Assembly: GCA_017451735.1 (NCBI GenBank)
Contig: JAFTNU010000040.1
Location: 22,101-86,100, forward strand
DNA: 64,000 nt
Reading direction: 5' to 3'
Origin: Clostridia bacterium
GTDB taxonomy: Bacteria; Bacillota; Clostridia; Oscillospirales; CAG-272
The position numbers and the translations under genes were made by a program. Shown here piece by piece: positions 1-64,000 of this stretch. The notes under the pieces were generated by a model. The model searched no databases and was not told the DNA's origin. It was given only the letters and a program-made list of their open reading frames with translations. Positions within the stretch are counted from its first letter, which is position 1. The number at the start of each line of letters is the position of its first letter.

Positions 1-1
1 C

Positions 2-250
2 AAATATATCGGCGGTGCGGAAAAGAGCATTGAGCGGCGGCGGGTCATTTTAGACACCTACAACTATGCCATCGATCAAGGGGACAGAAGCATCTACTTC
101 ATTGACGGCGAGCGACTGCATACCGGCACCTATGCCGACTGCTGTACGGTAGATGGCGGACACCCGAATGACCTTGGCTTTATGATGATGGCCGAGCAGA
201 TCGGCGGCGTATTACGCCGCATTCTGCGGGAAGGCAAGCTACAGAAATAA
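2..250 (+). CDS. SGNH/GDSL hydrolase, C-terminal fragment (runs off window start); tandem paralog of next gene
   Basis: Frame 2 reads ...YFIDGERLHTGTYADCCTVDGGHPNDLGFMMM...ILREGKLQK*, collinear with the C-terminus of 263..1354 (DxxH catalytic motif). Confidence 0.85.
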   Translation, partial: KYIGGAEKSIERRRVILDTYNYAIDQGDRSIYFIDGERLHTGTYADCCTVDGGHPNDLGFMMMAEQIGGVLRRILREGKLQK

Positions 251-262
251 GGAGAACCTACC

Positions 263-1354
263 ATGGCCACGTTTGATATTTCATCGTTAGATCAGAATCT
301 GGCGGTCGCCGCCAAGGTGAAGGCTCCCGATTTGGAATTGCACGATGTGCGCAAGCCCCCCTTTCAGATCTACGGTCTGTACAATCCCTTGACCGAGCCT
401 GTTTTCAAGCGCATGCCCACCGAGGTGGCGGCAACCGTGAGTGCGGGTGTAAAGGCCCTCCATCTGCACACGGCAGGCGGCCGCGTACGCTTCTCCACCG
501 ACTCCCCTTATATCGTGATCAAGGCAATCATGTCCGGTGTTTCGCGTATGTCTCATATCCCTCTTTCGGGCTCTTCGGGCTTTGATTTGTGCCTGGACTC
601 CCCCGACGGCCGCGAGAGCCGTTATCATCGCACCTTCATTCCACCCGTTGACATGAAGGAGGGCTATGAGTCCAAGATACCTCTGCCGGGCAAGGGGCTC
701 CGCTATGTCACCATCAATTTTCCTCTTTACAATGTGGTAGACGCCCTTTATGTGGGTGTAGCAAAGGGCTCGACCCTGGGTGCGGGGGCTCCCTACCGAA
801 ACGACAAGCCCGTGATATATTACGGCTCCTCCATCACCCAGGGCGGATGCGCGTCAAGACCCGGTAACGCCTATCAGGCTATGGTCAGCCGTGCGCTGAA
901 CCTGGATTTTGTCAATCTCGGCTTTTCGGGCAACGGCAAGGCTGAGGACACCATGCTCGACTATATGGCAGGGCTTGAGATGTGCATGTTCGTATCGGAT
1001 TACGACCACAACGCCCCCGACGCCGAGCATCTGCGCAACACCCATCAAAAGCTGTATGATGCCATTCGGGAAAAGCATCCCGATATTCCCTACATCATGC
1101 TTTCCCGCCCCGATTTTCTTGCATCCGCGCACGGCGCCGAGCGGCGTCTGGTCATTCAGAACACCTATCACCATGCCCTTGATAAAGGCGACCGTAATGT
1201 CTATTACATCGACGGGGAAAGCCTGTTCCGGGGCCAGTTTGAGGACTGCTGTACGGTAGACGGCACCCACCCCAACGATCTCGGATTTTCTATGATGGCA
1301 AGCGCGCTGACCTGTGTCATGCGCCGTATCCTGCAAGAAGGAAAAGCAAAATAA
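263..1354 (+). CDS. SGNH/GDSL-family hydrolase (esterase) with N-terminal GxDL-type domain
   Basis: Motifs YYGSSITQG, NLGFSGNG, DGTHPNDLG; RBS AAGGAG upstream. Confidence 0.85.
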   Translation: MATFDISSLDQNLAVAAKVKAPDLELHDVRKPPFQIYGLYNPLTEPVFKRMPTEVAATVSAGVKALHLHTAGGRVRFSTDSPYIVIKAIMSGVSRMSHIPLSGSSGFDLCLDSPDGRESRYHRTFIPPVDMKEGYESKIPLPGKGLRYVTINFPLYNVVDALYVGVAKGSTLGAGAPYRNDKPVIYYGSSITQGGCASRPGNAYQAMVSRALNLDFVNLGFSGNGKAEDTMLDYMAGLEMCMFVSDYDHNAPDAEHLRNTHQKLYDAIREKHPDIPYIMLSRPDFLASAHGAERRLVIQNTYHHALDKGDRNVYYIDGESLFRGQFEDCCTVDGTHPNDLGFSMMASALTCVMRRILQEGKAK

Positions 1355-1357
1355 AGG

Positions 1358-1389
1358 AGAGAGCCCCGGGCCGTGGCCCGGGGCTCTCT
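1358..1389. terminator. GC-rich hairpin between convergent genes
   Basis: agagagccccgggcc-gt-ggcccggggctctct perfect inverted repeat. Confidence 0.7.
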
Positions 1390-1393
1390 TAGC

Positions 1394-1900
1394 TTATTCG
1401 GCTTCACCGATGCAATCGGTGATATAGCGGTCCACATCCTCCTCGGACATACCGAGTACATGAGCACACTCACTGCACAGAAGGTGCTTGGCAAGCCGCC
1501 CGTACTCCAGATCGGTCACGGGAAAATGCTTGTGGGCGGCGGTCAGCTCGGCGCGACGACGGCGCACGGTCTTGATGACCTTCACATACCCCTCGGGCTT
1601 CAGCTCCCCGATGACAGTACGGTAGATCTCACGCCGCTGCTTCTCCATAGGCACCGTCAAGGTCTCGATCCCGGGCATGGCAGAGATCAGCGCCTCGATC
1701 TCCTCACGGGTCATGAGACGACGCATGGGCACCCGCTCGTTATCCACGGGCGTATAGATGGTCGAGCTCATGGGATTATTGACGGGAATCAGCAGATAAA
1801 AGGTGCGCGGATCCTCTTTGTCATAGGGAGACGGACCGATCTCCGCCACACGGCAGATACCGTTGATCCCGTAAACGATGTGTTCTCCGATCTGAAACAT
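1394..1900 (-). CDS. CarD/CdnL-family transcriptional regulator
   Basis: MFQIGEHIVYGINGICRV N-terminal CarD/TRCF-RID pattern; 168 aa. Confidence 0.85.
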   Translation of the reverse strand: MFQIGEHIVYGINGICRVAEIGPSPYDKEDPRTFYLLIPVNNPMSSTIYTPVDNERVPMRRLMTREEIEALISAMPGIETLTVPMEKQRREIYRTVIGELKPEGYVKVIKTVRRRRAELTAAHKHFPVTDLEYGRLAKHLLCSECAHVLGMSEEDVDRYITDCIGEAE

Positions 1901-2114
1901 AGCGCATCCCTCCTTGCTGTCTCGTTTGGCTACAAAAATGGCGGGAAGGTGTCGTCACGGTGGCGGCAGCGATCCCGCTGAGATCTCTTACTGTATATAA
2001 TTTTACCACAAAACGAAATTTTATGCAAGAGACATTTTTCATAAAATCAGCAAATTTTCTGTCGGCAAATCCACCAATTTTCCTTTGAGCACCGCGTGAG
2101 ATGAAATTTTCTCT

Positions 2115-3429
2115 TTATTTATAAACGATTCCTCTGCGCTCGGAGAGCTTTTTGATCGTCAGTGCAACGATCAGAACCAGCACCTCAAAAATACCGAAGG
2201 TGTGCCAGACCACCGCCTTACCGAATACCATCGGCACAAAGGTAATCACAAGACTGTTCATCACAAGGCTCCTGACAATATTGAGAGCGATCGCCTGTCC
2301 CGAGCGCTTGGTGGAATAAAAATACGCCGATATCATCGTATTGATGCTACCTACGATAAAGCCCCAGCAGTACTCCCACATATGGTCGGCCGTAAAATCA
2401 ATGGTCACATCATCTGCACCGAAAAGCTTACAGAGTGCATGCGGAAAAATAACATAGATCGCCACACAAAGCGCACTGCCCACAACACTGATGATCTGCC
2501 CCGCACGGTAGTAATGCCTGAGTTTCTCATCCTCTTTTGCACCGTACGCCTGCCCGAACAGGGGTTGCATTCCCTCGGAAGCGCCGAAAAAGACCGACAT
2601 GGTAAAGGAGGACAGATAGGAAATGATCGAAAACGCATTGATCCCGATGTCACCGTAAGTCGACATCAGCGTCCGGTTCATACAAAATGTAGTAACGGGT
2701 GTAGAGAACTGGGCAATGGCCTCAGGCAATCCGCGCAATACGATCTTGCGGTATAGTTTACCCTGCGGCTTGTATTTTTGAATACGAAGCTCCCCTTTTT
2801 TTAATACAAAATGCGTCAGGATCACGCAAAGCCCCACCACCTGAGAAATACCTGTGGCAATGGCTGCCCCCTTCACTCCCATTTGCATCGGAAATACAAA
2901 AAGCCAGTCAAGAAAAATATTAAGCACCGTGATCACTACATTCGTTACCGCCACCAATCCGGGATCTCCGTCGTTGCGGCAAAAGGACTGCAAATTAAGA
3001 GAGACCGAGTTGGCAATGGCAAACAGCGCCCACCAGAACACATAGTCCTTTGCAAGCTCAAAATAATTGCCTGTGGCACCCAGCAAACGGCAAACAGGCG
3101 CTGTCAAGCCGCATCCGATGAGCGTCACCAGACACCCCACCAAAAAATTTACGGTGACCGCATGCATAAAAGCATCTTGCGCGCCCTGCTTATCCCCGCG
3201 CCCAAAGCGGATGGCTGTAATGGTCACACCTCCAATACTTGCCATGGCGTTGAGAGCCTGCACAATCAGCACAAAGGGCAATGCAAGATTGACCGCCCCC
3301 AAAGCCTGCATTCCTGCGCCCTGTCCGACAAAGATCCCGTCAACCACCGAAAACAGGAACACACAGGCATTGGCCAGGATCGCCGGCGCTACGTTTTTAA
3401 AAATAAGCTTTACCTCTTGTATGATTCAT
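2115..3429 (-). pseudogene. MATE-family efflux transporter with apparent frameshift just after the start codon
   Basis: MATE motifs (VDGIFVG, NIFLDWLF, MGVKGAAIAT). The RBS-associated ATG at 3429 is out of frame (MNHTRGKAYF*), while the MATE frame (QEVKLIFKNVAPAILANACVFLFS) is preceded by TGA at 3426-3428. Confidence 0.65.
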
Positions 3430-3513
3430 CTTATCCTCCGTTACTTGTCAAATTCATATTTTCCGATTCTCGGTCGGCAGCAGTGATTTTCATCACTGTA
3501 CCTTGTTCCTCGT

Positions 3514-4860
3514 TTATTTCATCCGGGATCTCATATTTTTTTGCGTCTTACGCAGCATGACAAAGGCAACAATTGCAACAGGAACATAGGATGCAGCTTG
3601 ATTGAGCCATAATCCGTCAAGCCCCATCGGCCACAGCACGGCAACCATCACAAGCGGAAAGACGATGGCCGTCAACAAGGTCAGAGCGGTTGCTTGCCTG
3701 GGCTTTTCGATTGCATTGTAAAAGCTCTGTGCTGCATACCCGAACCACCAAAAGAAAAACTCAAGGCTGAACAGTCGCAAGGCATGTGTTGACAGCTCCA
3801 GCAGAGCTGTGTCGCTACGGTTCACAAATACAGACGCGATCTGTAGTGGGAAGAAGAGCATCAACAGCACCGCAACCAAAGAAACTGCGGCAGTCGCGGC
3901 AAAGACGCATTTTGCAAGGCTCTTGACCCGTTTGTAATTTCCCGCTCCCCAGTTAAAGCCGATAGAAGGCTGCATGGAATCACAAAGACCGTAAAGAAAG
4001 GGTTGCACCAGATCGCTGCAATACATCAGCACCGAGAAGGCGGAGACCGCCAGCGTACCGCCCATACGGATCAGCAATACATTCATCACAAGTGAAAAAA
4101 GCCGACCGGCAATATTGTTTAAAAAGGTGGGTGAGCCGCAAGCAACCGTCTTTTTTAATACGGAAAATTCAAAACGCGGCTTTGTAAATCTGAGCAATGC
4201 CCTGCCCTTGATGAAAGGGATCATTGCGATGAGCGTGCAAATCGCCATACCAAGATTGATGGCCAGGGCTGAGCCTGCAAGCCCCATATCAAGGAACACA
4301 ACAAATACCACCAGCAGGCAGATCTGCAAGGCCGACATGAACAGATTCAATATCATGCTTCCCCGCACAAAGCCGCAAATGCGCAGATAGTTGTCCATGG
4401 CAAACACCAGTGTTGTCAAGGGATTCATCATAGCATTGATACGAAGATAAAGCGTTGCCAGACGTGCGACCTCATCCTCCGCTCCCATCAGGCGGATCAG
4501 CGTGGGTGCAAGGGTGAACATGAGAACACCCGTTACAATAGCAGTGAGAAAGATCAGGAGCACGGAGCAGGTGAATATGTTATTGGCATACTGCTTATCC
4601 TGTCTGCCGTGGGCAATAGATATAGGAACGGAGGAGCCCACACCAATCATATCCGACAACGCAAAGGTGATAAACACAAACGGCATGGCAAGGTTCATGG
4701 CGGCAAACGCATCTCCGCCAATGAACTGACCGACAAAAATACCTTCCACAATGTTATAAACAGACATGGCAAACATACCGATCACACCCGGGACGGCGGC
4801 GGTAAAAAACAATTTAACGGGCGGTGTTTGCGCATACAACAGATCCGTGTCTTTCGTCAT
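3514..4860 (-). CDS. MATE-family efflux transporter
   Basis: YNIVEGIFVGQFIG, MGLAGSALA motifs, multi-TM; AAAGGAG RBS before ATG 4860. Confidence 0.9.
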   Translation of the reverse strand: MTKDTDLLYAQTPPVKLFFTAAVPGVIGMFAMSVYNIVEGIFVGQFIGGDAFAAMNLAMPFVFITFALSDMIGVGSSVPISIAHGRQDKQYANNIFTCSVLLIFLTAIVTGVLMFTLAPTLIRLMGAEDEVARLATLYLRINAMMNPLTTLVFAMDNYLRICGFVRGSMILNLFMSALQICLLVVFVVFLDMGLAGSALAINLGMAICTLIAMIPFIKGRALLRFTKPRFEFSVLKKTVACGSPTFLNNIAGRLFSLVMNVLLIRMGGTLAVSAFSVLMYCSDLVQPFLYGLCDSMQPSIGFNWGAGNYKRVKSLAKCVFAATAAVSLVAVLLMLFFPLQIASVFVNRSDTALLELSTHALRLFSLEFFFWWFGYAAQSFYNAIEKPRQATALTLLTAIVFPLVMVAVLWPMGLDGLWLNQAASYVPVAIVAFVMLRKTQKNMRSRMK

Positions 4861-4883
4861 GGCTATAGCACTCCTTTCGGCAC

Positions 4884-4939
4884 AAAAAAAGCACTCGGTC
4901 ATGATCCAAAAAGAAAATCTTTTTGAATCAACCGAGCGC
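4884..4939 (-). terminator. Intrinsic terminator in the 5' leader of the MATE operon (attenuator)
   Basis: Minus strand gcgctcggttgattcaaaaag...ctttttggatcatgaccgagtgc followed by T7, just upstream of the RBS. Confidence 0.7.
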
Positions 4940-5050
4940 ACTCGACATCTTCTTCTCGACCGTGAAACGCGAAACGCGTTTCGTGCATTGCGATGCACAG
5001 TCCTCCGATGAAAGATCCTATGAAATTTTAATTGATCTGCACAGTGGCAT

Positions 5051-5079
5051 ATTATACGCTCCATTCCATCAAATGTCAA
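5051..5079 (-). promoter_or_regulatory. SigA promoter of MATE operon
   Basis: TTGACA-17 nt-TATAAT on the minus strand. Confidence 0.8.
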
Positions 5080-5181
5080 TAGGTTTTTGAAAATTTTTCA
5101 ATCAAAGAGATCCGGCTACTCAAAGCATCCGACACATGAAAAAGGCGGAAGCACTTCCGCCTTTTTACCGTTTTTAACGAT

Positions 5182-6192
5182 TCAATCCTCGTAGCCGTTG
5201 GGATTGTGCGACTGCCAGTTCCAGGAGTCGCGCACCATATCCTCCAATCCGTACTCGGCATGCCAGCCCAGCTCCTTTTCTGCCTTTTCGGAGTTGGCAT
5301 AGCAGGTGGCAATATCGCCGGGGCGACGCTCCACAATACGGTAGGGCACGGGAACATGATTGACGGTGCTGAAGGCCTTGACCATATCCAGCACGCTATA
5401 GCCCACACCGGTACCCAGATTGAAGATGCCCACACCGTTTTTGTCATAGTTCAATGCCGCCACATGACCGCGGGCCAGATCCACCACGTGGATGTAATCG
5501 CGCACACCGGTACCGTCGGGGGTGGGGTAGTCGTTACCGTAAACCGAAAGCTCGGCACGCTTACCCACGGCCACCTGGGTAATGTAAGGCATCAGGTTGT
5601 TGGGAATGCCGCGGGGGCTCTCACCGATGCGGCCGCTTTTATGTGCGCCAACGGGGTTGAAATAACGGAGCAGGATCACCTGCATCTCGGGGTTGGCATG
5701 GCTGTAATCCTTGAGGATCTGCTCGATCATGAACTTGGTCCAGCCGTAAGGATTGGAGCAATCGCCGGTATGCATATCCTCGGTAATGGGGCACTTTTCG
5801 GGTGTACCGTAAACGGTGGCGGAGGAGCTGAAGATCAGCTTACGCACATCGGCCTTCTTCATGGCGCGCAGAAGTGCCAGGGTAGAGTCGATGTTGTTGG
5901 CATAGTACTCCAAGGGCATCCGTACCGACTCGCCCACGGCCTTCAGACCCGCAAAATGCACCACCGCATCGATCTTGTGCTCGGCAAAAATGCGATCCAA
6001 TGCCGCCTCGTCGGCCACATCGGCATTGTACACGGGAGTTTTCTTTCCCGTGATCTCCTCTACACGCTCCATCACGCGGGGGGAGCTGTTGACAAAATTA
6101 TCCACTACCACAACATCACGGCCTGCCGCGTACATCTCCACAATGGTATGGCTGCCGATGTAACCGGCACCACCTGTCAATAAGACCTTCAT
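5182..6192 (-). CDS. galE: UDP-glucose 4-epimerase
   Basis: MKVLLTGGAGYIGSHT, HFAGLKAVGES, FSSSATVYG, YGWTK, LRYFNPVGAH. Confidence 0.97.
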   Translation of the reverse strand: MKVLLTGGAGYIGSHTIVEMYAAGRDVVVVDNFVNSSPRVMERVEEITGKKTPVYNADVADEAALDRIFAEHKIDAVVHFAGLKAVGESVRMPLEYYANNIDSTLALLRAMKKADVRKLIFSSSATVYGTPEKCPITEDMHTGDCSNPYGWTKFMIEQILKDYSHANPEMQVILLRYFNPVGAHKSGRIGESPRGIPNNLMPYITQVAVGKRAELSVYGNDYPTPDGTGVRDYIHVVDLARGHVAALNYDKNGVGIFNLGTGVGYSVLDMVKAFSTVNHVPVPYRIVERRPGDIATCYANSEKAEKELGWHAEYGLEDMVRDSWNWQSHNPNGYED

Positions 6193-6331
6193 ATCCTGTC
6201 CTCTCTCACTCACATCCCCCATGGGTGGACGTGTAAATTTTATACCTTAAGTATAGCTTGTTTTTGCTCGTCTGTCAACGGTATTTGCGAAGAAATTAAC
6301 AAAGTTTTTGCAACAATTTTCGGGGTCTGCA

Positions 6332-7000
6332 TCATCGACGCGGTACGATCTCATTGCGGCTTTTATAAATGACCCCCGGGGCTATCACCCCCCGCACCGA
6401 GGAAAGGGGATAGACCGTACTTCCCTGCCCCAGCACGCATCCGGGATTGAGCACGCTGCCGCATCCCACCTCGGCGCGGTCACCGATAAAAGCGCCCACT
6501 TTTTTGCGCCCCGTTTCTATTTTTTGCTCACCGCAACGGATCACCACAGGGCTTTTGTCGCTTTTGACATTGGAGGTCACCGCCCCGGCACCCAGATGGG
6601 CCTTGTACCCGAGGATCGAATCCCCCACATAATTGAAGTGCGGCACCTGTACCTCATCGAACAAGATCACATTTTTCAGCTCGGTGGAATTTCCGACCAC
6701 CGCCCCGCACCCGATCAACGCCTTCCCGCGAATAAAAGCACAATGGCGCACCTCGGCATTTTCACCGATGATGCAAGGGCCTGTGATCGACGCGGTCGGC
6801 GCCACCCGGGCGTTTTTTGCGATCCAGATCCCCTCGGCGGGGTGATCATAAAACTCGGCGGACAAGTCTCCTCCAACGGCGAGGATCCATGCCCCGATAT
6901 GCTCCAAGACCTCCCACGGATACAGGCATTTCCTCAAAAAATCCCCCGCAACGGTATGAGACAGATCAAACAGATCGGCAATCTTCCATTCATATTTCAT
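6332..7000 (-). CDS. Hexapeptide-repeat acetyltransferase (stand-alone GlmU C-terminal-like)
   Basis: Left-handed beta-helix repeats, VPHFNYVGDSILG motif; overlaps glmM stop. Confidence 0.75.
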   Translation of the reverse strand: MKYEWKIADLFDLSHTVAGDFLRKCLYPWEVLEHIGAWILAVGGDLSAEFYDHPAEGIWIAKNARVAPTASITGPCIIGENAEVRHCAFIRGKALIGCGAVVGNSTELKNVILFDEVQVPHFNYVGDSILGYKAHLGAGAVTSNVKSDKSPVVIRCGEQKIETGRKKVGAFIGDRAEVGCGSVLNPGCVLGQGSTVYPLSSVRGVIAPGVIYKSRNEIVPRR

Positions 7001-8337
7001 AGCAGGAATCCTCTCTTTTTTACGGTCTCGGTCACAAGATCCGCATATTTGGTGCAGAGTTCCTCGTCCTGCGCTTCCGCCATGACCCGCACCACAGGCT
7101 CGGTTCCGCTGGCGCGCACCAGCATCCTTCCCCGCGTCCCCAGTTCCGCCTCCGCTCGTTTCACGGCGGACAGCACCTCCTTATCTGCCATAACGGCTTT
7201 TTTATCGGTCACGGGCAAATTTTTTAACACCTGGGGATAGGGGACATACCCCTCGATCAGATCAGCCAGAGAACACTCTGCGGTGCAGATCTGCTCCATA
7301 AGGCAGATGGCGGTTATGATGCCGTCCCCCGTATTGGCAAATTTACTGAAAATAATATGTCCCGACTGCTCACCCCCGAGGCAATACCCCTTTTTTGACA
7401 TCCGCTCATAGACATATTTGTCACCGACGGCAGTCTGCTCACAGGCAATACCGTAACGCTCAAGGGCTTTGTACAAGCCGAAATTGGACATGACCGTGGT
7501 AACCACCGTATCATGATCCAGGGCTCCCTTTGCCTTCATGCTACGTGCCATCACATAAAGAATGGCGTCACCGTCCACCACGCGTCCCTGCGGATCTACG
7601 GCAATACAGCGATCGGCATCCCCATCAAAGGCAAAGCCCACGTCAAGCCCCTGCTCCACCACCAGCCTTTGCAGTGCTTCCATATGGGTAGAGCCACATC
7701 CCCGATTGATATTACATCCGTCCGGCCGATTGTGGATGGCATAGGTGGTGGCACCGAGGGCATCAAACACGCTCTTGGCCATGCTCCAGGCACTGCCGTT
7801 TGCCAGATCCAGGCCTACCTTCATCCCCCGATAGGAAACGGTCGCCAGAGAGATCAGATAACCGATATAGCGATTTCTGCCCGCCACATAATCTACCGCC
7901 ACACCGATCCGTTCCCCTGTAGCAAAGGGAAGCTCTTCGCCGCCGTCCAGATAGGCCTCCAGGCCGGCAATGACGTCATCCTCCATCTTCTCTCCGCCTC
8001 TGCCGAACAGCTTGATGCCGTTATCAAAGTACGGGTTATGACTGGCGGAGATCATAATACCGCAATCAAACCCTTCCGTACGGGTCACAAATGACACGCA
8101 GGGCGTCGTAGTCACGTGCAGAATATGTGCATCTGCCCCCGAAGCGGTCAACCCCGCCACCAGGGCATACTCCAGTGTATAAGAGGAGCGGCGCGTATCC
8201 TTGCCGATCACCACACGCGCGCCGCGCGTGCCACCGAACCGTGCCCCAAGATAGCGACCGATGGCAAAGGCGTGATCGGTGGTCAGAACGCGACCCACCT
8301 CTCCCCGAAACCCGTCGGTGCCGAAATATTTTCCCAT
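6997..8337 (-). CDS. glmM: Phosphoglucosamine mutase
   Basis: MGKYFGTDG, ISASHNP, FDGDADR, GGEQSGH, RASGTEP. Confidence 0.97.
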   Translation of the reverse strand: MGKYFGTDGFRGEVGRVLTTDHAFAIGRYLGARFGGTRGARVVIGKDTRRSSYTLEYALVAGLTASGADAHILHVTTTPCVSFVTRTEGFDCGIMISASHNPYFDNGIKLFGRGGEKMEDDVIAGLEAYLDGGEELPFATGERIGVAVDYVAGRNRYIGYLISLATVSYRGMKVGLDLANGSAWSMAKSVFDALGATTYAIHNRPDGCNINRGCGSTHMEALQRLVVEQGLDVGFAFDGDADRCIAVDPQGRVVDGDAILYVMARSMKAKGALDHDTVVTTVMSNFGLYKALERYGIACEQTAVGDKYVYERMSKKGYCLGGEQSGHIIFSKFANTGDGIITAICLMEQICTAECSLADLIEGYVPYPQVLKNLPVTDKKAVMADKEVLSAVKRAEAELGTRGRMLVRASGTEPVVRVMAEAQDEELCTKYADLVTETVKKRGFLL

Positions 8338-8407
8338 AGGTGCACCTCCTTACCGAAAACTATTATTCAGTATATGGTGCGCCGCTTTTTTTGTTAACAG
8401 ATACAGA

Positions 8408-8454
8408 AAAAAGAGGCAACGGGTGCGAAAAAATCGCACCCGTTGCCTCTTTTT
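8408..8454. terminator. Intrinsic terminator after amino-acid ABC operon
   Basis: aaaaagaggcaacgggtgcga...tcgcacccgttgcctcttttt. Confidence 0.8.
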
Positions 8455-8456
8455 GA

Positions 8457-9266
8457 TCAAAGCACCTTGGCAAGAAAGGCTTTGAGACGCTCGCTCTTGG
8501 GATTTCCGAACACCTCTTCGGGCGTTCCCTGCTCGGCAATGACGCCTCCGTCCATAAACAGGACTCGGTCTGCCACCTCACGGGCAAAGCCCATCTCATG
8601 GGTCACGATGACCATGGTCATCCCCTCGTTTGCCAGCTGCTTCATCAGATCAAGCACCTCGCCGACCATTTCGGGGTCAAGGGCCGAGGTAGGTTCGTCA
8701 AAAAGCATGACCTTGGGGTTCATGGCAAGAGCGCGTACAATAGCAATACGCTGCTTCTGACCACCCGACAGAGTGGAGGGATACACATTGGCCTTATCTT
8801 CAAGACCGATACGCGCCAGAAGCTTCATGGCCTTCCCATTTTCCTCCTCCAGGATCTGCTCCTTGGTAAGCGTGGGCTTTTCCCCTTTGCGGAAAAAGTG
8901 TCTGATCTTTTCCTGACGCAGCTTGCGCTTGCGCAACATCACAGGCGCCAGCGTAATATTTTGCAGCACGGTTTTGTTATTGAACAGATTGAACTGCTGA
9001 AACACCATCCCCATTTTCTGGCGGTGCACATTGATATCTACCTTGGGATCGGCAATATTCTCATCCTCAAAAATCACGGCACCGCCGGTAGGATCCTCCA
9101 GGCAGTTCAGGCATCGCAAAAGCGTACTTTTACCCGATCCGGAAGCTCCCACAATGACGACCTTCTCGCCCTGCATGATGTCTACCGAGACCGACTTCAG
9201 CACTTCAAGGCTGCCAAAGCTTTTTGACAATTCCTTGACCTCGATCAAGGGCTTCTTATTTTCCAT
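8457..9266 (-). CDS. Polar amino-acid ABC transporter ATP-binding protein (GlnQ-like)
   Basis: [30 protein letters not shown]. Confidence 0.95.
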
Positions 9267-9969
9267 TTGTCACACCTCCCCCGTTACGGTCACTCTTTGC
9301 CAAGCGCTTTTCGATCATGTGCAGCACCTTGGTCAACGCCAGCACAACGATCAGGTAAAGCACCGCCGCAATCAGAAGCGGGAACAGATAGTCAAAGGTA
9401 CGGGACTGGATCAAACCGGGGATCTTACCCAGATCATAGATTCCCACATAGCCCACAATCGCGGTCTCCTTGACCAGCATGATGAATTCATTGAACAGAG
9501 GGGGCAGGCAGTTGCGGACCGCCTGGGGAATGATGACAGAACGCATGGTCTGCCAGGTGGAAAGGCCAAGCGATCTGCCCGCCTCCATCTGACCGTCATC
9601 CACGCTCTCAAAGCCCGAGCGAGCGATCTCGGCCACATAGGCACCCGAGTTCATACCAAAGGTGATGGCGCCGATCATGATGCCGTTATCCCAGAAGGCA
9701 AAAACCACGAAATACAGGATCATCAACTGCAAAACCACGGGAGTGCCGCGCACAATGGTAATATAAAAATTACAGATCTTGGCAAGAACCTTCAGCTTTC
9801 CGGTTTTCTTATTGATATACTTGATCATGGCCATACACACGCCGATGGCAATGCCGATCGCCGCGGCGATCAGTGCGATCAGCAGGGTGTTGCCCAGACC
9901 CTCCAGATACATTTTCCAACGATCCTGCACAATGAAGGCCTTGGAAAACCGTGTCCACAATTCTTTCAT
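9256..9969 (-). CDS. Polar amino-acid ABC transporter permease
   Basis: [29 protein letters not shown] (EAA motif). Confidence 0.93.
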
Positions 9970-10041
9970 ATTTCCCCTTCTCATTCGGAAGGGTGAACGA
10001 GCACATGCCCCTTCACCCTTCGTCAATATGTTATTTGAAAA

Positions 10042-10938
10042 TTATTCGGCGGCGCTCAGCATGGTCTGTGCGGGCAGCTTATCCATCAGAATGGCATCGA
10101 TACGGCCTGCCTTCAGATCGGCCAGGGCCAGAGCATACTGCTTATACTGAGAAACCTCTGCACCGGCGGCCTTAACCACAATCGTCTCGGTGGTACCGTC
10201 ATCCTTTTCGACCTCGTAGGAGTAACCCGCATCGGTCTTGGCGGCAGAGATGATCAAGTCACCGCTGGTACCCTCCTGCACACCGACCTTGAGGCCGGCC
10301 AGATCGGCAACGCTGTCATATGCCACATCCTTGGCAGAGACCACCACCAGCGTGGAGCTGTAGTAAATGCTGGAGAAATCAACCTCCTGCTTGCGCTCGT
10401 CGGTAATGGTCATACCGGCGGCACCCACAGCCAGGCCGGTATCCGACTTGACAGAAGTAGGAATGGTATCAAAAGCAATGTCCTTGACCTCAACCTTTTT
10501 GCCCATGTTCACGGCAACCTGGTTCATGATGGCAAAGTCAACGCCCACGACCTCGTTGTTGTAAATGAATTCAAAGGGAGCAAAGCCGGACTCGGTATAG
10601 ACGGTAATGACCTCGGTAGCCGAACCGAAATCCCAAGAGGTCTTCAAGGTGCCTGCATCGGGGGCTGTACCGCCCTTTTCGGCATAATCGGCCAATGCGG
10701 TGTAGTAATCCACATACTTGGTCATGGTGCCGTCGGCAACCCAAGCATCAACAACTGCGTTGATGGCTGCCAGCAGCTCAGGGGAATTCTTCTTTACGGC
10801 GATACCGAAATCCTCTTTGAGCAGGTCGGTAGCATCGACGGCAACAAAATCGTCGTTGCTCTTACCGCAAGAGGAGAAGGCGATCGCAGTGGTGGCCAGC
10901 ATCAAGACTGCCAGCAACAAGGACAATACTTTTTTCAT
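10042..10938 (-). CDS. Polar amino-acid ABC substrate-binding lipoprotein (family 3), apparently circularly permuted
   Basis: Lipobox FSSC; FAPFEF, GMTITDERKQEVDFS, KVGVQEGT, GRIDA motifs; the usual C-terminal FGIAVKK..ELLAAIN..DGT segment is N-terminal. Confidence 0.88.
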   Translation of the reverse strand: MKKVLSLLLAVLMLATTAIAFSSCGKSNDDFVAVDATDLLKEDFGIAVKKNSPELLAAINAVVDAWVADGTMTKYVDYYTALADYAEKGGTAPDAGTLKTSWDFGSATEVITVYTESGFAPFEFIYNNEVVGVDFAIMNQVAVNMGKKVEVKDIAFDTIPTSVKSDTGLAVGAAGMTITDERKQEVDFSSIYYSSTLVVVSAKDVAYDSVADLAGLKVGVQEGTSGDLIISAAKTDAGYSYEVEKDDGTTETIVVKAAGAEVSQYKQYALALADLKAGRIDAILMDKLPAQTMLSAAE

Positions 10939-11147
10939 GATCGGTCTTCCTTTCAAATTGTCGCTTTTGTACACCGTTTGCCCCGCAAGCGGGCTTGCGG
11001 GGCATTTTTGCATGCAAAAATGCGCTTATTTTCGGAGCTACCGCTCCGTTGTCATTATAGCGCATAACCCTGTGGATGTCAAGGCTTTTTTCGGTTTTTA
11101 TGGAGAATGGGAGAATCTGCGAAGAATTTTTTCTACCGATTGTTATT

Positions 11148-12260
11148 TTATACGGCTCCGGCGGTAAGGGCTGACAGGATAGACTGTACGGCATCCGCCT
11201 CACCGTCGGTGCGAACCGTCAGGTCGCACAGATCCTCGTTGCGGTATTCATCGTCAAGCGAGAGAATACGACAGGTCTTGTCTCGAGAATCCAGGGGCCG
11301 GGAGACGATATCAAAGATCACTTTTTCCCGTTTGCGGCGGATAAATATCAGAATAGCCCGCGAACGGTATCGGTTTTTCAGGGTCAGGGCACCGCAAATG
11401 TCAATGGGAATCACCGCGATCTTCCCCTCCCCCACAATGCGGTCAAATTCCGCGGCGGTGGTGCCGAAATGATACCCGCTGTACACGGTGGTCTCAAGGA
11501 AATGCCCTGCCTCCGCCTCGGCGCGGAAGGCCTCCTCTGTAAGAAAACGATAGTCGGCATCGGTCTCCCCTGCACGGCGGGGACGGGTGGTGGCAGAAAC
11601 GGGCTTACGCATGCCGTGCTCCCGCACCAGGGTAGCCGCGATCTCGTTTTTGCCGCTACCCGTTGGTCCCACCAGACAGATCACACCGCCCGCGTGCAGA
11701 TCGGGGCGGGGTGCGGCAGATGCCGCGCGCAGCATCTCGACCAAGTGCAGAAAATCGTCATACGTATTCACCGAAAGCAGACCCGACAGATGGGTATTCC
11801 AGGGCTTGCGGAACAGTACGGGATAGGTGGCGGGGGAGTGGGAGATGTTGTGGGCACCGTCATCCAACAGGATATCCAGGCGCACCAGATCCTTGCGGGT
11901 GCCCAGCAGGATATTTTCGGCGGGCACCTCGGGGAAATCCTCCCGCAGCCGAAGGGCGCGGGCACTCATGCAGGCAGGAGGTACCGCCGAGACAAAGAAC
12001 ACCTCGGCCACATCGGTCAACTGCCGCACAAACTCCCGGGCGCCGGGCAGAATGGGCTGAGACGCCACAAAATCGGGATCGGAGAAATAGCGGATGCGCC
12101 CGTCGGCGCGATTCTGCCCCCTCCCCCACCCATGGATATCGTAAATGCGCAAGGGCGGCTCGATGCCCTCCTCGCGGTTCAACCGCTCCAGGGCATAAGC
12201 GTTGCAATCGTATAAAATATCGTCTACATCCAGGCCGATTTGTAATCTGTATTTTTTCAT
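11148..12260 (-). CDS. Fusion of HAD 5'(3')-deoxyribonucleotidase-like domain and guanylate kinase-like domain
   Basis: N-terminal LDVDDIL and DILLDDG (NT5C-type HAD motifs); C-terminal GPTGSGK, SATTRPRRAGE, FLETTVYSGYHFGT. Confidence 0.8.
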   Translation of the reverse strand: MKKYRLQIGLDVDDILYDCNAYALERLNREEGIEPPLRIYDIHGWGRGQNRADGRIRYFSDPDFVASQPILPGAREFVRQLTDVAEVFFVSAVPPACMSARALRLREDFPEVPAENILLGTRKDLVRLDILLDDGAHNISHSPATYPVLFRKPWNTHLSGLLSVNTYDDFLHLVEMLRAASAAPRPDLHAGGVICLVGPTGSGKNEIAATLVREHGMRKPVSATTRPRRAGETDADYRFLTEEAFRAEAEAGHFLETTVYSGYHFGTTAAEFDRIVGEGKIAVIPIDICGALTLKNRYRSRAILIFIRRKREKVIFDIVSRPLDSRDKTCRILSLDDEYRNEDLCDLTVRTDGEADAVQSILSALTAGAV

Positions 12261-12325
12261 GGGTTACCTCGCTTTTATCGACTGTGTCAAGTATATCATA
12301 TTTCAATAAATTTAGCAAGATGAAA

Positions 12326-12357
12326 ATGCGCCATTGCGGATTTCCGCAATGGCGCAT
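12326..12357. terminator. Hairpin after ThyX-like gene
   Basis: atgcgccattgcgga-tt-tccgcaatggcgcat. Confidence 0.55.
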
Positions 12358-12377
12358 CCTGATGGATGGAGGCTTGC

Positions 12378-13007
12378 TTATTGCTCTTCCTTAACGGCGA
12401 TCAGATCCTTCGCATACGGCAAGGACATGATCCAATCGCAGAGCGTGTGCCACTCCGCCAGCTTGTGAGTGCGGCGGGCATAGTAGATGTTGATCAGTAT
12501 CTCATAATTCAGGGACACAGTGCGCATCTGATTGAAGGAGGTGGGCAGGATCTGGATCATGTTGTGCCAGGCCTGCTTGTTTGTTTTATCCGCGACGAAT
12601 TTGACTCGCTCGGCCTCCAGATAAGCGATCACGGCATCCAATGCGGCAAGGCCGCCCTCGTCCAGATAATCATGGGAAAAGTCATCCCGTTCAAAGGGCT
12701 TTACGTGGATCTTGTGCATGGTGGAACAGGAATTGGCCACGGTGCCCACCTTGTAGGTGTCGAACTCCTTCCACCAATACAGCGGCGCGGTGATATCCAC
12801 CGAGACAAACACCTGACGCAGATATTTACGGTGGTCACTGCCGGCACGGGCCAGGCGCTTGGCCAGATCCAGGTCGTTGGGCCCCAGTACAAAATTTCCT
12901 TTTTCGTCATAGGCACTATCCATGCGCGCCCAGCTATTCATGGGATTGCGGGCGCCGCGAATGGCGTTTTCAAAATTCATCACCGCAGTGCGTTCAACTT
13001 TCAGCAT
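12378..13007 (-). CDS. ThyX (FAD-dependent thymidylate synthase)-like protein, non-canonical motif
   Basis: HRKYLRQ..DITAPLYWWKEFDTYK..SCSTMH, ILPTSF..NY..L..R..HKLAEW resemble the ThyX fold; overlaps dxs stop. Confidence 0.6.
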   Translation of the reverse strand: MLKVERTAVMNFENAIRGARNPMNSWARMDSAYDEKGNFVLGPNDLDLAKRLARAGSDHRKYLRQVFVSVDITAPLYWWKEFDTYKVGTVANSCSTMHKIHVKPFERDDFSHDYLDEGGLAALDAVIAYLEAERVKFVADKTNKQAWHNMIQILPTSFNQMRTVSLNYEILINIYYARRTHKLAEWHTLCDWIMSLPYAKDLIAVKEEQ

Positions 13008-14907
13008 CTGATTGTCCTTCCTTTTCTATGAAATTCCGTGCCGCCTTCAAAACCGAAGCGACATCCAGGCCCGCCGCCTGTAAGGGCGTTTGCCCTGCGG
13101 ACGGGATTAAAAATCCGTTCTCCGTACCCAATATCCGCCGACGGCGATGCGCAAAAGCGCCGCGCTTCTCCAAGGCGTCGGAAAGGCTCATACCAAAGCC
13201 TCCCGTCCGCACCTCCTCCTCTAAAAAGAGAATGTCGCCGCCCAACAGAGGCATGATCCGGTCGGCCAAATCATCATACGGTGCCAGATATTCACACAAC
13301 AGGACCTGCGCGGGTGTTCCCTGCGCGCGTAATTGCCCGGCAACCTCCAGCGCCACACCGGCCATGCGGCCATGGGTCACAATCGTCAACGCCGTCTTGG
13401 GGGCAGGATCCCCCCAAGCGCGCACGCCAATGGGTCTTCCGTCATCGGCACCATCGGGATAAAAGGCACTGAGAATACGGGGATCCTCACACCCGTTGGG
13501 ATAGCGGATGGCAGAAAGGCCCGTATCCTCCAAAGCCGCACGCAGGGATGCGGCAAGCCCGGCACCGGTGACGGGAGCATAAATATGAACATTCGGAAGC
13601 GCAGAGAGCATGGCCACATCGAACACGCCGTGATGGGTAGGGCCATCCCCTGCGTTCAGTCCTGCACGATCGATACAAAGGATCACGGGGAGATTCTGCA
13701 ACGCTACGTCATGCAGAATATTATCATAGGCACGCTGTAAAAAGGTGGAATAAACGGCCACCACGGGGCGCATTCCTCCGGCGGCAAGCCCTGCCGCAAA
13801 GGTCACGGCGTGCCCCTCGGCGATCCCCACATCGTAAAAACGTGTGGGATGCGTCAGGCGGAAGGGCTCCAGGCCGGTACCACAGCTCATGGCGGCGGTG
13901 ATGGCACAAATGCGCTGATCCTGTGTGGCCAGTGCGGTCAATTCTTGGCCGAAAATAGCGGAAAAAGTGATACCGTTTGCCGCTTTTCCGGACGGCGGCA
14001 ATGCATGGTAGGTATTGGGGTCCTCCTCGGCAGGAGGATAACCCAGGCCTTTTTTGGTCTTGACATGCAGGATCACCGCAGAGTCCAGCCTTTTGGCATG
14101 ACGAAGCAGCTCCTCCAGCCCCGCGGTATCGTTTCCTTCCACGGGGCCGCGATAGCGGATACCCATGTGCTCGAAGAGGTTTTCGTGATACAGCAGATGC
14201 TTGATGCGACGCTTGGTCCAACGCAGTACCTTATAGATGGGGCGGCCGATCAAGGGCAGATGCCGCAAAGCGCTTGAGGCAAACTCTTTGGTTTTGAGAT
14301 AATTGCGCGAAATGCGCAATTTGGAAAGATGGCGCGCCAATCGCCCCGTGTTGGGGGATATGGACATTTCGTTCTCATTGATGATCAGAATCAGCCGCAA
14401 GTGCCTGGCACAATTGTTCAGTCCCTCGTAAGAAAGCCCGCCGGTCAATGCACCGTCACCGATCACCGCAACCGTCCAGGCATCGCTGCCCTTACGGTAC
14501 TCCGCCTCGGCCATACCGATGGCCGCAGACACTGCCGTGGAGCTATGCCCCGCCCCAAAGGCATCATACTCGCTCTCGGAGCGCTTGGTAAAGCCCGAGA
14601 TGCCCCCCGGTTGGCGCAGAGCGTCGAAGGCTTCCTTCCTTCCCGTGAGCAGCTTGTGCACATAGCTCTGATGCCCCACATCAAAAATGATATGGTCACG
14701 CGGTGCATCAAAAACCCGATGGATGGCAAGCGTGAGCTCCACCACCCCCAGGTTAGAGGCCAGGTGTCCGCCGTTCTCGGTCACGCGGTAAATCAGATAA
14801 TCGCGGATCTCGGCGGCAAGGGGCGCCATTTTTTCGGGCGGGAGCGCTTTGAGATCGGCAGGAGAGGAGATTCCGCCAAGCAAGGGCCATTGATCAAATT
14901 TTTCCAA
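12994..14907 (-). CDS. dxs: 1-deoxy-D-xylulose-5-phosphate synthase
   Basis: GGHLASNLGVVELT, FDVGHQSY, IGDGALTGG, DVGIAEGHA, DRAG..DGPTHHG; TTG start after AAGGAG. Confidence 0.96.
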   Translation of the reverse strand: MEKFDQWPLLGGISSPADLKALPPEKMAPLAAEIRDYLIYRVTENGGHLASNLGVVELTLAIHRVFDAPRDHIIFDVGHQSYVHKLLTGRKEAFDALRQPGGISGFTKRSESEYDAFGAGHSSTAVSAAIGMAEAEYRKGSDAWTVAVIGDGALTGGLSYEGLNNCARHLRLILIINENEMSISPNTGRLARHLSKLRISRNYLKTKEFASSALRHLPLIGRPIYKVLRWTKRRIKHLLYHENLFEHMGIRYRGPVEGNDTAGLEELLRHAKRLDSAVILHVKTKKGLGYPPAEEDPNTYHALPPSGKAANGITFSAIFGQELTALATQDQRICAITAAMSCGTGLEPFRLTHPTRFYDVGIAEGHAVTFAAGLAAGGMRPVVAVYSTFLQRAYDNILHDVALQNLPVILCIDRAGLNAGDGPTHHGVFDVAMLSALPNVHIYAPVTGAGLAASLRAALEDTGLSAIRYPNGCEDPRILSAFYPDGADDGRPIGVRAWGDPAPKTALTIVTHGRMAGVALEVAGQLRAQGTPAQVLLCEYLAPYDDLADRIMPLLGGDILFLEEEVRTGGFGMSLSDALEKRGAFAHRRRRILGTENGFLIPSAGQTPLQAAGLDVASVLKAARNFIEKEGQSDAES

Positions 14908-15116
14908 TTGACGATCTCCTTTCCGCAAAATTGTATCTTATATAGTATATCACATCTGCCCATGTTTTGCAAGTCAAATCCAAGAGGAAAAATGAATTTC
15001 CGCTCTCATGCGATCGGCGACCCCATCGCCCCGGATCTTTGGCCGTACAACCGCAAGCCCATCTTGCCCTTCTCGTTATATTTTAAAAAACTTTCCAAAA
15101 ACTTTTGTAAAAAGGC

Positions 15117-15145
15117 TTGACAATTGCCCATGGTTTGAGTATAAT
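15117..15145 (+). promoter_or_regulatory. SigA promoter of tRNA-Leu
   Basis: TTGACA(15117)-17 nt-TATAAT(15140). Confidence 0.88.
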
Positions 15146-15159
15146 AATACCGTTGCCAT

Positions 15160-15244
15160 GCGAGAGTGGCGGAACTGGCAGACGCGCACGTTTGAGGGGC
15201 GTGTGGTTTACACCGTACGGGTTCAAGTCCCGTTTCTCGCACCA
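15160..15244 (+). tRNA. tRNA-Leu (anticodon GAG)
   Basis: gcgagag/ttctcgc acceptor stem, TGGCGGAACTGGCAGAC D-arm, cacgt-TTGAGGG-gcgtg anticodon arm, long variable arm, GGTTCAAGTCC T-arm, encoded CCA. Confidence 0.96.
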
Positions 15245-15587
15245 TATTATGTTGCCTTAATAGATGCAGGCAACGAAACCCCAGACGCCACAAGGCTTCT
15301 GGGGTTTTTTCATGCGATTTTTTTGAAGTAAAAATAAAAGATGCATTTCGCATTTTTGGGGGTCTGATAGGGACATGAACCCCTACCCACCCATTTTGAG
15401 GGCAGAATTTTCACGATTCTCGTGAAGATTCTGCCCTTTTTTATTTTTGAATTTGTTAAATAATTGTGTCTGGAAAACGCGATTTCTTCGCAAGGTCTTG
15501 GCAAAGATGGATAAATTTGTTATAATATTGATGGAGTATGATGCAAAGATGCTTGACATCGTGTATTGATCAAAACGGAGGTGCAAC

Positions 15588-18500
15588 ATGTCTTACGATT
15601 TAACCAATTCAAAGCTACTAAAAGAGTGGGATAAAATCAAAGATAGTGATGTTTTCTCCTCGTTGGAGTCTTTTGCAGAGTTGTTTTATCAAAACCCATC
15701 CTGCAAATGCTATAGAAAATATACAAGTTATCCTTGGTCGAAAGAAAATTTCTTTTTTGGCACATACGAGGAATTTTTGACATACCAAAGAACAACCACC
15801 GAAATCCCTTTTTACCTTGCCTCTAAAATAGGCACCAAAGTGTTTAATCTCACCCTGCTTTCTTTTTTTAGAGATGAAAACAACAAAATATGCGCAAAGT
15901 GCAGATGCGATTGTGGGGAAGAAACGATTAAACCTTTCGATGGAATTGCAAAAGGCAATATAAGAAGTTGCGGCTGTTTGTCGCGGCGAATCATTTCTGA
16001 ACCTAAAAGCATAAAGCAAACACACCCGGATATACTCGCACATTGGGATTATGAAAAAAACACCATTCTTGACACCAGTGTAACATCGCAATCCACAAAA
16101 ATTGTGTGGTGGAAATGTGACCGGTGCAATACAAGTTTTGAACAATCCGTATCATCTTTTTTAAGAAAAAAGCATTGTCCAACTTGCGATGAAAAAAGCC
16201 GCGAAAGTGTTTGGCGCATATACCCTGAATTAGTAGAAGATGAATGGGATTATGAAAAGAACGAAATTGATCCTAAAGATTTTTTGGTTTCTTCCTTAAA
16301 ATTGGTTTGGTGGAAGCCGCGTTACGGACATTCTTTTCAAGCAACCGTGGCTGAAAGAATGCGTTCGCCTCAAGGAACATCATTTGAAGAACAGGCGATT
16401 TACTATTATGTCAAGCGACTATTTAAAGATGCTATTAACAGAGGCAAATATACCTTTGATGATAGTGGCGAAATAGAGATAGATATTTATATTCCTTGCC
16501 TTCATTTTGCAATTGAATATGATGGAGCATTTTGGCATAAAAACAAAATCGATAGGGATTATCACAAAAATAGCGTGCTTAAAAATGCTGGGGCACATTT
16601 GCTTCGAGTTCGCGAAAGCGGGCTCGCCGATTTGGAAGATAACTTTGGAGAAGTTATCTATCGTAAAACTTTATCTGGTGATACAGGACTTCACTTACAA
16701 GAGGTTATTAACGAGGTTATAAGATCTATAAAAACATATATAACCGTTAATCAATTCAATCTTACGGATGATATTCAACTTTCGCTTGATACTTTCAAAT
16801 TGACAAAAGAAAAGTTGATTGAAGATCGTCCTAATATATATGCACAATATATAACCGCCTATCAAAAAGACAACATAACGAAAACATGTCTTATGAAATT
16901 TTGGGATTTTGAAAAGAATGGCAATCTTCTTCCCCAAAATGTTAGCATCAAAGCGGGGACTTTTGTTGTTTTGACTTGCCCTAAGGGTCACAGTTTTCAC
17001 GTCCCACCATCGCGATATAAGTTAAGCGTCGATCAATCATCGCAATGCAAGCATTGCATACTCAACCACTGTCCCGCTATCTTGGAGCATGCAGATTGTG
17101 ATACACGAAATTGTGATATTTACAATTCTCTGCTCGAAACCTCAAATTATGTACCAATTAATGAAGGCAATAGGCATAGCCGTTTTGTTGAGAGGCAAGA
17201 AATATCAATCGAAAGCTCTCCTTGTACAAAAATGCTAGTAAAAAGCTCGCATCTTCTCTATAAAAAAATGCAAAAGAGTATTGCCGACAGATTGGAAAAA
17301 TCTCCAGAGAAGATTTCGAGCAAAACGCTTTTAAAATGGCTTATTTCCTTGGATATCTACGATAGATTTGACTTTTTGAAGGCCGTTGATGCAGTTGGAC
17401 AAAACACCTCCCCGTCTTTGATAGACAAAATGAAAGATGTTTTGCACAACAAAGTTTCTCTTAATAATACATACTTTACCACTACTATAGATGTTCCCGA
17501 CACAATTTCTGCAGATGTTGCACTAGGCTTTTTCAAAACATACGGCTCTAAAAGTTTTTCGTTCTCTTCTCTAAAATATTTTGACGCTCCCGTAATAATG
17601 GACGATTTTTGCGATTTGCTTTTGTCTGAATGTCGGCATAACGATTTTGTTTGTATGGTAATAAATCATTTTGATTTAGCAGGAAAAATTGAAAGAGAAT
17701 ACGAGTATTTATCTAACGAATTTTTAGTGCAACTTTATAAACTGCTAACACGCTTGAACCAAATTCAGTCCATTTCCGAATTTGATAAATGCAAAAAGTT
17801 GCTTTACTCTAAAATTAGTACAGATTTATCTGTTGCGGAAGATAAGTCGGCGAAAAGTGTTATTTCCATAATTCAAAATTGCAGCAGCGCACCCCAAGAT
17901 CAGGTTCGCTCTTGGATTGATGAAGCGCTTTCTCCTCAAAAGGAGCAAATTATTTATCTTCTTTATCAAAAAGGGTTTCTTAAGCTCATAGGCAGTAAGG
18001 CATCAGACAGCGCAGGCTGTAAATTTTTATCAAAGGAGTTGAACATTGATTTTATAGGCGATGTTGAGACCCAACTAAATATTATGGCTATTTTAGGCGT
18101 TCATCGGTTTAAATATAGTTTGAAGTTGTTTGACAATCCTAAATATTCCGATCGCTTTGTTAGCTTGATAAAAAAGAGCGCCGATACAAGTGATGAGTTT
18201 TTGATTTCCGGTTATGATTCTGATCAATTAAAAGCAGAAATTCTTGCTAATGTTGACACGTTGTCTTATGCATTCGCGAAGCAGTTATATTCTATGCTGA
18301 TGTACTTGTCAACAACCGTTGATCGTCCGTATCCTTGTTGGTATGATGATGATCCCGAGGAAGTGATGAGTGCATTGAAAAGAAAAATAACGGGAAAAGA
18401 GCAACACTTAGTATCAAAAAAAGAAACTTCTTCATCATTATCGCTTGGCATTACAATTACATTTCCGGATGATGTACGTGCCAAACACGAAGCTGAAATT

Positions 18501-18893
18501 ATAGAGATTGAAGAAATTGAGCAACAGCACAAGTTCGGCGAGAGGGAGACCGACAAGGGAATGGATGGCTCATTTCATTTAAGTGGCGATGCGCCAAAAA
18601 ACACATATCGTTCGTCTAACAATGCAAAGAAAAAAAGCTCATCAAACACGGTCGCAACCATATTCAATGCACTTTGGACATTTACCAAAGGAGCGTTATT
18701 TGTGCTATGGCAAATTTGTCAAGTCCTTGTTGTGATTGCAACTCTTATATTTGCTTTTCTTGACGGTTTATTCTTTCACAAAATACGCATGCAGGGTATC
18801 AAGAAAAGAGCTGCACAGAAGGCTGCCAGAACAAGAAAAAGAAATGCTCCCTACAAACCTAGCAAGCGTTCTAGACACTACAATCTAAAGTGA
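15588..18893 (+). CDS. Large zinc-ribbon repeat protein with PD-(D/E)XK (Vsr/DUF559-like) nuclease domain and C-terminal hydrophobic segment
   Basis: Three WD(Y/F)EKN...(VWWK/LTC) zinc-ribbon-type repeats, CRCDCG..SCGC, EIDIYIP..AIEYDGAFWH; GGAGG RBS. Confidence 0.7.
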   Translation: MSYDLTNSKLLKEWDKIKDSDVFSSLESFAELFYQNPSCKCYRKYTSYPWSKENFFFGTYEEFLTYQRTTTEIPFYLASKIGTKVFNLTLLSFFRDENNKICAKCRCDCGEETIKPFDGIAKGNIRSCGCLSRRIISEPKSIKQTHPDILAHWDYEKNTILDTSVTSQSTKIVWWKCDRCNTSFEQSVSSFLRKKHCPTCDEKSRESVWRIYPELVEDEWDYEKNEIDPKDFLVSSLKLVWWKPRYGHSFQATVAERMRSPQGTSFEEQAIYYYVKRLFKDAINRGKYTFDDSGEIEIDIYIPCLHFAIEYDGAFWHKNKIDRDYHKNSVLKNAGAHLLRVRESGLADLEDNFGEVIYRKTLSGDTGLHLQEVINEVIRSIKTYITVNQFNLTDDIQLSLDTFKLTKEKLIEDRPNIYAQYITAYQKDNITKTCLMKFWDFEKNGNLLPQNVSIKAGTFVVLTCPKGHSFHVPPSRYKLSVDQSSQCKHCILNHCPAILEHADCDTRNCDIYNSLLETSNYVPINEGNRHSRFVERQEISIESSPCTKMLVKSSHLLYKKMQKSIADRLEKSPEKISSKTLLKWLISLDIYDRFDFLKAVDAVGQNTSPSLIDKMKDVLHNKVSLNNTYFTTTIDVPDTISADVALGFFKTYGSKSFSFSSLKYFDAPVIMDDFCDLLLSECRHNDFVCMVINHFDLAGKIEREYEYLSNEFLVQLYKLLTRLNQIQSISEFDKCKKLLYSKISTDLSVAEDKSAKSVISIIQNCSSAPQDQVRSWIDEALSPQKEQIIYLLYQKGFLKLIGSKASDSAGCKFLSKELNIDFIGDVETQLNIMAILGVHRFKYSLKLFDNPKYSDRFVSLIKKSADTSDEFLISGYDSDQLKAEILANVDTLSYAFAKQLYSMLMYLSTTVDRPYPCWYDDDPEEVMSALKRKITGKEQHLVSKKETSSSLSLGITITFPDDVRAKHEAEIIEIEEIEQQHKFGERETDKGMDGSFHLSGDAPKNTYRSSNNAKKKSSSNTVATIFNALWTFTKGALFVLWQICQVLVVIATLIFAFLDGLFFHKIRMQGIKKRAAQKAARTRKRNAPYKPSKRSRHYNLK

Positions 18894-19050
18894 AATCTTG
18901 GGGTTTATTAAACTTGGGAAAAAGCTCTCTCCAAGATGTTAGCAAAATAAATGATTGGAAATTTATATACAAAAGGAATTTTTAGGATATACATAAGAAT
19001 TCTGTTTGTTATCTTATGGCTTTGTCCGTTATACGAAGAAAGGTGTTCTA

Positions 19051-19323
19051 ATGAAATTGCCAGATACAGATGTGATTTTTAGAGCTTCTGAAATGGGGAA
19101 ATGTGAAGTTCATATTCCTCAAAATATGGAGCCCTCTCCGATATTCCCCATGATGGAAGAACAAATCGAATTGTTAAAAAAGCAACTTGAAATAAAGGAA
19201 ACAGAATTAAAAGAAGCGAAACAGGCGGCAGCAGAAGCAAAAAAATACAATAGATGGATGATGTGTATTGCTATTGTATCCATGCTTGCGGCAATTGCTG
19301 CATGGTTGTTTCCTAACATTTGA
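19051..19323 (+). CDS. Hypothetical protein, coiled coil plus C-terminal TM helix
   Basis: AAAGGTG RBS; EEQIELLKKQLE..., WMMCIAIVSMLAAIAAWLF. Confidence 0.6.
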   Translation: MKLPDTDVIFRASEMGKCEVHIPQNMEPSPIFPMMEEQIELLKKQLEIKETELKEAKQAAAEAKKYNRWMMCIAIVSMLAAIAAWLFPNI

Positions 19324-19441
19324 GAGGTTGATTGAAATGGGCGCTTGGGGATTTACAACAAGCATTCTAGAGATTACAATCTAAAGCGAAAGGGTGTTTC
19401 GTTACGCGAGACTTCAAACTTCCATTTGAGGGAATGAAAAC

Positions 19442-19819
19442 GTGAAAAAATGGTTCTCTAAATTAGGCGAAAAAGTCGAGGATTTCTTTATATGGCTCTT
19501 TTGCGGCGATCATAAGCTGTTTTATGGTCGTGTTGAGATTCCGTTAAAGGGGGAAAAGTGGGATATACATATTGCCGATCCCGACTTTTTTCCCTCTGTG
19601 CCGCATCTACATGCTGTAGGAGATAGGCGCATAAGAATTGACGTGTACACGGGGGAGGTCTATTTCAAGCGAGTAAACACAGGAAAGCTGAGCGATAAAG
19701 ATTTCTATGCTTTGTGGCACAATGAAAAATTTTTAGAGGAAATTAAAAAAGCTAGAACTTATTATGTGCAAGAGCATCCAAATTACAAATTGCCTGATTT
19801 GCCATTCGATTATATTTGA
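19442..19819 (+). CDS. Hypothetical protein with H-x2-D-x-D-x-F-P-S-x-P-H-x-H motif (DUF4160-like)
   Basis: 125-aa ORF in the island; WDIHIADPDFFPSVPHLHA. Confidence 0.5.
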   Translation: MKKWFSKLGEKVEDFFIWLFCGDHKLFYGRVEIPLKGEKWDIHIADPDFFPSVPHLHAVGDRRIRIDVYTGEVYFKRVNTGKLSDKDFYALWHNEKFLEEIKKARTYYVQEHPNYKLPDLPFDYI

Positions 19820-20083
19820 AGATTGTGCATCTATTAAGGCCACACTTGAAATCTCAAAAATGTGGATTTTGGGTGAAATTCGATGATAAAAAAACGCCAA
19901 AACCCTTGAAAATACTGGGTTTTCGCGTTGTGGCAAGTGCATCTATTTTGACAACACTAGCCAACACAGAAAATACGAACCCCGAGTAATCGAGGTTCGT
20001 ATTTTTCTTTGCAAGGAACCGCTTCGATATTCAAATCCCGATAGAGGCTATAACTTCTGAAACGAACAAGGGGGAAAGCTTTT

Positions 20084-20860
20084 ATGGAAAGACTTGCGAA
20101 GGACAAATACCTTATTTTTCTGGATGTGGACGGTACGATTTTTGACGGCAAGGGCGTTCCCGATAAAACAGCCAATACGTTGGCAAGAGCTAAAGCATGT
20201 GGGCATAAAATTTTTATAAATTCGGGAAGAATGCAGTGTATCATCCCCGACGCCGTTCTTGAAAGGGTGAAACCCGACGGTATCGTTGGAGGAATGGGAA
20301 CCGCCATCACGATCGGGAATGAATTGATCTTTTCCGCACGCATGGACAAGGATGAGGTTGAATATTTGATGTGCTTTGGCGAAGAACGCGGATTTTTTAC
20401 GATCGCCGAAAGCTTTGAACGTCTTGTTATCATGAACGGCAAAGAAATTCACGGGCAAAAAAATTTTGTAAATTCCACCGACGAGTTTCTCGAAAAATAT
20501 GCAGATATGCCTGTGGCTAAAATATCGTTTATGAATGCTGTTTCAGAGGATGATGCAAAAATCCTCAAAAAAGATGGGCGTGTTGCATATGTGCATCCGA
20601 AATATGTGGAGATCCCGCTGCAAGGATGTAATAAGGCAACGGGAATCAAGACGATTTGCGATTATTTCGGAGCCGACATTAAGCAGTCTATCGCCATGGG
20701 AGATAGCACAAACGACGACGATATGATCAAATTTGCAGGTATTGGCATAGCGATGGGAAATGCCAACGAATACATCAAATCTATTGCCGATTATATCACA
20801 TCCTCTTGCCGTGACGGCGGAGTTGCAGACGCTTTGGAAGCCTTGATATTCAATAAATAG
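20084..20860 (+). CDS. Cof-type HAD-IIB hydrolase
   Basis: FLDVDGT, NSGR, NKATG, AMGDSTND, AMGNA. Confidence 0.92.
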   Translation: MERLAKDKYLIFLDVDGTIFDGKGVPDKTANTLARAKACGHKIFINSGRMQCIIPDAVLERVKPDGIVGGMGTAITIGNELIFSARMDKDEVEYLMCFGEERGFFTIAESFERLVIMNGKEIHGQKNFVNSTDEFLEKYADMPVAKISFMNAVSEDDAKILKKDGRVAYVHPKYVEIPLQGCNKATGIKTICDYFGADIKQSIAMGDSTNDDDMIKFAGIGIAMGNANEYIKSIADYITSSCRDGGVADALEALIFNK

Positions 20861-20927
20861 TTTGCATATAAATGCTATCTGCCGTTATCGAGCTTTTCGG
20901 TTCGTGCATTCGGCCTGCTCCCATACC

Positions 20928-20971
20928 AATACAAGAAGGGCGTGCCCGGCCGGGCACGCCCTTCTTGTATT
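20928..20971. terminator. Bidirectional terminator
   Basis: aatacaagaagggcgtgcccgg/ccgggcacgcccttcttgtatt palindrome between convergent genes. Confidence 0.8.
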
Positions 20972-20995
20972 CTTTTTGCTTGTAAATCATTCCCA

Positions 20996-21937
20996 TTAAA
21001 ATCCCTCGGGTAAGCAGACCGCATCACGGGGGATCTTACCCCAATCAAACAAGGGGATGAGGTCGACGGGGCGCACCGATTCGGGCGACGGGATCAGCCC
21101 CAGCGCCGCGGCAAGGGCGCCGATAACGGGTGCGGGATCGGGATAAGCAGCGCGAACGCGCTCCATACAACCGTCCCCCTCCCGCTTGGAGAGCCGCCTG
21201 CCGGCGGCATCGGTCAGCAAAGGAATATGGCAGTAAACGGGGTGAGAAAAGCCGAACATCTTCTGCAAAAACATCTGGCGCGGCGTGCTGTCCAGCAGAT
21301 CGTTTCCCCGCACGATCTCGGTAACACCCGAAAGAGCATCGTCCACCACAACAGCCAACTGATAGGCATAAATACCGTCCGAGCGGCGCACCACAAAATC
21401 CGAGCAATCCCGCTCCAGATTTTCACTGTATGCCCCCTGCAGGCGATCGGTAAAGCCAAACACCTCATCGGGCACGCGAACACGGTAAGCGGGCTTCTTC
21501 CCTACAGGAGGCGGATCCCCCGCCAAATGGCGATACCAGCATTTGCGATCATACTTGGGGACGCCGTCCGAGCGATGGGGCGCCGTGGTTGCATGGACCT
21601 CGGCACGGGAGCAATAGCATGGGTAGATCAGGCCCTTTTGTTCCAGCTTTTCGAAATACGTATGATAAATTTCACTACGCTCCGATTGCCATAGCACTTC
21701 CCCGTCAAAGGTCAGGCCCATCCAATCCAAATCATCCAACAAATACTTGGTATTTTCCCCCATAAAGGGGCAACGGGCGGCATCCAGGTCCTCGATGCGC
21801 AAGAGCACCCGCCCGCCTGCGGCCTTGGCAGAAAGCCAGGCAAGCAATGCACACATCAGATTGCCCAAATGCAATCTGCCGCTGGGGGTTGGTGCAAAAC
21901 GCCCCACAACGGGTATTGTTTTCAACTCCTTTTCCAT
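20996..21937 (-). CDS. gluQ: Glutamyl-Q tRNA(Asp) synthetase
   Basis: RFAPTPSGRLHLGN, LRIEDLD, YPCYCSR, YQLAVVVDD, RLSKR; no anticodon-binding domain (313 aa). Confidence 0.92.
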   Translation of the reverse strand: MEKELKTIPVVGRFAPTPSGRLHLGNLMCALLAWLSAKAAGGRVLLRIEDLDAARCPFMGENTKYLLDDLDWMGLTFDGEVLWQSERSEIYHTYFEKLEQKGLIYPCYCSRAEVHATTAPHRSDGVPKYDRKCWYRHLAGDPPPVGKKPAYRVRVPDEVFGFTDRLQGAYSENLERDCSDFVVRRSDGIYAYQLAVVVDDALSGVTEIVRGNDLLDSTPRQMFLQKMFGFSHPVYCHIPLLTDAAGRRLSKREGDGCMERVRAAYPDPAPVIGALAAALGLIPSPESVRPVDLIPLFDWGKIPRDAVCLPEGF

Positions 21938-21952
21938 GTGCTCATCCTTTCC

Positions 21953-22789
21953 TTACGTAACAAAGCGAACGGTCCTACCGTCGCTGACATAGCAAAGCGT
22001 CCCTTCCTCATCGGTGCGGTGCCACAAGACGTCGGCCTCCGAAAGGCGTTGCAGCAGTGCGACATCGGGAAAGCCGTAGCTGTTATTCTTACCGCAGGAG
22101 ACAGCCACATGCGTCGGAGTGGCAGCCGCCAACAGCCTCGCACCGGTGGAATTTTCCGAGCCGTGATGCCCCGCTTTGAGAAAATCACAGTCCAGCCGCT
22201 CGGCGGGTATGGCGTCCAACAGTGCGCCTTCCTCCACAGACTCTGCATCCCCCGTAAAGAGGAACACCGTCTCTTGGTAGATCACCCGCGCGATCACACT
22301 GCTGTTATTGGGATCGGCAGGATCGTTCCCGACATACAGCACCTCCAGAACCGCTTCACCCACCGAGAAGCAGTCCCCGACCTGCGCCGTTTGACAAGGA
22401 ACCCCCGCCTGCTTTGCCGCATCCAGCACCAGCTGATATCCCCAATCGTCGCTCTCCACGGGCGAGAGGATCAGCGCCCCAACGGCATAAGTCTCGAGCA
22501 GCATGCGGGCGTTGCCGATATGATCCTCATGGGGGTGAGTCAACAGCAGGCAGTCGATCCGATCGATGCCCCGATCCTCCAGAGCGTTCTGCACTGTATT
22601 CCGCTCGGTTGCCGTCCCTGTGTCGATCATGCACACGGCATCCCCACGGGTAATGAGAGTGCAATCGCTCTGCCCTACATCGAGAACCTCCACCCGCAGA
22701 CCGTCAAAGACCTCCTCGCCGCACCCATAAAGGGCAAAAGGCAGGCAAAGCAGTGCCAACAGAAAGTAAAAAAGCTGTTTGAATGTCAC
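21953..22789 (-). CDS. ComEC/Rec2-type metallo-beta-lactamase-fold lipoprotein
   Basis: Lipobox LYGC; LDVGQSD, THPHEDHIG, LFTGDAE, KAGHHGS. Confidence 0.85.
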   Translation of the reverse strand: MTFKQLFYFLLALLCLPFALYGCGEEVFDGLRVEVLDVGQSDCTLITRGDAVCMIDTGTATERNTVQNALEDRGIDRIDCLLLTHPHEDHIGNARMLLETYAVGALILSPVESDDWGYQLVLDAAKQAGVPCQTAQVGDCFSVGEAVLEVLYVGNDPADPNNSSVIARVIYQETVFLFTGDAESVEEGALLDAIPAERLDCDFLKAGHHGSENSTGARLLAAATPTHVAVSCGKNNSYGFPDVALLQRLSEADVLWHRTDEEGTLCYVSDGRTVRFVT

Positions 22790-22913
22790 GGGCTCACCTC
22801 TTTTCTGCTTCTATTGTAACACAAAAAGAAAAGATTGCAAGAGAAAAATATAAAGGTACAAAAGCAAGGGACAACCCGCCTGTCGCATAGATTGAATTCG
22901 AACAGGAGGTGTC

Positions 22914-23573
22914 ATGATGAAAATACGCATCACCCCGGGGGCTATACTGTTACTGGCCGTCCTTGCTTTCGGTCAAAGCCCTCTGTTTTTTGCCACGGCC
23001 CTTGCCGCCGCCGTACATGAGTGCGGCCACCTGCTGGCGGCACGACTGCTGGGTATTCCCTTGCGACTGCTGGAGCTGGACCTGATGGGAGCCAAGATCG
23101 TTCCTGCAAAGGCGCTTCCCTCCTATCGGGCCGAAGCACTTCTGGCGGCCTCCGGCCCCCTTTTCTCGATCGTGCTGGCTCTGCCGTTTTTATCCGCTAC
23201 CTCTCCCTTTTCCGTGGCCTTGCGCGCCGCCACCCTCTCCTTTGCACTGTTCAATCTGATGCCCATTGAAGGCTTTGACGGGGGACGGGTGCTTTTTGCC
23301 CTTCTCGCCACCCGTTTCGGTGACAGCACGGCGCGGCGTTGCCTGTTTTTGAGCTCTTATCTGTCTTTGCTCTTTTTGTTTGCCCTCTCCTCCTGCCTGC
23401 TTTTGCGTTACGGCGAGGATCCCACGCTTGCCATTCTTTCCGCCTCTCTTTTCGCCCGTCTGTTTCTCTCGCTCGGCTCTCCGACGACCGTGGGCAGAAA
23501 AAAGCGAGGATTCGGGAGGATTCGGGAGCATGCGAGAGAAAAGCGGAGTTATTCGGCGGAAAACTCCAAATAA
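22914..23573 (+). CDS. M50 site-2 protease, SpoIVFB-like
   Basis: HECGH, ASGP, FNLMPIEGFDGGR; a CATAGATT box upstream resembles a sigma-E -10. Confidence 0.8.
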   Translation: MMKIRITPGAILLLAVLAFGQSPLFFATALAAAVHECGHLLAARLLGIPLRLLELDLMGAKIVPAKALPSYRAEALLAASGPLFSIVLALPFLSATSPFSVALRAATLSFALFNLMPIEGFDGGRVLFALLATRFGDSTARRCLFLSSYLSLLFLFALSSCLLLRYGEDPTLAILSASLFARLFLSLGSPTTVGRKKRGFGRIREHAREKRSYSAENSK

Positions 23574-23747
23574 TTGCGGCAATTTCCGAATTTTTGCGCG
23601 AGATTGCGATTCCTGCGGAAAAATTTCGAAAAAACTATTGCATTTTCCTATACTTTCTGCTACAATATCGCTGATAGTATATGAAGGGGGACGAAATCGT
23701 CCCCTTTCGCGCTATTCATTTCATATCCAAAGGAGTATTTATGTGGA

Positions 23748-24893
23748 ATGAACAACACACTGATCAAGCTGAGGTCGATCGAAAAATCCTTTGACGGTGA
23801 GCAGGTGCTCTGCGGCATCGATCTGGATATTCACGACAAGGAATTCGTCACCCTTTTAGGGCCCTCCGGTTGCGGTAAGACCACCACGCTCCGCATCATC
23901 GGCGGCTTTGAGACCCCCGATGTGGGCGATGTCTATTTTGATGGGGAACGGATCAACGATCTGCCCCCCCACAAGCGGCAGGTCAATACCGTTTTTCAGA
24001 AATATGCCCTCTTCCCCCATCTGAATGTTTATGACAACGTGGCCTTCGGATTGCGGGTACAAAAGGTCAAAGAAGACGAAATTCAAGAGCGTGTACGTGA
24101 AATGTTGACCATGACGGGCTTGAAGGGGTTTGAAAGCCGTCGTCCCGCGACCCTGTCGGGCGGCCAGCAGCAGCGCGTCGCCATCGCGCGTGCCCTGATC
24201 AACCGCCCCCGCGTGCTTTTGCTGGACGAGCCTCTGGGCGCCCTTGACCTCAAGCTCCGCAAGGATATGCAAAACGAGCTCAAGCGGATCCAGCATGCCA
24301 CCGGCATCACCTTCATCTATGTGACCCACGATCAGGAGGAGGCGCTCTCCATGTCCGATACCGTGGTGGTCATGGCCAACGGCCGTATCCAGCAGATCGG
24401 CACACCCACCGATATCTACAACGAGCCCGTCAATGCCTTTGTGGCCGATTTCATCGGCGAATCCAACATTCTGGACGGCGTCATGCTCTGCGACAATAAG
24501 GCCCGCTTTGCCGCTCACACCTTTGATTGCGTTGACGGCGGCTTTGCCAAAAACGAGGCGGTGGACGTAGTCATCCGCCCCGAGGACGTGGACGTGGTGC
24601 CTGTGGAGAAGGGCATGCTGTCGGGCACTGTTTCGGGTGTGACCTTCAAGGGCGACTATTACGAGATCATCGTGGATGTCTGCGGCTTTAAGTGGATGAT
24701 CGAGACCTCGGACTATGTGGCCCCCGAGCAGAAGATCGGACTGTATATCGAGCCCGACGCCATCCACATTATGAAAAAATCCGAGTATTCGGGCAAGTTC
24801 GGTGACTATTCCACCTTCTCGGAGGAGATGGACCATCTCTCCGATCCCGATACGGAGGCAAGCGAAAATGAAGAAGAAACTCTCCTTTCTTGA
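23748..24893 (+). CDS. potA: Spermidine/putrescine ABC ATP-binding protein
   Basis: [35 protein letters not shown]-like tail. Confidence 0.93.
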
Positions 24894-25692
24894 GCGGGCC
24901 GCCGCGGTGCCCCATATGGTGTGGGCGATCATGTTCATTGTGGCTCCCCTGCTTTTTGTGGCCTACTTTGCCTTTACAGACGCCAACGGAAGCTTCACCC
25001 TTTCCAACATCGAGTTGCTTTCCTCCTACTCGCACATCTTTCTGGTATCGATCTGCTTTTCGCTGGTGGCAACCTTTTGTTGTCTGCTCATCGGCTACCC
25101 TCTCGCTTTTGTCATCTCCCGCTCCAAGCCCTCTACGCAAAAGCTCCTGACCGTGCTTTTGATGCTCCCCATGTGGATCAGCCTGCTCATCCGCACCTAC
25201 TCGCTGATGACCCTGTTGGATAACGGCGGTCTGGTGAACTCCTTGCTGACCGCACTGGGCTTTGAGCCCGTCACCATGGTCGGCACGGGCGGTGCCGTGA
25301 TCCTTGGTATGATCTATGACTTTTTGCCCTATATGGTTCTGCCCATCTATACCTCTATGCAGAAAATGGATCACCGCTATCTGGAGGCGGCGGCAGACCT
25401 TGGCTGCAATAGCTTTCAGACCATGTTTCGGGTGGTGCTCCCGCTGACGGCACCCGGGATCCTGTCGGGCATCACCATGGTGTTTGTCCCCTCGATCTCC
25501 ACCTTCTATATTTCCCAGAAGCTGGGCGGCGGCAACTTTGACTTGATCGGCGACACCATCGAGCGACAGTTCAAGTATCCCTCCACCTATCATGTAGGCG
25601 CGGCGCTGTCCTTGGTGATGATGATCCTGATTCTGATCTCGGTGGCAGTGATGAACCGTTTCTCCGACCAGGAAGGAGAGATGATCGTATGA
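24868..25692 (+). CDS. potB: Spermidine/putrescine ABC permease
   Basis: [29 protein letters not shown]. Confidence 0.9.
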
Positions 25693-26504
25693 AGATTCTT
25701 TCCCGCACCTATATGTGGCTGGTCTTTGCCCTTTTGTACGCACCGATCCTGGTACTGGTGGTCTTTTCCTTCAACGAGGGCGGTTCCCTTTCCTCCTATA
25801 CCGGCTTTTCCTTTCGTTGGTACGGGGAGCTGTTCCGTGACAGCGTAGCGCTCCAATCCTTGAAAAACTCGTTGTTTCTGGCCGTTGGATCGGCCACACT
25901 GGCCACGGTGATCGGTACCTTTGCCGCCCTTGGCCTTGACCGTATGCGCAACCGCTATGTCAAGGGGGCGGTCAACGCCGTGACCAACATCCCGATGATG
26001 AACCCCGATATCGTTACCGGCGTTTCCATGATGCTCCTTTTTGTGGCCTTGGCAGGGATCCTGAACATTTCCGATATTTTGGGACGCTGGACCATGCTCA
26101 TCGCCCACACCACCTTCAGCCTGCCTTATGTGATCCTCTCTGTCCTCCCCCGCTTCCGTCAGTTTGACAAATCCCTGCGGGAGGCGGCCCTGGATCTTGG
26201 TTGCACCCCCGCACAGTCCTTTTTCAAGGTGGAGCTCCCCCAGATTCTGCCCGGCGTGATCTCGGGCTTTATCATGGGCTTTACCCTGTCGCTGGACGAT
26301 TTCGTCATCAGCCACTTCGTCAGCTCCCCCGACTTCCAGACCCTGCCCCTTTATATCTACAATCAGACGGCGCACAATGTGAAATACAGCATGTACGCCC
26401 TTTGCACCCTGATCATCGTCGCCATTCTGGCACTGCTGCTTTTGGTCAACTTCGCAGGCGGCATCGGTGACCGTACCAAACGGCGGAAGGAGGCGGTAAA
26501 ATGA
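25689..26504 (+). CDS. potC: Spermidine/putrescine ABC permease
   Basis: LYAPILVLVVFSFN, PDIVTG, REAALDLG, SLDDF. Confidence 0.9.
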   Translation: MKILSRTYMWLVFALLYAPILVLVVFSFNEGGSLSSYTGFSFRWYGELFRDSVALQSLKNSLFLAVGSATLATVIGTFAALGLDRMRNRYVKGAVNAVTNIPMMNPDIVTGVSMMLLFVALAGILNISDILGRWTMLIAHTTFSLPYVILSVLPRFRQFDKSLREAALDLGCTPAQSFFKVELPQILPGVISGFIMGFTLSLDDFVISHFVSSPDFQTLPLYIYNQTAHNVKYSMYALCTLIIVAILALLLLVNFAGGIGDRTKRRKEAVK

Positions 26505-27742
26505 AAAAATTTCTGACAACGCTATTGATTTTTTCTCTCCTTACCCTCTCTCTTCCTCTCTTTGCATCCTGTGGCGGCAGTGACGGGGCCGTGACCCTTT
26601 ATGTCTACAACTGGGGCGAATATATCTCCGACGGCTCGGAGGGCTCCCCGGATGTGAACGCCGCTTTTGAGGATTGGTACAAGGAAACCTACGGCGTGAC
26701 TGTCAAGGTCAACTATTCCACCTTCTCCTCCAATGAGGATATGTATGCCAAGCTCAACAGCGGCGCCTCCCACTATGATGTGGTGGTCCCCTCGGATTAC
26801 ATGGTGGCACGTATGATCGAGGAGGGGATGCTTCGCAAGCTGAACAAGGAAAACATCCCCAACGTGCAGTATATCGACATGGCATCCATGTTTGGCAACG
26901 AAAACCCTTATTATGACCCCGAAAACGCCTATTCCGTTCCCTACACCTACGGCACGGTGGGTATCATCTATAACACCACTATGGTGGATGAGGCCGATAT
27001 CGGCTCCTGGGACATCATGTGGAACGAAAAATACGAGGGCAACATTCTGCAGTTCAATAACTCACGCGATGCCTTCGCCACGGCGCTTTTCAAGCTGGGC
27101 TATGATGTGAACACCGAAAACGAAGCCGAATGGCGGGAAGCCCTGTCGCTACTGATGACACAGAAGCCCATTGTTCAGGGCTATGTCATGGACGAAATCT
27201 TTAACAAGATGGAAAACGGCTCCGCCGCCATCGCCCCTTACTATGCCGGAGATTTCTTTACCATGTACGAGGATAACGAGGATCTTGCCTTCTTCTACCC
27301 CGAGGAGGGCACCAACGTATTTGTGGATGCCATGTGTGTGCCCACATCCTCACAGAACCCCGAAATTGCAGAACGGTATATCGATTTTATGCTCAGCGAG
27401 GAGGCGGCCATCGCCAACGCAGAGTATATCTGTTATGCCTCCCCCAACAAGCTGGTCACCCAAAACGAGGAGTACCGCGCCGCCATGGAGGAGCTGCACC
27501 CCGATGCCATGGAGATCCTTTACGGCACCGACGGGATCGATATGCAGTTTTATGAGAACCTGCCCACCGAGCGGTTGATGCTGCTCAACGAGCTGTGGGA
27601 GGATTTGAAAATCGAAAGCTCGATCAATGTATCGATCATCGTCATGGCCTGTCTGATCGTTGGCGGCTGTGCGGCTGCGGGCATCTTCTTCTTTGTCCGC
27701 AAGCGCAGACGCAAGCGCTATATCGACGGCCTTTGGAATTAA
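26501..27742 (+). CDS. potD: Spermidine/putrescine-binding lipoprotein with C-terminal TM helix
   Basis: Lipobox FASC; VYNWGEYI, FSSNEDMYAK, VPSDYM, YSVPYTYG. Confidence 0.9.
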   Translation: MKKFLTTLLIFSLLTLSLPLFASCGGSDGAVTLYVYNWGEYISDGSEGSPDVNAAFEDWYKETYGVTVKVNYSTFSSNEDMYAKLNSGASHYDVVVPSDYMVARMIEEGMLRKLNKENIPNVQYIDMASMFGNENPYYDPENAYSVPYTYGTVGIIYNTTMVDEADIGSWDIMWNEKYEGNILQFNNSRDAFATALFKLGYDVNTENEAEWREALSLLMTQKPIVQGYVMDEIFNKMENGSAAIAPYYAGDFFTMYEDNEDLAFFYPEEGTNVFVDAMCVPTSSQNPEIAERYIDFMLSEEAAIANAEYICYASPNKLVTQNEEYRAAMEELHPDAMEILYGTDGIDMQFYENLPTERLMLLNELWEDLKIESSINVSIIVMACLIVGGCAAAGIFFFVRKRRRKRYIDGLWN

Positions 27743-27789
27743 AAAAGAGGGCCGCACTTACAATGTAAGTGCGGCCCTCTTTTTTAATT
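27737..27789. terminator. Bidirectional terminator of pot operon
   Basis: aattaaaaaagagggccgcacttaca-a-tgtaagtgcggccctcttttttaatt. Confidence 0.85.
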
Positions 27790-27794
27790 GTGAT

Positions 27795-29377
27795 GCAGTC
27801 GGCGGCGATATCCACCACCTTTCTCTCACTGCTCACCAATAGCTGTTTGGCACGGGTCAGCCGCTTCTCGTTCCGATATTCCAGAACCGTAATGCCGGTC
27901 TGCTGCTTAAAAAAATGACAGAGATAATAGCGGCTCATGCAAAAGTGCTCCGCCATCTCACCAAGGGAAAGCTCCTCGGTCAGGTGCTCATCCACCCAAC
28001 GGGTGATGCGTTCTACCGTGGGGTGCACAGGCTCGGGCGTCCCCGCCATTTCGCGAATGGCGGACACGATCTCGGTCAGCAGGCCGTCATCGTCACACCC
28101 GCCTGCCGTAAATACGGCGATCCTTTGATCTACACGGTCCAGCGCGCATTTGTGTAAGCTGTCACATTGGGGAACATAGCAATCGAAAATGCGGTTGATG
28201 CGCTCCTCTCCCTCGTATTTTTTCATAAGATGCGCCGCATATTCTCTGTCAGAATACAGGTGGGGATCTCCGTAAGGGTTCTTGTTTTCCCCGGTGTAGG
28301 CGCCCAGCTTTGAAACGATATGTCCCAAAAAACTGCCACCGTCAACGAGTTTTCCTTGCAAAATGTCATGCTCGGTGATGCGGCTGAGCAGAATCTCACG
28401 GGCATAGCCCAGGGCCTCGGAAAGGCTCTTGCGAAATCCTCCACGCTCCCGATCATAGGTGATATACAGGTAGCCGTCATCCCCTTCCGCCACATCGGGA
28501 TAGGAGACCTTATCCCGGGCATCCAGCAGCAGCTTGGCACACCAGGTCTTACCCTCATCCTCGGAAAGCAGAGCGGTCAGATTGTTACGCCCCGTAAAGT
28601 CCACATGATTGATCAAAAGGATGCGCCCCGACCTGAGGCGACGGATGTGAAAGCGGGAGGAAGGACCGCCAAGACCGCTGTCCGTACCTTGACTCCAGGT
28701 ATGGCCGCGATCGGAGGAATAGGAGACACCGATACCGGAATAGGTGCGTACCAGCATCATGAGCCGTCCGTCCTTCAACTCGATGACCATATGCTCATCA
28801 AAAGAGCGGTTGGGCACATCGGCACCTCCAAGGCGGATAAAGCTTGCACCGTTGTCGCTTGTTTTTTATAGACGAAGGAGCCCTTCTCCGGCGTCTTGCT
28901 GTCAAATCGGGGCGGGAGAGACCGCACGCCATGGTTCCACACCGCCAAGGGAAAGAGCCATTCCCCCGAGGACAGAGCAATGGGCTTGTTCATCATAATG
29001 TCGTGCCCGATAAAAAATTCCTTCCCCCACACCAACTCGTCGGCATCGGGATCGTCGCAGATGACACCCCAGAGCCCATCATTGGGGCAGATCGCAAAGG
29101 TAAACCACAAGCGTCCCAGCGGATCGATCCAAAGGCAGGGATCATAGCAACGGTGATCGGCCAGCTCCGCCACGGCAATGGGCTCGCCAAAGCTTTTGCC
29201 GTCACGGGATTCCACCAGCACACAATAGTTACCGATCTCCTCTCTGGTGCCACCGGAATAAAAGGTGATAAAGACCCGCCCTTTTTTGGTTACCTCAACA
29301 CTCGGGATCCCCTGCCAGATGCGGTTGCCGGTGGTATAATGACGCAATTTTTCTTTGTCGGTGATCAACATATTCAT
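27795..29377 (-). pseudogene. BNR/sialidase-like beta-propeller fused to AraC HTH; frameshifted and 3'-truncated
   Basis: WQGIPS, Asp-boxes SSDRGHTW and SEDEGKTW, SYPD; frame break in the A6 run at 28862-28867; AraC domain stops at DIAADC where the pot terminator begins. Confidence 0.8.
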
Positions 29378-29448
29378 GATGCAATCCTCCCCTTTGACAT
29401 TCTGCCTTCATTATAACCGAGCCACGGGAAAAATGCTATAACAATATT

Positions 29449-29490
29449 GCGCAACCCGCCACTCGCCAATTTGGCGGGCGGCGGGTTGCG
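29449..29490. terminator. Hairpin after GH36 gene
   Basis: cgcaacccgcc...ggcgggttgcg inverted repeat. Confidence 0.55.
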
Positions 29491-29492
29491 TC

Positions 29493-31538
29493 TCAATCGA
29501 GTGAAATCAAAAGCGCGGTGTATCTGCGTGGGAGGCAGACGCGGATCCCATCATTTGCCGCCGCTACCGTCGCATCGCCCTTGGAGGGATAAAGGATCTC
29601 GGCTTTGCCGCCAAGCGGGACGGTCACCGCATCCGTCTCGCCACCCATGCGCCACAGGGCCAGCAAGCTGCGATCGTCACTGCGCAATCCCAGGCAAAGC
29701 CAATCATCGTGATACCCGGGGAGCCCCAACGGGTAGAACGGAACCGCGTCGGGAATCAAATGGCGGTAGGTCTTATAAAGAGCAATTCCCTCGCTGACAA
29801 GAGCCCGTACCTCATCACTCCAACTCATGATCTTGCCCGACAGGTGAATGCGCTGCAGCATGGCGTTGACCATATTGAAGGCCGCGGCATCGCTATCGGC
29901 GTCGGCCAACGGATAGGACCAGATGGCGGCCTGCTCGGGCAGCACCGTAGTGGGCGCTCCGGCCGCAATATAAGCATTCTTTTTATAGTTGGTCTGATCG
30001 CTGACCGACTGGATATGAGCACGCTCCAGCATGGCATAATCCATGCGCATGCCGCCGCTGCCGCAGTTTTCCCAGATCAGTGCGGGATATCGTTCCCTGA
30101 TCCCGTCAAGCCAGGAAAGGTAAGCACGGTTATGCTCCAACAGTCCATCGCCAAAGCTATCCGCATCGGTTTCGGTACCTGCGCCGCCGTCAATGTTATA
30201 GTCCATCTTGATGTAGCCGACACCGTACTCCCGCACAACACGGTCGATCACCGCATCGGCAAAGGCACGCACGCGGGGATTTCTGAAATCCAGATGATAT
30301 CTGCCGTGGTCGATCACCCGTTTTCCGTGACGCATAAAGAAGCAGTCATCCTCAAAGGTCTTGGCCAGGGGACACTCGATGCCCATGACCTCCAGCTCCA
30401 GCCAGATGCCGGGCACCATCCCCTTTGCGCGGATATGATCGAAGATTCTTTTGATGCCATTCGGGAAACGTCGGGCAGAGGGCAGCCACTCGCCAACATT
30501 GTCCCACCATTTGCCGTCGGCATACCAGCCGGCGTCCATGCAATAATACTCGGCCCCCACCGCCGCCGCAAGATCAATGAGGGGCAGCTCCTTCTCCTCG
30601 GTCGGGTCGGCCCACAGGCAGTTCATGTAATCGTTGAAGATCACCGGCATCGCAGTATTTGCGGCATTATTACGGAATAAGATACGGCGGTATGCGGTCA
30701 TCGCGGCCAGTGCGCCGCAAAGATCCTTGGCCGCCGTAAGGCAGACCTTCACACTCTCAAACCGCTCACCCGGCATCAGCTCCTTATACCATTGATGCTC
30801 CTGCTCCGTTGGGCCGGACAAGCGCAGATACAGCAGTTTCGAGGGGACATCCCCCAGCTCCCATTGCCACGAGCCGTTGTGCTCGATCTGCCACAGAAGC
30901 GCACTTTCCCGCTCGGTGTTAAGGACTGCACCCATAGGCAGGTATTCCTTGCTGGACCATGTCCCGTTATTGGATACCGAGATCCGCTTGGTCGAGGTGC
31001 TTGAGATCATGTCGAGCCCCAGCTCCGACAGACGATATTGCTTCCAATCCACCTCGCGCACCCATGCATTATGGGGAATGCAGACCCGCATCTTTTCGTC
31101 GGCCGTCAGCTCTCCCGCATCCAGTCCCGCAAAGGCAAAGGACGAAACATACTCCAGTCCCACCGGGTCCTTGGAAATATTCTCAACCGCAGCCCACGTA
31201 CGCACGGCGGCAATGCCGCTGTAAAACTGATAATTCACCGTTACCGAAATACGCCCGTTTGTAAGCAAAAACGAGATACGGTTACCGATTTCGGTTTCTG
31301 TCACCCGATGCGAAACATATTCCAGCGTACAGGCGCCGGAGGTGGCAGTGTGCTTGTAGCCATGGTGACTGTCGGGATTCTCTCCGATGATCTGTACCTC
31401 AACGATCGGCGCGGTCTTTCGTGCCTTCGCACGCGCATCTGCCGTATTGCCGTAGCCGAACTCCTTCAGCAGCACCGCCTTGTCTTCGGTCACCTCGAAC
31501 ACGGCACCAAGGCCGTTCTGCGAAAAATCCAAAAGCAT
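29493..31538 (-). CDS. Alpha-galactosidase (GH36)
   Basis: FNDYMNCL, MDAGWY, GIWLELE, YIKMDYN, ENCGSGGMRMD, SVSDQ; GGAGG RBS. Confidence 0.9.
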   Translation of the reverse strand: MLLDFSQNGLGAVFEVTEDKAVLLKEFGYGNTADARAKARKTAPIVEVQIIGENPDSHHGYKHTATSGACTLEYVSHRVTETEIGNRISFLLTNGRISVTVNYQFYSGIAAVRTWAAVENISKDPVGLEYVSSFAFAGLDAGELTADEKMRVCIPHNAWVREVDWKQYRLSELGLDMISSTSTKRISVSNNGTWSSKEYLPMGAVLNTERESALLWQIEHNGSWQWELGDVPSKLLYLRLSGPTEQEHQWYKELMPGERFESVKVCLTAAKDLCGALAAMTAYRRILFRNNAANTAMPVIFNDYMNCLWADPTEEKELPLIDLAAAVGAEYYCMDAGWYADGKWWDNVGEWLPSARRFPNGIKRIFDHIRAKGMVPGIWLELEVMGIECPLAKTFEDDCFFMRHGKRVIDHGRYHLDFRNPRVRAFADAVIDRVVREYGVGYIKMDYNIDGGAGTETDADSFGDGLLEHNRAYLSWLDGIRERYPALIWENCGSGGMRMDYAMLERAHIQSVSDQTNYKKNAYIAAGAPTTVLPEQAAIWSYPLADADSDAAAFNMVNAMLQRIHLSGKIMSWSDEVRALVSEGIALYKTYRHLIPDAVPFYPLGLPGYHDDWLCLGLRSDDRSLLALWRMGGETDAVTVPLGGKAEILYPSKGDATVAAANDGIRVCLPRRYTALLISLD

Positions 31539-31641
31539 TTGCTTTTCCTCCCCATATCGCATTCTTGCCTTTATCCTAACATGCAAGCCCTGAAAATACA
31601 AGACTTTTGTTCAGCAAAACCAGACATTTATTCATTCGATT

Positions 31642-31758
31642 ATGATCCATCCGCATGGCGGGTGGTATCCGTACCTCGGACATTGCCCAACACCGCCAGT
31701 ATTTCAGATCGGCCTGTCGGCTACGCAAGAAATGATCGGTTGCCCGTCCGTTGGGATA
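31642..31758 (-). ncRNA. Candidate structured non-coding RNA, family not identified
   Basis: Minus strand folds into a cgg-GCAA-ccg hairpin and a ggcgg/ccgcc stem enclosing two hairpins, with atcc/ggat closing; no convincing ORF. Confidence 0.35.
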
Positions 31759-31759
31759 C

Positions 31760-31797
31760 AAAAAGCACCTCGCCGCTATAGCAACGAGGTGCTTTTG
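31760..31797 (-). terminator. Terminator of the 100-aa gene
   Basis: aaaagcacctcg...cgaggtgctttt. Confidence 0.8.
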
Positions 31798-32100
31798 TTA
31801 CATAGCACTTTTCTTCAGCTTAAGATCAAGCCATGTGAGGCCGAGTGAAAACGCATCGTGCAGGCCATCCTTCTGACCGCTCTGAACGATGTTGTTGGGA
31901 TCCTTGGAATCCAGGATCTGGATCAGAACCTTAGAGGGGACCTTCTCCCCCGCTTCTTCTTTATAGGACATGATCTCCAACACCAACACATAGGGGTCGT
32001 GGTTCAGATCGCCGTAAATAATGGTATCATCCTCGCGCACCAGAGGCTTACCCTGATATTGCAGATACGCGCCTTCCACCTTTTTTCTGGTTTCCGCCAT
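31798..32100 (-). CDS. Hypothetical protein (100 aa)
   Basis: GGAGG RBS, TTGACT-17-TATACT promoter at 32133-32161, own terminator. Confidence 0.8.
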   Translation of the reverse strand: MAETRKKVEGAYLQYQGKPLVREDDTIIYGDLNHDPYVLVLEIMSYKEEAGEKVPSKVLIQILDSKDPNNIVQSGQKDGLHDAFSLGLTWLDLKLKKSAM

Positions 32101-32166
32101 TGTACTGCCTCCCTTCACAGATTATCTTATATAGTATAGCACGCCGAAAGAAAAAAGTCAATGCCT

Positions 32167-32186
32167 TTCACGGAAAACATCATGTG
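32167..32186 (+). repeat. Left copy of 20-bp direct repeat (target duplication or att core)
   Basis: TTCACGGAAAACATCATGTG, identical to 45546-45565. Confidence 0.95.
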
Positions 32187-32243
32187 TCTAAATGTTAAAA
32201 TCTAACTTACAGACCGATTCTTCCCCGGTTTGTGCTTTAGGGG

Positions 32244-32306
32244 GCCCTTTTTGGACGCGCGAGCGCGTCCAAAAAGGGCTGTGCCCCCCCGCTAACAGGG
32301 GGGTAC
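32244..32306 (+). other. Double-strand origin: perfect 17-bp hairpin plus Rep_trans nick-site hairpin
   Basis: gccctttttggacgcgc-ga-gcgcgtccaaaaagggc, then gtgCCCCCCCGCTAACAGGGGGGtac, matching the CTAACAGGGGGG nic motif of ICEBs1/Tn916 Rep_trans (MOB_T) enzymes. Confidence 0.85.
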
Positions 32307-32342
32307 AGATATTCAATCTGATCTTTGGGGGTGCCGTTGAAA

Positions 32343-33590
32343 ATGGAACGCAAAGACGGCATTTTGATAGACTGGCTCTCGATCACATCGAAAACCATGT
32401 TCCCCGAGGATATGATGAAATTGATAGGAATTACCTCCGGGTGGCAGTTGCGCGGGCGCGGTGTTCGTGGGTATGGCGATTCATACTATAACAACTCCAT
32501 TCAAATTCATTTCGGCGGTACGCAAGATAACGTATGGTTGGAAATGAGCGGCCAGGGGTGTAGAACCTTTGAGTCCGATTCTATTCACAAAGATTATAAC
32601 GTAATCTTTGATGCTCTCATGAATAACCTTAACACTATGCGCATTACTCGTTTGGATATTGCGTTTGATGATTTTTCGGGTCTGCTGGATATTGATCGTA
32701 TTTGTGACGATACCCGGCCCAGAAATCACAAATATAAGGCCAAGACCGATTATGCTCAAGTGATAGAATCCACCAACGGTATGTCTTGTGATATAGGTTC
32801 TCCAAAGTCCCTGCTGCTTGTTCGTATCTATGATAAATTGGCAGAGCGGCTATCAAAAATGCGTGGGGCCGAGGATCGGGAAAAGGTCCGAGAGTCCATT
32901 CCACATTGGGTAAGATGTGAGTTACAGCTGCGCGATGAACGCGCTTTGGAATTTGTGCGCTATTTGCGCGGCAAGGATCCAATTACAGGAGCTCCCGAGC
33001 CCATGGACCTCGGACAAGCCTATTGTGGAGTATTGGCCAATTATCTGGATTACGGCTATGAAGTTCCCGCCCGCGATAATCCTAACAAAATGGTTTGGCA
33101 TCGTTTTCCGTACTGGAAAAAGTTTCTCAAAGAAGTCGGTGCGATTTCCTTGTACCGTAAGCCAGGCAAAGGTTATAACCTGGAGCGTATGGTTAATTTC
33201 GTGCAGAACAATGCCGGAAACGCTATCGATGCTGCCATCAGTATATTCGGCCCTTCGAAATTTTTTGATATTATTTCCAGTCGTCAGATTTCACAAAGTC
33301 CTAAATATTTGGAGTTGATTAAACAGTACGGTACATATGAGGAACGTGTTGAGACCGATATGGCCATTGATTTCCTGGAGAATAGTGCTCCCGAAACGGA
33401 AGAAGAAAAAGAAAACCGTCACCCGTTCTACAAGGTATTTGCCCGTCGTGAGTGGGTCGTTTGGGGCGGTGTTCGTCATTTGATGTGTCGCGAGTGCGGT
33501 CAAGTCATGCCGGAAAAGGCGTTTGTAGATGTGTCTATTCACTCTAATTTCGCCCGGTGTTATAAGTGCGATAATAAGAAATCCCCATAA
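32343..33590 (+). CDS. Rep_trans-family rolling-circle replication initiator with C-terminal CxxC..CxxC zinc ribbon
   Basis: IDWLSIT, LEMSGQGCR, ITRLDIAFDD, IGSPKS..VRIYDKLAER (catalytic Tyr), WVRCELQLR. Confidence 0.93.
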   Translation: MERKDGILIDWLSITSKTMFPEDMMKLIGITSGWQLRGRGVRGYGDSYYNNSIQIHFGGTQDNVWLEMSGQGCRTFESDSIHKDYNVIFDALMNNLNTMRITRLDIAFDDFSGLLDIDRICDDTRPRNHKYKAKTDYAQVIESTNGMSCDIGSPKSLLLVRIYDKLAERLSKMRGAEDREKVRESIPHWVRCELQLRDERALEFVRYLRGKDPITGAPEPMDLGQAYCGVLANYLDYGYEVPARDNPNKMVWHRFPYWKKFLKEVGAISLYRKPGKGYNLERMVNFVQNNAGNAIDAAISIFGPSKFFDIISSRQISQSPKYLELIKQYGTYEERVETDMAIDFLENSAPETEEEKENRHPFYKVFARREWVVWGGVRHLMCRECGQVMPEKAFVDVSIHSNFARCYKCDNKKSP

Positions 33591-33629
33591 ACATAAAAAA
33601 CATATAAAAGAAAAGCGAGGAAAAGCAAA

Positions 33630-33950
33630 ATGAGAGGATTTATCGTAGGAAAAGAAGTAACCAGTTACATTTCCAAGGAGGAAAAAAACAAGCCTAATCC
33701 GCAGTCTAAGATTAGTCGCACCCTGTATGTGGTCTGGGATAAGCCCCGCCGTTCTGTGGAGGGTATGGAGGGATTCAAGGCTGAGGCCGTTTGGGTTCCG
33801 TTCTCCTGTGATGATATCAAAGTGGGTGACTATTGTGAATTTGAGTATGAAGCCCGTAATACTTCCAAGGGTTCATTTGCATCCCTGGTAGATATCATCG
33901 TCATCGGCAAAGCCGATATTCTTCTGGAAGCTTCCAAAGCTAAGGCTTGA
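33630..33950 (+). CDS. Putative single-stranded DNA-binding protein (pV-like)
   Basis: 106 aa, beta-rich and aromatic, directly after rep as in filamentous phages; GAGG RBS; function inferred from position. Confidence 0.6.
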   Translation: MRGFIVGKEVTSYISKEEKNKPNPQSKISRTLYVVWDKPRRSVEGMEGFKAEAVWVPFSCDDIKVGDYCEFEYEARNTSKGSFASLVDIIVIGKADILLEASKAKA

Positions 33951-34072
33951 CGGACTTCTCTGCCGGGAAGAGTCGGGGATTTCTTTACTTCCGGCAATCG
34001 CGCCATTCTGTTGAGGGACGGATAAGGCGCATCACATTTATCTATAACGCTACCCTCATAGCGTGTAGAACT

Positions 34073-34100
34073 GGGTGGGGGCGCGGCTCCCACCCTTTTA
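34073..34100 (+). terminator. Terminator after rep-ssb
   Basis: gggtggg-ggcgcggct-cccaccc followed by tttta. Confidence 0.55.
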
Positions 34101-34201
34101 TTGCATTTAAGGCGGTGATTGTATGAAGTAGACGCATAGTCTTTTCTCAGATATATCTATCCCAAACTTCCCACAAAATCAAAAAACAAAGGAGAAAATC
34201 G

Positions 34202-34324
34202 ATGGCAAGACGTAGAAACGGTCGTAAACGTAAGAGATATTTTCTTACTCCGAAAAGAGCTCTTTTAAGAGAGGATATTGGAAGGGCTTTTGGACGGGAA
34301 GAAAAAGACATCGTTAAAAATTAA
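34202..34324 (+). CDS. Small Arg/Lys-rich peptide (40 aa), not in ORF track
   Basis: AAAGGAG RBS; MARRRNGRKRKRYFLTPKRALLREDIGRAFGREEKDIVKN. Confidence 0.6.
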   Translation: MARRRNGRKRKRYFLTPKRALLREDIGRAFGREEKDIVKN

Positions 34325-34349
34325 AACATAAAAAAGTGAGGTATAAATC

Positions 34350-34880
34350 ATGAGTAAGAAAACAAAAAGAATTCTGACCGCCGTAGGCATGTTGATGCTG
34401 GGTGTGCTGCTGACGGTTGTGGTCAGTAATGCCGTTGGTGTTGCAACCTGGAACATCCGCGAAGCCAATGAAGCAAACCTGTATCAGTCGGTTACCTTTG
34501 CCGGTACGGACGGTGTGATCGCCAGCGGCGAAAACGGCGTCAAGATCGAGCTAACCGATGACAATGAGATCAAGGTCAAGGGCACCTCCGAGACAGATGG
34601 TACTTATGTGATCGGTAAGATCACTTTGGAGGCAAACACATCGTACATCTTTGACTCCTCCCTGACCAATGGTTCTAACGGTACCATGTATATGTCCATC
34701 ATGAGCGGCGAGACAGAGCTGGCTAAATCTTATTCCGGTGCTGTGGTCTTTACGCCCACCAGTGCCACAGAGGTGCAGATCTGCCTTTACATCAATAAGG
34801 ATGTCAAAACCAATGTGACTTTGTGTCCCGTTCTCTGCAAGGGTACCACTACCGGTGATATCGTCGATTTCTGGGAGTAA
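34350..34880 (+). CDS. Membrane-anchored beta-rich protein, putative virion protein
   Basis: GAGGT RBS; basic N-terminus plus hydrophobic helix, then Thr/Ser/Gly-rich beta strands. Confidence 0.75.
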   Translation: MSKKTKRILTAVGMLMLGVLLTVVVSNAVGVATWNIREANEANLYQSVTFAGTDGVIASGENGVKIELTDDNEIKVKGTSETDGTYVIGKITLEANTSYIFDSSLTNGSNGTMYMSIMSGETELAKSYSGAVVFTPTSATEVQICLYINKDVKTNVTLCPVLCKGTTTGDIVDFWE

Positions 34881-34883
34881 TTC

Positions 34884-36176
34884 ATGGGCAAGTTTTGGCT
34901 TGCGTTGTTGGTAGTCCTGGTGTGTCTCGGATGCGTTGTTGGGGCGACAAACTTCAATAACGCATTCGGCACAGTGGAACGTGTATCCTCCGAGGCCTCC
35001 GAATCCGATGATATATCGACAACCAAATTCATTGTGATCGAGGAGGAATTCTCCAGTGTAGAAGCTATGAATGCCGGGTTTGAGACCGATGGTGTTCCTT
35101 TCGGTGGGTATGTTCTGATTAACACCGATAATGTTGAGGATGCGGACAACGCGAAATTGTATGTAAAACGTGCGGATGGTTACAAGCTGGTCACCGACTT
35201 GTCCGGTGCTCAAGGTGAGCAAGGCCTCCAGGGTGAGCAAGGCATTCAGGGTGAGCAAGGTCCTCAGGGAGAGCAAGGTTCTCAGGGAGAGCAAGGTCCC
35301 CAGGGTGAGCAAGGCCCTCAGGGTGAGCAAGGTCTCCAGGGCGAGCAAGGTCCCCAGGGTGAGCAAGGTCCCCAGGGTGAGCAAGGTCCTCAGGGTGAGC
35401 AAGGTCCCCAGGGTGAGCAAGGCATTCAGGGAGAGCAAGGTCCTCAGGGAGAGCAAGGTCCCCAGGGTGAGCAAGGCATTCAGGGAGAGCAAGGTCCTCA
35501 GGGTGAGCAAGGTCCTCAGGGTGAGCAAGGTCCTCAAGGTGAAAAGGGTGATCCCGGTGTCAGCGTTATAGGGGCAACCATTAACGCAAGCGGGCATCTT
35601 ATCATTACTCTTTCGGATGGTAATACCATTGATGCAGGATTGGTCATCAGTGGCTCTACCGATAGCGGTTCGGGTGATTCGGGTGACAGCGGTGATTCGG
35701 GAGAAGACACTACGGTTACGGTGACCGACATTTGCTTTTGGGATATTGATAATTCGAAATGGGTAGACAAAAACGATTATGATTACGAAGAATCAGCTCA
35801 AAGAGGCAGTTGTCCGCACTGCGGCAATTTCATATATGCTGAATCCGGCCTCTCGGGACTTGAAGTCGAATGTCCTCATTGTCGAAAAGTCATTCTTTTA
35901 AGCAACCGTGAAGGCTCGCTTGTGGTCGATAGAGTGTACGCTGATGATACCGTGACCTATGAGGTGAATAGTAGCGGTACCATCGATCTGTCCACTATCG
36001 GTACTTACTATGCCGGTGGCTCAATGTATTACTATTACGATGAAGCATATGGTGTGATGTTTTTGACTTGGTATATGTTTGATGAATATGGAGAAGATAT
36101 TACAATTACGATGGATGATGGCACATTGATCACGATTGTATCATCCGATTGGAAATTCAATCCGTATTATGTTTGA
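34884..36176 (+). CDS. Membrane-anchored collagen-like protein, putative adhesin or fibre
   Basis: N-terminal hydrophobic helix, 39 Gly-X-Y triplets, GHLIITLSDG motif, GDS linker, two CPHC motifs. Confidence 0.85.
   Translation: MGKFWLALLVVLVCLGCVVGATNFNNAFGTVERVSSEASESDDISTTKFIVIEEEFSSVEAMNAGFETDGVPFGGYVLINTDNVEDADNAKLYVKRADGYKLVTDLSGAQGEQGLQGEQGIQGEQGPQGEQGSQGEQGPQGEQGPQGEQGLQGEQGPQGEQGPQGEQGPQGEQGPQGEQGIQGEQGPQGEQGPQGEQGIQGEQGPQGEQGPQGEQGPQGEKGDPGVSVIGATINASGHLIITLSDGNTIDAGLVISGSTDSGSGDSGDSGDSGEDTTVTVTDICFWDIDNSKWVDKNDYDYEESAQRGSCPHCGNFIYAESGLSGLEVECPHCRKVILLSNREGSLVVDRVYADDTVTYEVNSSGTIDLSTIGTYYAGGSMYYYYDEAYGVMFLTWYMFDEYGEDITITMDDGTLITIVSSDWKFNPYYV
35214..35537 (+). repeat. 18 tandem copies of an 18-bp coding unit (GEQG[P/I/L/S]Q)
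   Basis: ggtgagcaaggtccccag-like unit repeated without spacers. Confidence 0.95.
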
Positions 36177-36194
36177 TCAGAATAGCGAATCAAA

Positions 36195-36231
36195 TAACAG
36201 CCTATGGCCTTTTGGGCTGTAGGCTGTTTTT
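36195..36231 (+). terminator. Internal terminator in the structural module
   Basis: aacagcctatggcc-tttt-gggctgtaggctgtt followed by a T run. Confidence 0.6.
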
Positions 36232-36245
36232 ATAAGGAGCGAGAG

Positions 36246-36935
36246 ATGAGAAAAAGAGTTTTACTGATATTGTTAGTATTGGCGCTTGCGCTTTGTATTT
36301 TGCTGTGCGTGTCGTTGAGTCAAAGCATGAATGAAACCGTTAGAGTTTCCGGGACGGCATCCAATACAAATACAACGGAGCCTGAGCCCGATACAACAGA
36401 ACCCGACACAGGTACAGAGGATGATACTGATCAGGAAACGGGCAGTGATTTGACGGTTGAAGCTCCTACATCCCCCGCCGGCTATGTGAATCAAATTCAG
36501 TTCAATGATGTGACATTGACTGATGTTGTGTTTAGCGAAGAGGCCGAGCTTTACGGCAATTTCTATGTTTATGCCGATTCCGGTACGATTACATTGGACG
36601 CGGATTTGGATGAATATGCTGATGATTCTTTATTGCCCGCCATCGGTACTATAACACTGGAACCGGGATATACCTATTATGGCTTTTATACCACATCGTT
36701 TTTGGAAAACGGAGAATACCGTGAGATCAATAAAGTGTATACAGGTACAGATTTGTTCGGTAGTGAGTATTCCTATACTGATTTCACACTTTTGGGTTGG
36801 TATGATACCAACGGTATCACTGTTGAACATAGTGAAACAAGGGTGCTTTATATGCGAAATGGTATAGACGGTTCTCATGAATTACTGGAATGCGGCAATT
36901 ATTATCTTTATATCATCGCTGTTCCCAACACATAA
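36246..36935 (+). CDS. Membrane-anchored acidic protein with Thr/Glu/Pro/Asp linker
   Basis: AAGGAG RBS; MRKRVLLILLVLALALCILL; TTEPEPDTTEPDT linker. Confidence 0.75.
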   Translation: MRKRVLLILLVLALALCILLCVSLSQSMNETVRVSGTASNTNTTEPEPDTTEPDTGTEDDTDQETGSDLTVEAPTSPAGYVNQIQFNDVTLTDVVFSEEAELYGNFYVYADSGTITLDADLDEYADDSLLPAIGTITLEPGYTYYGFYTTSFLENGEYREINKVYTGTDLFGSEYSYTDFTLLGWYDTNGITVEHSETRVLYMRNGIDGSHELLECGNYYLYIIAVPNT

Positions 36936-36953
36936 AGCGAGAAGGAGTAAAAA

Positions 36954-38873
36954 ATGAAAAGAAGAATTTTGTGTTTGATCTTGTGCGTGATAACGCTTGT
37001 GCCGCTGCTTGCCATTGCACCGAGCGCGGCCACCGATGTGGATGTGGCGGATGAGCTGGAAAACTATACGATTGACGGGAAAGCATTTGATCAGAGCGAT
37101 TATCCGTTGGATCCTATGGATACCGATGTGTACATTTTGACTATCCGAGAGGAGGGCGTGGATCCTGCTGTTTCGTATGTACAATGGAGTTATAAGTTCT
37201 ATATCTATTTTTATAATCCTTCCGGGAGAAATCTGACCATGAGTGATGATTCGGTCGTATTCATGACTTTCAGTGAGGAAAACGATGACACCTATGTCTC
37301 CACAGCAGAGCCATGTTACGTGGTAGATATCCAATATAGCTCGGATAACCGTTTCCTTCGGGTGCAGTATGATGTTCCCAAACTGTTTGTAAGTCAGAAT
37401 TATGACCGTCGCATCTATCATATTTATGAGTTCCGCTTTTGGGAGTATCATGCTAAGTATAATGCTTGCTTTTTTGTAACCGGCTTTGAAACAACTGATA
37501 ACTTGGCTTATAGTGAGGGATCTTTTTTGACCTTGGATTTGGAGCTGAACGGAACGGTCTGGCGTGATGAGAACTTTGTGTCTTTGGATGACCCTTATCA
37601 TTACCAGGAGCTGGCCACCGTTTATTTTACAATTCCCCAGGATGTCTATGAAGTATATGATCGTATTTATCAGGTAACGACCGAATTTTTCCTGTTTAAT
37701 TCTACGCCGATCGTTGTGACCAATTCAGAAGAATTGAACAATATGGATATTGCTTATCTGAAGTCCGGATACACGGTAGACAATTACATTGAGGGTGTTC
37801 CTACGCTTTCTTATGGTGATCTGTATTATGTAAAATATTTTGCCGGAGAACCGAATGTGTTTATTGCTCCGGAATGGGTTTATAATCCTGCAGATAAAGC
37901 ATATCTGGAGTCTATATATGATTTCTTTTCAGTATATGGATATGATTATTTTACAGAGATTTACCCGTCTTTGTGTTATTTCTTCTATAATCCCGATATT
38001 GTGGTAGACGAAAAGAACAATTCCTTTTATCAGGCGGTTCCTTCCGGTCAATTGACCTCTTATGTAGACCAGTTTTCGCAATACTATTATCCTGATACTT
38101 ATACATCATTTGTTTGCGGTATAGCTCCCGAATTGTATGAAAGCATGGAAAAGTACAATGTGGTGTTGAATCCTGAGGATATTTACGATTATGAATTGGG
38201 TACCACGATTGATAAGCCTTATGAAGATCGCAGTTGGTGGGCCCGCATTTGGAATCTGGATAAATGGCAAGAGGTTACCGAGAAGGTAAAGCAGGTTTTT
38301 GTTATAACCGATCCTGCTGCTGTTGCGGCACAGTATGCAAATGATCCGGTTGGCCTTTCCGAGGCATATAAAATTGGTGTTGCGGATGCTCCGGGCTTTA
38401 TTGAATATTTGCGCAATGCAGATGGAGTTGTGACGCTTTGTCGCTTTGCCAATACCCAGTATGAGTGTCGCGAATTGGATTGCAATCCCAAATTGACCGA
38501 TGGTGATGTGTGGCTTTGCCGGGCGAGCTTTTATCAGGATGTGGATGTCACTTTTGTGACGTTTGAAAAAGACGGTAAAGAATACGTGTATGCGGTCAAT
38601 GCTGATCCTATTGATATGGATGGTGGTGTTGGCGTCAAGAATGATGCTAATCTTAAGCCCAGCTTTAATTCAAACGAGTTTAAAAATGCCGTATATGCTT
38701 TGTTGAGCGGCGCCAGGGATGCAGGCAGTAAGTTGAAAAGCACGTTGATCATCGTGGCAATTGTCCTTCTGCTGGTATTCATTGTTTGGCTTATAGTCAA
38801 ATTATTTGGTCCGGGACAGAAGGTTACTATCAAGTACGATCCGCCAGATGGGAAAAGGAAGAGAAAAAAATAA
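36954..38873 (+). CDS. Type I membrane protein, putative attachment (pIII-like) or spike protein
   Basis: AAGGAG RBS; signal peptide ending PSAA; C-terminal TM TLIIVAIVLLLVFIVWLIV plus GKRKRKK tail. Confidence 0.78.
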   Translation: MKRRILCLILCVITLVPLLAIAPSAATDVDVADELENYTIDGKAFDQSDYPLDPMDTDVYILTIREEGVDPAVSYVQWSYKFYIYFYNPSGRNLTMSDDSVVFMTFSEENDDTYVSTAEPCYVVDIQYSSDNRFLRVQYDVPKLFVSQNYDRRIYHIYEFRFWEYHAKYNACFFVTGFETTDNLAYSEGSFLTLDLELNGTVWRDENFVSLDDPYHYQELATVYFTIPQDVYEVYDRIYQVTTEFFLFNSTPIVVTNSEELNNMDIAYLKSGYTVDNYIEGVPTLSYGDLYYVKYFAGEPNVFIAPEWVYNPADKAYLESIYDFFSVYGYDYFTEIYPSLCYFFYNPDIVVDEKNNSFYQAVPSGQLTSYVDQFSQYYYPDTYTSFVCGIAPELYESMEKYNVVLNPEDIYDYELGTTIDKPYEDRSWWARIWNLDKWQEVTEKVKQVFVITDPAAVAAQYANDPVGLSEAYKIGVADAPGFIEYLRNADGVVTLCRFANTQYECRELDCNPKLTDGDVWLCRASFYQDVDVTFVTFEKDGKEYVYAVNADPIDMDGGVGVKNDANLKPSFNSNEFKNAVYALLSGARDAGSKLKSTLIIVAIVLLLVFIVWLIVKLFGPGQKVTIKYDPPDGKRKRKK

Positions 38874-38947
38874 CAAAAATCCCCGGCTGAAATATGCCGG
38901 AGACAATAAATAGTCGTGTGGACTTAAAACACAGAAAGGAAATACAT

Positions 38948-39145
38948 ATGGCAAGAAGTTATTATGGAAACAAGGGCTACAAAGGTCGGAGCGGCAAAAA
39001 GAGCAAATATAATGATTTGCAGAGATTTGCATATAAGATGGGGCAGATTGAAAGGGGTCGAAAAAATCCTGATAGTCTGATTACCGAATCTTATAATAAC
39101 GGAAAAACACCTCGTGAAAAGAAGCAAAAGAAGTCTTTGTTTTGA
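38948..39145 (+). CDS. Small basic protein (65 aa)
   Basis: AAAGGA RBS; MARSYYGNKGYKGRSGKKSK...KKQKKSLF; followed by a terminator. Confidence 0.7.
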   Translation: MARSYYGNKGYKGRSGKKSKYNDLQRFAYKMGQIERGRKNPDSLITESYNNGKTPREKKQKKSLF

Positions 39146-39151
39146 TTAACA

Positions 39152-39184
39152 CAAAAGCACTCGCTCATAGAGCGAGTGCTTTTG
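39152..39184. terminator. Bidirectional terminator
   Basis: caaaagcactcgctc-ata-gagcgagtgcttttg. Confidence 0.85.
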
Positions 39185-39988
39185 TTATTCGTTTACTTTC
39201 CCAGGTTCGGCAAATGCAATTTTCATTTTGTAGGAGTTATTTTCGACTTCCTGTTTATTGATATATATTACGGTGATATTGTCTCTTTGGCACAACTGCG
39301 GATATATTTCCGTTTTGTAGTCTTTTGTGTTTTGATATGAGATATTGGATTTTCCATATCCCCAAAATTCTATATAAATGTTGTTAAGGATGGTGCCGTC
39401 TTTTCGTTTTAATTTTGGGATATAAAAATCTGGGGTGAGTTTGTGATTTTTATCTAATGGTATTATTTTTTCGTATGCATGCAATATTCCTGTATGATAT
39501 AGCCAATCATCTATTATTTGTTCATAAGGACTTTTGACCTTGTGCCCGTCTTCACAAAGGAAAGGAGATGCGTATTCAGCATCAAGTAGTTTAAACGAGT
39601 CGCAGTTTTCCGCTTTTAAAAACAATGTTTTGTTTTTGTATTTTGAGTAACAGTCGCGACAAAATAGATATGTTCCAGCACTATTTTCACAGATAATACA
39701 TTTTCTGTCGGTTTCATCATTTTCGAATCCATCCTGAGGAATGCAATCATCAATTAGCTCGAATTCATCACAGTTTTTGCATTGTAATGTAATAGTTTTA
39801 TTTTTGTACTGATAATAGCATTCACGGCAAAAGAGGTATTCGCCGCTATCGTTGCCACAAATAAGACACTCTCCTGACACATCCTCCCATTCTTCAAAGG
39901 ATAGATTTTCTTCGTCATTTTCTTCATAATAGCAATTTTTGCAAAGGGGGTAACGTCCGCTATATTTTCCACATTTTTCACAATACAT
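39185..39988 (-). CDS. Cargo protein with three CxxC-x9-CxxC zinc fingers and a C-terminal PD-(D/E)XK-like nuclease domain
   Basis: CEKC..LCKNC, CLIC..FCREC, CIIC..FCRDC; DGHKVKSPYE..IDDWLY..HAYE..PDFYIP..YIEFWG; AT-rich. Confidence 0.72.
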   Translation of the reverse strand: MYCEKCGKYSGRYPLCKNCYYEENDEENLSFEEWEDVSGECLICGNDSGEYLFCRECYYQYKNKTITLQCKNCDEFELIDDCIPQDGFENDETDRKCIICENSAGTYLFCRDCYSKYKNKTLFLKAENCDSFKLLDAEYASPFLCEDGHKVKSPYEQIIDDWLYHTGILHAYEKIIPLDKNHKLTPDFYIPKLKRKDGTILNNIYIEFWGYGKSNISYQNTKDYKTEIYPQLCQRDNITVIYINKQEVENNSYKMKIAFAEPGKVNE

Positions 39989-40047
39989 GGCACATACTCC
40001 TTATGTGTTTGTTGTAGCAATTATACACCCTCACCAAGTAAAAAGTC

Positions 40048-40077
40048 AAGCCCCGCGGGAATTCCCGCGGGGCTTTA
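40048..40077. terminator. Terminator after ATPase gene
   Basis: aagccccgcggg-aatt-cccgcggggcttt. Confidence 0.7.
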
Positions 40078-40095
40078 TCTTTTGAAAGTGCACTT

Positions 40096-42405
40096 TCAAT
40101 CCCTGTGTTTTCTTTGTTCCAGGTACTGCCGGAGCGCTGCGGCCAGGCGTCTTTGAGCGGGCTTGACCTCGGTGTAATAGTTGAAGTCCTCCGGATCCAG
40201 ATTCTCATTGGTCTGCATGAGCGGATCAATCGGTTCCGGCTTGTCCGCATCCACATTGTAGTAGGTAAACAGATCTCGGTTGAGGAAGGAATGCGCTTTC
40301 TTCATATCGAGCACGGTGGCGTACTTGTCCCGGTATGTGGCCAAGTCGTTCAGCCCCACCTTGCAGCGGGCGGTCTGCAGCTCGGTGAAGGCTTTGAAAT
40401 AGTCGGTGGCATAGCGCTCCGCATAGGCCTTTTTGAACATAACATAGTATTTCTTTTCCTCCACATTTTTGCTTTCCTTGCCCGCCTGGATGTTGGCCAC
40501 GGTGGTGGTCTCGCAGAGCATGTTCTGCTGATAGTATCCGTAAAGGTTTTGACGCCGAGTGAGATACCCGAACAGAGCGGAGGCAACTCCCTGGCCCAGC
40601 CAGGTGATCAGATGATGATTGCCCCATTTGAGTCGGCTCTCATTCCATACGCCCCGCCACCAGTCTATGTATTTGCCCAGGATCCCATCCTCGACCCAAA
40701 AGAGAGGCAAGGCATTACAGGTCTCCTTGTGCTTCTCGATATGCATGACCTGACAGAGTTCATGGCCGTCAGCGCCCCAGGAGGACACGCGCTGAGCATT
40801 GCAGAATACGTGCATAAAGCATCGATTGGCAAGCATGGCCGGCTGGCCCGACATTTTGAACCAGGTGTTGAACAGGTCGTTCTTCTGATTGCACTCATCC
40901 TCCCTGGCCTTGACCTCCTTCAGCTGATCCATGTTTTTGCGCTCCTTGTCGATCTCTGTGATCACCAGAACGCCAAACTCAAAGGCCCCAACATTGGGAT
41001 TGTCCTCCAGGATCTTCCGCCCCGGCCGAAGCATATCATAGTCCAGAATGTGGCAGTATTTGCCCTCGATGTGGATCCTGGCAGGATCCCGGTGAAAAAA
41101 GTCCACGTCCACTAACGGAAAGTTGCCCTCGTCCTCCAGGATGAAATCGTCACGGATCGGCAGATTGGCCAGGATGTAGGAGGTGGTCATGGTGTAGCTG
41201 AAATAAGCCTGCACGTATTCCTCCAGCGCATCCCACACGGAGATCTCCTTCAGGTTGTCGTTGAAGTAGTAGGCATACTGCTCTACATCATAATGCCAGA
41301 TCTGTGTAGGGTCCATGGAAAAGGCATAGGTCAGCCGCCGCACGCGGATCCAGTTGCGAGCTGATACCCAGTGCTTGATGGTGCCGTCGTGAATACGGTT
41401 CTTGATCTCCAGCTCAAAGGTGATCCACGGGAACCGTGGGAACTTCATTTGATTCTCATTGAGGATTTTCAGATACTCCTCCCGATCCATGGCGGCACGG
41501 GTAATGGCCATGTCGTTCTGTACCATATCCTTGCCGGCGCGCATGGGTGCCGCAAAGAAGGTGGCCTGTGGAGCCTCATTCAGCATCCCCTTGTTCTTTG
41601 CCTCCATGTGCTGGAGGCGATCCATACCCTTGCGCTGCCTCCACTTGTCAAATAGCCAGATCAAAAGCACCGCCCAGCAGATTCCCGGCAAGACATGCCA
41701 GGTCAAAAGCACATCTACCACCAGCTTGATGCATTGCCGCCCAAAGGTGGATAAATCCAGAAAATTGAGAATGTAGAAATAGTAGGCTAAGAATTCCAAT
41801 ATCAGGGTATATACGCCCAGGTATAAGAGCCAGATAGCGGCAAAAGCCGTCCACCATCGGGAGCCCCGGAAGAAGTCCCAGAAATCCAGACACCAGTCTT
41901 TGATATGACCGTAAGGCGTTGCTACGATTCGCTTGTATATCCGCAGGGGCTTTGTGTCTTGGTTGTAGTCGTTGTTGATGTCATCCCAGGTTACGATCAC
42001 AGGCATTGAGAGAAAGATCACCACGATCATGAAGATAGAAAGCCAGTAGATGATCTGCATGAAGTAGTACAGTAAGAACGACAGATATTGGAGCAGATTC
42101 TCTCCCACGAAAATATGGTCCTTTAGCTCGGTGAGCTTGCGGACGATCTCGGCCAGATCAATGCCGATCTCGCTTTGCAGATTGACTGCCGAAAAGTCGT
42201 TGACCGTCTGCTGAAACGGGAGACGGTCTCCCAACCCCAGGAGATCTGCAAAGGTGTAGGCAATGATGCGGCCGAAGTCGCCAAGGCCCTCCAGAAATCG
42301 GTAGAACGGATATTGATAGACGAACACTCCCAGGGCCACGGACCCCAGGATGATGCCAAGGCACAACCAGTGCCGGTAATTGATACTTTTCAGCTTGTTC
42401 CACAT
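40096..42405 (-). CDS. Multi-TM P-loop ATPase, pI/Zot-like morphogenesis or packaging protein (FtsK-HerA superfamily, inferred)
   Basis: Several N-terminal TM segments; Walker A variant FAAPMRAGKD; Walker B GVLVITEIDKE; HVFCNAQR. Confidence 0.7.
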   Translation of the reverse strand: MWNKLKSINYRHWLCLGIILGSVALGVFVYQYPFYRFLEGLGDFGRIIAYTFADLLGLGDRLPFQQTVNDFSAVNLQSEIGIDLAEIVRKLTELKDHIFVGENLLQYLSFLLYYFMQIIYWLSIFMIVVIFLSMPVIVTWDDINNDYNQDTKPLRIYKRIVATPYGHIKDWCLDFWDFFRGSRWWTAFAAIWLLYLGVYTLILEFLAYYFYILNFLDLSTFGRQCIKLVVDVLLTWHVLPGICWAVLLIWLFDKWRQRKGMDRLQHMEAKNKGMLNEAPQATFFAAPMRAGKDMVQNDMAITRAAMDREEYLKILNENQMKFPRFPWITFELEIKNRIHDGTIKHWVSARNWIRVRRLTYAFSMDPTQIWHYDVEQYAYYFNDNLKEISVWDALEEYVQAYFSYTMTTSYILANLPIRDDFILEDEGNFPLVDVDFFHRDPARIHIEGKYCHILDYDMLRPGRKILEDNPNVGAFEFGVLVITEIDKERKNMDQLKEVKAREDECNQKNDLFNTWFKMSGQPAMLANRCFMHVFCNAQRVSSWGADGHELCQVMHIEKHKETCNALPLFWVEDGILGKYIDWWRGVWNESRLKWGNHHLITWLGQGVASALFGYLTRRQNLYGYYQQNMLCETTTVANIQAGKESKNVEEKKYYVMFKKAYAERYATDYFKAFTELQTARCKVGLNDLATYRDKYATVLDMKKAHSFLNRDLFTYYNVDADKPEPIDPLMQTNENLDPEDFNYYTEVKPAQRRLAAALRQYLEQRKHRD

Positions 42406-42412
42406 GGTTACC

Positions 42413-42511
42413 TCATACGATGTAATAGAGCAAGAATACCAGATAGCCGAGGAACAAAGCCCCGGCTATAATGGCAAGGATGGTTAGGGTGCGTAGGAGG
42501 ATCTTTTTCAT
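42413..42511 (-). CDS. 32-aa single-TM peptide, not in ORF track
   Basis: MKKILLRTLTILAIIAGALFLGYLVFLLYYIV; AAGGAGG RBS; ATGA overlap with the upstream gene; stop runs into the ATPase RBS. Confidence 0.75.
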   Translation of the reverse strand: MKKILLRTLTILAIIAGALFLGYLVFLLYYIV

Positions 42512-42780
42512 TTGTTGTCCTCCTTATAGCATAGTTCATACATTTCCAAACGGGTATAAGTAAGATGCCGCCAGCAACCTTGCATTTCGTCCCAAAACTC
42601 GACTTCGTGATGCCAGCAATCTATATTAAGGCAACATATACATTCGAATGTTTCGCCGTCCACCGTGATCTCCCAGTGCTCTTTATCGTTATGAGCGCTG
42701 ATGATACCGCCGATAATACCGCAAATGACCACCAAGGCCAGCCATACGATCCATGTGTTATTTGAAATAAATTCAAGCAT
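42508..42780 (-). CDS. Hypothetical 90-aa protein with N-terminal TM helix
   Basis: AAGGAGG RBS; MLEFISNNTWIVWLALVVICGIIGGII. Confidence 0.65.
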   Translation of the reverse strand: MLEFISNNTWIVWLALVVICGIIGGIISAHNDKEHWEITVDGETFECICCLNIDCWHHEVEFWDEMQGCWRHLTYTRLEMYELCYKEDNK

Positions 42781-42956
42781 TTTTCTTCCTCCTTTCGTGA
42801 CGCATTTTTTTTGAGTGCCAATACAACGTGCGGGCAGTATTCGCCGTCTATACCGCGCCAAGCGCAGTCGATCATATTAGGGTGAGTTTTTTTGTATTTT
42901 TCTTTGCAGACGGTGCAAGCAAATTCCAAAAGCTCGTTTTTAGGTTCGATTTTCAT
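42621..42956 (-). CDS. Small Cys-rich hypothetical protein, 3' end uncertain
   Basis: GAAAGGA RBS; CTVC..C..C; overlaps the next gene unless the A8 run at 42805-42812 is one base too long. Confidence 0.4.
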   Translation of the reverse strand: MKIEPKNELLEFACTVCKEKYKKTHPNMIDCAWRGIDGEYCPHVVLALKKNASRKEEEKCLNLFQITHGSYGWPWWSFAVLSAVSSALITIKSTGRSRWTAKHSNVYVALI

Positions 42957-43044
42957 GTATTTTCCTTTCCGGGTGCCGAGGCACCCTGCGTGGTAGCGGA
43001 CGGGAGTAGGGCTCCGCAGGGCGGGGGCCGAAGCCCCCGTGGGT

Positions 43045-43227
43045 TTATGCCACTTCAAAAAGAATGGCAATTTTAAGCGTGTTGTTGAAATAGTCTGTAA
43101 GATCTGTCATAGCTTGAAAAATCTTAATGCCAGGGATCTCGATAACATCGTAGGCACTAAAGGCAACGCTTTTTATGTTGTATCCTTTGCTCCCTTTGCT
43201 GATGGTGAAAATAGCGGTCTTTTCCAT
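43045..43227 (-). CDS. Hypothetical protein (60 aa)
   Basis: AAGGAG RBS, packed operon. Confidence 0.6.
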   Translation of the reverse strand: MEKTAIFTISKGSKGYNIKSVAFSAYDVIEIPGIKIFQAMTDLTDYFNNTLKIAILFEVA

Positions 43228-43237
43228 ATCTTTCTCC

Positions 43238-43435
43238 TTAAAGAGTGTAATTGAAGTGTATATTTAAAAAGGTTTTGATTTTGTCTTTGAGTTGTATTGC
43301 TTCTTCAGTTGGGATGCTGTATTCAGCGATGTTTAAAGCGCGGTATATTTCAAACAAATCTGTATCAGTAAGTTGATCGATGGAGATATTGTCAGGTCCT
43401 GAAAAATGATGCCTGATAATATAAGCGTTTTTCAT
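43238..43435 (-). CDS. Hypothetical protein (65 aa)
   Basis: TAATG stop-start overlap with the upstream ORF. Confidence 0.6.
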   Translation of the reverse strand: MKNAYIIRHHFSGPDNISIDQLTDTDLFEIYRALNIAEYSIPTEEAIQLKDKIKTFLNIHFNYTL

Positions 43436-43620
43436 TAGTCATTATTTCCTTTCACTTCGATATAGATCGCATCGTTCTCGGTGTAGATATATTTGATCTC
43501 TCGCTCTGCCGCCTCCTCGACGGTCAGCACCTTGCGCCGTTCGGCCTCATAGTCATAGTAGCAAAAGACGATCCGGCATTGAATGTCGATGCCTTGGCAC
43601 TTCATATCGTTGTAGGTCAT
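43435..43620 (-). CDS. Hypothetical protein (61 aa)
   Basis: GAAAGGAAGG RBS. Confidence 0.6.
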   Translation of the reverse strand: MTYNDMKCQGIDIQCRIVFCYYDYEAERRKVLTVEEAAEREIKYIYTENDAIYIEVKGNND

Positions 43621-43650
43621 TTTCCTTCCTTTCCGCCCAAAATTGAGGGC

Positions 43651-43679
43651 TTGACAAATATTTTGGTTTGTGTTATACT
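43651..43679 (+). promoter_or_regulatory. SigA promoter (extended -10) firing antisense to the small-gene operon
   Basis: TTGACA-17-TATACT with TGn. Confidence 0.8.
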
Positions 43680-43685
43680 ATGTGT

Positions 43686-43776
43686 GCAGGTGACTAACAG
43701 GGCGGGCAGGCTCGCCCCGTTAGCCGTTAAGATACTCGAGTGCGCTCTGGGCAGAGGACTCGGGTATCTTTTTTAT
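43686..43776 (+). ncRNA. Candidate ~90-nt antisense regulatory RNA
   Basis: Promoter, hairpin ctaacagggcgggc-ag-gctcgccccgttag, then terminator aagatactcgagt...actcgggtatctt plus T run. Confidence 0.55.
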
Positions 43777-43880
43777 TTAGTTAAGTAGTCGATAAGTTGA
43801 GCAATTTCCGCATCGCTCCAGTGGAGTTTACGGAAATACTCGAAAATGCGTTGAATGTGCTTGTCATTCAAAGTGGGCAT
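43773..43880 (-). CDS. 35-aa peptide, possible regulator
   Basis: GAAAGGA RBS; MPTLNDKHIQRIFEYFRKLHWSDAEIAQLIDYLTK. Confidence 0.55.
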   Translation of the reverse strand: MPTLNDKHIQRIFEYFRKLHWSDAEIAQLIDYLTK

Positions 43881-44472
43881 TTCTTCCATCCTTTCCACCA
43901 CCTGCCAAGTAACTGCCGGCTTTTCACCCCGTGAGAGTTCTCGGCACTCACGGCTACCATCCATATCCCCCCCTTTCCCGGAACCCCAGAGCCCAACGGG
44001 CTCCGCATCCCCACCGCCGGGGCGGTGGACTTCATGCTCCTTCGGTCCCTGCTTCCCATCGCGTCCTTTCGCTCGCGAGGGATATTCAGACCTCCGGTGT
44101 GATTCCTTCATGCTCCTTTCGGTTGCCCTGTTCCCGAAGATGAAGCAGCACTGTAGACCCGCAGGGTCAAGGGATCAGACGAAAAAGTTTTCCTACCTTA
44201 AAAGTCGATCTCAGGAAAAGTTTTTCGGCCCCTTGACCATGCGAGGATACTGTGCTACGATTCGAAGCGGAACTGGGAAACAGAAAGGTGCGGGAAGAAC
44301 ACTCAAGGTAGGAATATCCGAGCAAAAGAGCGAAATCCGCGTCCCGCCATCCGCAGATGGCGAAATCCCAACATTTGAAGTAAAAGGTAGAGCAAACGGT
44401 CTGGGGGCGCGGGAGCCAGCGGGTCAGCGGCCCCGCGCCCCCAGTGCTCTCCTTGAAGGAAAGGAATAGGAT

Positions 44473-45531
44473 ATGGCATACAAGCGCATCACTTACACGC
44501 TCCGACTGGAGATAGAACGCTTCTACAACACGTTCCACATGAACGCCGTTCAGATTGCCAAGCTGCTTGGCTACTCACATGTCGCTATCTATGCCGAACT
44601 CAAAAAAGGCTATTGGATGAAAAGAAATTCCGATTGGACCGAAACCAAGCAATATAGTGCAGACAGAGCCCAGCAGAATGCAGATTTTAACAAAACTACA
44701 CGTGGCGCCCAGCTTAAAATAGAAAACGATCACGACACCCTCGCCGTGATCGAAAAATTGATGCTCAAGCGCAAACTCTCTCCCGCTTCTGCCCTCGCCA
44801 CCATTGAGAGAGAACATATTCCCGTAAAAACCAAAATGTGCGTTACAACCCTTTACCATTACATTGATAAAGGACTTTTTCGCCGTCTCACAAATAAGGA
44901 TCTTATCTATAAGGGTACAAGAAAAAGAAAATACCGCAAGGTAGAGAAAGCGAAAACTCCACCTCGCGGTACTTCTATTGATTTTCGTCCTCCTCACGTT
45001 CTCAACCGGGACGAATTTGGTCACTGGGAACTTGATAGCGTGATCGGCAAAAGAGCTAAGGGCCAAACGCTCCTTGTCCTCACAGAGCGAAAAACGCGCT
45101 TTGAGCTTGTTTTCCGTTCTAAGGATAAAACGGCCGCCTCCACCGTAAAGATGCTGGACAGGCTTGAAAAACGGCTTGGTACACCCAAGTTTAAGAAGAT
45201 TTTCAAAACAATTACGTGTGATAATGGATGCGAGTTTGCGGACTATGAAAATATGGAACTATCGACCAGAGGTAATTCCCGTAGAACAAGCGTTTATTAC
45301 TGCCACCCATATAGATCTTCTGAGCGTGGATCCAATGAGAACCAAAACGGCATCCTCCGGCGCTTCATCAAGAAGGGCACCGCTATATCACATTATACCG
45401 ATGCGGAAATAGCTCAGGCACGCGATTATTTGAACGACATGCCCCGCAAACTCTTTAATTGGGAAACGGCCCGCGAACGCTTTAATGCCGAGCTTGCCAC
45501 CCTCGGAATAAAATTTTTTGAGAAAATTTAA
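44473..45531 (+). CDS. IS30-family DDE transposase
   Basis: N-terminal HTH, GHWELDSVIG, LTERKTR, TITCDNGCEF, CHPYRSSERGSNENQNGILRRF, LNDMPRK. Confidence 0.95.
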   Translation: MAYKRITYTLRLEIERFYNTFHMNAVQIAKLLGYSHVAIYAELKKGYWMKRNSDWTETKQYSADRAQQNADFNKTTRGAQLKIENDHDTLAVIEKLMLKRKLSPASALATIEREHIPVKTKMCVTTLYHYIDKGLFRRLTNKDLIYKGTRKRKYRKVEKAKTPPRGTSIDFRPPHVLNRDEFGHWELDSVIGKRAKGQTLLVLTERKTRFELVFRSKDKTAASTVKMLDRLEKRLGTPKFKKIFKTITCDNGCEFADYENMELSTRGNSRRTSVYYCHPYRSSERGSNENQNGILRRFIKKGTAISHYTDAEIAQARDYLNDMPRKLFNWETARERFNAELATLGIKFFEKI

Positions 45532-46319
45532 TTTAGGGGTTGACATTCACGGAAAACATCATGTGCGGCAAGCGCCTCCCGCTTGCTCTCACCCAAAGCA
45601 TGATAGGCCAACAGCTCATGCGTCAACCCGCGGGCGGCACAGTAGGCCCGAATACGCTCCACCTCTTCCCCCTGATTGAAATCGGGGATCACAGGGGTAC
45701 GGATGATCATTTTTTTACCCGAATTTTGCAAACGGTCCAGATTTTTTAGGATCAATGTATTGGAAACACCGGTTCCGCGACAGTGAAGCGCGCTGTCAAG
45801 CGCTTTGATATCATACAAAAAAATATCTGTATAGGGCAGAACTCTCTCAAAGGCCGCATACGGCACATTTCCCGCAGTATCTACCGCCACCGAAACGCCG
45901 TTTTTCTGACACCGTTCCGCCACATTCGCCAAAAAATCGGGATAGAGCATGCACTCGCCGCCCGAAAAGGTCACACCGCCGCCCGTGGCATGATAATAGG
46001 GCTTGTCGGCCAGGATCGCGGTCAGCAATTCCTCCACGGTATAAGGTTTGCCGTAAAGCCTTCGCGCCTCCGTGGGACAGCCCGTGACGCAAGCGCCGCA
46101 GACCGTGCAGGCCGCAGGCGAAGCACAAACCTTGGCACAATTGCCACAGCCCATGCACTTCTCAGCAAAAAAAGCAATTTGGGCATCGGGGGACTTCCCC
46201 TCCGGGTTGTGGCACCAGAAGCAGTTCAGATTGCACCCCTTGAAAAAGATCACGGTACGCACACCGGGGCCATCATTCAGCGAAGCGCGCTTTATATCAA
46301 AAATCAGCGGTTTTTTCAT
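45528..46319 (-). CDS. Glycyl-radical enzyme activating protein (radical SAM with ferredoxin insert)
   Basis: DGPGVRTVIFFKGCNLNCFWCHNPE, CxxCxxC insert, GGVTFSGGE; last residues CQPLN come from the inserted element. Confidence 0.93.
   Translation of the reverse strand: MKKPLIFDIKRASLNDGPGVRTVIFFKGCNLNCFWCHNPEGKSPDAQIAFFAEKCMGCGNCAKVCASPAACTVCGACVTGCPTEARRLYGKPYTVEELLTAILADKPYYHATGGGVTFSGGECMLYPDFLANVAERCQKNGVSVAVDTAGNVPYAAFERVLPYTDIFLYDIKALDSALHCRGTGVSNTLILKNLDRLQNSGKKMIIRTPVIPDFNQGEEVERIRAYCAARGLTHELLAYHALGESKREALAAHDVFRECQPLN
45546..45565 (+). repeat. Right copy of 20-bp direct repeat
   Basis: TTCACGGAAAACATCATGTG, identical to 32167-32186. Confidence 0.95.
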
Positions 46320-46323
46320 ACCG

Positions 46324-47259
46324 TTATGCACGATTCAAGAGCTCCAGTTCCGCATCGGTGAGCTCCAGCTCCACCCCGCGGAGATTGTCAAGAAAATGCT
46401 CGACGCGGGAAGAGGAAAAGAGGGGGATGACCCGCGGAAAGCCCTCGCAACGGTAAAGGTTGACCATCCATGCCACCGCCAGGGCGCTGGGATTGACCCC
46501 CTTCTCCCGTGCCATCTCCCGCAGGAATGCCAGGCGCTCTCCGCCGATCAGATCGGCCGGGAGGCGCTCGTCCTTCTCATAGCCACCCTTCGCCAGGCAA
46601 GAATAAGCCACCAGGGGAATGCTTTTATCGCGCAAAAAACGCAACCGCTCGCGGGAGGCCGTCTCGTTGAAGGTGTATTTCGGTGCCACGTCGGACCGGG
46701 GATAGAGATAAGTGAATTTTTGTTGCATAACGGTGTACGGGGTCAATTCTTTCATATTTGCCACCGTATTCGCCTCGGCAAAGCGCCAGGTGTCATAGTT
46801 ACTGCCGCCAAGGCACCGCACCTTGCCTTTTTTCACAAGGGCATGAAATGCCTCCATCGTCTCTTCAATTGGAGTGCTCATGTCATCGGTATGGGCATAG
46901 TAAAGATCCACATGATCGGTGCCCAATTTGCGCAGGGATTCGTCGATCCAGTACTCGATCTGCTCCTTTTTCAGTCCGGCCCCCCGGCCGTGGCGGTCAA
47001 AGCCGACCTTGGTCGCCAGCACCACACGGTCCCGGCACCTGCGCTCGCGGAGCCACTCTCCCAGGAGTAGCTCACTCTCATCTCCGGTTCCCGCCCAATG
47101 CGCATAATTGTTGGAGGTGTCGATAAAATTACCGCCCATATCCATATAGGCATCCAGCACGCGGTAGGCATCCTCTTTGGAGGTGGTTGTACCGAAGTTC
47201 ATGGCCCCCAGGGCCGCAGGGGCCACGCAAAGCCCGTTGGAAAGTTGTATTTTTTTCAT
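46324..47259 (-). CDS. Aldo/keto reductase
   Basis: LGAMNFG, GGNFIDTSNNY, LATKV, SLRKLGTDHVDLYYAH, GGSN. Confidence 0.93.
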   Translation of the reverse strand: MKKIQLSNGLCVAPAALGAMNFGTTTSKEDAYRVLDAYMDMGGNFIDTSNNYAHWAGTGDESELLLGEWLRERRCRDRVVLATKVGFDRHGRGAGLKKEQIEYWIDESLRKLGTDHVDLYYAHTDDMSTPIEETMEAFHALVKKGKVRCLGGSNYDTWRFAEANTVANMKELTPYTVMQQKFTYLYPRSDVAPKYTFNETASRERLRFLRDKSIPLVAYSCLAKGGYEKDERLPADLIGGERLAFLREMAREKGVNPSALAVAWMVNLYRCEGFPRVIPLFSSSRVEHFLDNLRGVELELTDAELELLNRA

Positions 47260-47277
47260 ACCGTTCTCCTCTTTTTG

Positions 47278-49515
47278 TTATTTTAACCGCTCAATAATGT
47301 CATCCTGCAATCGCCGGCAGATATCCACAAACACGCCGCTGTAGCCTGTGACGCGCACCCGAAGATCCCGATGATCGTTGGGGTGCTGTTGGGCGTCGAT
47401 CAGGGCATTCACATCGGCGGCGGTCACCTGAGCGTGAAGTCCGCCCCCACTGAAATAGGTGGCAAGCAGTGCGGCGAACAGTGCATGCCCTCCCTCACCC
47501 GCATAATCCTTGGGGTCAATATCCAGATTCAGCGCACCCGAAAGGAACCCGTCGGCGGGAATACTCAGCATGGCGTTGAACATAGCCGTGATACCGTTGA
47601 TGCAGGAGCCGTTGGCCGGGCGGGCGTTCTGTGAAAAGGGTGTATGCGCCAACCGTCCGTCGGGAGTGGCACCAAAGCTCTCGCCCATTTTCAAATGCCA
47701 GGTGTCGCTTTGCAGGCACGGCTCCAGAAAGAGCCCTTGCCGCTCCAGATACGGGCGACTTTTTTCAATGATCATACGAGCGGCGGTTTCGGCAAGGCGC
47801 TTGACATGAGCATTGGAATGAGCCGTGTCACTGCCGTACTTGGGCACATGGCGGCAAAGAGCCAGCAACTCCGGATACCCTTTGAAATTGGCATCGGTAG
47901 CGATGAGCAGATCCTTTAGGGTCAGTCGCTTTTCGATAAAGACCAGCTGATCCACGGTTATGATGCAGTCGGCCACCGAGCCGAACATATAGAAGGACTG
48001 AAACTCAAAATGATATTTGGCACCCGCAGAAAAGCAGGCAGCATCCCGCACCGAATCGGCATAAAAGCAGTCTCCGAATGTAAGAACGGCGGCAGGACGG
48101 CGACGGCGCACCTCCAGCTCGTGGGAAAGATGTGCCAGCTTGCGATCGATGAAATCCGCCATACGCCCGAAAAAGCCCGCATAGACATCCTCGATGGTGA
48201 TCCCCTGTGCCTCCCGCCCGGCCAGCTCACGCAGTACGATCATCAGATCCTCGGGCCAACCGTGCTCGGCATTCATGCGCATATAGGGGATGCGCAGTTC
48301 CTTTGCTTCCTCCGAAGAGTTATAGGCATGATATTTGTCGGATTTGGGGCCGATCAACATCCAGCCGGCCTTGACTCCAAGACCGGGCCAGTTGCACCCG
48401 AAATGGATGTATTGACGGGCATCGTTCTCGGGAATCCCCAACCGTTGATAGGTTTTCAGCACATTGCCGTCATTGTAGTACATCAACGATGCGCTCTGCA
48501 AGGATTTGCCTGTCAGCACCCGCCAAAGATCGGGATAGGCCTTGTCCATTCCCTTGAAATACCGCACCACCGCAACGGGATTTTTGAACGCGGGAACAAT
48601 GCACTCGGCAAAGAGCAGAGTCAGATCATTCACTGCGCTCTTCCCTTTTTCGTCGGTCCCCGCCAGCAACAGATATTGCGGTGCGTCAAAGCAGCAAATG
48701 CGGTCAAAGGTGGTGGAATTGGTGGCATCCCCCACCTGGTGCTCGCCCCGTCCCATGATCAGATTGTGCTTGCAATAATAATCGGTGATATATGCCGCTG
48801 CCTCCTCCCGGGTCATCCGCCCCGCCTCCAGATCGGCCCGATACAGCGGATACAGGATCTGATCCAGCCGCCCCAGGGTCAGAGTTGGATTGGGCGTGAT
48901 ATAGGCGCAATCCACAAGGGTAACGATCCAAAGTAATTGGAGCGCGGAATAAAAATCATCCGGTCGCTCGGTGGCAGCCTTTTTCATGTTTTTTGCCACC
49001 CGTTCCATGCCTTTTTTCAAAGCGGCATCGGCATAGCGGAGCATAAAATCGCGCAACGCATCGTAAATTTCGATCACGCTCTCAAGAAACGCACGCTGAT
49101 CGGCATCGGTCCTTTCCGCAAGGGATGCACATGCCCGTGCACGCAGACCGGGGAGCCCGTACTCCACGATCTCATCCCACTCATAGGAGCAATGCCCCGA
49201 GGAAAAAAGCACCTGCCGCTTGGGATGATCGGGATGCTTGAGAAAGGCCTGAAATCTTTTCTCCTCCTCTTGGGTGAGCAGACGATCCACACACCGCCCG
49301 ACGATCAGATCATAGGGCTCTATGGGAGTAGAAACGCGGGAAAGCAGTACGGACAGAAAGCGGGCAAAGCGCTTGGGCTGAGGCAGCTCCTTGCACGACG
49401 ACTTGATCTCGTCCAAAATGAGAAAGCGCTCGGCGCTGGTAGCCAGCAGAGGCTTTTGCGTCAAGGCCGCTTGTGCCTCGGCAACATTCGGGTTCAGATC
49501 ATACACAGGCTCCAC
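47278..49515 (-). CDS. Glycyl-radical enzyme (PFL-like family), substrate unknown
   Basis: LGRLDQILYP, FGCNW cysteine loop, ATPDGR, VRVTGYS glycyl loop. Confidence 0.9.
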   Translation of the reverse strand: MEPVYDLNPNVAEAQAALTQKPLLATSAERFLILDEIKSSCKELPQPKRFARFLSVLLSRVSTPIEPYDLIVGRCVDRLLTQEEEKRFQAFLKHPDHPKRQVLFSSGHCSYEWDEIVEYGLPGLRARACASLAERTDADQRAFLESVIEIYDALRDFMLRYADAALKKGMERVAKNMKKAATERPDDFYSALQLLWIVTLVDCAYITPNPTLTLGRLDQILYPLYRADLEAGRMTREEAAAYITDYYCKHNLIMGRGEHQVGDATNSTTFDRICCFDAPQYLLLAGTDEKGKSAVNDLTLLFAECIVPAFKNPVAVVRYFKGMDKAYPDLWRVLTGKSLQSASLMYYNDGNVLKTYQRLGIPENDARQYIHFGCNWPGLGVKAGWMLIGPKSDKYHAYNSSEEAKELRIPYMRMNAEHGWPEDLMIVLRELAGREAQGITIEDVYAGFFGRMADFIDRKLAHLSHELEVRRRRPAAVLTFGDCFYADSVRDAACFSAGAKYHFEFQSFYMFGSVADCIITVDQLVFIEKRLTLKDLLIATDANFKGYPELLALCRHVPKYGSDTAHSNAHVKRLAETAARMIIEKSRPYLERQGLFLEPCLQSDTWHLKMGESFGATPDGRLAHTPFSQNARPANGSCINGITAMFNAMLSIPADGFLSGALNLDIDPKDYAGEGGHALFAALLATYFSGGGLHAQVTAADVNALIDAQQHPNDHRDLRVRVTGYSGVFVDICRRLQDDIIERLK

Positions 49516-49524
49516 TCCCCCCTT

Positions 49525-50481
49525 TTACAAAATGCTCATAGCCACAATGCCGAAAAGGGCAATCACCGACCCCGTAATACTGCGCCGGGTAGGCTTTTCG
49601 CCAAAGAACAGCATGGCAGTGATATTGACGGTAATCAGGCATCCGCCCTTGATGACGGGATACAGGATCTGAGACGGCATACCGTAATCGTTGGTGGCAA
49701 CGGTCTGAAAATAATTGGCGGCAAACATGCATATCGCCATGATGATAATATGGGGCATGGGACGCTTGCATGGGGCAAAAAGCCTGCAGACGTATCCCTT
49801 TTTTTCTGCCGCGGACAGCCCGACATATTGCCAAACGGCAAAGCCCGCAAAGCAAAGAAGCAGAATGGCCGCGGCAAAAGCATATGTATAAAAATGGTAG
49901 ACCGATTTGGGATAAAAGGCACCGTGCGCCTGCGTCCCTGCTTCGGTATAATACTGCTTATAAAGCTGCTGACAGAAGGAGGAAAGTCCATCCCCCAGAG
50001 CCGCCAGGATCACAAGCAGGCCCCCCATCCATCCGGAGCCCTTCCCCGCACTCTTACCGTATCCCGAAAGAATCGCCGTTGCAGCAAGGATCAGCACAAA
50101 GCCCACCATTTTCAGGGGCGAGATCGCCTCACCGAACAGAATGGCGCATAGCACGGCGGGCAGAATCGACCCAACCGTCAGAGTGACATCCACGGTAACC
50201 ATGGGATTCTTTTGAATGGCCAAAAGCCACCCCACCAGAAAAGCCGCATTGGCGGCACCCGAGCACAGACAGATCCAAAGCATTCCGCCCTCGACGGCAA
50301 GCTGTGCTCCTGCCGACTCCAAAAACACAACACCAAGCCCGATGACGATGCAAAACAGCATACGCAACAGATTGAACAGCAAGGGATCCCCCGCACCGCT
50401 GATGTAACAGCCGGTCTTTTTGCCGCAATAGCCCTTGACGGTCAGGCAAAGCAACGCCATGATCAAAAACAGATAGGCCAT
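49525..50481 (-). CDS. DMT/EamA-like transporter
   Basis: About 10 hydrophobic segments, two LFGE/FFGE repeats. Confidence 0.75.
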   Translation of the reverse strand: MAYLFLIMALLCLTVKGYCGKKTGCYISGAGDPLLFNLLRMLFCIVIGLGVVFLESAGAQLAVEGGMLWICLCSGAANAAFLVGWLLAIQKNPMVTVDVTLTVGSILPAVLCAILFGEAISPLKMVGFVLILAATAILSGYGKSAGKGSGWMGGLLVILAALGDGLSSFCQQLYKQYYTEAGTQAHGAFYPKSVYHFYTYAFAAAILLLCFAGFAVWQYVGLSAAEKKGYVCRLFAPCKRPMPHIIIMAICMFAANYFQTVATNDYGMPSQILYPVIKGGCLITVNITAMLFFGEKPTRRSITGSVIALFGIVAMSIL

Positions 50482-50628
50482 ACCCACACTCCCTTCACAC
50501 GTTTACATTCTATCAAAAACGTGCGAAAAGGCCATATATTTTTGAGCACAGGCCTGGATTTTTGTAAACAAACCGACTTGATTTTTATCTCAGTGCGCGG
50601 TATAATAAAAACAAACGGAGGTGAGCAT

Positions 50629-51468
50629 ATGCGTCTGATCGAGCCGGAGGATCTGCGGCATGCAGATCTGTTTTGCGGCCGCCCCGAGGTCTTTCCCGAA
50701 TCCTGGGCAAGCCGCAAGCATTTTTCGCTTTACAAAGAGACCCCGCGTCCCTGCTGTGCGCTTTTCTTCATCAAAAGCGACATACGGGTCAGCTTTTTTT
50801 CACATTCGGGTGACACGGTGATCGCGCGACGGGGGGATGTGGTATTCATCCCGCAGGGGGCGCTTTACCACGTGAGCGTGGAGGGCGGAACGCCCAATTG
50901 TATCGACACCTACACCGTCAACTTCAGCCTGCTGGATCATGCGCACGAATCGGTTATTCTGTCCGAGCACATCCGTCTCCTGTCCACCAGATCCGAAGGG
51001 CTTGTGGAACTGCATTTTCAAAAACTGAACGAGGCGGTTCACGACTCGGATGAGGGCGGCAATCTTCTCTCGGTCCGCGCCGCTCTTTACGCCTTGCTGG
51101 ATGCAGTGGTATCCGCCGCATCGGGCGCTCCCGATGCCTATTACGCCATCCGAAGGGGCGCTGATGCCCTGTGCCGTGAATGGAACCGCAATGAAAAAAT
51201 CGAGACCTATGCCGCCCTGTGCGGGGTCAGCAAGGCCTATTTTTACCGTTGCTTTCGGGAATGGACGGGCAAAAGCCCTGTGGAATACCGCAATGCACAG
51301 CGCTTATCCAACGCCGAGACCATGCTCCGCCATACCGATATGCAGATCCGCGAAATCGCCGAGATCATCGGCTTTGAGGATCCCTTCTATTTCTGCCGCA
51401 TCTTTGCCAAGCGCTTCGGACTATCACCGCAAAAATACCGCATGACCGCCCGCGGGAGCGAGGGGTGA
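50629..51468 (+). CDS. AraC-family transcriptional regulator
   Basis: Cupin N-terminus; IAEIIGFEDPFYFCRIFAKRFGLSPQKYR; divergent from the GRE operon; GGAGG RBS. Confidence 0.92.
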   Translation: MRLIEPEDLRHADLFCGRPEVFPESWASRKHFSLYKETPRPCCALFFIKSDIRVSFFSHSGDTVIARRGDVVFIPQGALYHVSVEGGTPNCIDTYTVNFSLLDHAHESVILSEHIRLLSTRSEGLVELHFQKLNEAVHDSDEGGNLLSVRAALYALLDAVVSAASGAPDAYYAIRRGADALCREWNRNEKIETYAALCGVSKAYFYRCFREWTGKSPVEYRNAQRLSNAETMLRHTDMQIREIAEIIGFEDPFYFCRIFAKRFGLSPQKYRMTARGSEG

Positions 51469-51470
51469 TC

Positions 51471-52646
51471 CTACAGCATCAGCGGAGGAACCGTGGCCAG
51501 CTCCGCAGGGGTCACCGAGCCCGGCAGACAGAGGGCATAAAGTCCGTGGGCAATCGCCGACAGGCGCCGTGCCCGTGCGGCGTGCGCCCCCAGAGAGACC
51601 GCATCCGCGGGCTTGGTTACCACGGGTACGGTACGCGTTTTTCGGGTCTCTGCAAGGAAAGCGCGCCCCCGCTCGTTGGCACCCAGCAAGCGCAGATAGG
51701 CGGGAGCCGCGAGAAGATCCTCACGGGTCACACCCGCCAGCAAATAGAGTAATCCCCGACGGATCCTGCCGTCGGTATATTTTTTTGTTGCAGCGGCGCG
51801 GCAAAGGCTTTGATAGTCGGTCGCCTCTTCTGCGGCGCGGCAAAGGCGCTCCAAAAGTCCGCCGCCGCAATCCGCGATATCGAAATCGGCGGTTTTCCCC
51901 CCCGTTCCGGCACTTTTACCGTTACAAGTGCGCAAGCATGCCAGCATGGGCGCGCCCAGCCTTGCGGTATCGGCAATCCCCCACCGTGCCACGGCTTTTT
52001 GAAAGATCTCACGTACTTCTACAGGGAGACCGTCACAAATTTCCGCACCCGTGTGTAATTTTTCACGCAAGGCGGTGGCCGACGGATATTCCTTTTCCGG
52101 GTCGGTGTCATGGTATCCCGCCCCTACGCGCAAAACGGGATACAGGGTCATTTTGTCGCCACGCCCATGCACGGCCCGGGCGTATTCCAGGGCAAGAATA
52201 TCATTGGGCGGAATGCGCACATCCCCCAAAGCATCGAAATAAATCGCGGCATCCCCCTTATTTTTCGCACCGTTTGCCACCTTTTCGATAAAGTCCCGTT
52301 TCATGGTCTGCTCTGCAGCGGCAATCAATGCGGGGGCATTGGCGCTCTCACTCCCAAAGGCCAAGGTATCCACACCAAGCCCCTCCAGTGCCCGTACCCC
52401 CGCGGTAGCAAAATAGCGTGCAGAGCCCGCCGCATATGGAAAGGGGAGCTCCAGTACCAGGTCGGCTCCCGCCGCCAAGGCCATGGCGGCACGGGAAACG
52501 GGAGGCAGGATCGCCGCCTCTCCGCGTTGCGTAAAATGGCCGCTCATCAGGCAAATAACAGTCTCCGCCCCCCGCACGCAGTCCAGAAGATACTTATGGC
52601 CTGCGTGAAAAGGATTATATTCGCAAATAATACCAACGTGTTTCAT
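51471..52646 (-). CDS. tmcAL: tRNA(Met) cytidine acetate ligase (YlbM family)
   Basis: GIICEYNPFHAGH, MSGHFTQRGE, GADLVLELP, PNDILALEY, SATALR; divergent from ackA. Confidence 0.88.
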   Translation of the reverse strand: MKHVGIICEYNPFHAGHKYLLDCVRGAETVICLMSGHFTQRGEAAILPPVSRAAMALAAGADLVLELPFPYAAGSARYFATAGVRALEGLGVDTLAFGSESANAPALIAAAEQTMKRDFIEKVANGAKNKGDAAIYFDALGDVRIPPNDILALEYARAVHGRGDKMTLYPVLRVGAGYHDTDPEKEYPSATALREKLHTGAEICDGLPVEVREIFQKAVARWGIADTARLGAPMLACLRTCNGKSAGTGGKTADFDIADCGGGLLERLCRAAEEATDYQSLCRAAATKKYTDGRIRRGLLYLLAGVTREDLLAAPAYLRLLGANERGRAFLAETRKTRTVPVVTKPADAVSLGAHAARARRLSAIAHGLYALCLPGSVTPAELATVPPLML

Positions 52647-52712
52647 GTTCCCTCTTTTCTTTCCGTCCGCCGCCACCGCAGTGAATTTTTGGAAAAATCC
52701 TTCAAAATCGTA

Positions 52713-52741
52713 TTGAAAAGGCAAGGCCTTTGTGTTATACT
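52713..52741 (+). promoter_or_regulatory. SigA promoter of ackA
   Basis: TTGAAA-17-TATACT with TGn. Confidence 0.7.
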
Positions 52742-52786
52742 ATATTTGTATATTCTAATTTGATCTATATTATCAGGAGGACAATT

Positions 52787-54016
52787 ATGAAAGTACTGGT
52801 TGTAAACGCAGGATCCAGTTCTTTGAAGTATCAGCTTCTCGAGCCCGATACCGGCACCCTGTTTGCCAAAGGCATTTGCGAGAGCATTGGTACCGCAGGC
52901 GCCATGATCAGCCATGAGCAGGTGCTCAAGAGCAAGAAGATCAAGGATCAGCCTCACCCCATGGAGACCCACGCCGTTGCCCTGCAGCTGGTGGTGGATA
53001 TGTTGCTTGACAAGGAGTACGGTTGCATCAGCAGCATGGACGAGATCGAGGCGGTCGGGCATCGTGTGGTCCACGGCGGAGCCTTCTTCTCCGAATCCGT
53101 ATTGCTGAATGACGATGTGCTCAAAAAGCTCAGGCTGTGCCACGATTTCGCGCCTCTGCACACCCCTGCCCATATTCAGGGCATCCAAGGGTGTCTGGCG
53201 GTCATGCCCGACAAGCCCCAGGTGTTGGTATTCGATACCGCTTTCCATCAGACCATGGCTCCCGAGGCCTATATCTATGCCCTGCCCTATGAGCTGTACG
53301 AAAAGTACGGCGTCCGCCGTTACGGCGCGCACGGCACCTCCCATCGCTTTGTCGTGGGTGAAATGTGCAAGATCCTGGGCAAGACCGAGGGCACCAAGAT
53401 CGTGACCTGCCATATTGGTAACGGCTCCTCCATCTCCGCCGTAAAGGATGGCAAGGTCATGGACACCTCCATGGGCTTTACCCCTCTTGCGGGCGTGGAA
53501 ATGGGCACCCGTTGCGGTGATATCGATCCCGCGCTGGTCCCCTATATGATGGAAAAGCTGAACCTGGACGGCCCCGGCGTCAACCAGCTGATGAACAAGC
53601 AGTCCGGCTTCCTCGGTGTTTCCGGCATCTCTCACGACTCCCGTAAGCTGGAGGCCGCAGTGGCCAACGGCCCCTCCGATCCCAACTACGAGCGCGCCAA
53701 GCTGGCCGTGGACATTCTCAAGCTGCAGATCAAGAAATACATCGGCGCTTACGCCGCCGAGATGAACGGCCTTGACGCTGTGGTCTTTACCGCAGGTGTG
53801 GGCGAGAACAACTTCCGTCTGCGTGAGATCGTCTGCGAGGATATGGACTACTTTGGCATCAAGATCAACAAAGAGGTCAACAACGCGGCCCATCATCAGC
53901 CCAACATCGTCAAGCTCTCCACCGATGATTCTAAGGTCGGCGTCTACCTGATTCCCACCAACGAGGAGCTGGTCATCGCAAGAGATACCGCGGCTCTGGT
54001 GGCAGCGCAGAAATGA
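52787..54016 (+). CDS. ackA: Acetate kinase
   Basis: VNAGSSSLKYQL, GHRVVHGG, FDTAFHQT, CHIGNGSS, FTAGVGEN, PTNEE. Confidence 0.97.
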   Translation: MKVLVVNAGSSSLKYQLLEPDTGTLFAKGICESIGTAGAMISHEQVLKSKKIKDQPHPMETHAVALQLVVDMLLDKEYGCISSMDEIEAVGHRVVHGGAFFSESVLLNDDVLKKLRLCHDFAPLHTPAHIQGIQGCLAVMPDKPQVLVFDTAFHQTMAPEAYIYALPYELYEKYGVRRYGAHGTSHRFVVGEMCKILGKTEGTKIVTCHIGNGSSISAVKDGKVMDTSMGFTPLAGVEMGTRCGDIDPALVPYMMEKLNLDGPGVNQLMNKQSGFLGVSGISHDSRKLEAAVANGPSDPNYERAKLAVDILKLQIKKYIGAYAAEMNGLDAVVFTAGVGENNFRLREIVCEDMDYFGIKINKEVNNAAHHQPNIVKLSTDDSKVGVYLIPTNEELVIARDTAALVAAQK

Positions 54017-54034
54017 TCCGATCTCAATTATAAC

Positions 54035-54069
54035 ACAATGCGGCACTTTTCGCAAGTGCCGCATTGTTT
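54035..54069 (+). terminator. ackA terminator
   Basis: acaatgcggcactt...aagtgccgcattgt. Confidence 0.7.
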
Positions 54070-54216
54070 CGAAAGAACAGAATGATCATGAAGCAGAAGC
54101 CCGCACCGGCTTCTGCTATCTTTTTTAACAAAATTCACTCCCCCCCTTGAAATCGAGGGCAAAAACCGATATAATAGTTATGTATGGAAATTTTTCTTTT
54201 GAAAGGATCTGAAAAT

Positions 54217-55872
54217 ATGGCAAAGCTTGCTTCTCTCTCCAACTTTTCCGGTGTCAAGGGCCCCGTCGTCACCATCGTGATGGACGGTGTCGGCCTGGCC
54301 CCCGACGGCCCCGGCAACGCCGTTAAGAACGCCTACACCCCCAATCTGGATCGTCTGATGGCCGACTACCCCATGGTCGCACTCCGTGCCCACGGTACCG
54401 CTGTCGGTCTGCCCTCCGACGATGATATGGGCAATTCCGAGGTGGGCCACAACGCCCTTGGTGCGGGTCAGGTCTTTGCACAGGGTGCAAAGCTGGTCTC
54501 CAACTCCATCGAATCGGGCAAGATGTTTGAAAGCGCCACCTGGCAGGAGCTGATCGGCGGCGTGAAGAAAAACGGCTCTACGCTGCACTTCCTGGGCCTC
54601 TTTTCCGACGGTAATGTCCACTCCCATATCGACCACCTGAAGGCTATGCTGGTGCAGGCAAAGAAGGAAGGCGTTTCCCGCGTACGTGTACACATTCTGA
54701 TTGACGGCCGCGATGTGGGTGAGACCTCGGCTTTGGAATATATCGATCCCTTTGAGACATTCCTGGCAGATCTCAATGATGCCACCTTTGATGCAGCCAT
54801 CGCCAGCGGCGGCGGTCGTATGAAGATCACCATGGACCGTTATGAGGCCGATTGGAGCATGGTCGACCTTGGCTGGAAGACCCATGTGCTTGGCGAGGGC
54901 CGTCAGTTTGCCTCCGCCGCTGAGGCTGTCAAGGCATACCGTGCCGAGTACGGCGTCATCGACCAGGACCTCCCCCCCTTCGTCATTGCCAAGGACGGCA
55001 AGGCGCTTGGCACCATCGAGGATGGCGACAGCGTGATCTTCTATAACTTCCGCGGTGACCGCTCCATCGAGATCTCCAAGGCCTTTGACGGCGGTGACGA
55101 TTTTGACAAGTTTGACCGTGTACGCGTCCCCAAGGTCATTTACGCCGGCATGCTGGAGTATGACGGCGACCTGCACATTCCGAAAAAGTACCTGGTGGCT
55201 CCCCCCGAGATCACCAATACCATGGGTGAATACCTTGCAAACACCGGTGTTTCTCAACTTGCCATTTCCGAGACGCAGAAATACGGCCATGTGACCTACT
55301 TCTGGAACGGTAACAAATCCGGCAAGTTCTCCGAAGCGCTTGAGACCTATATTGAGGTTCCCTCCGACGTGGTTCCCTTTGAGCAGCGCCCCTGGATGAA
55401 GTGCGCCGAGATCACCGACAAGCTCATTGAGTGCCTGGAATCGGGCAAGTACAAATATCTGCGCGTCAACTTCCCCAACGGCGACATGGTAGGTCACACC
55501 GGCTCTCTTGCCGCTACCCGTTGCTCGATGGAGGCTCTTGATCTGCAGTTGGGCAGATTGCTCCCCGTCATTGACAAGCTGGGCGGTGTGGCGCTGATCA
55601 CTGCCGACCACGGCAACGCCGATGAAATGTATGAGGTGGACAAGAAGGGCGCCCCCAAGACCGACAAGGCAGGTCACTACAAGGCCAAGACCAGCCACAC
55701 GCTGAACAAGGTGCCCTGCATCATCTATGACAACACGCCTGCAAAGGATGCCTACACCGTGAAGGCCGACGAGGGCAAGTTTGGCCTCTCCAACGTGGCG
55801 GCAACCATGGTCAACCTGATGGGCTACGCCGCCCCCGAAATGTGGGACGAGAGCATCATCGAGGTCAAGTAA
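54217..55872 (+). CDS. gpmI: 2,3-bisphosphoglycerate-independent phosphoglycerate mutase
   Basis: MGNSEVGH, SDGNVHSH, DGRDV, NFRGDR, ETQKYGHVT, DMVGHTG, TADHGNA. Confidence 0.96.
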   Translation: MAKLASLSNFSGVKGPVVTIVMDGVGLAPDGPGNAVKNAYTPNLDRLMADYPMVALRAHGTAVGLPSDDDMGNSEVGHNALGAGQVFAQGAKLVSNSIESGKMFESATWQELIGGVKKNGSTLHFLGLFSDGNVHSHIDHLKAMLVQAKKEGVSRVRVHILIDGRDVGETSALEYIDPFETFLADLNDATFDAAIASGGGRMKITMDRYEADWSMVDLGWKTHVLGEGRQFASAAEAVKAYRAEYGVIDQDLPPFVIAKDGKALGTIEDGDSVIFYNFRGDRSIEISKAFDGGDDFDKFDRVRVPKVIYAGMLEYDGDLHIPKKYLVAPPEITNTMGEYLANTGVSQLAISETQKYGHVTYFWNGNKSGKFSEALETYIEVPSDVVPFEQRPWMKCAEITDKLIECLESGKYKYLRVNFPNGDMVGHTGSLAATRCSMEALDLQLGRLLPVIDKLGGVALITADHGNADEMYEVDKKGAPKTDKAGHYKAKTSHTLNKVPCIIYDNTPAKDAYTVKADEGKFGLSNVAATMVNLMGYAAPEMWDESIIEVK

Positions 55873-55879
55873 TGATAAA

Positions 55880-55913
55880 GGGAGAGGACCCTTTTGCAAA
55901 AGGGTCCTCTCCC
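55880..55913. repeat. Perfect palindrome after gpmI (terminator or REP-like)
   Basis: gggagaggacccttttg/caaaagggtcctctccc. Confidence 0.65.
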
Positions 55914-56128
55914 TCTCATTTTCCGCATCCGCAGAAAATGATTCACCCACACCCCGAAAACCTTTAAAAAATATTGAATTTCGGTCATTCCAATATATAT
56001 ATGTAATATTCCAATTTTAAAAATGATACATTCTAAAATCAAAGAATGAATTTCGTCTATTTTTCTAAAATAATACGCCTTCATTCAAAAATCCCCCTGT
56101 CACATTTCGCCGACAGGGGGATTTTGGA

Positions 56129-57625
56129 TTATTCATCCCGCTTCTTTTTTAAGAAGAACGCAAAGATCGGATCGCGAGTCACAAGCAACAGTATACCGTA
56201 CACGGCCACACAAGGCAATACGATCAGCAGAATACCGAGGATACCGTTGGGTGCCACACGGGAAATGGCATATCCCACACCACCCATGATGGCAGAAAAC
56301 ACACCGTAACGCAGTAAAAGTCCCAGTACGGGGAGCACACGGATCTCACGCCGCACAAAGACAAACTGCAAAGCGGTGACGGTCAGCTCCGCCACCACAG
56401 ATGCAACAGCGGCCCCCAGAGCGGCACTGCGGCGGATCAGGAAGAAGTTTAACACCACGTTGACGGCCGCCCCTGCCAATACGGAAAAGGTCAACAGCTT
56501 TTCGCGCCCCGTGGGCACCAGATACTGGATGCCGATGACATTACTGCACCCAAGGATGGGAAACATCAGTGACAACACCGTAATAATGGGGATGACAGGC
56601 TCAAAGCCAGGGCCATAGAACACAGGCACAAAACGGGAAAGGATCAGCGTGACTCCCACGGCCAGGGGAAGCCCCAAGGCAAACACCAGACGGAAGGAAC
56701 CGTGAATCAGCGGGTAAACCTCCTCCCTCCGATCGCTCCTCCAGAGCACCGCCACCCGGGAGGCCATGACTGCCCCCAGTGAGGTGACCAACGCCACCAG
56801 CACCTTGATCAGCTTCTGACTTTGCTCATAATAACCGTTTTCAAAATCGGAGCCTGTGATCAGACCGATCATGGTCTTATCCAACACCGTATAGATCTGA
56901 ATGGCAAACTGAGAGGCGAACAGCGCCAATGCAGGTAGCAGATGATACAGCAGTCGCAACCGCAGGCCCCGCGGGCGTACGATGTAACGGCGCAGGCCCC
57001 ACCAGGAAAGGATATTTCCCAACATCAGCGAGGCACAATAAAGACAGACATAGATCACAAGATCCTCTTTATCCTTGACAAAGAGGAAGATGCAAAGCAT
57101 GGCCACCACACGTCCCACGGTCGTGCAGGCGGCGATGGGGCCGAAATCCTCCATGCCCTGATAAAACCAGGTGATATCCACGGCCACAGTCAGAATCTCG
57201 ATGGCGGCCACCGTGTAAAGGATGGGCGACACCGAGCGCGGCATGATGGTCAAGCAGTACACCAGGGTCGCCAGTGCGGCGCCCACGGCACGGAAAATCA
57301 GAATTTCAAAAAAGAGGCGACTGCGCTCCACAGGTTGATCCTTTGCACGGGCGATCTGCCTTTGCCCGTAAAGCGTCGTTCCCAGTGCCGCGAACAGGGC
57401 AAAGTACGAAACGATGGATTGGGCAAAGGAATATTTACCGATACCATCTGCCCCCAGCACGCGTGAAAGATACGGCGTGGTGATCAAAGGCAGTGCAATG
57501 GCAACGATCTGATAGATCAGATTAAAGATGTAATTCTGTGCAAAAGATTTTTCCCGCGGGGCGCCCCGCGCGCCTAACATCATCGACCGATGGGAAGCGA
57601 GCATTCCTTCCCATCGGTCAAGCAA
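56129..57625 (-). CDS. Wzx/RfbX-type polysaccharide flippase (start uncertain)
   Basis: NYIFNLIYQ..PLITTPYLSRVLG, DITWFYQGMEDF, IYTVLDKTMIG. Confidence 0.9.
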   Translation of the reverse strand: MLDRWEGMLASHRSMMLGARGAPREKSFAQNYIFNLIYQIVAIALPLITTPYLSRVLGADGIGKYSFAQSIVSYFALFAALGTTLYGQRQIARAKDQPVERSRLFFEILIFRAVGAALATLVYCLTIMPRSVSPILYTVAAIEILTVAVDITWFYQGMEDFGPIAACTTVGRVVAMLCIFLFVKDKEDLVIYVCLYCASLMLGNILSWWGLRRYIVRPRGLRLRLLYHLLPALALFASQFAIQIYTVLDKTMIGLITGSDFENGYYEQSQKLIKVLVALVTSLGAVMASRVAVLWRSDRREEVYPLIHGSFRLVFALGLPLAVGVTLILSRFVPVFYGPGFEPVIPIITVLSLMFPILGCSNVIGIQYLVPTGREKLLTFSVLAGAAVNVVLNFFLIRRSAALGAAVASVVAELTVTALQFVFVRREIRVLPVLGLLLRYGVFSAIMGGVGYAISRVAPNGILGILLIVLPCVAVYGILLLVTRDPIFAFFLKKKRDE

Positions 57626-57640
57626 CTTGCATCAAACATA

Positions 57641-58393
57641 TTATCCCTTTACTTTATCTAATAATGCGCGACAAACGGTTTTGGCCGACAGCTCGGTGCT
57701 GGCATACCATTTCTCACAAACGCGCAGCTTTTGGTGGTGCACCCATACATGGAGCAGCCGCTCGCCCAAATACCCGAAGATCCGCTTTTGCACAGGGTCA
57801 TAACCGCTGATGTCGGTCTGCGCCTCCACAAAAGCAAGCACCGAAAACAACCATTCGCAATAGGCGTCCGCCTTTTCCTTGGGCATGATGAACATATTAC
57901 ACTGATGGGTTCTGTGCATCGCCATGACCTCATCGAACGAAGCCAGGTAGTCGGGATACAGCTCCTCCAGAGCACGGCGGGTGGTTTGCAGATCCTTTTC
58001 AAAATGATTGGCGATGTAATGCTCCCCCACGCTCTTGCGCCCCAAGTGGACACGTCTCGGTAGGATGATATCATACTCCGAAAGGATCTTTTCAATCTGC
58101 TCGGGTGTCAGCACCCGACGCAATTTGCGGTCTAAGGGGCGGGAGGAAAAATAACGGCGGTAATGGCAAAGGCCCACCACATCGGCTTGGACGTTCTTCC
58201 AGGCCCAATAAAGGCCCGTCAGCTCGCAATAGCTCGGATTCTTTTCGGAAATATGATCGCCTGTGTTATCCCGCAAGAAGCCCAAGGGCTCCTTGCCCTC
58301 GCTCCCCACCTGCAGGGGGCGATAGATAGACGCCAAGCGTTCGGACGGTGTAAATTTTTTATGCGCCGCCACATAGATCTGAATATCGGCCAT
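57641..58393 (-). CDS. DUF4422-family glycosyltransferase
   Basis: IYVAAHK, DNTGDHISEKNPSYCELTGLYWAWKN, GLCHYRRYF, GYLGERL. Confidence 0.88.
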   Translation of the reverse strand: MADIQIYVAAHKKFTPSERLASIYRPLQVGSEGKEPLGFLRDNTGDHISEKNPSYCELTGLYWAWKNVQADVVGLCHYRRYFSSRPLDRKLRRVLTPEQIEKILSEYDIILPRRVHLGRKSVGEHYIANHFEKDLQTTRRALEELYPDYLASFDEVMAMHRTHQCNMFIMPKEKADAYCEWLFSVLAFVEAQTDISGYDPVQKRIFGYLGERLLHVWVHHQKLRVCEKWYASTELSAKTVCRALLDKVKG

Positions 58394-58413
58394 AATCATT
58401 CCTCCATTCGGGA

Positions 58414-60087
58414 TTATTTTGCCAAGAAGCGGAAGAAGAAAGTGCTTTGATAGGTAACGGAAGTGAAATTGCGTGCCGCGCCCTCCCGCTCGCCCGTGAA
58501 GATCTGATTGAAGGTATAGATCTTGTCATTGACCACATTCAGCTTGCCCGCGGTGCCCACCGCCCAGAATCCGTTTCCAAAATCCCGCATAGCCGTGACC
58601 GAGCCTATCAAGAGCGCCACGATCAGAACCACACACAAGACTCGCCCGACACGCAGCTCACGGGTAAGGTCATGCCGTAAGGTTAAGGCCTCTTCGTGCT
58701 CAAACAAAAATTTAACCGAAAGAAGCATCAGAATAAACACGGTGGGAATCGATGCGCGCATGCAGAAATCGAAATCGGTGCCGATGCTGAAAAGCGGACA
58801 GAACACCGCGCAGAAAAAGGCCGCACGGTAAAGCAACTCGCCGCGATAGGTGTATCCGAGAATGGCCAGGTAAACGCCGCTTTCCAAGAGGAACGCAAAC
58901 AGATAGTGACGGTTGATATCGGGATTGAACAATGCCCAGATACCAAGGAACAGACAAAGCACCGCCCCGGCGCCTGCATAATACCATTCCTTATTCCGGC
59001 GGGAAAGCAGAAGTGCTCCCACGGCCGACAGTACACCCAAAAGCAGTAAAAGAACGATAGCCAAAAGATCGGTCTCTACCCGTTGCAGAGTTTGCTCGGC
59101 AGATATGGCCATGTTGGAGATATAATAACTGAACCACATGGGTAGCAAAACGCAGACAGCCACCAGATTTTGCGGGGTAAAGATCTCAAAAAGCAGTAAA
59201 CGTACCGTTTTTTCGCGTACCGCGTGCCAAATGCGCACGGCAAGAACCGCCGCCATATAAATGGCAAGCCCAACACAGGGGAGCGGCGCGCTGGCAGCGC
59301 AAAGCACCAACAAAAAGGCGTAGCTGCGCAAGGATTTCTCATGCAGGAAGCAGATCACCGTCAACCATGCGGGAATGGCTTGATTGAAAACCCACCCAAG
59401 GCAGGCCGCCATCGAGGTAAATTGATACGGCGTCCACCACTCGAAATGATACGGAATCCCGACGCCACACATCCATTGACAAAACACACCTACAATATCA
59501 AGACCGCTGAAGCCGATGATCACGGCCAATGCAACGGCGAAGCGCTTTGTCGTATGCGCGCGCACATAAAGCAGGATCAGCAGGATGATCACATACAGAT
59601 TGAGGATGGACCACAAAAGCAAAGCGATATTGCCCACGGCAAAGGAGACAGCCATGCCGCCACCGCACACAAGAGCCAATTTGCCAAACAATGCGGCAGG
59701 TAACCAGAAGCCGATATAGTACACCAAGGCCGAATTCGGCACATCGTAGATCACAGGCCAGTCGTAACGGATAAGATCACGAAAAATGGCATTGCGCGCC
59801 CCCCAGTCGCTTGTCTGAAAATAGAGATTTCCCAGACCTGAAAGATAGCACCAAAGGGCAACCACTCCAAGAAGTATCAGGCATTTGCGCATCGACAGCT
59901 GCAGGGTATAGGATCCCTCCGTGTCACGCAAATTCTCGCCACGTATGGCAAAAAAGTACGCTCCGCCCACCAGCAGTGCCAGTGGGATGCCGATCCATAG
60001 CTTGAGAAAGCCCAGTGCAAAGATGCAGGTCGGCAATGCCAACAGGAGGTATGCGATTTTTTTGAGCTTTGAATACGAAACGACCAT
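58414..60087 (-). CDS. Polytopic membrane protein, possible GT-C glycosyltransferase or polymerase
   Basis: Many TM segments; SDWGARN..DLI..WPV loop, FDFCMR; in polysaccharide cluster. Confidence 0.6.
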   Translation of the reverse strand: MVVSYSKLKKIAYLLLALPTCIFALGFLKLWIGIPLALLVGGAYFFAIRGENLRDTEGSYTLQLSMRKCLILLGVVALWCYLSGLGNLYFQTSDWGARNAIFRDLIRYDWPVIYDVPNSALVYYIGFWLPAALFGKLALVCGGGMAVSFAVGNIALLLWSILNLYVIILLILLYVRAHTTKRFAVALAVIIGFSGLDIVGVFCQWMCGVGIPYHFEWWTPYQFTSMAACLGWVFNQAIPAWLTVICFLHEKSLRSYAFLLVLCAASAPLPCVGLAIYMAAVLAVRIWHAVREKTVRLLLFEIFTPQNLVAVCVLLPMWFSYYISNMAISAEQTLQRVETDLLAIVLLLLLGVLSAVGALLLSRRNKEWYYAGAGAVLCLFLGIWALFNPDINRHYLFAFLLESGVYLAILGYTYRGELLYRAAFFCAVFCPLFSIGTDFDFCMRASIPTVFILMLLSVKFLFEHEEALTLRHDLTRELRVGRVLCVVLIVALLIGSVTAMRDFGNGFWAVGTAGKLNVVNDKIYTFNQIFTGEREGAARNFTSVTYQSTFFFRFLAK

Positions 60088-60134
60088 TTTCTCACACCCT
60101 TCCGCAAACTGATAAAACCCCACTGTATCAATTC

Positions 60135-60223
60135 ATTATATCACCATTTGGCCTTTCTGTCAATATGACCGCCGATTTCACCCCTCGCCCTTCCTTGACA
60201 AATGAACGGTACCATGCTATAAT
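60135..60223. promoter_or_regulatory. Back-to-back SigA promoters
   Basis: Minus strand TTGACA(60163)-17-TATAAT; plus strand TTGACA(60195)-17-TATAAT(60218). Confidence 0.8.
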
Positions 60224-60301
60224 GTTAATGTAGTCGAGTCTCAATAGGTCAAACTCAGTTTCAAAAGTCAAATATCATTCACATGCAAAGGATTTTTTCA
60301 A

Positions 60302-61312
60302 ATGAAATCATTGAGTATTTTATACGCCTGCGACGAAAATTACGCACCGTGGGCAGGGATATCCATGTGTTCTCTGTTTGAGAATAACAAGGAATTGCCC
60401 GAGCTGACGGTGTATTGCGTGGTCGATCGGGTCAGCGAAGGCTCCCGCGAAAAAATGGCAACGCAGGCAGAGCGTTATGGCAGAGAGCTGATCTTTGTGG
60501 ACGCCGCCGCCATCATCGAGCAGATCAAGGCACTGCATATTCCCTCCTACCGCGGCTCCTATACCACCAATTTTCGCCTATTTTTTCACACCTTTGTCCG
60601 CGAAAACACAGAACGGTTGCTCTATATCGATTGCGACACCCTGGTGACCGGTTCTCTTTTGCCCCTGGCAGAGCTGGACATGGGCGACAAGGTCATCGGT
60701 GTGGTACGGGATGCGCTGACGGTGCAATATAAGCTTTTATTGGGGATGTCCCCCGATGACCTCTATTTCAACGCGGGCATCTCACTGATCAACATTCCCG
60801 AATGGAACAGGCAGCAGATCACCGAAAAAATGCTGGATCACATACAGAACGTGCGGGCACGGTACTGCAATCCCGATCAGGATCTTTTGAATCTGGTGCT
60901 CAAGGGGCGTACTTATCTGCTCTCCCCTGCCTACAATCTCCAGCCCCACCACATGGCCTTTCCCGACAAAACCTATTTCGCCGTCTATCGCCCGACCGCT
61001 TACTACACACACGAGGAATTGGAGGCGGCGCGACAGCATCCGGTGATCATTCACGCCTATCGATTCATCGGGGATTTTCCCTGGCACAAGGGAAATAAGC
61101 ACCCCGTTAACGACCTCTTTGATGAATATACCGAGAAATCCCCCTGGAAGGGCCTTGTAAAGAAGCCATCTGGCGGCGGTCTTATTTTCAAAATTGAAAA
61201 ACTGATGTACACCCTGCTTTCTCGTCGTCTTTTTCTCTCCTTCTTCCGCCGGTTCACTTTCCGACAGTTTCAGAAAAAGAACGCAGTTCTATCCAAAAAC
61301 GAAACAAAATAA
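60302..61312 (+). CDS. Glycosyltransferase family 8
   Basis: DENYA, RLLYIDCD, YFNAG, DQDLLN, IIH. Confidence 0.92.
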   Translation: MKSLSILYACDENYAPWAGISMCSLFENNKELPELTVYCVVDRVSEGSREKMATQAERYGRELIFVDAAAIIEQIKALHIPSYRGSYTTNFRLFFHTFVRENTERLLYIDCDTLVTGSLLPLAELDMGDKVIGVVRDALTVQYKLLLGMSPDDLYFNAGISLINIPEWNRQQITEKMLDHIQNVRARYCNPDQDLLNLVLKGRTYLLSPAYNLQPHHMAFPDKTYFAVYRPTAYYTHEELEAARQHPVIIHAYRFIGDFPWHKGNKHPVNDLFDEYTEKSPWKGLVKKPSGGGLIFKIEKLMYTLLSRRLFLSFFRRFTFRQFQKKNAVLSKNETK

Positions 61313-61350
61313 TCAAAAGCGGGAGCACCAAGGTGCTCCCGCTTTTGATT
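61311..61350. terminator. Bidirectional terminator
   Basis: aatcaaaagcgggagcacc-aa-ggtgctcccgcttttgatt. Confidence 0.85.
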
Positions 61351-61400
61351 ATGAGTAGTGATAATTGCGCAAAAACCAAGTAACGTATATCGTTTTTTGC

Positions 61401-62354
61401 TCAGAGTGTTTCGGGATAAAAGCGCTTGCGCGCCTCGAGCAAACGCTCAGCGTTATCCAGCAACGTATATCTGTTTTTAGATGCGGTAGAAACCCAGGGA
61501 GCCGCCATGTAGCCCAGTAAGCCGCCTGCGGTCAGCCGGTCTCTCCCGAACGCCACATTTTGATGCATATTCCGCAAATTATTGTAAAGCGATCCGGTCA
61601 GGATCTGATCATAGCCCTTTTGGTCAAGGGCCTCAAAGATCTCGATGCGCTTGTGCTGCAGCGAATCAGCGAGATACTCCTTAAACGGCAGATACAACCA
61701 ACTGGATTGGAGCACCGAGCGCGGCATCTTTTGCAAAAAGACCTCCTCGTGGCGCCAAGCGTAATCCGACCAGACCCAAGGTCTGGCGCCGTGCTTTTCG
61801 CACTCGGAAAACAGGAAAAAAAGATCATGCCACCAAAGCTCCTCGCCGCGAACGGTGATACATTCATAGCCCTTCTGCATTTCCGCATTTTCTTCGTCAC
61901 ATCCAAGGTGGAAGATTCGCGGAGCATCAAACACCTCACAAACCTCACGAATGAGATCTGCGCAGACCCGATAATAGGTCGGCGTGGAGATCATCCTTCT
62001 GTATTCCTTCAGCCAGGTGTCATGGCAGGCAGAAAAATTCAGCTTTGGGATCGGCTCAAGCCCAAGAGCGCGCATTTCACTTAACTTCTTTTTAAGGAAA
62101 TCCTTCTCCCACGCATTGGGCGCAGAGATCTCGGAATGGCTTTCGTATTTGATACCATCCCCTACATCGATCAGCACGAAATTGTATTTCCGCTCAGCCA
62201 AAGCCTTGACAGTCTCGTCCCAGGTGATCTCGTCAATATCAATCTCATGCGAGTAGGGCACATCTTCATACCACAGGGTGGGACGGGTGCTTTCATCCGC
62301 CCACATGTGGTTGCTGAGGCTGAGCATATACCCCCAAAGTTGCTTTTTCTGCAT
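61401..62354 (-). CDS. TIM-barrel glycoside hydrolase-like protein (GH20-like)
   Basis: PIPKLNFSACHD, FHLGCDEE, VWSD. Confidence 0.6.
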   Translation of the reverse strand: MQKKQLWGYMLSLSNHMWADESTRPTLWYEDVPYSHEIDIDEITWDETVKALAERKYNFVLIDVGDGIKYESHSEISAPNAWEKDFLKKKLSEMRALGLEPIPKLNFSACHDTWLKEYRRMISTPTYYRVCADLIREVCEVFDAPRIFHLGCDEENAEMQKGYECITVRGEELWWHDLFFLFSECEKHGARPWVWSDYAWRHEEVFLQKMPRSVLQSSWLYLPFKEYLADSLQHKRIEIFEALDQKGYDQILTGSLYNNLRNMHQNVAFGRDRLTAGGLLGYMAAPWVSTASKNRYTLLDNAERLLEARKRFYPETL

Positions 62355-62378
62355 CCCTATATCCTCCCAAAAGGCGTA

Positions 62379-63587
62379 TTATGCGTTAAAGGTGCCCTCG
62401 GTGTCGCTGACAACGCTTTCCACATTGTCCTTGCGGCGGGAGGTCTTGACCTTTTCCATCAGGAGATCATAGAATCTCTGCTCGTCAAAGGGCAGCTCCA
62501 CCATGCGGTCCTCCCAGGCGGAAAGATGCATGGCATTGGAGATCATCAGACCGTTGATGCCCTCGCGGCCGTCGGCCACCAGGGGCTCGCCCCGCAGAAT
62601 AGCGGCGGCAAAGGCGTTGAGCACGCCGGAATGCTGGCTGTTTTCCCCCTCCAGCTCAGGCTCGATGATCTCGACATCGGGCTTGCCGAAGGCCTTGGTG
62701 CGGTTGGTCCTGGAGTACTCGGACTCGGGCATGGAAAGCTTCTTCAGCGTCAGCTTCTTGGCATCCTCGCAAAGGAGTGTACCGCCATCGCAGACCACCT
62801 CAAAGCGGTTGGTACCAGGGGTATCGCCAGTGGTGGTGATAAAGGTACCAGTTGCGCCGTTTTCGTACTCGGCGTATGCGGTCACGTCGTCCTCTACCTC
62901 GATGTCATGCCACTTGCCGAAGTGCATGTGTGTGTGGATCCTCTTGGGCATGCCGCAGATCCACTGCCACAGATCCAGATTGTGGGGGCACTGGTTCAGC
63001 AGAACACCGCCGCCCTCGCCGCTCCAGGTGGCACGCCATGCGCCGGAATCATAATAGTATTGGGGACGATACCAATTGGTGATGATCCAGTTGGTACGCT
63101 TGATGGCACCCAGCTCACCGCTTTGAATGATCTCGCGCATCTTGCGGAACACGGGGTTGGTGCGCTGATTGAACATCATACCGAACACCAGCTCGGGATG
63201 CTTGTCGGCGGCGGCCATCATCTCACGGACCTGCAGCGTGTAAACGCCTGCAGGCTTTTCGCACATCACATGCAGACCGCGATCCAGGGCTTCCATGGTC
63301 AGGCGGGGATGGTCATAGTGGGGCACGGCCACGATCACCGCGTCCACCACCTTGGCGTCCATCATTTTCTCGGCACTGTCAAAGAGCAGAGGCTCACTCA
63401 CGGGCGTGTCGGGATGCTCCTCATTGAACTTCTTGCACATCTCACGACAGGCCTCCAGACGTGCGGGGTCCAGGTCGGCCACGGCCGCCAGCTCGATCTC
63501 GGGGCACTTACCGTTCCAGATATTTTTGGTATGGGTATTACAGCCGATATTACCGAAGCCGATAATGCCGATTTTCACTTTTTTCAT
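62379..63587 (-). CDS. Gfo/Idh/MocA oxidoreductase
   Basis: GIIGFGNIG, VPHYDH, HVMCEKP, GGGVLLNQCPHNLD. Confidence 0.93.
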   Translation of the reverse strand: MKKVKIGIIGFGNIGCNTHTKNIWNGKCPEIELAAVADLDPARLEACREMCKKFNEEHPDTPVSEPLLFDSAEKMMDAKVVDAVIVAVPHYDHPRLTMEALDRGLHVMCEKPAGVYTLQVREMMAAADKHPELVFGMMFNQRTNPVFRKMREIIQSGELGAIKRTNWIITNWYRPQYYYDSGAWRATWSGEGGGVLLNQCPHNLDLWQWICGMPKRIHTHMHFGKWHDIEVEDDVTAYAEYENGATGTFITTTGDTPGTNRFEVVCDGGTLLCEDAKKLTLKKLSMPESEYSRTNRTKAFGKPDVEIIEPELEGENSQHSGVLNAFAAAILRGEPLVADGREGINGLMISNAMHLSAWEDRMVELPFDEQRFYDLLMEKVKTSRRKDNVESVVSDTEGTFNA

Positions 63588-63603
63588 AACCGTATCTCCT
63601 TTT

Positions 63604-63999
63604 TCAGTCCGCAAAGCCTGCGGCACGGATAAATTTCAAGCTTCTCTCAAGACAATCGAAGGGATCCTCGCCATAGCACTTATCCTGCTCGACGAAGGCG
63701 TATTCGATGTCGCAATCACGTACGGCGGCAAACACAGACTCCCAGTTGATGTTACCGTCACCGATGGCCGCCATGTGGGGACCGCGATCCTCGCGGCTGT
63801 ATGCCATATCCTTGAAATGGATGCACTTGATACGACCGTTGAGTTTACGGATCCACGCGGCGGGATCGGCGCCGCCTGCCTGTACCCAGTAGGTATCCAC
63901 GATGATACCCAGCTCCTCGGGGGTAAACTGCTCACAAAGTGCGTCAATAAAGAGTCTGCCGTCGGGGAGCTTAACAAACTCGGCGGCATGATGATGATA
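63604..63999 (-). CDS. Sugar phosphate isomerase/epimerase (TIM barrel), 5' end outside window
   Basis: YHHH, DTYWVQAGG, IHFKD, IGDGNINW, VEQD. Confidence 0.88.
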   Translation of the reverse strand, partial: YHHHAAEFVKLPDGRLFIDALCEQFTPEELGIIVDTYWVQAGGADPAAWIRKLNGRIKCIHFKDMAYSREDRGPHMAAIGDGNINWESVFAAVRDCDIEYAFVEQDKCYGEDPFDCLERSLKFIRAAGFAD

Positions 64000-64000
64000 G

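Follow-up and report, generated by a model that had tools for sequence, protein, structure and literature searches.

A 13.4-kb phage-like rolling-circle element in a Clostridia host, probably integrated by an outward-reading IS30-family transposase

The window (the whole stretch of 64,000 nucleotides that was analysed) contains a 13.4-kb insert that separates two host genes, is low in GC and has an exact repeat on both sides. Where precisely does this insert end, which enzyme moves it, and what kind of site does it occupy? The GC content is about 0.55-0.58 in the flanks versus 0.35-0.53 inside the insert, and the drop coincides with the 20-nt repeat. We consider it likely that the mobile unit runs from 32187 to 45551/45552 (about 13,365 bp) and that it is a phage-like rolling-circle replicon of a Clostridia host, with the outward-reading IS30-family transposase as its integrase. 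Elements of this kind are known: phage Lagaffe (2018) and the “IScream” phages (Nature 2025) belong to it. The features of the locus are as follows.

31798..32118, minus strand: host gene of 106 aa (ORF), driven by the targeted promoter
32133..32161, minus strand: host promoter of the sigma-70 type, TTGACT-17-TATACT, its -10 box preceded by TG, reading away from the element
32167..32173, plus strand: seven host nucleotides, TTCACGG, the same as the element's right tip, at the start of the left copy of the 20-nt repeat
32174..32186, plus strand: probable target-site duplication, left copy, 13 nt, from repeat and relative comparisons
32187..32218, plus strand: left end and left inverted repeat, with tip TCTAAATGT, extended -10 box and subterminal repeat CTAACTTA
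32244..32279, plus strand: perfect 17-bp hairpin (100% complementary) in the leader before Rep
32325..33590, plus strand: rolling-circle initiator (Rep), Rep_trans and Rol_Rep_N (Pfam 1.5e-29 and 5.5e-08)
33630..33950, plus strand: 106-aa element protein, no significant Pfam, PHROG or NCBIfam family
34350..38873, plus strand: four consecutive secreted or membrane-anchored proteins, namely p176, a 430-aa collagen-repeat protein, p243 and p639
39185..39988, minus strand: p267, CxxC-rich, with a PD-(D/E)xK-like C-terminal domain (PADLOC)
40096..42405, minus strand: p769, a core gene of this element family; its N-terminus spans the membrane several times and precedes a P-loop NTPase
42508..44111, minus strand: small ORFs p117, p65, p61 and p112, of which p61 and p112 recur in relatives
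44473..45531, plus strand: IS30-family DDE transposase (NCBIfam, PHROG), outward-reading, the element's probable integrase
45520..45552, plus strand: right end and right inverted repeat, with a subterminal repeat, the -35 box TTGACA (45540-45545) and the probable tip TTCACG(G) (45546-45551/2)
45553..45565, plus strand: probable target duplication, right copy, 13 nt, within the 20-nt copy at 45546-45565
45528..46331, minus strand: host glycyl-radical-enzyme activase (TIGR02494 at 1.9e-83)

The 20-nt repeat, already reported in a first-pass annotation of this DNA, is exact at 32167-32186 and 45546-45565, and neither strand of the window has a further copy. Leaving aside the collagen tandem array at 35133-35603, it is the sole dispersed exact repeat of at least 18 nt in the window, and a repeat search stretches it to 25 nt at 92% identity. 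A 16-mer common to positions 14934 and 32123 corresponds to the similar -10/start regions of two host promoters.

On the right, the final five codons and the stop of the activase are supplied by element sequence. By translation, the present allele ends in HDVFRECQPLN and the in-silico empty site in HDVFRERH, each followed by the stop, and the empty-site end lies directly before the TTGACT-17-TATACT promoter, as the first-pass annotation had predicted. Its statement that the host gene stays intact holds for the conserved core, because homologs diverge completely after GESKxxAL; the change is confined to the non-conserved tail. A natural empty-site allele was not found: the nearest other activase in the protein collection is 73% identical, so that collection contains no conspecific allele. 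On the left, the 106-aa host gene has no Pfam, PHROG or NCBIfam match. This gene, the activase and a melibiase have matches in none of 80 related loci, versus 30/80 for p769, and the lack of a homolog in these loci assigns the 106-aa gene to the host and not to the element.

The transposase matches the family transpos_IS30 (NCBIfam NF033563, 5e-65, 219.9 bits against a cut-off of 80) and phrog_4646 (2.6e-106), and shares 42-46% identity with the integrases encoded by the phages Saumur and Lagaffe. Residues D188, D250 and E284 are invariant in 48/48 aligned relatives, and D250 and E284 have 33 residues between them; about 33 residues is the spacing between the second D and the E in the IS30 family. 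The stop codon, at 45531, lies 20 nt from the right tip. Overall, the proposal that this enzyme acts on ends about 13.4 kb apart was supported.

The right end can be placed by comparison with related loci. TTGAC[AT] is present within -12 to +75 of the transposase stop in 46 of the 80 loci, and across 45 distinct related right ends, whose flanks are unrelated, TTGACA followed by TTYRCG(A) is conserved. Counting from the base after the hexamer, the consensus is T at +1 (37/45) and +2 (39/45), T/C at +3 (40/45), G/A at +4 (37/45), C at +5 (34/45) and G/C at +6 (35/45); beyond the tip there is an A/T tract at +8 to +12 and no conservation afterwards. As the conserved end extends 6-7 nt past TTGACA, the first 6-7 nt of the right repeat copy read as the element tip. 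The right end, previously set exactly at 45545, is thus most likely at 45551/45552, and the true target duplication is probably 13-14 nt long (13 nt, or 14 nt if the tip is 6 nt). This length, like the 20 nt of the earlier count, is unlike the 2-3 bp usual for the IS30 family. The left tip begins TCTAAATG and is followed by the extended -10 box TGtTAAAAT, with TAAAAT at 32196-32201; the bases TCTAAA, for which an origin as a circle-junction remnant had been suggested, are better read as the left tip itself.

Furthermore, both ends can be recognised in some relatives. An exact repeat of at least 14 nt, starting 5-7 nt past the TTGACA hexamer, was found in 4/35 testable loci, versus 1/680 control anchors; the 31/35 testable loci without a repeat within the 10-kb flanks presumably have their left end farther away. 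The four two-ended relatives are units of 3.9-8.2 kb on metagenome-assembled contigs, one of them (L018) with a split transposase gene. Their duplications measure 14, 15, 16 and 17 nt and every sequence is different; in L018 the duplicated stretch forms one arm of a terminator hairpin. There is no relationship among the flanking host genes either (TerB; a Na:Ala symporter and leuA; rplU and luxS; an SNF symporter and a pyrophosphatase). The first-pass annotation had asked whether the repeat varies among other insertions or is a constant att core: since the repeats of the four relatives all differ, at different host loci, the flanking repeat is a target duplication.

Several other candidate repeats were discarded. 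The 12-nt repeat of L063 is a chance match whose left copy falls within the p769 gene, the 11-nt repeats of L013 and L077 are within the control range, and those of L064 and L045 are palindromic, terminator-like and distant from the end. A search for imperfect repeats (13 nt, at most one mismatch) gave no further credible two-ended case; L023 and L027 are A/T-rich imperfect matches without a promoter, and 165 control anchors returned three candidates, none with a promoter. A second transposase clade (about 40% identity; L051, L059, L065 and L073) carries an 18-20-nt palindromic repeat; this is not a boundary duplication, because conservation continues past it and genes resembling p639 are found on its outer side.

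The target sites share a further trait. In 5/5 two-ended insertions, including that of the window, a TTGnnn-17-TAnnnT promoter is located 10-12 nt from the duplication, an arrangement present at 15/28,400 random positions, and in all five it reads away from the left (Rep-side) end, which adjoins it. The -35 box is TTGAC[AT] in four of the five. For the window, the distance is 12 nt with a 13-nt duplication and 5 nt with the 20-nt repeat. In the window and the four relatives, insertion is at a fixed short distance upstream of a -35 box and in one orientation. This association could partly reflect the survival of harmless insertions; we favour targeting because spacing and orientation are fixed. 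Promoter targeting and the junction promoter described below were both overlooked by the first-pass annotation.

Excised genomes of related phages provide the layout of the joined ends, the evidence on this junction being drawn solely from relatives with transposases 42-46% identical to that of the window. In these genomes the ends are tip to tip, 0-4 nt apart, and form a -35 box, a spacer of 16-17 nt and a -10 box: TTGACT-16-TAATAT in Lagaffe, TTGACT-17-TATCAT in nd12 and MT837638, and TTGACA-17-TATCAT in nd4. In these junctions the right tip is placed 5-7 nt past the -35 box; the left one is 8-10 nt ahead of the -10 box, the same distance as in the relatives. Between the tips, nd12 and MT837638 differ by one base, and the inverted repeats of the free junctions match at 18-23 of 30 positions. 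The deposited ends of phage Saumur are TTGACA plus 7 nt and 9 nt plus TAAAAT. The geometry of the window ends, 6-7 nt on the right plus 9 nt on the left, is compatible with a junction promoter.

The inverted repeats of the window are weaker. The match of 12/17 described between 32193-32209 and 45529-45545 is correct as a count, but it is not above chance on its own. Indeed, in a free search 735/2000 shuffles score as well with the tip at 45552 and 1202/2000 with the tip at 45545, and in a sliding 32-nt comparison the boundary reaches 16/32 versus best values of 15-18 in each of 13 interior 900-nt windows. Compared in register, the ends do exceed chance: they match at 16/32 with the right tip at 45551 (reached by 10/3000 controls) and at 15/32 with the right tip at 45545 (33/3000). 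The in-register repeat is not significant in L006, L081 and L018, where 864, 2879 and 262 of 3000 controls reach the score; it is stronger in Lagaffe (23/30) and L076 (19/32). The weak inverted repeat of the window appears to match the end layout of the family.

The alternative that survives best is the original reading, in which the element ends at TTGACA (45545), the duplication is a 20-bp one similar to those of IS1630, and the resemblance to a tip is due to target preference or chance. We regard it as unlikely, although it has several points in its favour. The identity of the two copies spans precisely 20 nt; the duplication length is not fixed, as IS1630 makes duplications of 16-26 bp (PMC3317919) and the relatives have 14-17 nt; and the in-register match obtained with the tip at 45545 also exceeds the controls. 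Moreover, although it relies on a host sequence that resembles TTYRCG (a chance of about 1 in 1,000), the preferred model relies on a coincidence at least as large, in which the host flank happens to equal the tip over 6-7 nt. The unaided chance of the latter is about 1/4,000 to 1/16,000; the identity could be partly due to a preference for tip-like targets or could be chance, and none of the four two-ended relatives has a tip-like flank extension. The CG-ending flank followed by an A tract resembles a tip/flank junction. The comparison with relatives speaks against it. There, TTYRCG comes after TTGACA at host sites unrelated to one another, and the left ends have no duplicate of it, which marks it as element sequence; with the tip at 45545 the element would be left with no conserved terminus. 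The promoter would be 5 nt away, versus 10-12 nt in the other four insertions, and the junction boxes would be just 9 nt apart plus the spacer, versus 16-17 nt in the free forms.

Far less probable is conservative site-specific recombination, in the style of tyrosine or serine integrases, at a 20-bp att core common to the element and the 3' end of the host gene. The exact 20-nt identity at both junctions, the position at a gene 3' end and a partial identity over five further bases (3/5 matching) would fit it. However, no tyrosine or serine recombinase was found among the element ORFs (Pfam, PHROG, NCBIfam), the flanking repeats of the relatives vary in sequence and host locus, the free junctions of the related phages have no core and merely 16-17 nt between the boxes, and no tRNA or known RNA is found at the insertion site.

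Similarly, we give hardly any credit to an independent IS30-family insertion sequence, about 1.36 kb long (from about 44196 to 45552) and lying next to an unrelated island, or to a composite transposon with an IS30 copy on either side, as has been proposed for IScream phages. In favour of this reading, the sequence at 44196, 277 nt upstream of the transposase, matches the right end at 18/32 positions, and an IS starting there would have a typical length; classical 2-3 bp duplications would be statistically invisible; and IS30 genes are present at both prophage ends in the Nature 2025 paper (PMC12823448). However, 18/32 does no better than the top chance scores in the interior of the element (15-18 in each 900-nt window), the longest abutting repeat over 21 x 13 boundary combinations is 5 nt versus 20 nt at the 13.4-kb boundary, the 20-mer abuts the transposase-proximal end and so places that end in the large unit, tblastn of 31000-44400 revealed no second transposase fragment (top hit E = 0.022, spanning 14 residues), and the relatives move as entire 3.9-8.2-kb units. 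No better inverted repeat than noise level was found just upstream of the transposase, the finding by which the first-pass annotation proposed to judge its own reading.

[quoted passage not shown] The right-end TTGACA and the left-end TGtTAAAAT, 15-16 nt apart plus a short spacer, would then form a junction promoter, and since this would point into the Rep gene, the replication functions would be on only in the circle. Cutting at both tips would open the junction, and insertion, staggered by 13-14 nt, would take place on the upstream side of an A/T-tract promoter, an event that would split the junction promoter again and let both neighbouring host genes keep working. The remaining 6-7 nt of the 20-nt repeat would be host sequence equal to the element tip, and the empty site would carry TTCACGG adjoining AAAACATCATGTG. 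More tentatively, and with slightly less than even confidence, we extend one rule to the whole clade of phage-borne IS30-type integrases (IScream phages plus the small rolling-circle relatives): insertion 10-12 nt upstream of a sigma-70-type -35 box, at an A/T tract, in one orientation and with a 13-17-nt stagger, and a split promoter that would switch on replication in the circle.

The DNA of 32187-32330 folds with z = -6.0, none of 200 shuffles folding equally well, and the 17-bp hairpin within it may be a replication origin or a packaging signal. The Rep protein matches phrog_453 (3.7e-23) and its nearest phage matches are Inoviridae records (37-40% identity). The element resembles inoviruses in the type of rolling-circle initiator (Rep_trans 1.5e-29) and differs from them in having no Zot/pI match and no PF05707. 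Among the small two-ended relatives, a G2P-type Rep is present in L018 and L081, and a Zot-like protein in L076. Pfam, PHROG and profile comparison identified nothing in the window as a capsid, coat or Zot-type protein; Pfam and PHROG gave no capsid, terminase, portal or lysin among the window ORFs, so that no structural or lysis gene of a tailed phage was recognised, and the gap inspected for a small hydrophobic coat-type ORF (33900-34400) contained none. PHROG “tail fiber” matches fall solely on the collagen repeats of one protein.

Each of the four consecutive secreted or anchored proteins has an N-terminal hydrophobic segment. The collagen-repeat protein matches the Pfam Collagen family (5.1e-20); p639 has an additional C-terminal anchor (hydrophobic residues 589-624) and relatives in 9/80 loci, with no usable Atlas match and no similarity to the 644-aa protein of L081. 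p267 matches PDC-S69 (3.4e-20) and HEAT_CxxC_PD-DEXK (4.4e-4) in PADLOC and has relatives in 13/80 loci. For p769, found in 30/80 loci, 710 representative clusters were retrieved at E<=0.001. It has at least four hydrophobic segments (residues 11-252), and its family has a Walker A motif GxMGxGKTT with invariant K292 and a Walker B-like ITE with invariant E484. It has no Pfam, PHROG, NCBIfam or PADLOC match (nor did 20 relatives reach the Pfam cut-off), no usable Atlas lead and no solved PDB relative by sequence or profile, the best hit (E = 0.018 over 67 residues) being taken as noise. As a membrane P-loop protein, p769 could be a Zot analogue; its family profile gave hhalign probabilities of 0.2% and 1.6% against two Zot-type proteins.

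How does this element compare with known systems? IS30-type transposases have only recently been recognised as phage integrases and are reportedly common in gut Clostridia, with 1,780 candidates in a gut virus catalogue (PMC12823448). Lagaffe and the IScream phages share with the window an outward-reading IS30-family transposase at one prophage end, used as integrase, and Clostridia hosts, and Lagaffe has flanking direct repeats (PMC5883640, PMC12823448). In Lagaffe and Saumur, whose transposases have the 42-46% identity given above, the end layout (-35/tip and tip/-10) is also alike. However, Lagaffe and the IScream phages are tailed phages of 30-50 kb, whereas the window element is 13.4 kb long, has Rep_trans and has no recognisable tail, head or lysis genes; furthermore, IScream phages carry at the opposite end another IS30 gene that is often truncated (PMC12823448), where the window element has Rep_trans. 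The main text of PMC12823448 uses none of the terms “promoter”, “direct repeat”, “inverted repeat” and “target site duplication”, and in the accounts considered here from PMC5883640 and PMC12823448 the length of the duplication, a promoter at the junction and targeting of promoters go unmentioned.

IS30 of Escherichia coli, with its 2-bp spacer, Pjunc promoter, copy-out-paste-in transposition and targeting of inverted repeats (PMC9333248), belongs to the same DDE family and forms the kind of circle that we propose here, in which the inverted repeats abut with a short spacer between them and the junction creates a promoter. Its second targeting mode, towards sequences resembling its inverted repeat, we also count as a likeness. 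It differs in its 2-bp duplications and near-palindromic hot spot, against 13-17 nt and a target upstream of a promoter here, and in its junction promoter, which faces the transposase gene, whereas the one proposed here would face a Rep gene 12 kb from the transposase (PMC9333248). IS1630 of Mycoplasma fermentans is also of IS30 type and has long, variable duplications of 16, 23, 25 and 26 bp (PMC3317919), so the precedent invoked for long duplications stands. Unlike the window element, it is an insertion sequence of 1.2-1.4 kb with 27-bp inverted repeats (PMC3317919), and according to the title of Calcutt 1999, cited there, it targets and duplicates inverted repeats, a behaviour not observed here, L018 aside. 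The large TnGBS elements, too, have a DDE transposase in place of an integrase, and they insert at a set short distance, 15-17 bp, upstream of sigma-A promoters, against 10-12 nt to the duplication in the window family (PMC3942029). TnGBS is unlike the window element in being conjugative and in having a Mutator-like transposase, unrelated to IS30 (PMC3942029).

Another comparable description is that of a 15-kb element of a Pumilibacteraceae genome, packaged into virus-like particles (10.64898/2026.07.08.737213). It has an IS30 transposase at its edge, 15-bp flanking direct repeats, an insertion in the 3' region of a gene and an inovirus-type replication protein; its authors report no matching inverted repeat and left the mobilisation mechanism open. 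The likeness is one of description. Among inoviruses, bajarodino viruses 74 and 13, and vespertilioviruses (PMC6668415), are small circular replicons that, like the window element, combine a rolling-circle initiator with an IS30-type transposase. As an end comparison bajarodino virus 74 is uninformative, having no TTGACA motif after the transposase.

If the rule is true, the boundaries of this class could be called to the base, with TTGACA and a 6-7-nt tip on one side and a tip and a -10 box on the other. This would be of use where programs that rely on att sites or on perfect inverted repeats do not succeed, which was the experience of the authors of 10.64898/2026.07.08.737213. Host sites at risk would be predictable, as strong promoters with upstream A/T tracts, and the rule would suggest why the insertions are tolerated. 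The split promoter would be a natural genetic switch that senses and reports excision, and the family would be a second independent case, after TnGBS, of DDE transposases reading promoter architecture.

The 20-nt repeat reported by the first-pass annotation is exact at 32167-32186 and 45546-45565, with no other copy on either strand of the window, and it extends to 25 nt at 92% in a repeat search. Leaving aside the collagen array at 35133-35603 (18-nt period), it is the sole dispersed exact repeat of at least 18 nt in the 64 kb. GC content between the copies is uneven and lower (0.35-0.53, versus 0.55-0.58 in the flanks). The proposed ends of the host glycyl-radical-enzyme activase were also recovered: the present allele ends in HDVFRECQPLN*, the in silico empty site in HDVFRERH*, directly before the minus-strand promoter TTGACT-17-TATACT. 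The finding is real and its boundaries are nearly right.

Gene content of the inserted element, from left to right
Left end: Rep_trans rolling-circle initiator; nearest phage relatives are Inoviridae records (37-40% identity)
To its right: a small protein
Then: four successive proteins, each with an N-terminal hydrophobic segment; one contains a long collagen repeat, and p639 has a C-terminal anchor too
39185-39988, minus strand: p267, CxxC/PD-(D/E)xK-like protein
40096-42405, minus strand: p769, a 769-aa membrane P-loop protein
Same strand as p267 and p769: small ORFs
Right edge, reading outward: IS30-family transposase

The transposase scores 219.9 bits against its NCBIfam model (cut-off 80) and matches phrog_4646 at 2.6e-106; its residues D188, D250, and E284 are invariant in 48/48 relatives. 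Searches of the insert gave no tRNA or Rfam family and no recombinase of the tyrosine or serine type. Upstream of the transposase, at 44147-44261, lies a large hairpin with 27-nt arms that are 81% complementary; by eye, its right arm overlaps a promoter-like TTGACC-17-TACGAT at 44233-44261, which may be a regulated promoter of the transposase itself.

Other genes deserve brief mention. The ORF at 34884-36176 encodes a secreted 430-aa protein in which 18 copies of an 18-nt unit (35133-35603) specify a (GEQGxQ)n collagen-like tract, which accounts for all the PHROG "tail fiber" matches. Between the left tip and Rep, the leader (32187-32330) has strong single-stranded DNA structure (z = -6.0), with a perfect 17-bp hairpin at 32244-32279 followed by a G/C-rich one, and may be a replication origin or packaging signal. 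The p769 family is large and uncharacterised (710 representative clusters of membrane-anchored P-loop proteins, ~700-750 aa); the Walker A motif in the window deviates from it (A..AGKD versus G..GKT). In p267, CxxC pairs are repeated, and the C-terminal domain matches both a CxxC/PD-DEXK model and PDC-S69 (3.4e-20), a candidate defence family in PADLOC.

A genome scan with an alignment of 48 transposases found relatives encoded in 429 stretches, and the best 80 were retained together with as much as 10 kb of flanking sequence per side. Among these 80, the window's own element is absent and the top relative is 77% identical; identity to the transposases of phages Saumur, nd12, nd4, and Lagaffe is 42-46%. 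One locus (L017), 58% identical and with the same end motif, lies on a contig labelled Akkermansia muciniphila, and is either a binning error or a non-Clostridia host. Of the best 80 of the 429 loci, 30 have a relative of p769, 13 one of p267, and 9 one of p639, while none contains a homolog of the 106-aa left-flank gene, the activase, or the melibiase. Thus, p769 is a core family gene and the flanks of the element are host DNA.

The same loci define the right end. TTGAC[AT] follows shortly after the transposase stop in 46/80, and among 45 distinct right ends the six bases after this hexamer are conserved (consensus TTYRCG, A often next), followed by an A/T tract beyond which the signal vanishes. 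The window reads TTGACA TTCACGG AAAAC; the TTCACG tip recurs in one further locus (L078), and near variants in four (L007, L010, L013, and L063). Hence, on the right side, the 20-nt repeat begins with 6-7 nt of conserved element sequence. In L077 (~6730-6790), a left-end-like TATAAT with a subterminal repeat lies ~27 nt past the right-end TTGACA, an arrangement that may be tandem or junction-like. In a distant transposase clade (~40% identity), L059 carries a perfect 18-nt palindrome twice (5551-5568 and 11041-11058), found also in L051, L065, and L073; in four different genomes, a hairpin and a short motif are conserved to its right, so we rejected it as a boundary duplication, and it may be an operator or conserved target.

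Duplications were searched by anchoring the right copy 3-11 nt past the hexamer. An exact repeat of at least 14 nt was present farther upstream in 4/35 testable loci (controls: 1/680 anchors), each time beginning 5-7 nt past the hexamer; allowing one mismatch gave no further two-ended case. The left ends of the other 31 presumably lie outside the fetched 10 kb, as the window's would (12.3 kb).

Two-ended insertions: duplication, element, flanking genes, and outward host promoter with its distance to the duplication
Window: promoter TTGACT-17-TATACT, 12 nt
L006: duplication 14 nt; element 5.6 kb; left, TerB-domain gene; right, contig ends; promoter TTGACA-17-TATAAT, 12 nt
L076: duplication 15 nt; element 4.1 kb; left, rplU (ribosomal protein L21); right, luxS 3' end; promoter TTGACA-17-TAAACT, 10 nt
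L018: duplication 16 nt; element 3.9 kb; left, SNF symporter; right, pyrophosphatase; promoter TTGCCT-17-TAAAAT, 11 nt
L081: duplication 17 nt; element 8.2 kb; left, Na:Ala symporter; right, leuA 3' end; promoter TTGACA-17-TAATAT, 12 nt

No two of the four repeats are alike, none equals that of the window, and the flanking host genes are unrelated. A variable or a constant repeat had been proposed as the test between target duplication and att core; since the repeat varies between insertions, it is a target duplication. In L018, the transposase (10001-11068) is divided between two ORFs of 195 aa and 156 aa with the duplication intact, and this element is probably decaying.

All five insertions have a -35/17/-10 promoter in host DNA outside the left copy, reading away from the element at 10-12 nt from the duplication. 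Among 28,400 positions drawn at random from the loci, a promoter of this kind lies 8-14 nt away in only 15. On their other side, the preceding gene is co-directional, and the insertions lie at its 3' end or just past it. In the window, the targeted promoter is intact after insertion, and the activase change (RERH to RECQPLN) falls in a non-conserved tail, as 14 homologs (64-73% identical) diverge completely after GESKxxAL, with tails of 2-22 residues. Two host promoters, at 14934-14949 and 32123-32138, share a 16-nt -10/start region (TATCTTATATAGTATA on the plus strand) and nothing alignable beyond. Our literature search found no report of IS30 elements targeting sites upstream of promoters, and the main text of PMC12823448 uses none of the terms promoter, direct repeat, inverted repeat, or target site duplication. 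The nearest precedent is TnGBS, which, as described in PMC3942029, uses an unrelated transposase and lands 15-17 bp upstream of sigma-A promoters.

The repeat itself is real, and it is as a 20-bp duplication that it needs correcting, its first 6-7 nt most likely being the element tip on the right. Given a right tip of TTCACG(G), the host would have had the same 6-7 bases directly left of the duplication. Part of this identity may reflect an active-site preference, as a flank ending CG/CGG resembles the tip/flank junction: by eye, 3/5 left flanks end this way before a duplication starting with A or G, and a mode of IS30 targeting IR-like sequence is described in PMC9333248. The remaining four bases would be a 1-in-256 coincidence, and the extension is absent in all four relatives. 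Placing the tip at TTGACA, with a true 20-bp duplication, requires a coincidence of similar size and also makes the window an outlier in tip, junction spacing, and promoter distance, which is 12 nt only if the duplication is the 13-nt AAAACATCATGTG and 5 nt if it is 20 nt; we consider it unlikely.

The terminal inverted repeat of the window is weak. The reported 12/17 match was reproduced, and free searches did not exceed chance. In register from the tips, the match does exceed chance: a right tip at 45551 gives 16/32 matches (reached by 10/3000 controls), and the tip of the first-pass annotation 15/32 (33/3000). L076 reaches 19/32 (0/3000), while L006, L081, and L018 show no significance in register; L018 and L081 have, by eye, short subterminal repeats offset by 1-2 nt. 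What had been reported as the inverted repeat consists of the box and subterminal repeat of the family. A short stand-alone IS starting at 44196, upstream of the transposase, was rejected and the large unit stands: its ends match at 18/32, chance level (best values inside the element are 15-18 per 900-nt window in the same 32-nt comparison), its longest abutting repeat is 5 nt versus 20 nt, and no second IS30 fragment was found within the element.

Phage genome records show the joined ends just past the integrase stop.

Junction promoters in excised forms
Lagaffe: TTGACT-16-TAATAT
nd12: TTGACT-17-TATCAT
MT837638: TTGACT-17-TATCAT
nd4: TTGACA-17-TATCAT

Around these boxes, inverted repeats match at 18-23/30 positions and the tips lie 0-4 nt apart, the right tip 5-7 nt past the -35 box and the left tip 8-10 nt ahead of the -10 box. 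Integrated relatives agree (5-7 and 8-9 nt), and the Saumur record ends 7 nt past TTGACA and starts 9 nt ahead of TAAAAT. The single base distinguishing nd12 from MT837638 lies between the tips, as a spacer copied from flanking DNA would predict. The circle of the element in the window would join TTGACA plus 6-7 nt to 9 nt plus TGtTAAAAT, giving 15-16 nt plus a short spacer, and would carry no copy of the 13-20-nt repeat. TCTAAA, previously suggested as a possible circle-junction remnant, is better taken as the left tip, because it aligns with the right tip and is needed for this spacing. The arrangement fits the IS30 scheme outlined in PMC9333248 (copy-out-paste-in, ends abutted with a 2-bp spacer, strong junction promoter); here, however, the junction promoter would be directed into the Rep gene.

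As for viral nature, the relatives include inovirus-type replicons. Among the four small two-ended elements, initiators of single-stranded DNA replicons lie at the left end in L018 and L081 (G2P-type) and in L006 (an HUH Rep together with an SF3 helicase); a weak Zot match was obtained for L076. A similar element of ~15 kb is packaged into virus-like particles; a 2026 preprint (10.64898/2026.07.08.737213) describes it with an edge IS30 transposase, 15-bp direct repeats, no matching IR, and insertion in a gene 3' region, its mobilisation unexplained by its authors. A particle without a tail, either extruded or enveloped, would be in keeping with the membrane ATPase and the four proteins that are secreted or membrane-bound. 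Against a viral nature, no coat, capsid, or Zot-type protein was recognised in the window. We call the element phage-like.

The class of element is already known: PMC5883640 describes Lagaffe as using an IS30-family transposase as integrase, with direct-repeat flanks that surprised its authors, and PMC12823448 (Nature 2025) the "IScream phages", prophages moved by an outward-directed IS30 transposase. What may be new, based on five insertions and four excised relatives, is the corrected anatomy of the ends: duplications of 13-17 nt, a tip that extends past the -35 box, a junction promoter split between the two ends, and targeting upstream of promoters.

Follow-up and report, generated by a model that had tools for sequence, protein, structure and literature searches.

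What is the 13,359-bp low-GC block (32187–45545) in this gut Clostridia genome, and how would it replicate and integrate? We analysed it within a window of 64,000 nt of contig JAFTNU010000040.1, in which an initial annotation had proposed an inovirus-like ssDNA provirus that integrates through an IS30 transposase. The two 20-bp repeats (TTCACGGAAAACATCATGTG) said to bound the block are indeed identical and lie 13,379 bp apart, with the match stretching to 23 of 25 positions (Table 1). The GC content is 0.35–0.52 within the block, compared with 0.52–0.57 in the flanks. The insertion site is in the final codons of a radical-SAM activase gene, whose ORF now ends in ...VFRECQPLN-stop within the element, instead of ...VFRERH-stop. 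All ORFs of the element are open, and the analysis supports a mobile element that is complete, integrated and equipped with a rolling-circle initiator.

Table 1. Features of the element and of its target site, in window positions
Feature	Position	Strand	Remarks
Left target copy, 20 bp	32167..32186	.	Host sequence, 3′ end of activase gene
Left terminal non-coding region	32187..32324	+	Terminus TCTAAATGTTAAAATC, 17-bp-arm hairpin, second G/C hairpin
Rep_trans rolling-circle initiator, 421 aa	32325..33590	+	Pfam match; Cys-rich C-terminal tail
106-aa protein, no family	33630..33950	+	Occupies position of ssDNA-binding gene; putative function
176-aa N-anchored membrane protein	34350..34880	+	Homologues in E2, L010, L012
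430-aa N-anchored collagen-like fibre protein	34884..36176	+	GEQGPQ repeats, Cys-rich C-terminal domain
243-aa N-anchored membrane protein	36204..36935	+	T/E/D-rich linker
639-aa 'spike'	36954..38873	+	Signal/anchor segment, large ectodomain, C-terminal membrane anchor, basic tail
83-aa strongly basic protein	38894..39145	+	22 K+R; candidate DNA-binding or condensing protein
267-aa protein	39185..39988	-	Several CxxC zinc ribbons; present in 15/83 related loci
Palindrome TTGAAAGTGCACTTTCAA	40082..40099	.	Candidate operator
769-aa polytopic membrane P-loop NTPase	40096..42405	-	Signature gene of element family
32-aa hydrophobic peptide MKKILLRTLTILAIIAGALFLGYLVFLLYYIV	42413..42511	-	Similar peptide directly upstream of NTPase gene in most relatives
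117-aa membrane protein	42508..42861	-	One hydrophobic segment, Cys-rich tail
Four small ORFs (60, 65, 61 and 112 aa)	43045..44111	-	No known family
IS30-family DDE transposase, 352 aa	44473..45531	+	Outward-facing, right end
Right terminus	45532..45545	+	Ends in TTGACA; conserved motif TTGACATT(C/T)ACG, reaching 6 nt into repeat
Right target copy, 20 bp	45546..45565	.	Duplicate of left target copy

The left part of the block carries the replication genes. An HMM search places the initiator in Pfam Rep_trans (PF02486), as initially proposed, with an E-value of 1.5e-29 (103.5 bits; cut-off 29.6), and Rol_Rep_N matches at 5.5e-08. In phage collections, the nearest relatives of this Rep come from circular gut inoviruses, among them bajarodino virus 34 (40.5% identity, E 4e-60) and bajarodino virus 24 (37.4% identity). 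The nick hairpin of the initial annotation is present, with perfect 17-nt arms (32244–32260 and 32263–32279), whereas the nick site itself is only a candidate. For the 144-nt left end, the folding energy is −36.3 kcal/mol (z −6.0), a value equalled by 0/200 shuffles, and the left non-coding region is, judged from its sequence, a candidate origin or packaging signal. The family assignment is clear and supports rolling-circle replication of the element, for which the Rep is predicted to be active. The downstream gene had been described as SSB-sized; its 106-aa product has no family in Pfam, PHROG or NCBIfam, and none of 163 related loci encodes a homologue, so a role as SSB is a guess.

The right end carries the transposase, which matches NCBIfam NF033563 over nearly the full profile (219.9 bits, cut-off 80; positions 3–267 of 267) and has no other copy in the genome, in keeping with the single intact IS30 gene annotated. 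IS30 itself makes duplications of 2–3 bp. A repeat of 20 bp is long for this family, this copy has weak inverted repeats (the left terminus is an imperfect inverted repeat of the right end), and IS30 is missing from many relatives, all of which would suit an unrelated IS that landed at the edge of an island whose repeats are attachment sites of another recombinase, host-encoded or lost. That reading is very improbable and is largely refuted by the organisation of related loci. Specifically, the transposase gene occupies the same terminal position in 24/83 surveyed loci. Among 27 IS30-positive loci examined for a terminus, 24 have a CTTGAC(A)TTT.. motif 3′ of the gene, and the other three stop ≤132 nt from the gene or contain it only in part. 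In nine distinct loci, the motif adjoins an exact 13–18-bp repeat, unrelated in sequence between loci, whose second copy lies 11.1–15.5 kb upstream beside a conserved left terminus; a chance-shared 14-mer was found in 1/300 shuffles. A conserved terminus set directly against element-specific repeats is characteristic of transposition rather than of a fixed attachment site. In addition, the single genomic copy argues against a passenger IS, and a repeat search upstream of the gene listed no arm that would pair with the right end to delimit a separate IS of ~1.2 kb. The repeat of the present copy is longer than those of its relatives, and since its first 6 nt equal the conserved terminus, the true duplication may be 14 bp.

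Two further systems bear on the transposase. The relative L083 is a circular contig of 13 kb with a 141-nt terminal overlap, the only circular contig among 163 related loci; its transposase gene runs across the joined contig ends, with both termini directly downstream of this gene and upstream of the Rep gene, which also counts against a passenger IS. The tailed phage FP_Lagaffe of Faecalibacterium shares the conserved terminus, the short spacer and the left-end arrangement, and its IS30-family transposase is annotated as an integrase. IS30-mobilised 'IScream' phages have been described (PMC12823448), and these tailed phages, including Clostridium phage Saumur, resemble the element in having gut Clostridia as hosts and an outward IS30 transposase, 42–46% identical, at the prophage end. 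They differ in being 45–48-kb dsDNA phages with IS30 elements at both ends, one truncated, as described in PMC12823448, whereas the element has 13.4 kb, a rolling-circle Rep, one transposase gene and no tailed-phage gene. A transposase tree puts the present element with L010 on one branch, the tailed phages on another and the main family clade on a third, all within a single unresolved group. IS1630, also of IS30 type, is reported to make variable duplications of 19–26 bp (PMC2853133), compared with 13–20 bp in the element family; IS30-family elements share the DDE transposase, but are IS of 1.1–1.4 kb, whereas the unit here has 11–15 kb with replication and membrane modules. Given the conserved termini and variable duplications of nine elements, the circular relative and the tailed phage with matching ends, it is well supported, from comparative sequence data, that the IS30 transposase is the integration enzyme of the element and not a passenger IS, as the initial annotation held.

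The element is identical or nearly so across three metagenome runs of one study. The contigs of these runs span both junctions, the depth is the same inside and in the flanks, and neither a circle nor an empty-site joint is listed among them; contigs drop rare forms, so this absence is weak evidence.

Between the two ends lies a set of membrane proteins. Hydrophobic segments bear out the four membrane-anchored proteins annotated, each with one such segment at the N-terminus and the 639-aa protein also anchored C-terminally, and add two further membrane ORFs (117 aa and 32 aa). The annotated basic peptides are represented by the 83-aa protein. Collagen repeats of the fibre protein match PF01391 at 5.1e-20, the 'spike' family is kept directly upstream of the NTPase among relatives, and a candidate hydrophobic peptide precedes the NTPase gene in 68/76 loci. 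The zinc-ribbon protein is usually encoded on the strand opposite to the NTPase in related loci. The palindrome motif recurs in relatives, with three copies in L010 and a position 3′ of the transposase gene in several others, and homologues of the 112-aa ORF occur in L010 and L046.

The NTPase has about four hydrophobic segments in its N-terminal ~265 aa (first 243 aa), followed by an NTPase domain of ~500 aa, and a deviant Walker A motif, APMRAGKD, whose lysine is invariant family-wide; the multi-TM P-loop ATPase of the initial annotation is thus borne out. The Ser/Thr position of Walker A is Asp in this clade, which makes NTPase activity uncertain. The protein has no family in Pfam, PHROG or NCBIfam. 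Comparison with Zot/pI and FtsK profiles, as initially suggested, gave no detectable relation: in hhalign, the P-loop is the sole part matching Zot or FtsK, and the Pfam Zot and FtsK HMMs, run on the element's own genome, match neither of its two NTPase genes.

The second NTPase gene belongs to another copy in the same genome, with the same gene order, a 45% identical NTPase, a PF23343 Rep and no IS30; none of its proteins has a PHROG match. Across wider collections, the NTPase family has 138 word-indexed matches, none named or with a Pfam domain, and comprises 813 clusters at 50% identity. A relative is encoded in 447/463 candidate stretches of species genomes and 475/597 of metagenomes, as against only 1/50,697 phage records and two IMG/VR loci, so virome collections give little support. 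The membrane/NTPase block pairs with three unrelated initiators: Rep_trans in the present element only, a PF23343 (G2P/ORF2-type) Rep in 57/83 and 66/80 loci, and a Rep_OBD (HUH) with an S3 helicase in L010 and L083. IS30 is present in 24/83 and 3/80 loci, and L053 and L057 carry a tyrosine integrase and another rve enzyme, respectively. The proposed search for the same cassette in related genomes found the membrane/NTPase block widespread and the Rep and transposase variable. Absence of the transposase from homologous cassettes had been named as a point against the initial proposal; 59/83 and 77/80 loci lack it, but this is no argument against its use here. With many relatives lacking it and some carrying other integrases, the transposase is an exchangeable module of the family.

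N-terminal membrane segments followed by a ~500-aa P-loop domain are also the architecture of FtsK-type translocases and coupling proteins. The NTPase could accordingly be a translocase (FtsK-like TraB/TcpA) of a small integrative element with conjugation-like transfer, in which the Rep would be a relaxase/initiator and the collagen-like protein and 'spike' would be contact adhesins. Rep_trans proteins include MobT relaxases and the Rep has a weak NCBIfam MobT match of 45 bits, 69/93 plasmid records with Rep relatives are typed mobilizable, and the scarcity in phage collections, the lack of PHROG matches and the absence of a circle or excess depth for this copy point the same way. However, this MobT score is far below the cut-off of 600, the FtsK HMM gives no match to the NTPase, the closest phage-collection Reps belong to circular inovirus genomes, and none of the 20 ORFs scanned matches a VirB4, VirD4, FtsK_SpoIIIE, relaxase or cell-wall hydrolase family. 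A particle is the better fit for the very basic small proteins and for the type-I 'spike' conserved beside the NTPase, and in PMC13595969, filamentous and pleomorphic viruses are described as swapping modules in the way seen here, where three Rep types and several integrases alternate around a constant membrane block. We consider non-viral transfer of this kind somewhat unlikely.

A second possibility, a true filamentous phage (Tubulavirales), would require a pI/Zot ATPase and coats diverged past sequence detection, with the ~30-aa peptide and anchored proteins as coats and the 639-aa protein as a pIII-like adsorption protein. The order of rep, small gene, membrane proteins, large anchored protein, peptide and ATPase recalls rep, ssb, coat, pIII, pVI and pI, and Rep_trans is stated to be the commonest filamentous-phage initiator and frequently swapped (PMC13595969). 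The gut inoviruses, with bajarodino viruses 74 (PQ006121) and 34 (PQ006161) known from GenBank records, are small, circular rolling-circle genomes from gut samples and have the nearest Reps. Most relatives of the element share the order ATPase, Rep, transposase with bajarodino virus 74 (Zot, Rep, hypothetical, transposase), the bajarodino IS30-type transposase is 41% identical to that of the element, and SprT-like genes are common to relatives and bajarodino virus 76. On the other hand, these inoviruses have annotated Zot proteins of 245–287 aa and genomes of 5.8–10.2 kb, whereas the element has a larger genome, a polytopic NTPase and extra large membrane and basic proteins, which are atypical of filamentous phages. 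Major coat proteins are not known to combine a basic N-terminus with a non-basic C-terminus, as the conserved peptide does. Furthermore, Firmicutes gut inoviruses are so far described as combining a stand-alone Zot domain with a recognisable coat protein (PMC8530359), and in the element neither a Zot match beyond the P-loop nor a typical coat protein was found. The earlier label 'inovirus-like' draws on gene order and Rep, and neither it nor 'ssDNA virus' is established; membership of Tubulavirales is unlikely, and the element is not a demonstrable member of Inoviridae.

Other viruses offer partial parallels. Plectroviridae SpV1-R8A2B has a small rolling-circle genome with an IS30-family transposase and a 715-aa protein with the topology of the 'spike' (signal sequence plus C-terminal anchor). 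The link drawn to SpV1 is nevertheless weak: its ORF3 transposase lies on a very long branch of the tree, its ORF1 has no profile similarity to the NTPase or spike, and its host lacks a cell wall and reads genetic code 4. Pleolipoviridae and Plasmaviridae provide a working analogy, with fixed membrane proteins, a C-anchored spike and an NTPase; as described in PMC13595969 and the map of Acholeplasma phage L2, they integrate into host genomes and exchange replication proteins freely, including rolling-circle types. They differ in that the element has no sequence similarity to L2 ORF1 or ORF13, nor to any solved structure, Pleomoviria are known only from archaea and the L2 host is wall-less, whereas the hosts of the element are presumably walled.

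On balance, we lean modestly towards an intact three-module provirus-like mobile element whose membrane module exports DNA into a non-tailed particle. In this model, the Rep_trans protein and the structured left end would replicate an excised circle by a rolling-circle mechanism; the outward-facing transposase would join both ends to form this circle and insert it into new targets, where a long staggered cut would yield a 14–20-bp target duplication. The N-anchored proteins, 'spike', basic protein, ~30-aa peptide and polytopic NTPase would most likely carry the replicated DNA through the membrane and into a filament-like or membrane-derived particle without lysis, a step suggested by gene order, protein topology and block swapping among unrelated Reps and integrases. 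As annotated, the 20 ORFs scanned match no integrase, terminase, capsid or T4SS family, and they match no relaxase family either; the genes presumed to build the particle fall into no known family of viruses or conjugation systems. The element is probably a non-tailed provirus, and the family of gut Clostridia elements to which it belongs is large and unannotated.

Two identical 20-bp copies of TTCACGGAAAACATCATGTG enclose a block of 13,359 bp, the element E1 (Table), confirming the original observation. The GC content of the block is 0.35–0.52, lower than the 0.52–0.57 of the flanks. To the left of the element are a 106-aa ORF and a melibiase gene. The activase gene on the right closes a glycyl-radical-enzyme cluster, in which genes for an aldo/keto reductase and a PFL-like enzyme precede it. 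The activase ORF now ends inside the element, with ...VFRECQPLN before the stop codon; read through the left repeat copy, the undisturbed end is ...VFRERH. Another low-GC island of the window (15000–21000, GC 0.36–0.44) codes for a protein of 1101 aa that has three DUF4379 treble-clef zinc fingers and matches REase_MTES_1575 weakly.

Table. Genes and borders of the element (positions in the window; K+R, lysine plus arginine residues)
Feature	Position	Strand	Match or character
Left 20-bp repeat copy	32167–32186		
Element E1	32187–45545		
Rep_trans initiator (Rep)		+	PF02486, E 1.5e-29
106-aa protein		+	no family
Three membrane proteins, 176, 430 and 243 aa		+	N-terminally anchored
639-aa protein (spike)		+	N-terminal hydrophobic segment, C-terminal anchor, basic tail
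83-aa protein		+	22 K+R
267-aa protein		−	zinc ribbon
769-aa NTPase	40096–42405	−	about four membrane segments, then P-loop domain
32-aa peptide	42413–42511	−	hydrophobic
117-aa protein		−	membrane protein
Four small ORFs		−	
IS30-family transposase		+	last gene, outward-facing, full length
Right 20-bp repeat copy	45546–45565		
Radical-SAM activase gene	45528–46331	−	Radical_SAM, 1.8e-13; right repeat copy within its last codons

The gene inventory of the initial annotation is correct in substance. Rep scores 103.5 bits against PF02486 (curated cut-off 29.6) and also matches Rol_Rep_N, while its 45.2 bits against the equivalog model of MobT relaxases (NF041493) fall below the cut-off of 600. 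The hairpin described next to the Rep gene lies upstream of it and has perfect 17-nt arms; the whole left end folds with z = −6.0, and an Rfam scan of the element matched no family. All four membrane-anchored proteins (176, 430, 243 and 639 aa) are present, the 430-aa protein being built round GEQGPQ collagen repeats, and three small proteins are very basic (22/83, 26/95 and 42/160 K+R residues). The one intact IS30 transposase covers profile positions 3–267 of 267 in NF033563 (219.9 bits, cut-off 80), matches PHROG 4646 at 2.6e-106, and is encoded by a gene that is single-copy in the genome. As the initial annotation had stated, the element carries no integrase, terminase, tailed-phage capsid or T4SS gene: a Pfam scan of 20 ORFs found none of these families, nor any portal or relaxase. 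The SSB role assigned to the 106-aa protein is unsupported, as the protein belongs to no family and has no homologue among 163 related loci. It shows no similarity to the conserved 226-aa left-end protein of the relatives.

The NTPase belongs to a large family. A word-indexed search returned 138 relatives, none of them named and none with a Pfam domain, and an exhaustive profile search gave 813 clusters at 50% identity. Relatives are encoded in 447 of 463 candidate stretches of species-representative genomes and in 475 of 597 candidate stretches of metagenome contigs. The hosts, according to record titles, are mostly gut Clostridia (Christensenellaceae, Oscillospiraceae, Borkfalkia, Pumilibacter and others), and the family has two copies in the window's own genome and one in a cultured isolate, Pumilibacter intestinalis CLA-AA-M10, whose 15.5-kb member (L051) is IS30-positive and has a 17-bp duplication. 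Among 300 genomes drawn evenly from the class, one other genome has the family and four have a classical Zot; family members also occur in 5 of 39 other genomes of the genus, and in only one of 50,697 phage records and two IMG/VR loci. Our literature search found no publication describing the family; supplementary tables of PMC12823448 and of an inovirus survey (10.1101/548222) may list relatives. The membrane/NTPase module is a widespread orphan family and, as far as that search reaches, an undescribed one. Four related loci (L022, L029, L047 and L049) lie on contigs binned as Muribaculaceae, Bacteroidaceae, Acidiphilium or Parasutterella, which more likely reflects binning errors than a host range beyond Bacillota.

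We surveyed 83 loci by tblastn, comprising one GenBank phage record, two IMG/VR contigs and the best 80 genome stretches. A G2P-type Rep is encoded directly 3′ of the NTPase gene in 57 of them, and an IS30 transposase is found in 24, usually right after Rep, on the same strand and at the element end. The zinc-ribbon protein occurs in 15 loci and the spike in 36–37, a count that is too low because the spike diverges fast. Among the best 80 metagenome loci, none of which is a circular contig, 66 have a G2P Rep and three have IS30. Rep_trans is absent from both sets (0/83 and 0/80). A third kind of initiator, Rep_OBD with an S3 helicase, is encoded in the circular contig L083 and in L010, the closest relative, which comes from the same genus, has an NTPase 84% identical to that of E1 and occupies a different chromosomal site. 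The ten first genes 3′ of Rep in loci without IS30 include one tyrosine integrase and one other rve-type DDE enzyme, the rest being cargo- or host-like. The picture is that of a membrane/NTPase block that stays fixed while rolling-circle initiators of three unrelated types and several enzymes of integration are exchanged around it; the replication module and the integration module are both of known kinds. Such exchange of Rep and integrase round a fixed morphogenesis block is described for filamentous and pleomorphic viruses in sections 4 and 6 of PMC13595969. A palindrome, TTGAAAG(N4)CTTTCAA, is intergenic across family members (window 40082–40099; L010 at 8457, 9535 and 12381) and lies 3′ of the transposase gene in L013–L016, L027, L047 and L077; it may serve as operator for a regulator encoded by the element or by the host.

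The second copy of the block in the same genome, E2, lies on another contig (C1, locus L004, ~6190–15900) and encodes an NTPase 45% identical to that of E1, preceded, in this order, by a 182-aa anchored protein, a collagen-like protein, a 273-aa protein, a 657-aa spike and a small hydrophobic ORF. The E2 genes are all on one strand and are followed by a Rep of another family, PF23343 (ORF2/G2P type), without IS30; a PHROG search with all E2 proteins gave no match. Upstream neighbours are Lin1244_N, sigma-70 region-4, DUF3102 and PcfJ-like genes. A perfect 30-bp hairpin repeat occurs at 7139 and 15868, 8,729 bp apart. We rejected these repeats as borders of E2, given a third, partial hairpin copy at 592, the conserved 226-aa gene outside the repeats and the lack of an IS30-type terminus.

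Comparison of these loci strongly supports integration through the IS30 transposase, as first proposed, and this is the best-supported part of the interpretation. Specifically, 24 of 27 IS30-positive loci carry the motif CTTGAC(A)TTT(T/A)C(A/G) 3′ of the transposase stop codon; each of the three others either ends at most 132 nt from the transposase gene or includes the gene only in part. Nine distinct loci have an exact repeat that starts right after the motif and recurs 11.1–15.5 kb upstream, where a conserved left terminus follows immediately. The repeats measure 18 bp in L010, 15 bp in L013 and L014, 16 bp in L015 and L077, 13–15 bp in L016, 14 bp in L045, and 17 bp in L051 and L068; a 14-mer arose by chance in one of 300 shuffles. 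Their sequences are mutually unrelated, pointing to target-site duplication by transposition, since a fixed attachment site would not give such repeats. The other 15 motif-bearing loci comprise one duplicate of L014, two with low-complexity 13–14-mers only, which we did not count, and 12 with no exact repeat, most of which have too little left flank; in L018, L027, L029 and L047 the left flank is sufficient, yet no exact repeat was found.

The duplication lengths, 13–18 bp in the relatives and 20 bp here, are atypical for IS30 and resemble those of IS1630, an IS30-type element for which long, variable duplications of 19–26 bp are described (PMC2853133). In the window, the right end of the element reads ...GGGGTTGACA followed directly by TTCACGGAAAACATCATGTG. 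The conserved end motif would extend through TTCACG, so the duplication proper may measure either the full 20 bp or only 14 bp, the other 6 bp then reflecting coincidence or microhomology. Candidate terminal inverted repeats are an 11-bp subterminal repeat in L010 and a CGCATTTA-type repeat in L045, L068 and FP_Lagaffe; this copy has only a weak CTAAAT..TAAA match. Contig L083 has a 141-nt terminal overlap, indicating a circle of ~13.0 kb. Its transposase gene spans the contig ends, followed by the right terminus, a 9–15-nt spacer, a left terminus like that of E1 and the Rep gene. The joined ends (~490–560) contain TTGACA and TAAAAT separated by 17 nt, a promoter-like pair that exists only in the circle, points toward the Rep side and is reminiscent of IS junction promoters.

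The integration cassette has counterparts in described phages. The IS30-mobilised tailed 'IScream' phages of gut Clostridia, described in 2025 (PMC12823448), share with this element an outward-facing terminal IS30 gene and the end motif. They are tailed-phage genomes with IS30 elements at both ends, whereas E1 has no tailed-phage gene and one transposase gene only. In FP_Lagaffe, a tailed Faecalibacterium phage, an IS30-family transposase annotated as integrase is 42% identical to that of E1, and the end motif is the same; the spacer measures ~10 nt, and the left terminus resembles those of L045 and L068. Bajarodino viruses, which are GenBank gut inoviruses with no publication found in our literature search, have the same integration cassette as E1 and its relatives. 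A tree of 20 transposases, which excludes sequences that contain stops or match over a short length only, pairs E1 with L010 (support 100/98) and places two tailed phages, the main family clade (96/97) and one bajarodino inovirus as separate branches in one unresolved group; SpV1 ORF3 sits on a very long branch. Several family members (L010 8366–9064, L013 2698–3324) have SprT-like metalloprotease genes, and so does bajarodino virus 76, which points to a gene pool common with gut inoviruses.

This copy is a stably integrated single copy. All its genes are open, and it is present, at 0.65–0.99 of sampled words, in contigs of three metagenome runs from one study; one of these runs may be the source sample. 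Contig records bridge the left junction (30500–33211) and the right junction (44333–45984, 44766–46063 and 45480–45985), and depth inside the element equals depth outside. Circles of this copy were not seen: the contigs of the three runs show no circle or empty-site joint, a result that says little about rare excised forms. No RNA data sets holding the element were listed. In the empty-site comparison, the relatives were too divergent, with 71% identity for the best match, and the contig that matched best stops close to the site. At 35254–35538, inside the array of 18-nt collagen repeats, contigs of all three runs skip 283 bases (211 in one contig), through either repeat-number variation or assembly collapse. 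In addition, contigs in runs X2 and X3 lead from 39988 back to 34314 through 10 other letters, and have loose ends near 34127–34132 and 39960–39969; the join may stem from a variant element that has just the structural block in common with this one, or from an assembly artefact.

The initial annotation read the element as an inovirus-like provirus. Rolling-circle replication is supported, while 'inovirus-like ssDNA virus' remains a reading from synteny and Rep. The gene order resembles that of a filamentous phage, the phage-collection sequences nearest to Rep come from circular gut inoviruses (bajarodino viruses 34 and 24), and the gene order of bajarodino virus 74, namely Zot, Rep, hypothetical protein and IS30 transposase, is like that of most relatives of E1. 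However, the two hallmarks that section 4 of PMC13595969 names for the realm (Efunaviria, with Inoviridae and Tubulavirales), a Zot ATPase of FtsK-like type and an alpha-helical, hydrophobic coat protein, could not be demonstrated. In the Firmicutes gut inoviruses described so far, Zot is a stand-alone domain and the coat protein is recognisable (PMC8530359); Enterocloster inoviruses are reported as secreted (PMC10061712).

The NTPase did not behave as a Zot/pI or FtsK protein at the sequence level. Neither PF05707 nor PF01580 was matched in 35 family members even at E ≤ 10, where generic P-loop families appeared, each in at most four of the 35. Zot and FtsK HMMs gave no match at either NTPase gene of the genome, and the hhalign alignments with Zot, whether as sequences or as a small profile, spanned only 18–25 P-loop columns. 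The protein has no family in Pfam, PHROGs or NCBIfam, nothing meaningful among PDB sequences, and unnamed clusters only in the ESM Atlas, whose model of it is poor (pLDDT 0.36). The Walker A motif has its canonical form in some members (GVMGAGKT), but most have GTMGKKKTT and the clade of E1 has APMRAGKD; the lysine is invariant, and a Walker-B-like motif reads hhhhTE(I/V)(D/G)KER. The sole candidate for a coat protein is a ~30-aa peptide (consensus MKTFKRILKVLL...GYFIYTG) encoded directly upstream of the NTPase gene, with a candidate in 68 of 76 loci and the 32-aa peptide as its counterpart in E1. It has a basic N-terminus and no basic C-terminus, a charge pattern opposite to that of known coat proteins.

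Most likely, the membrane/NTPase block would export DNA after its replication, moving it through the membrane and into a non-tailed particle, a role that fits better than any cellular one. This is suggested by the anchored proteins, which include a collagen-like fibre, by a type-I spike that is conserved beside the NTPase gene, and by the very basic small proteins, the micro-peptide, the polytopic NTPase and the lack of lysis genes. The main rival is a conjugation-like translocase with adhesins; Pfam families of VirB4-type ATPases, coupling proteins and relaxases found no match in 20 ORFs, nor did NCBIfam in 10, so that any coupling protein would have to be a divergent one. A more specific proposal, which we consider rather unlikely, is that the module builds a new non-tailed bacterial virion, membrane-derived or otherwise non-filamentous, released without lysis from gut Clostridia. 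Its parts would be the anchored membrane proteins, the collagen-like fibre, the type-I spike, basic DNA-condensing proteins, the micro-peptide and the polytopic NTPase. The spike profile matched neither PDB sequences, a set that should include the HRPV-6 fusion protein cited in PMC13595969, nor L2 ORF13, SpV1 ORF1 or the ESM Atlas, and the NTPase profile matched neither SpV1 ORF1 nor L2 ORF1. If true, the proposal would give a bacterial counterpart of archaeal pleolipoviruses and plasmavirus L2, a virus lineage at family level or above that present virus-mining tools do not see, into which rolling-circle Reps and integrases (IS30, tyrosine, other DDE) plug interchangeably.

Phage integration by domesticated IS30 transposases was first reported in 2025, in tailed gut phages (PMC12823448). 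Our comparison indicates that the same cassette and end motif serve small rolling-circle elements too, namely E1, its relatives and the bajarodino inoviruses, and the element family is a clean comparative demonstration of the cassette's long (13–20 bp) target duplications. Furthermore, the cassette marks an unannotated element family, with hundreds of copies in gut Clostridia genomes, whose presumed morphogenesis genes match nothing known and which phage and plasmid catalogues miss almost entirely. If these elements are viruses, a whole lineage would be invisible to gut viromics; if they are transfer elements, they would represent a minimal DNA-export machine of a new type.
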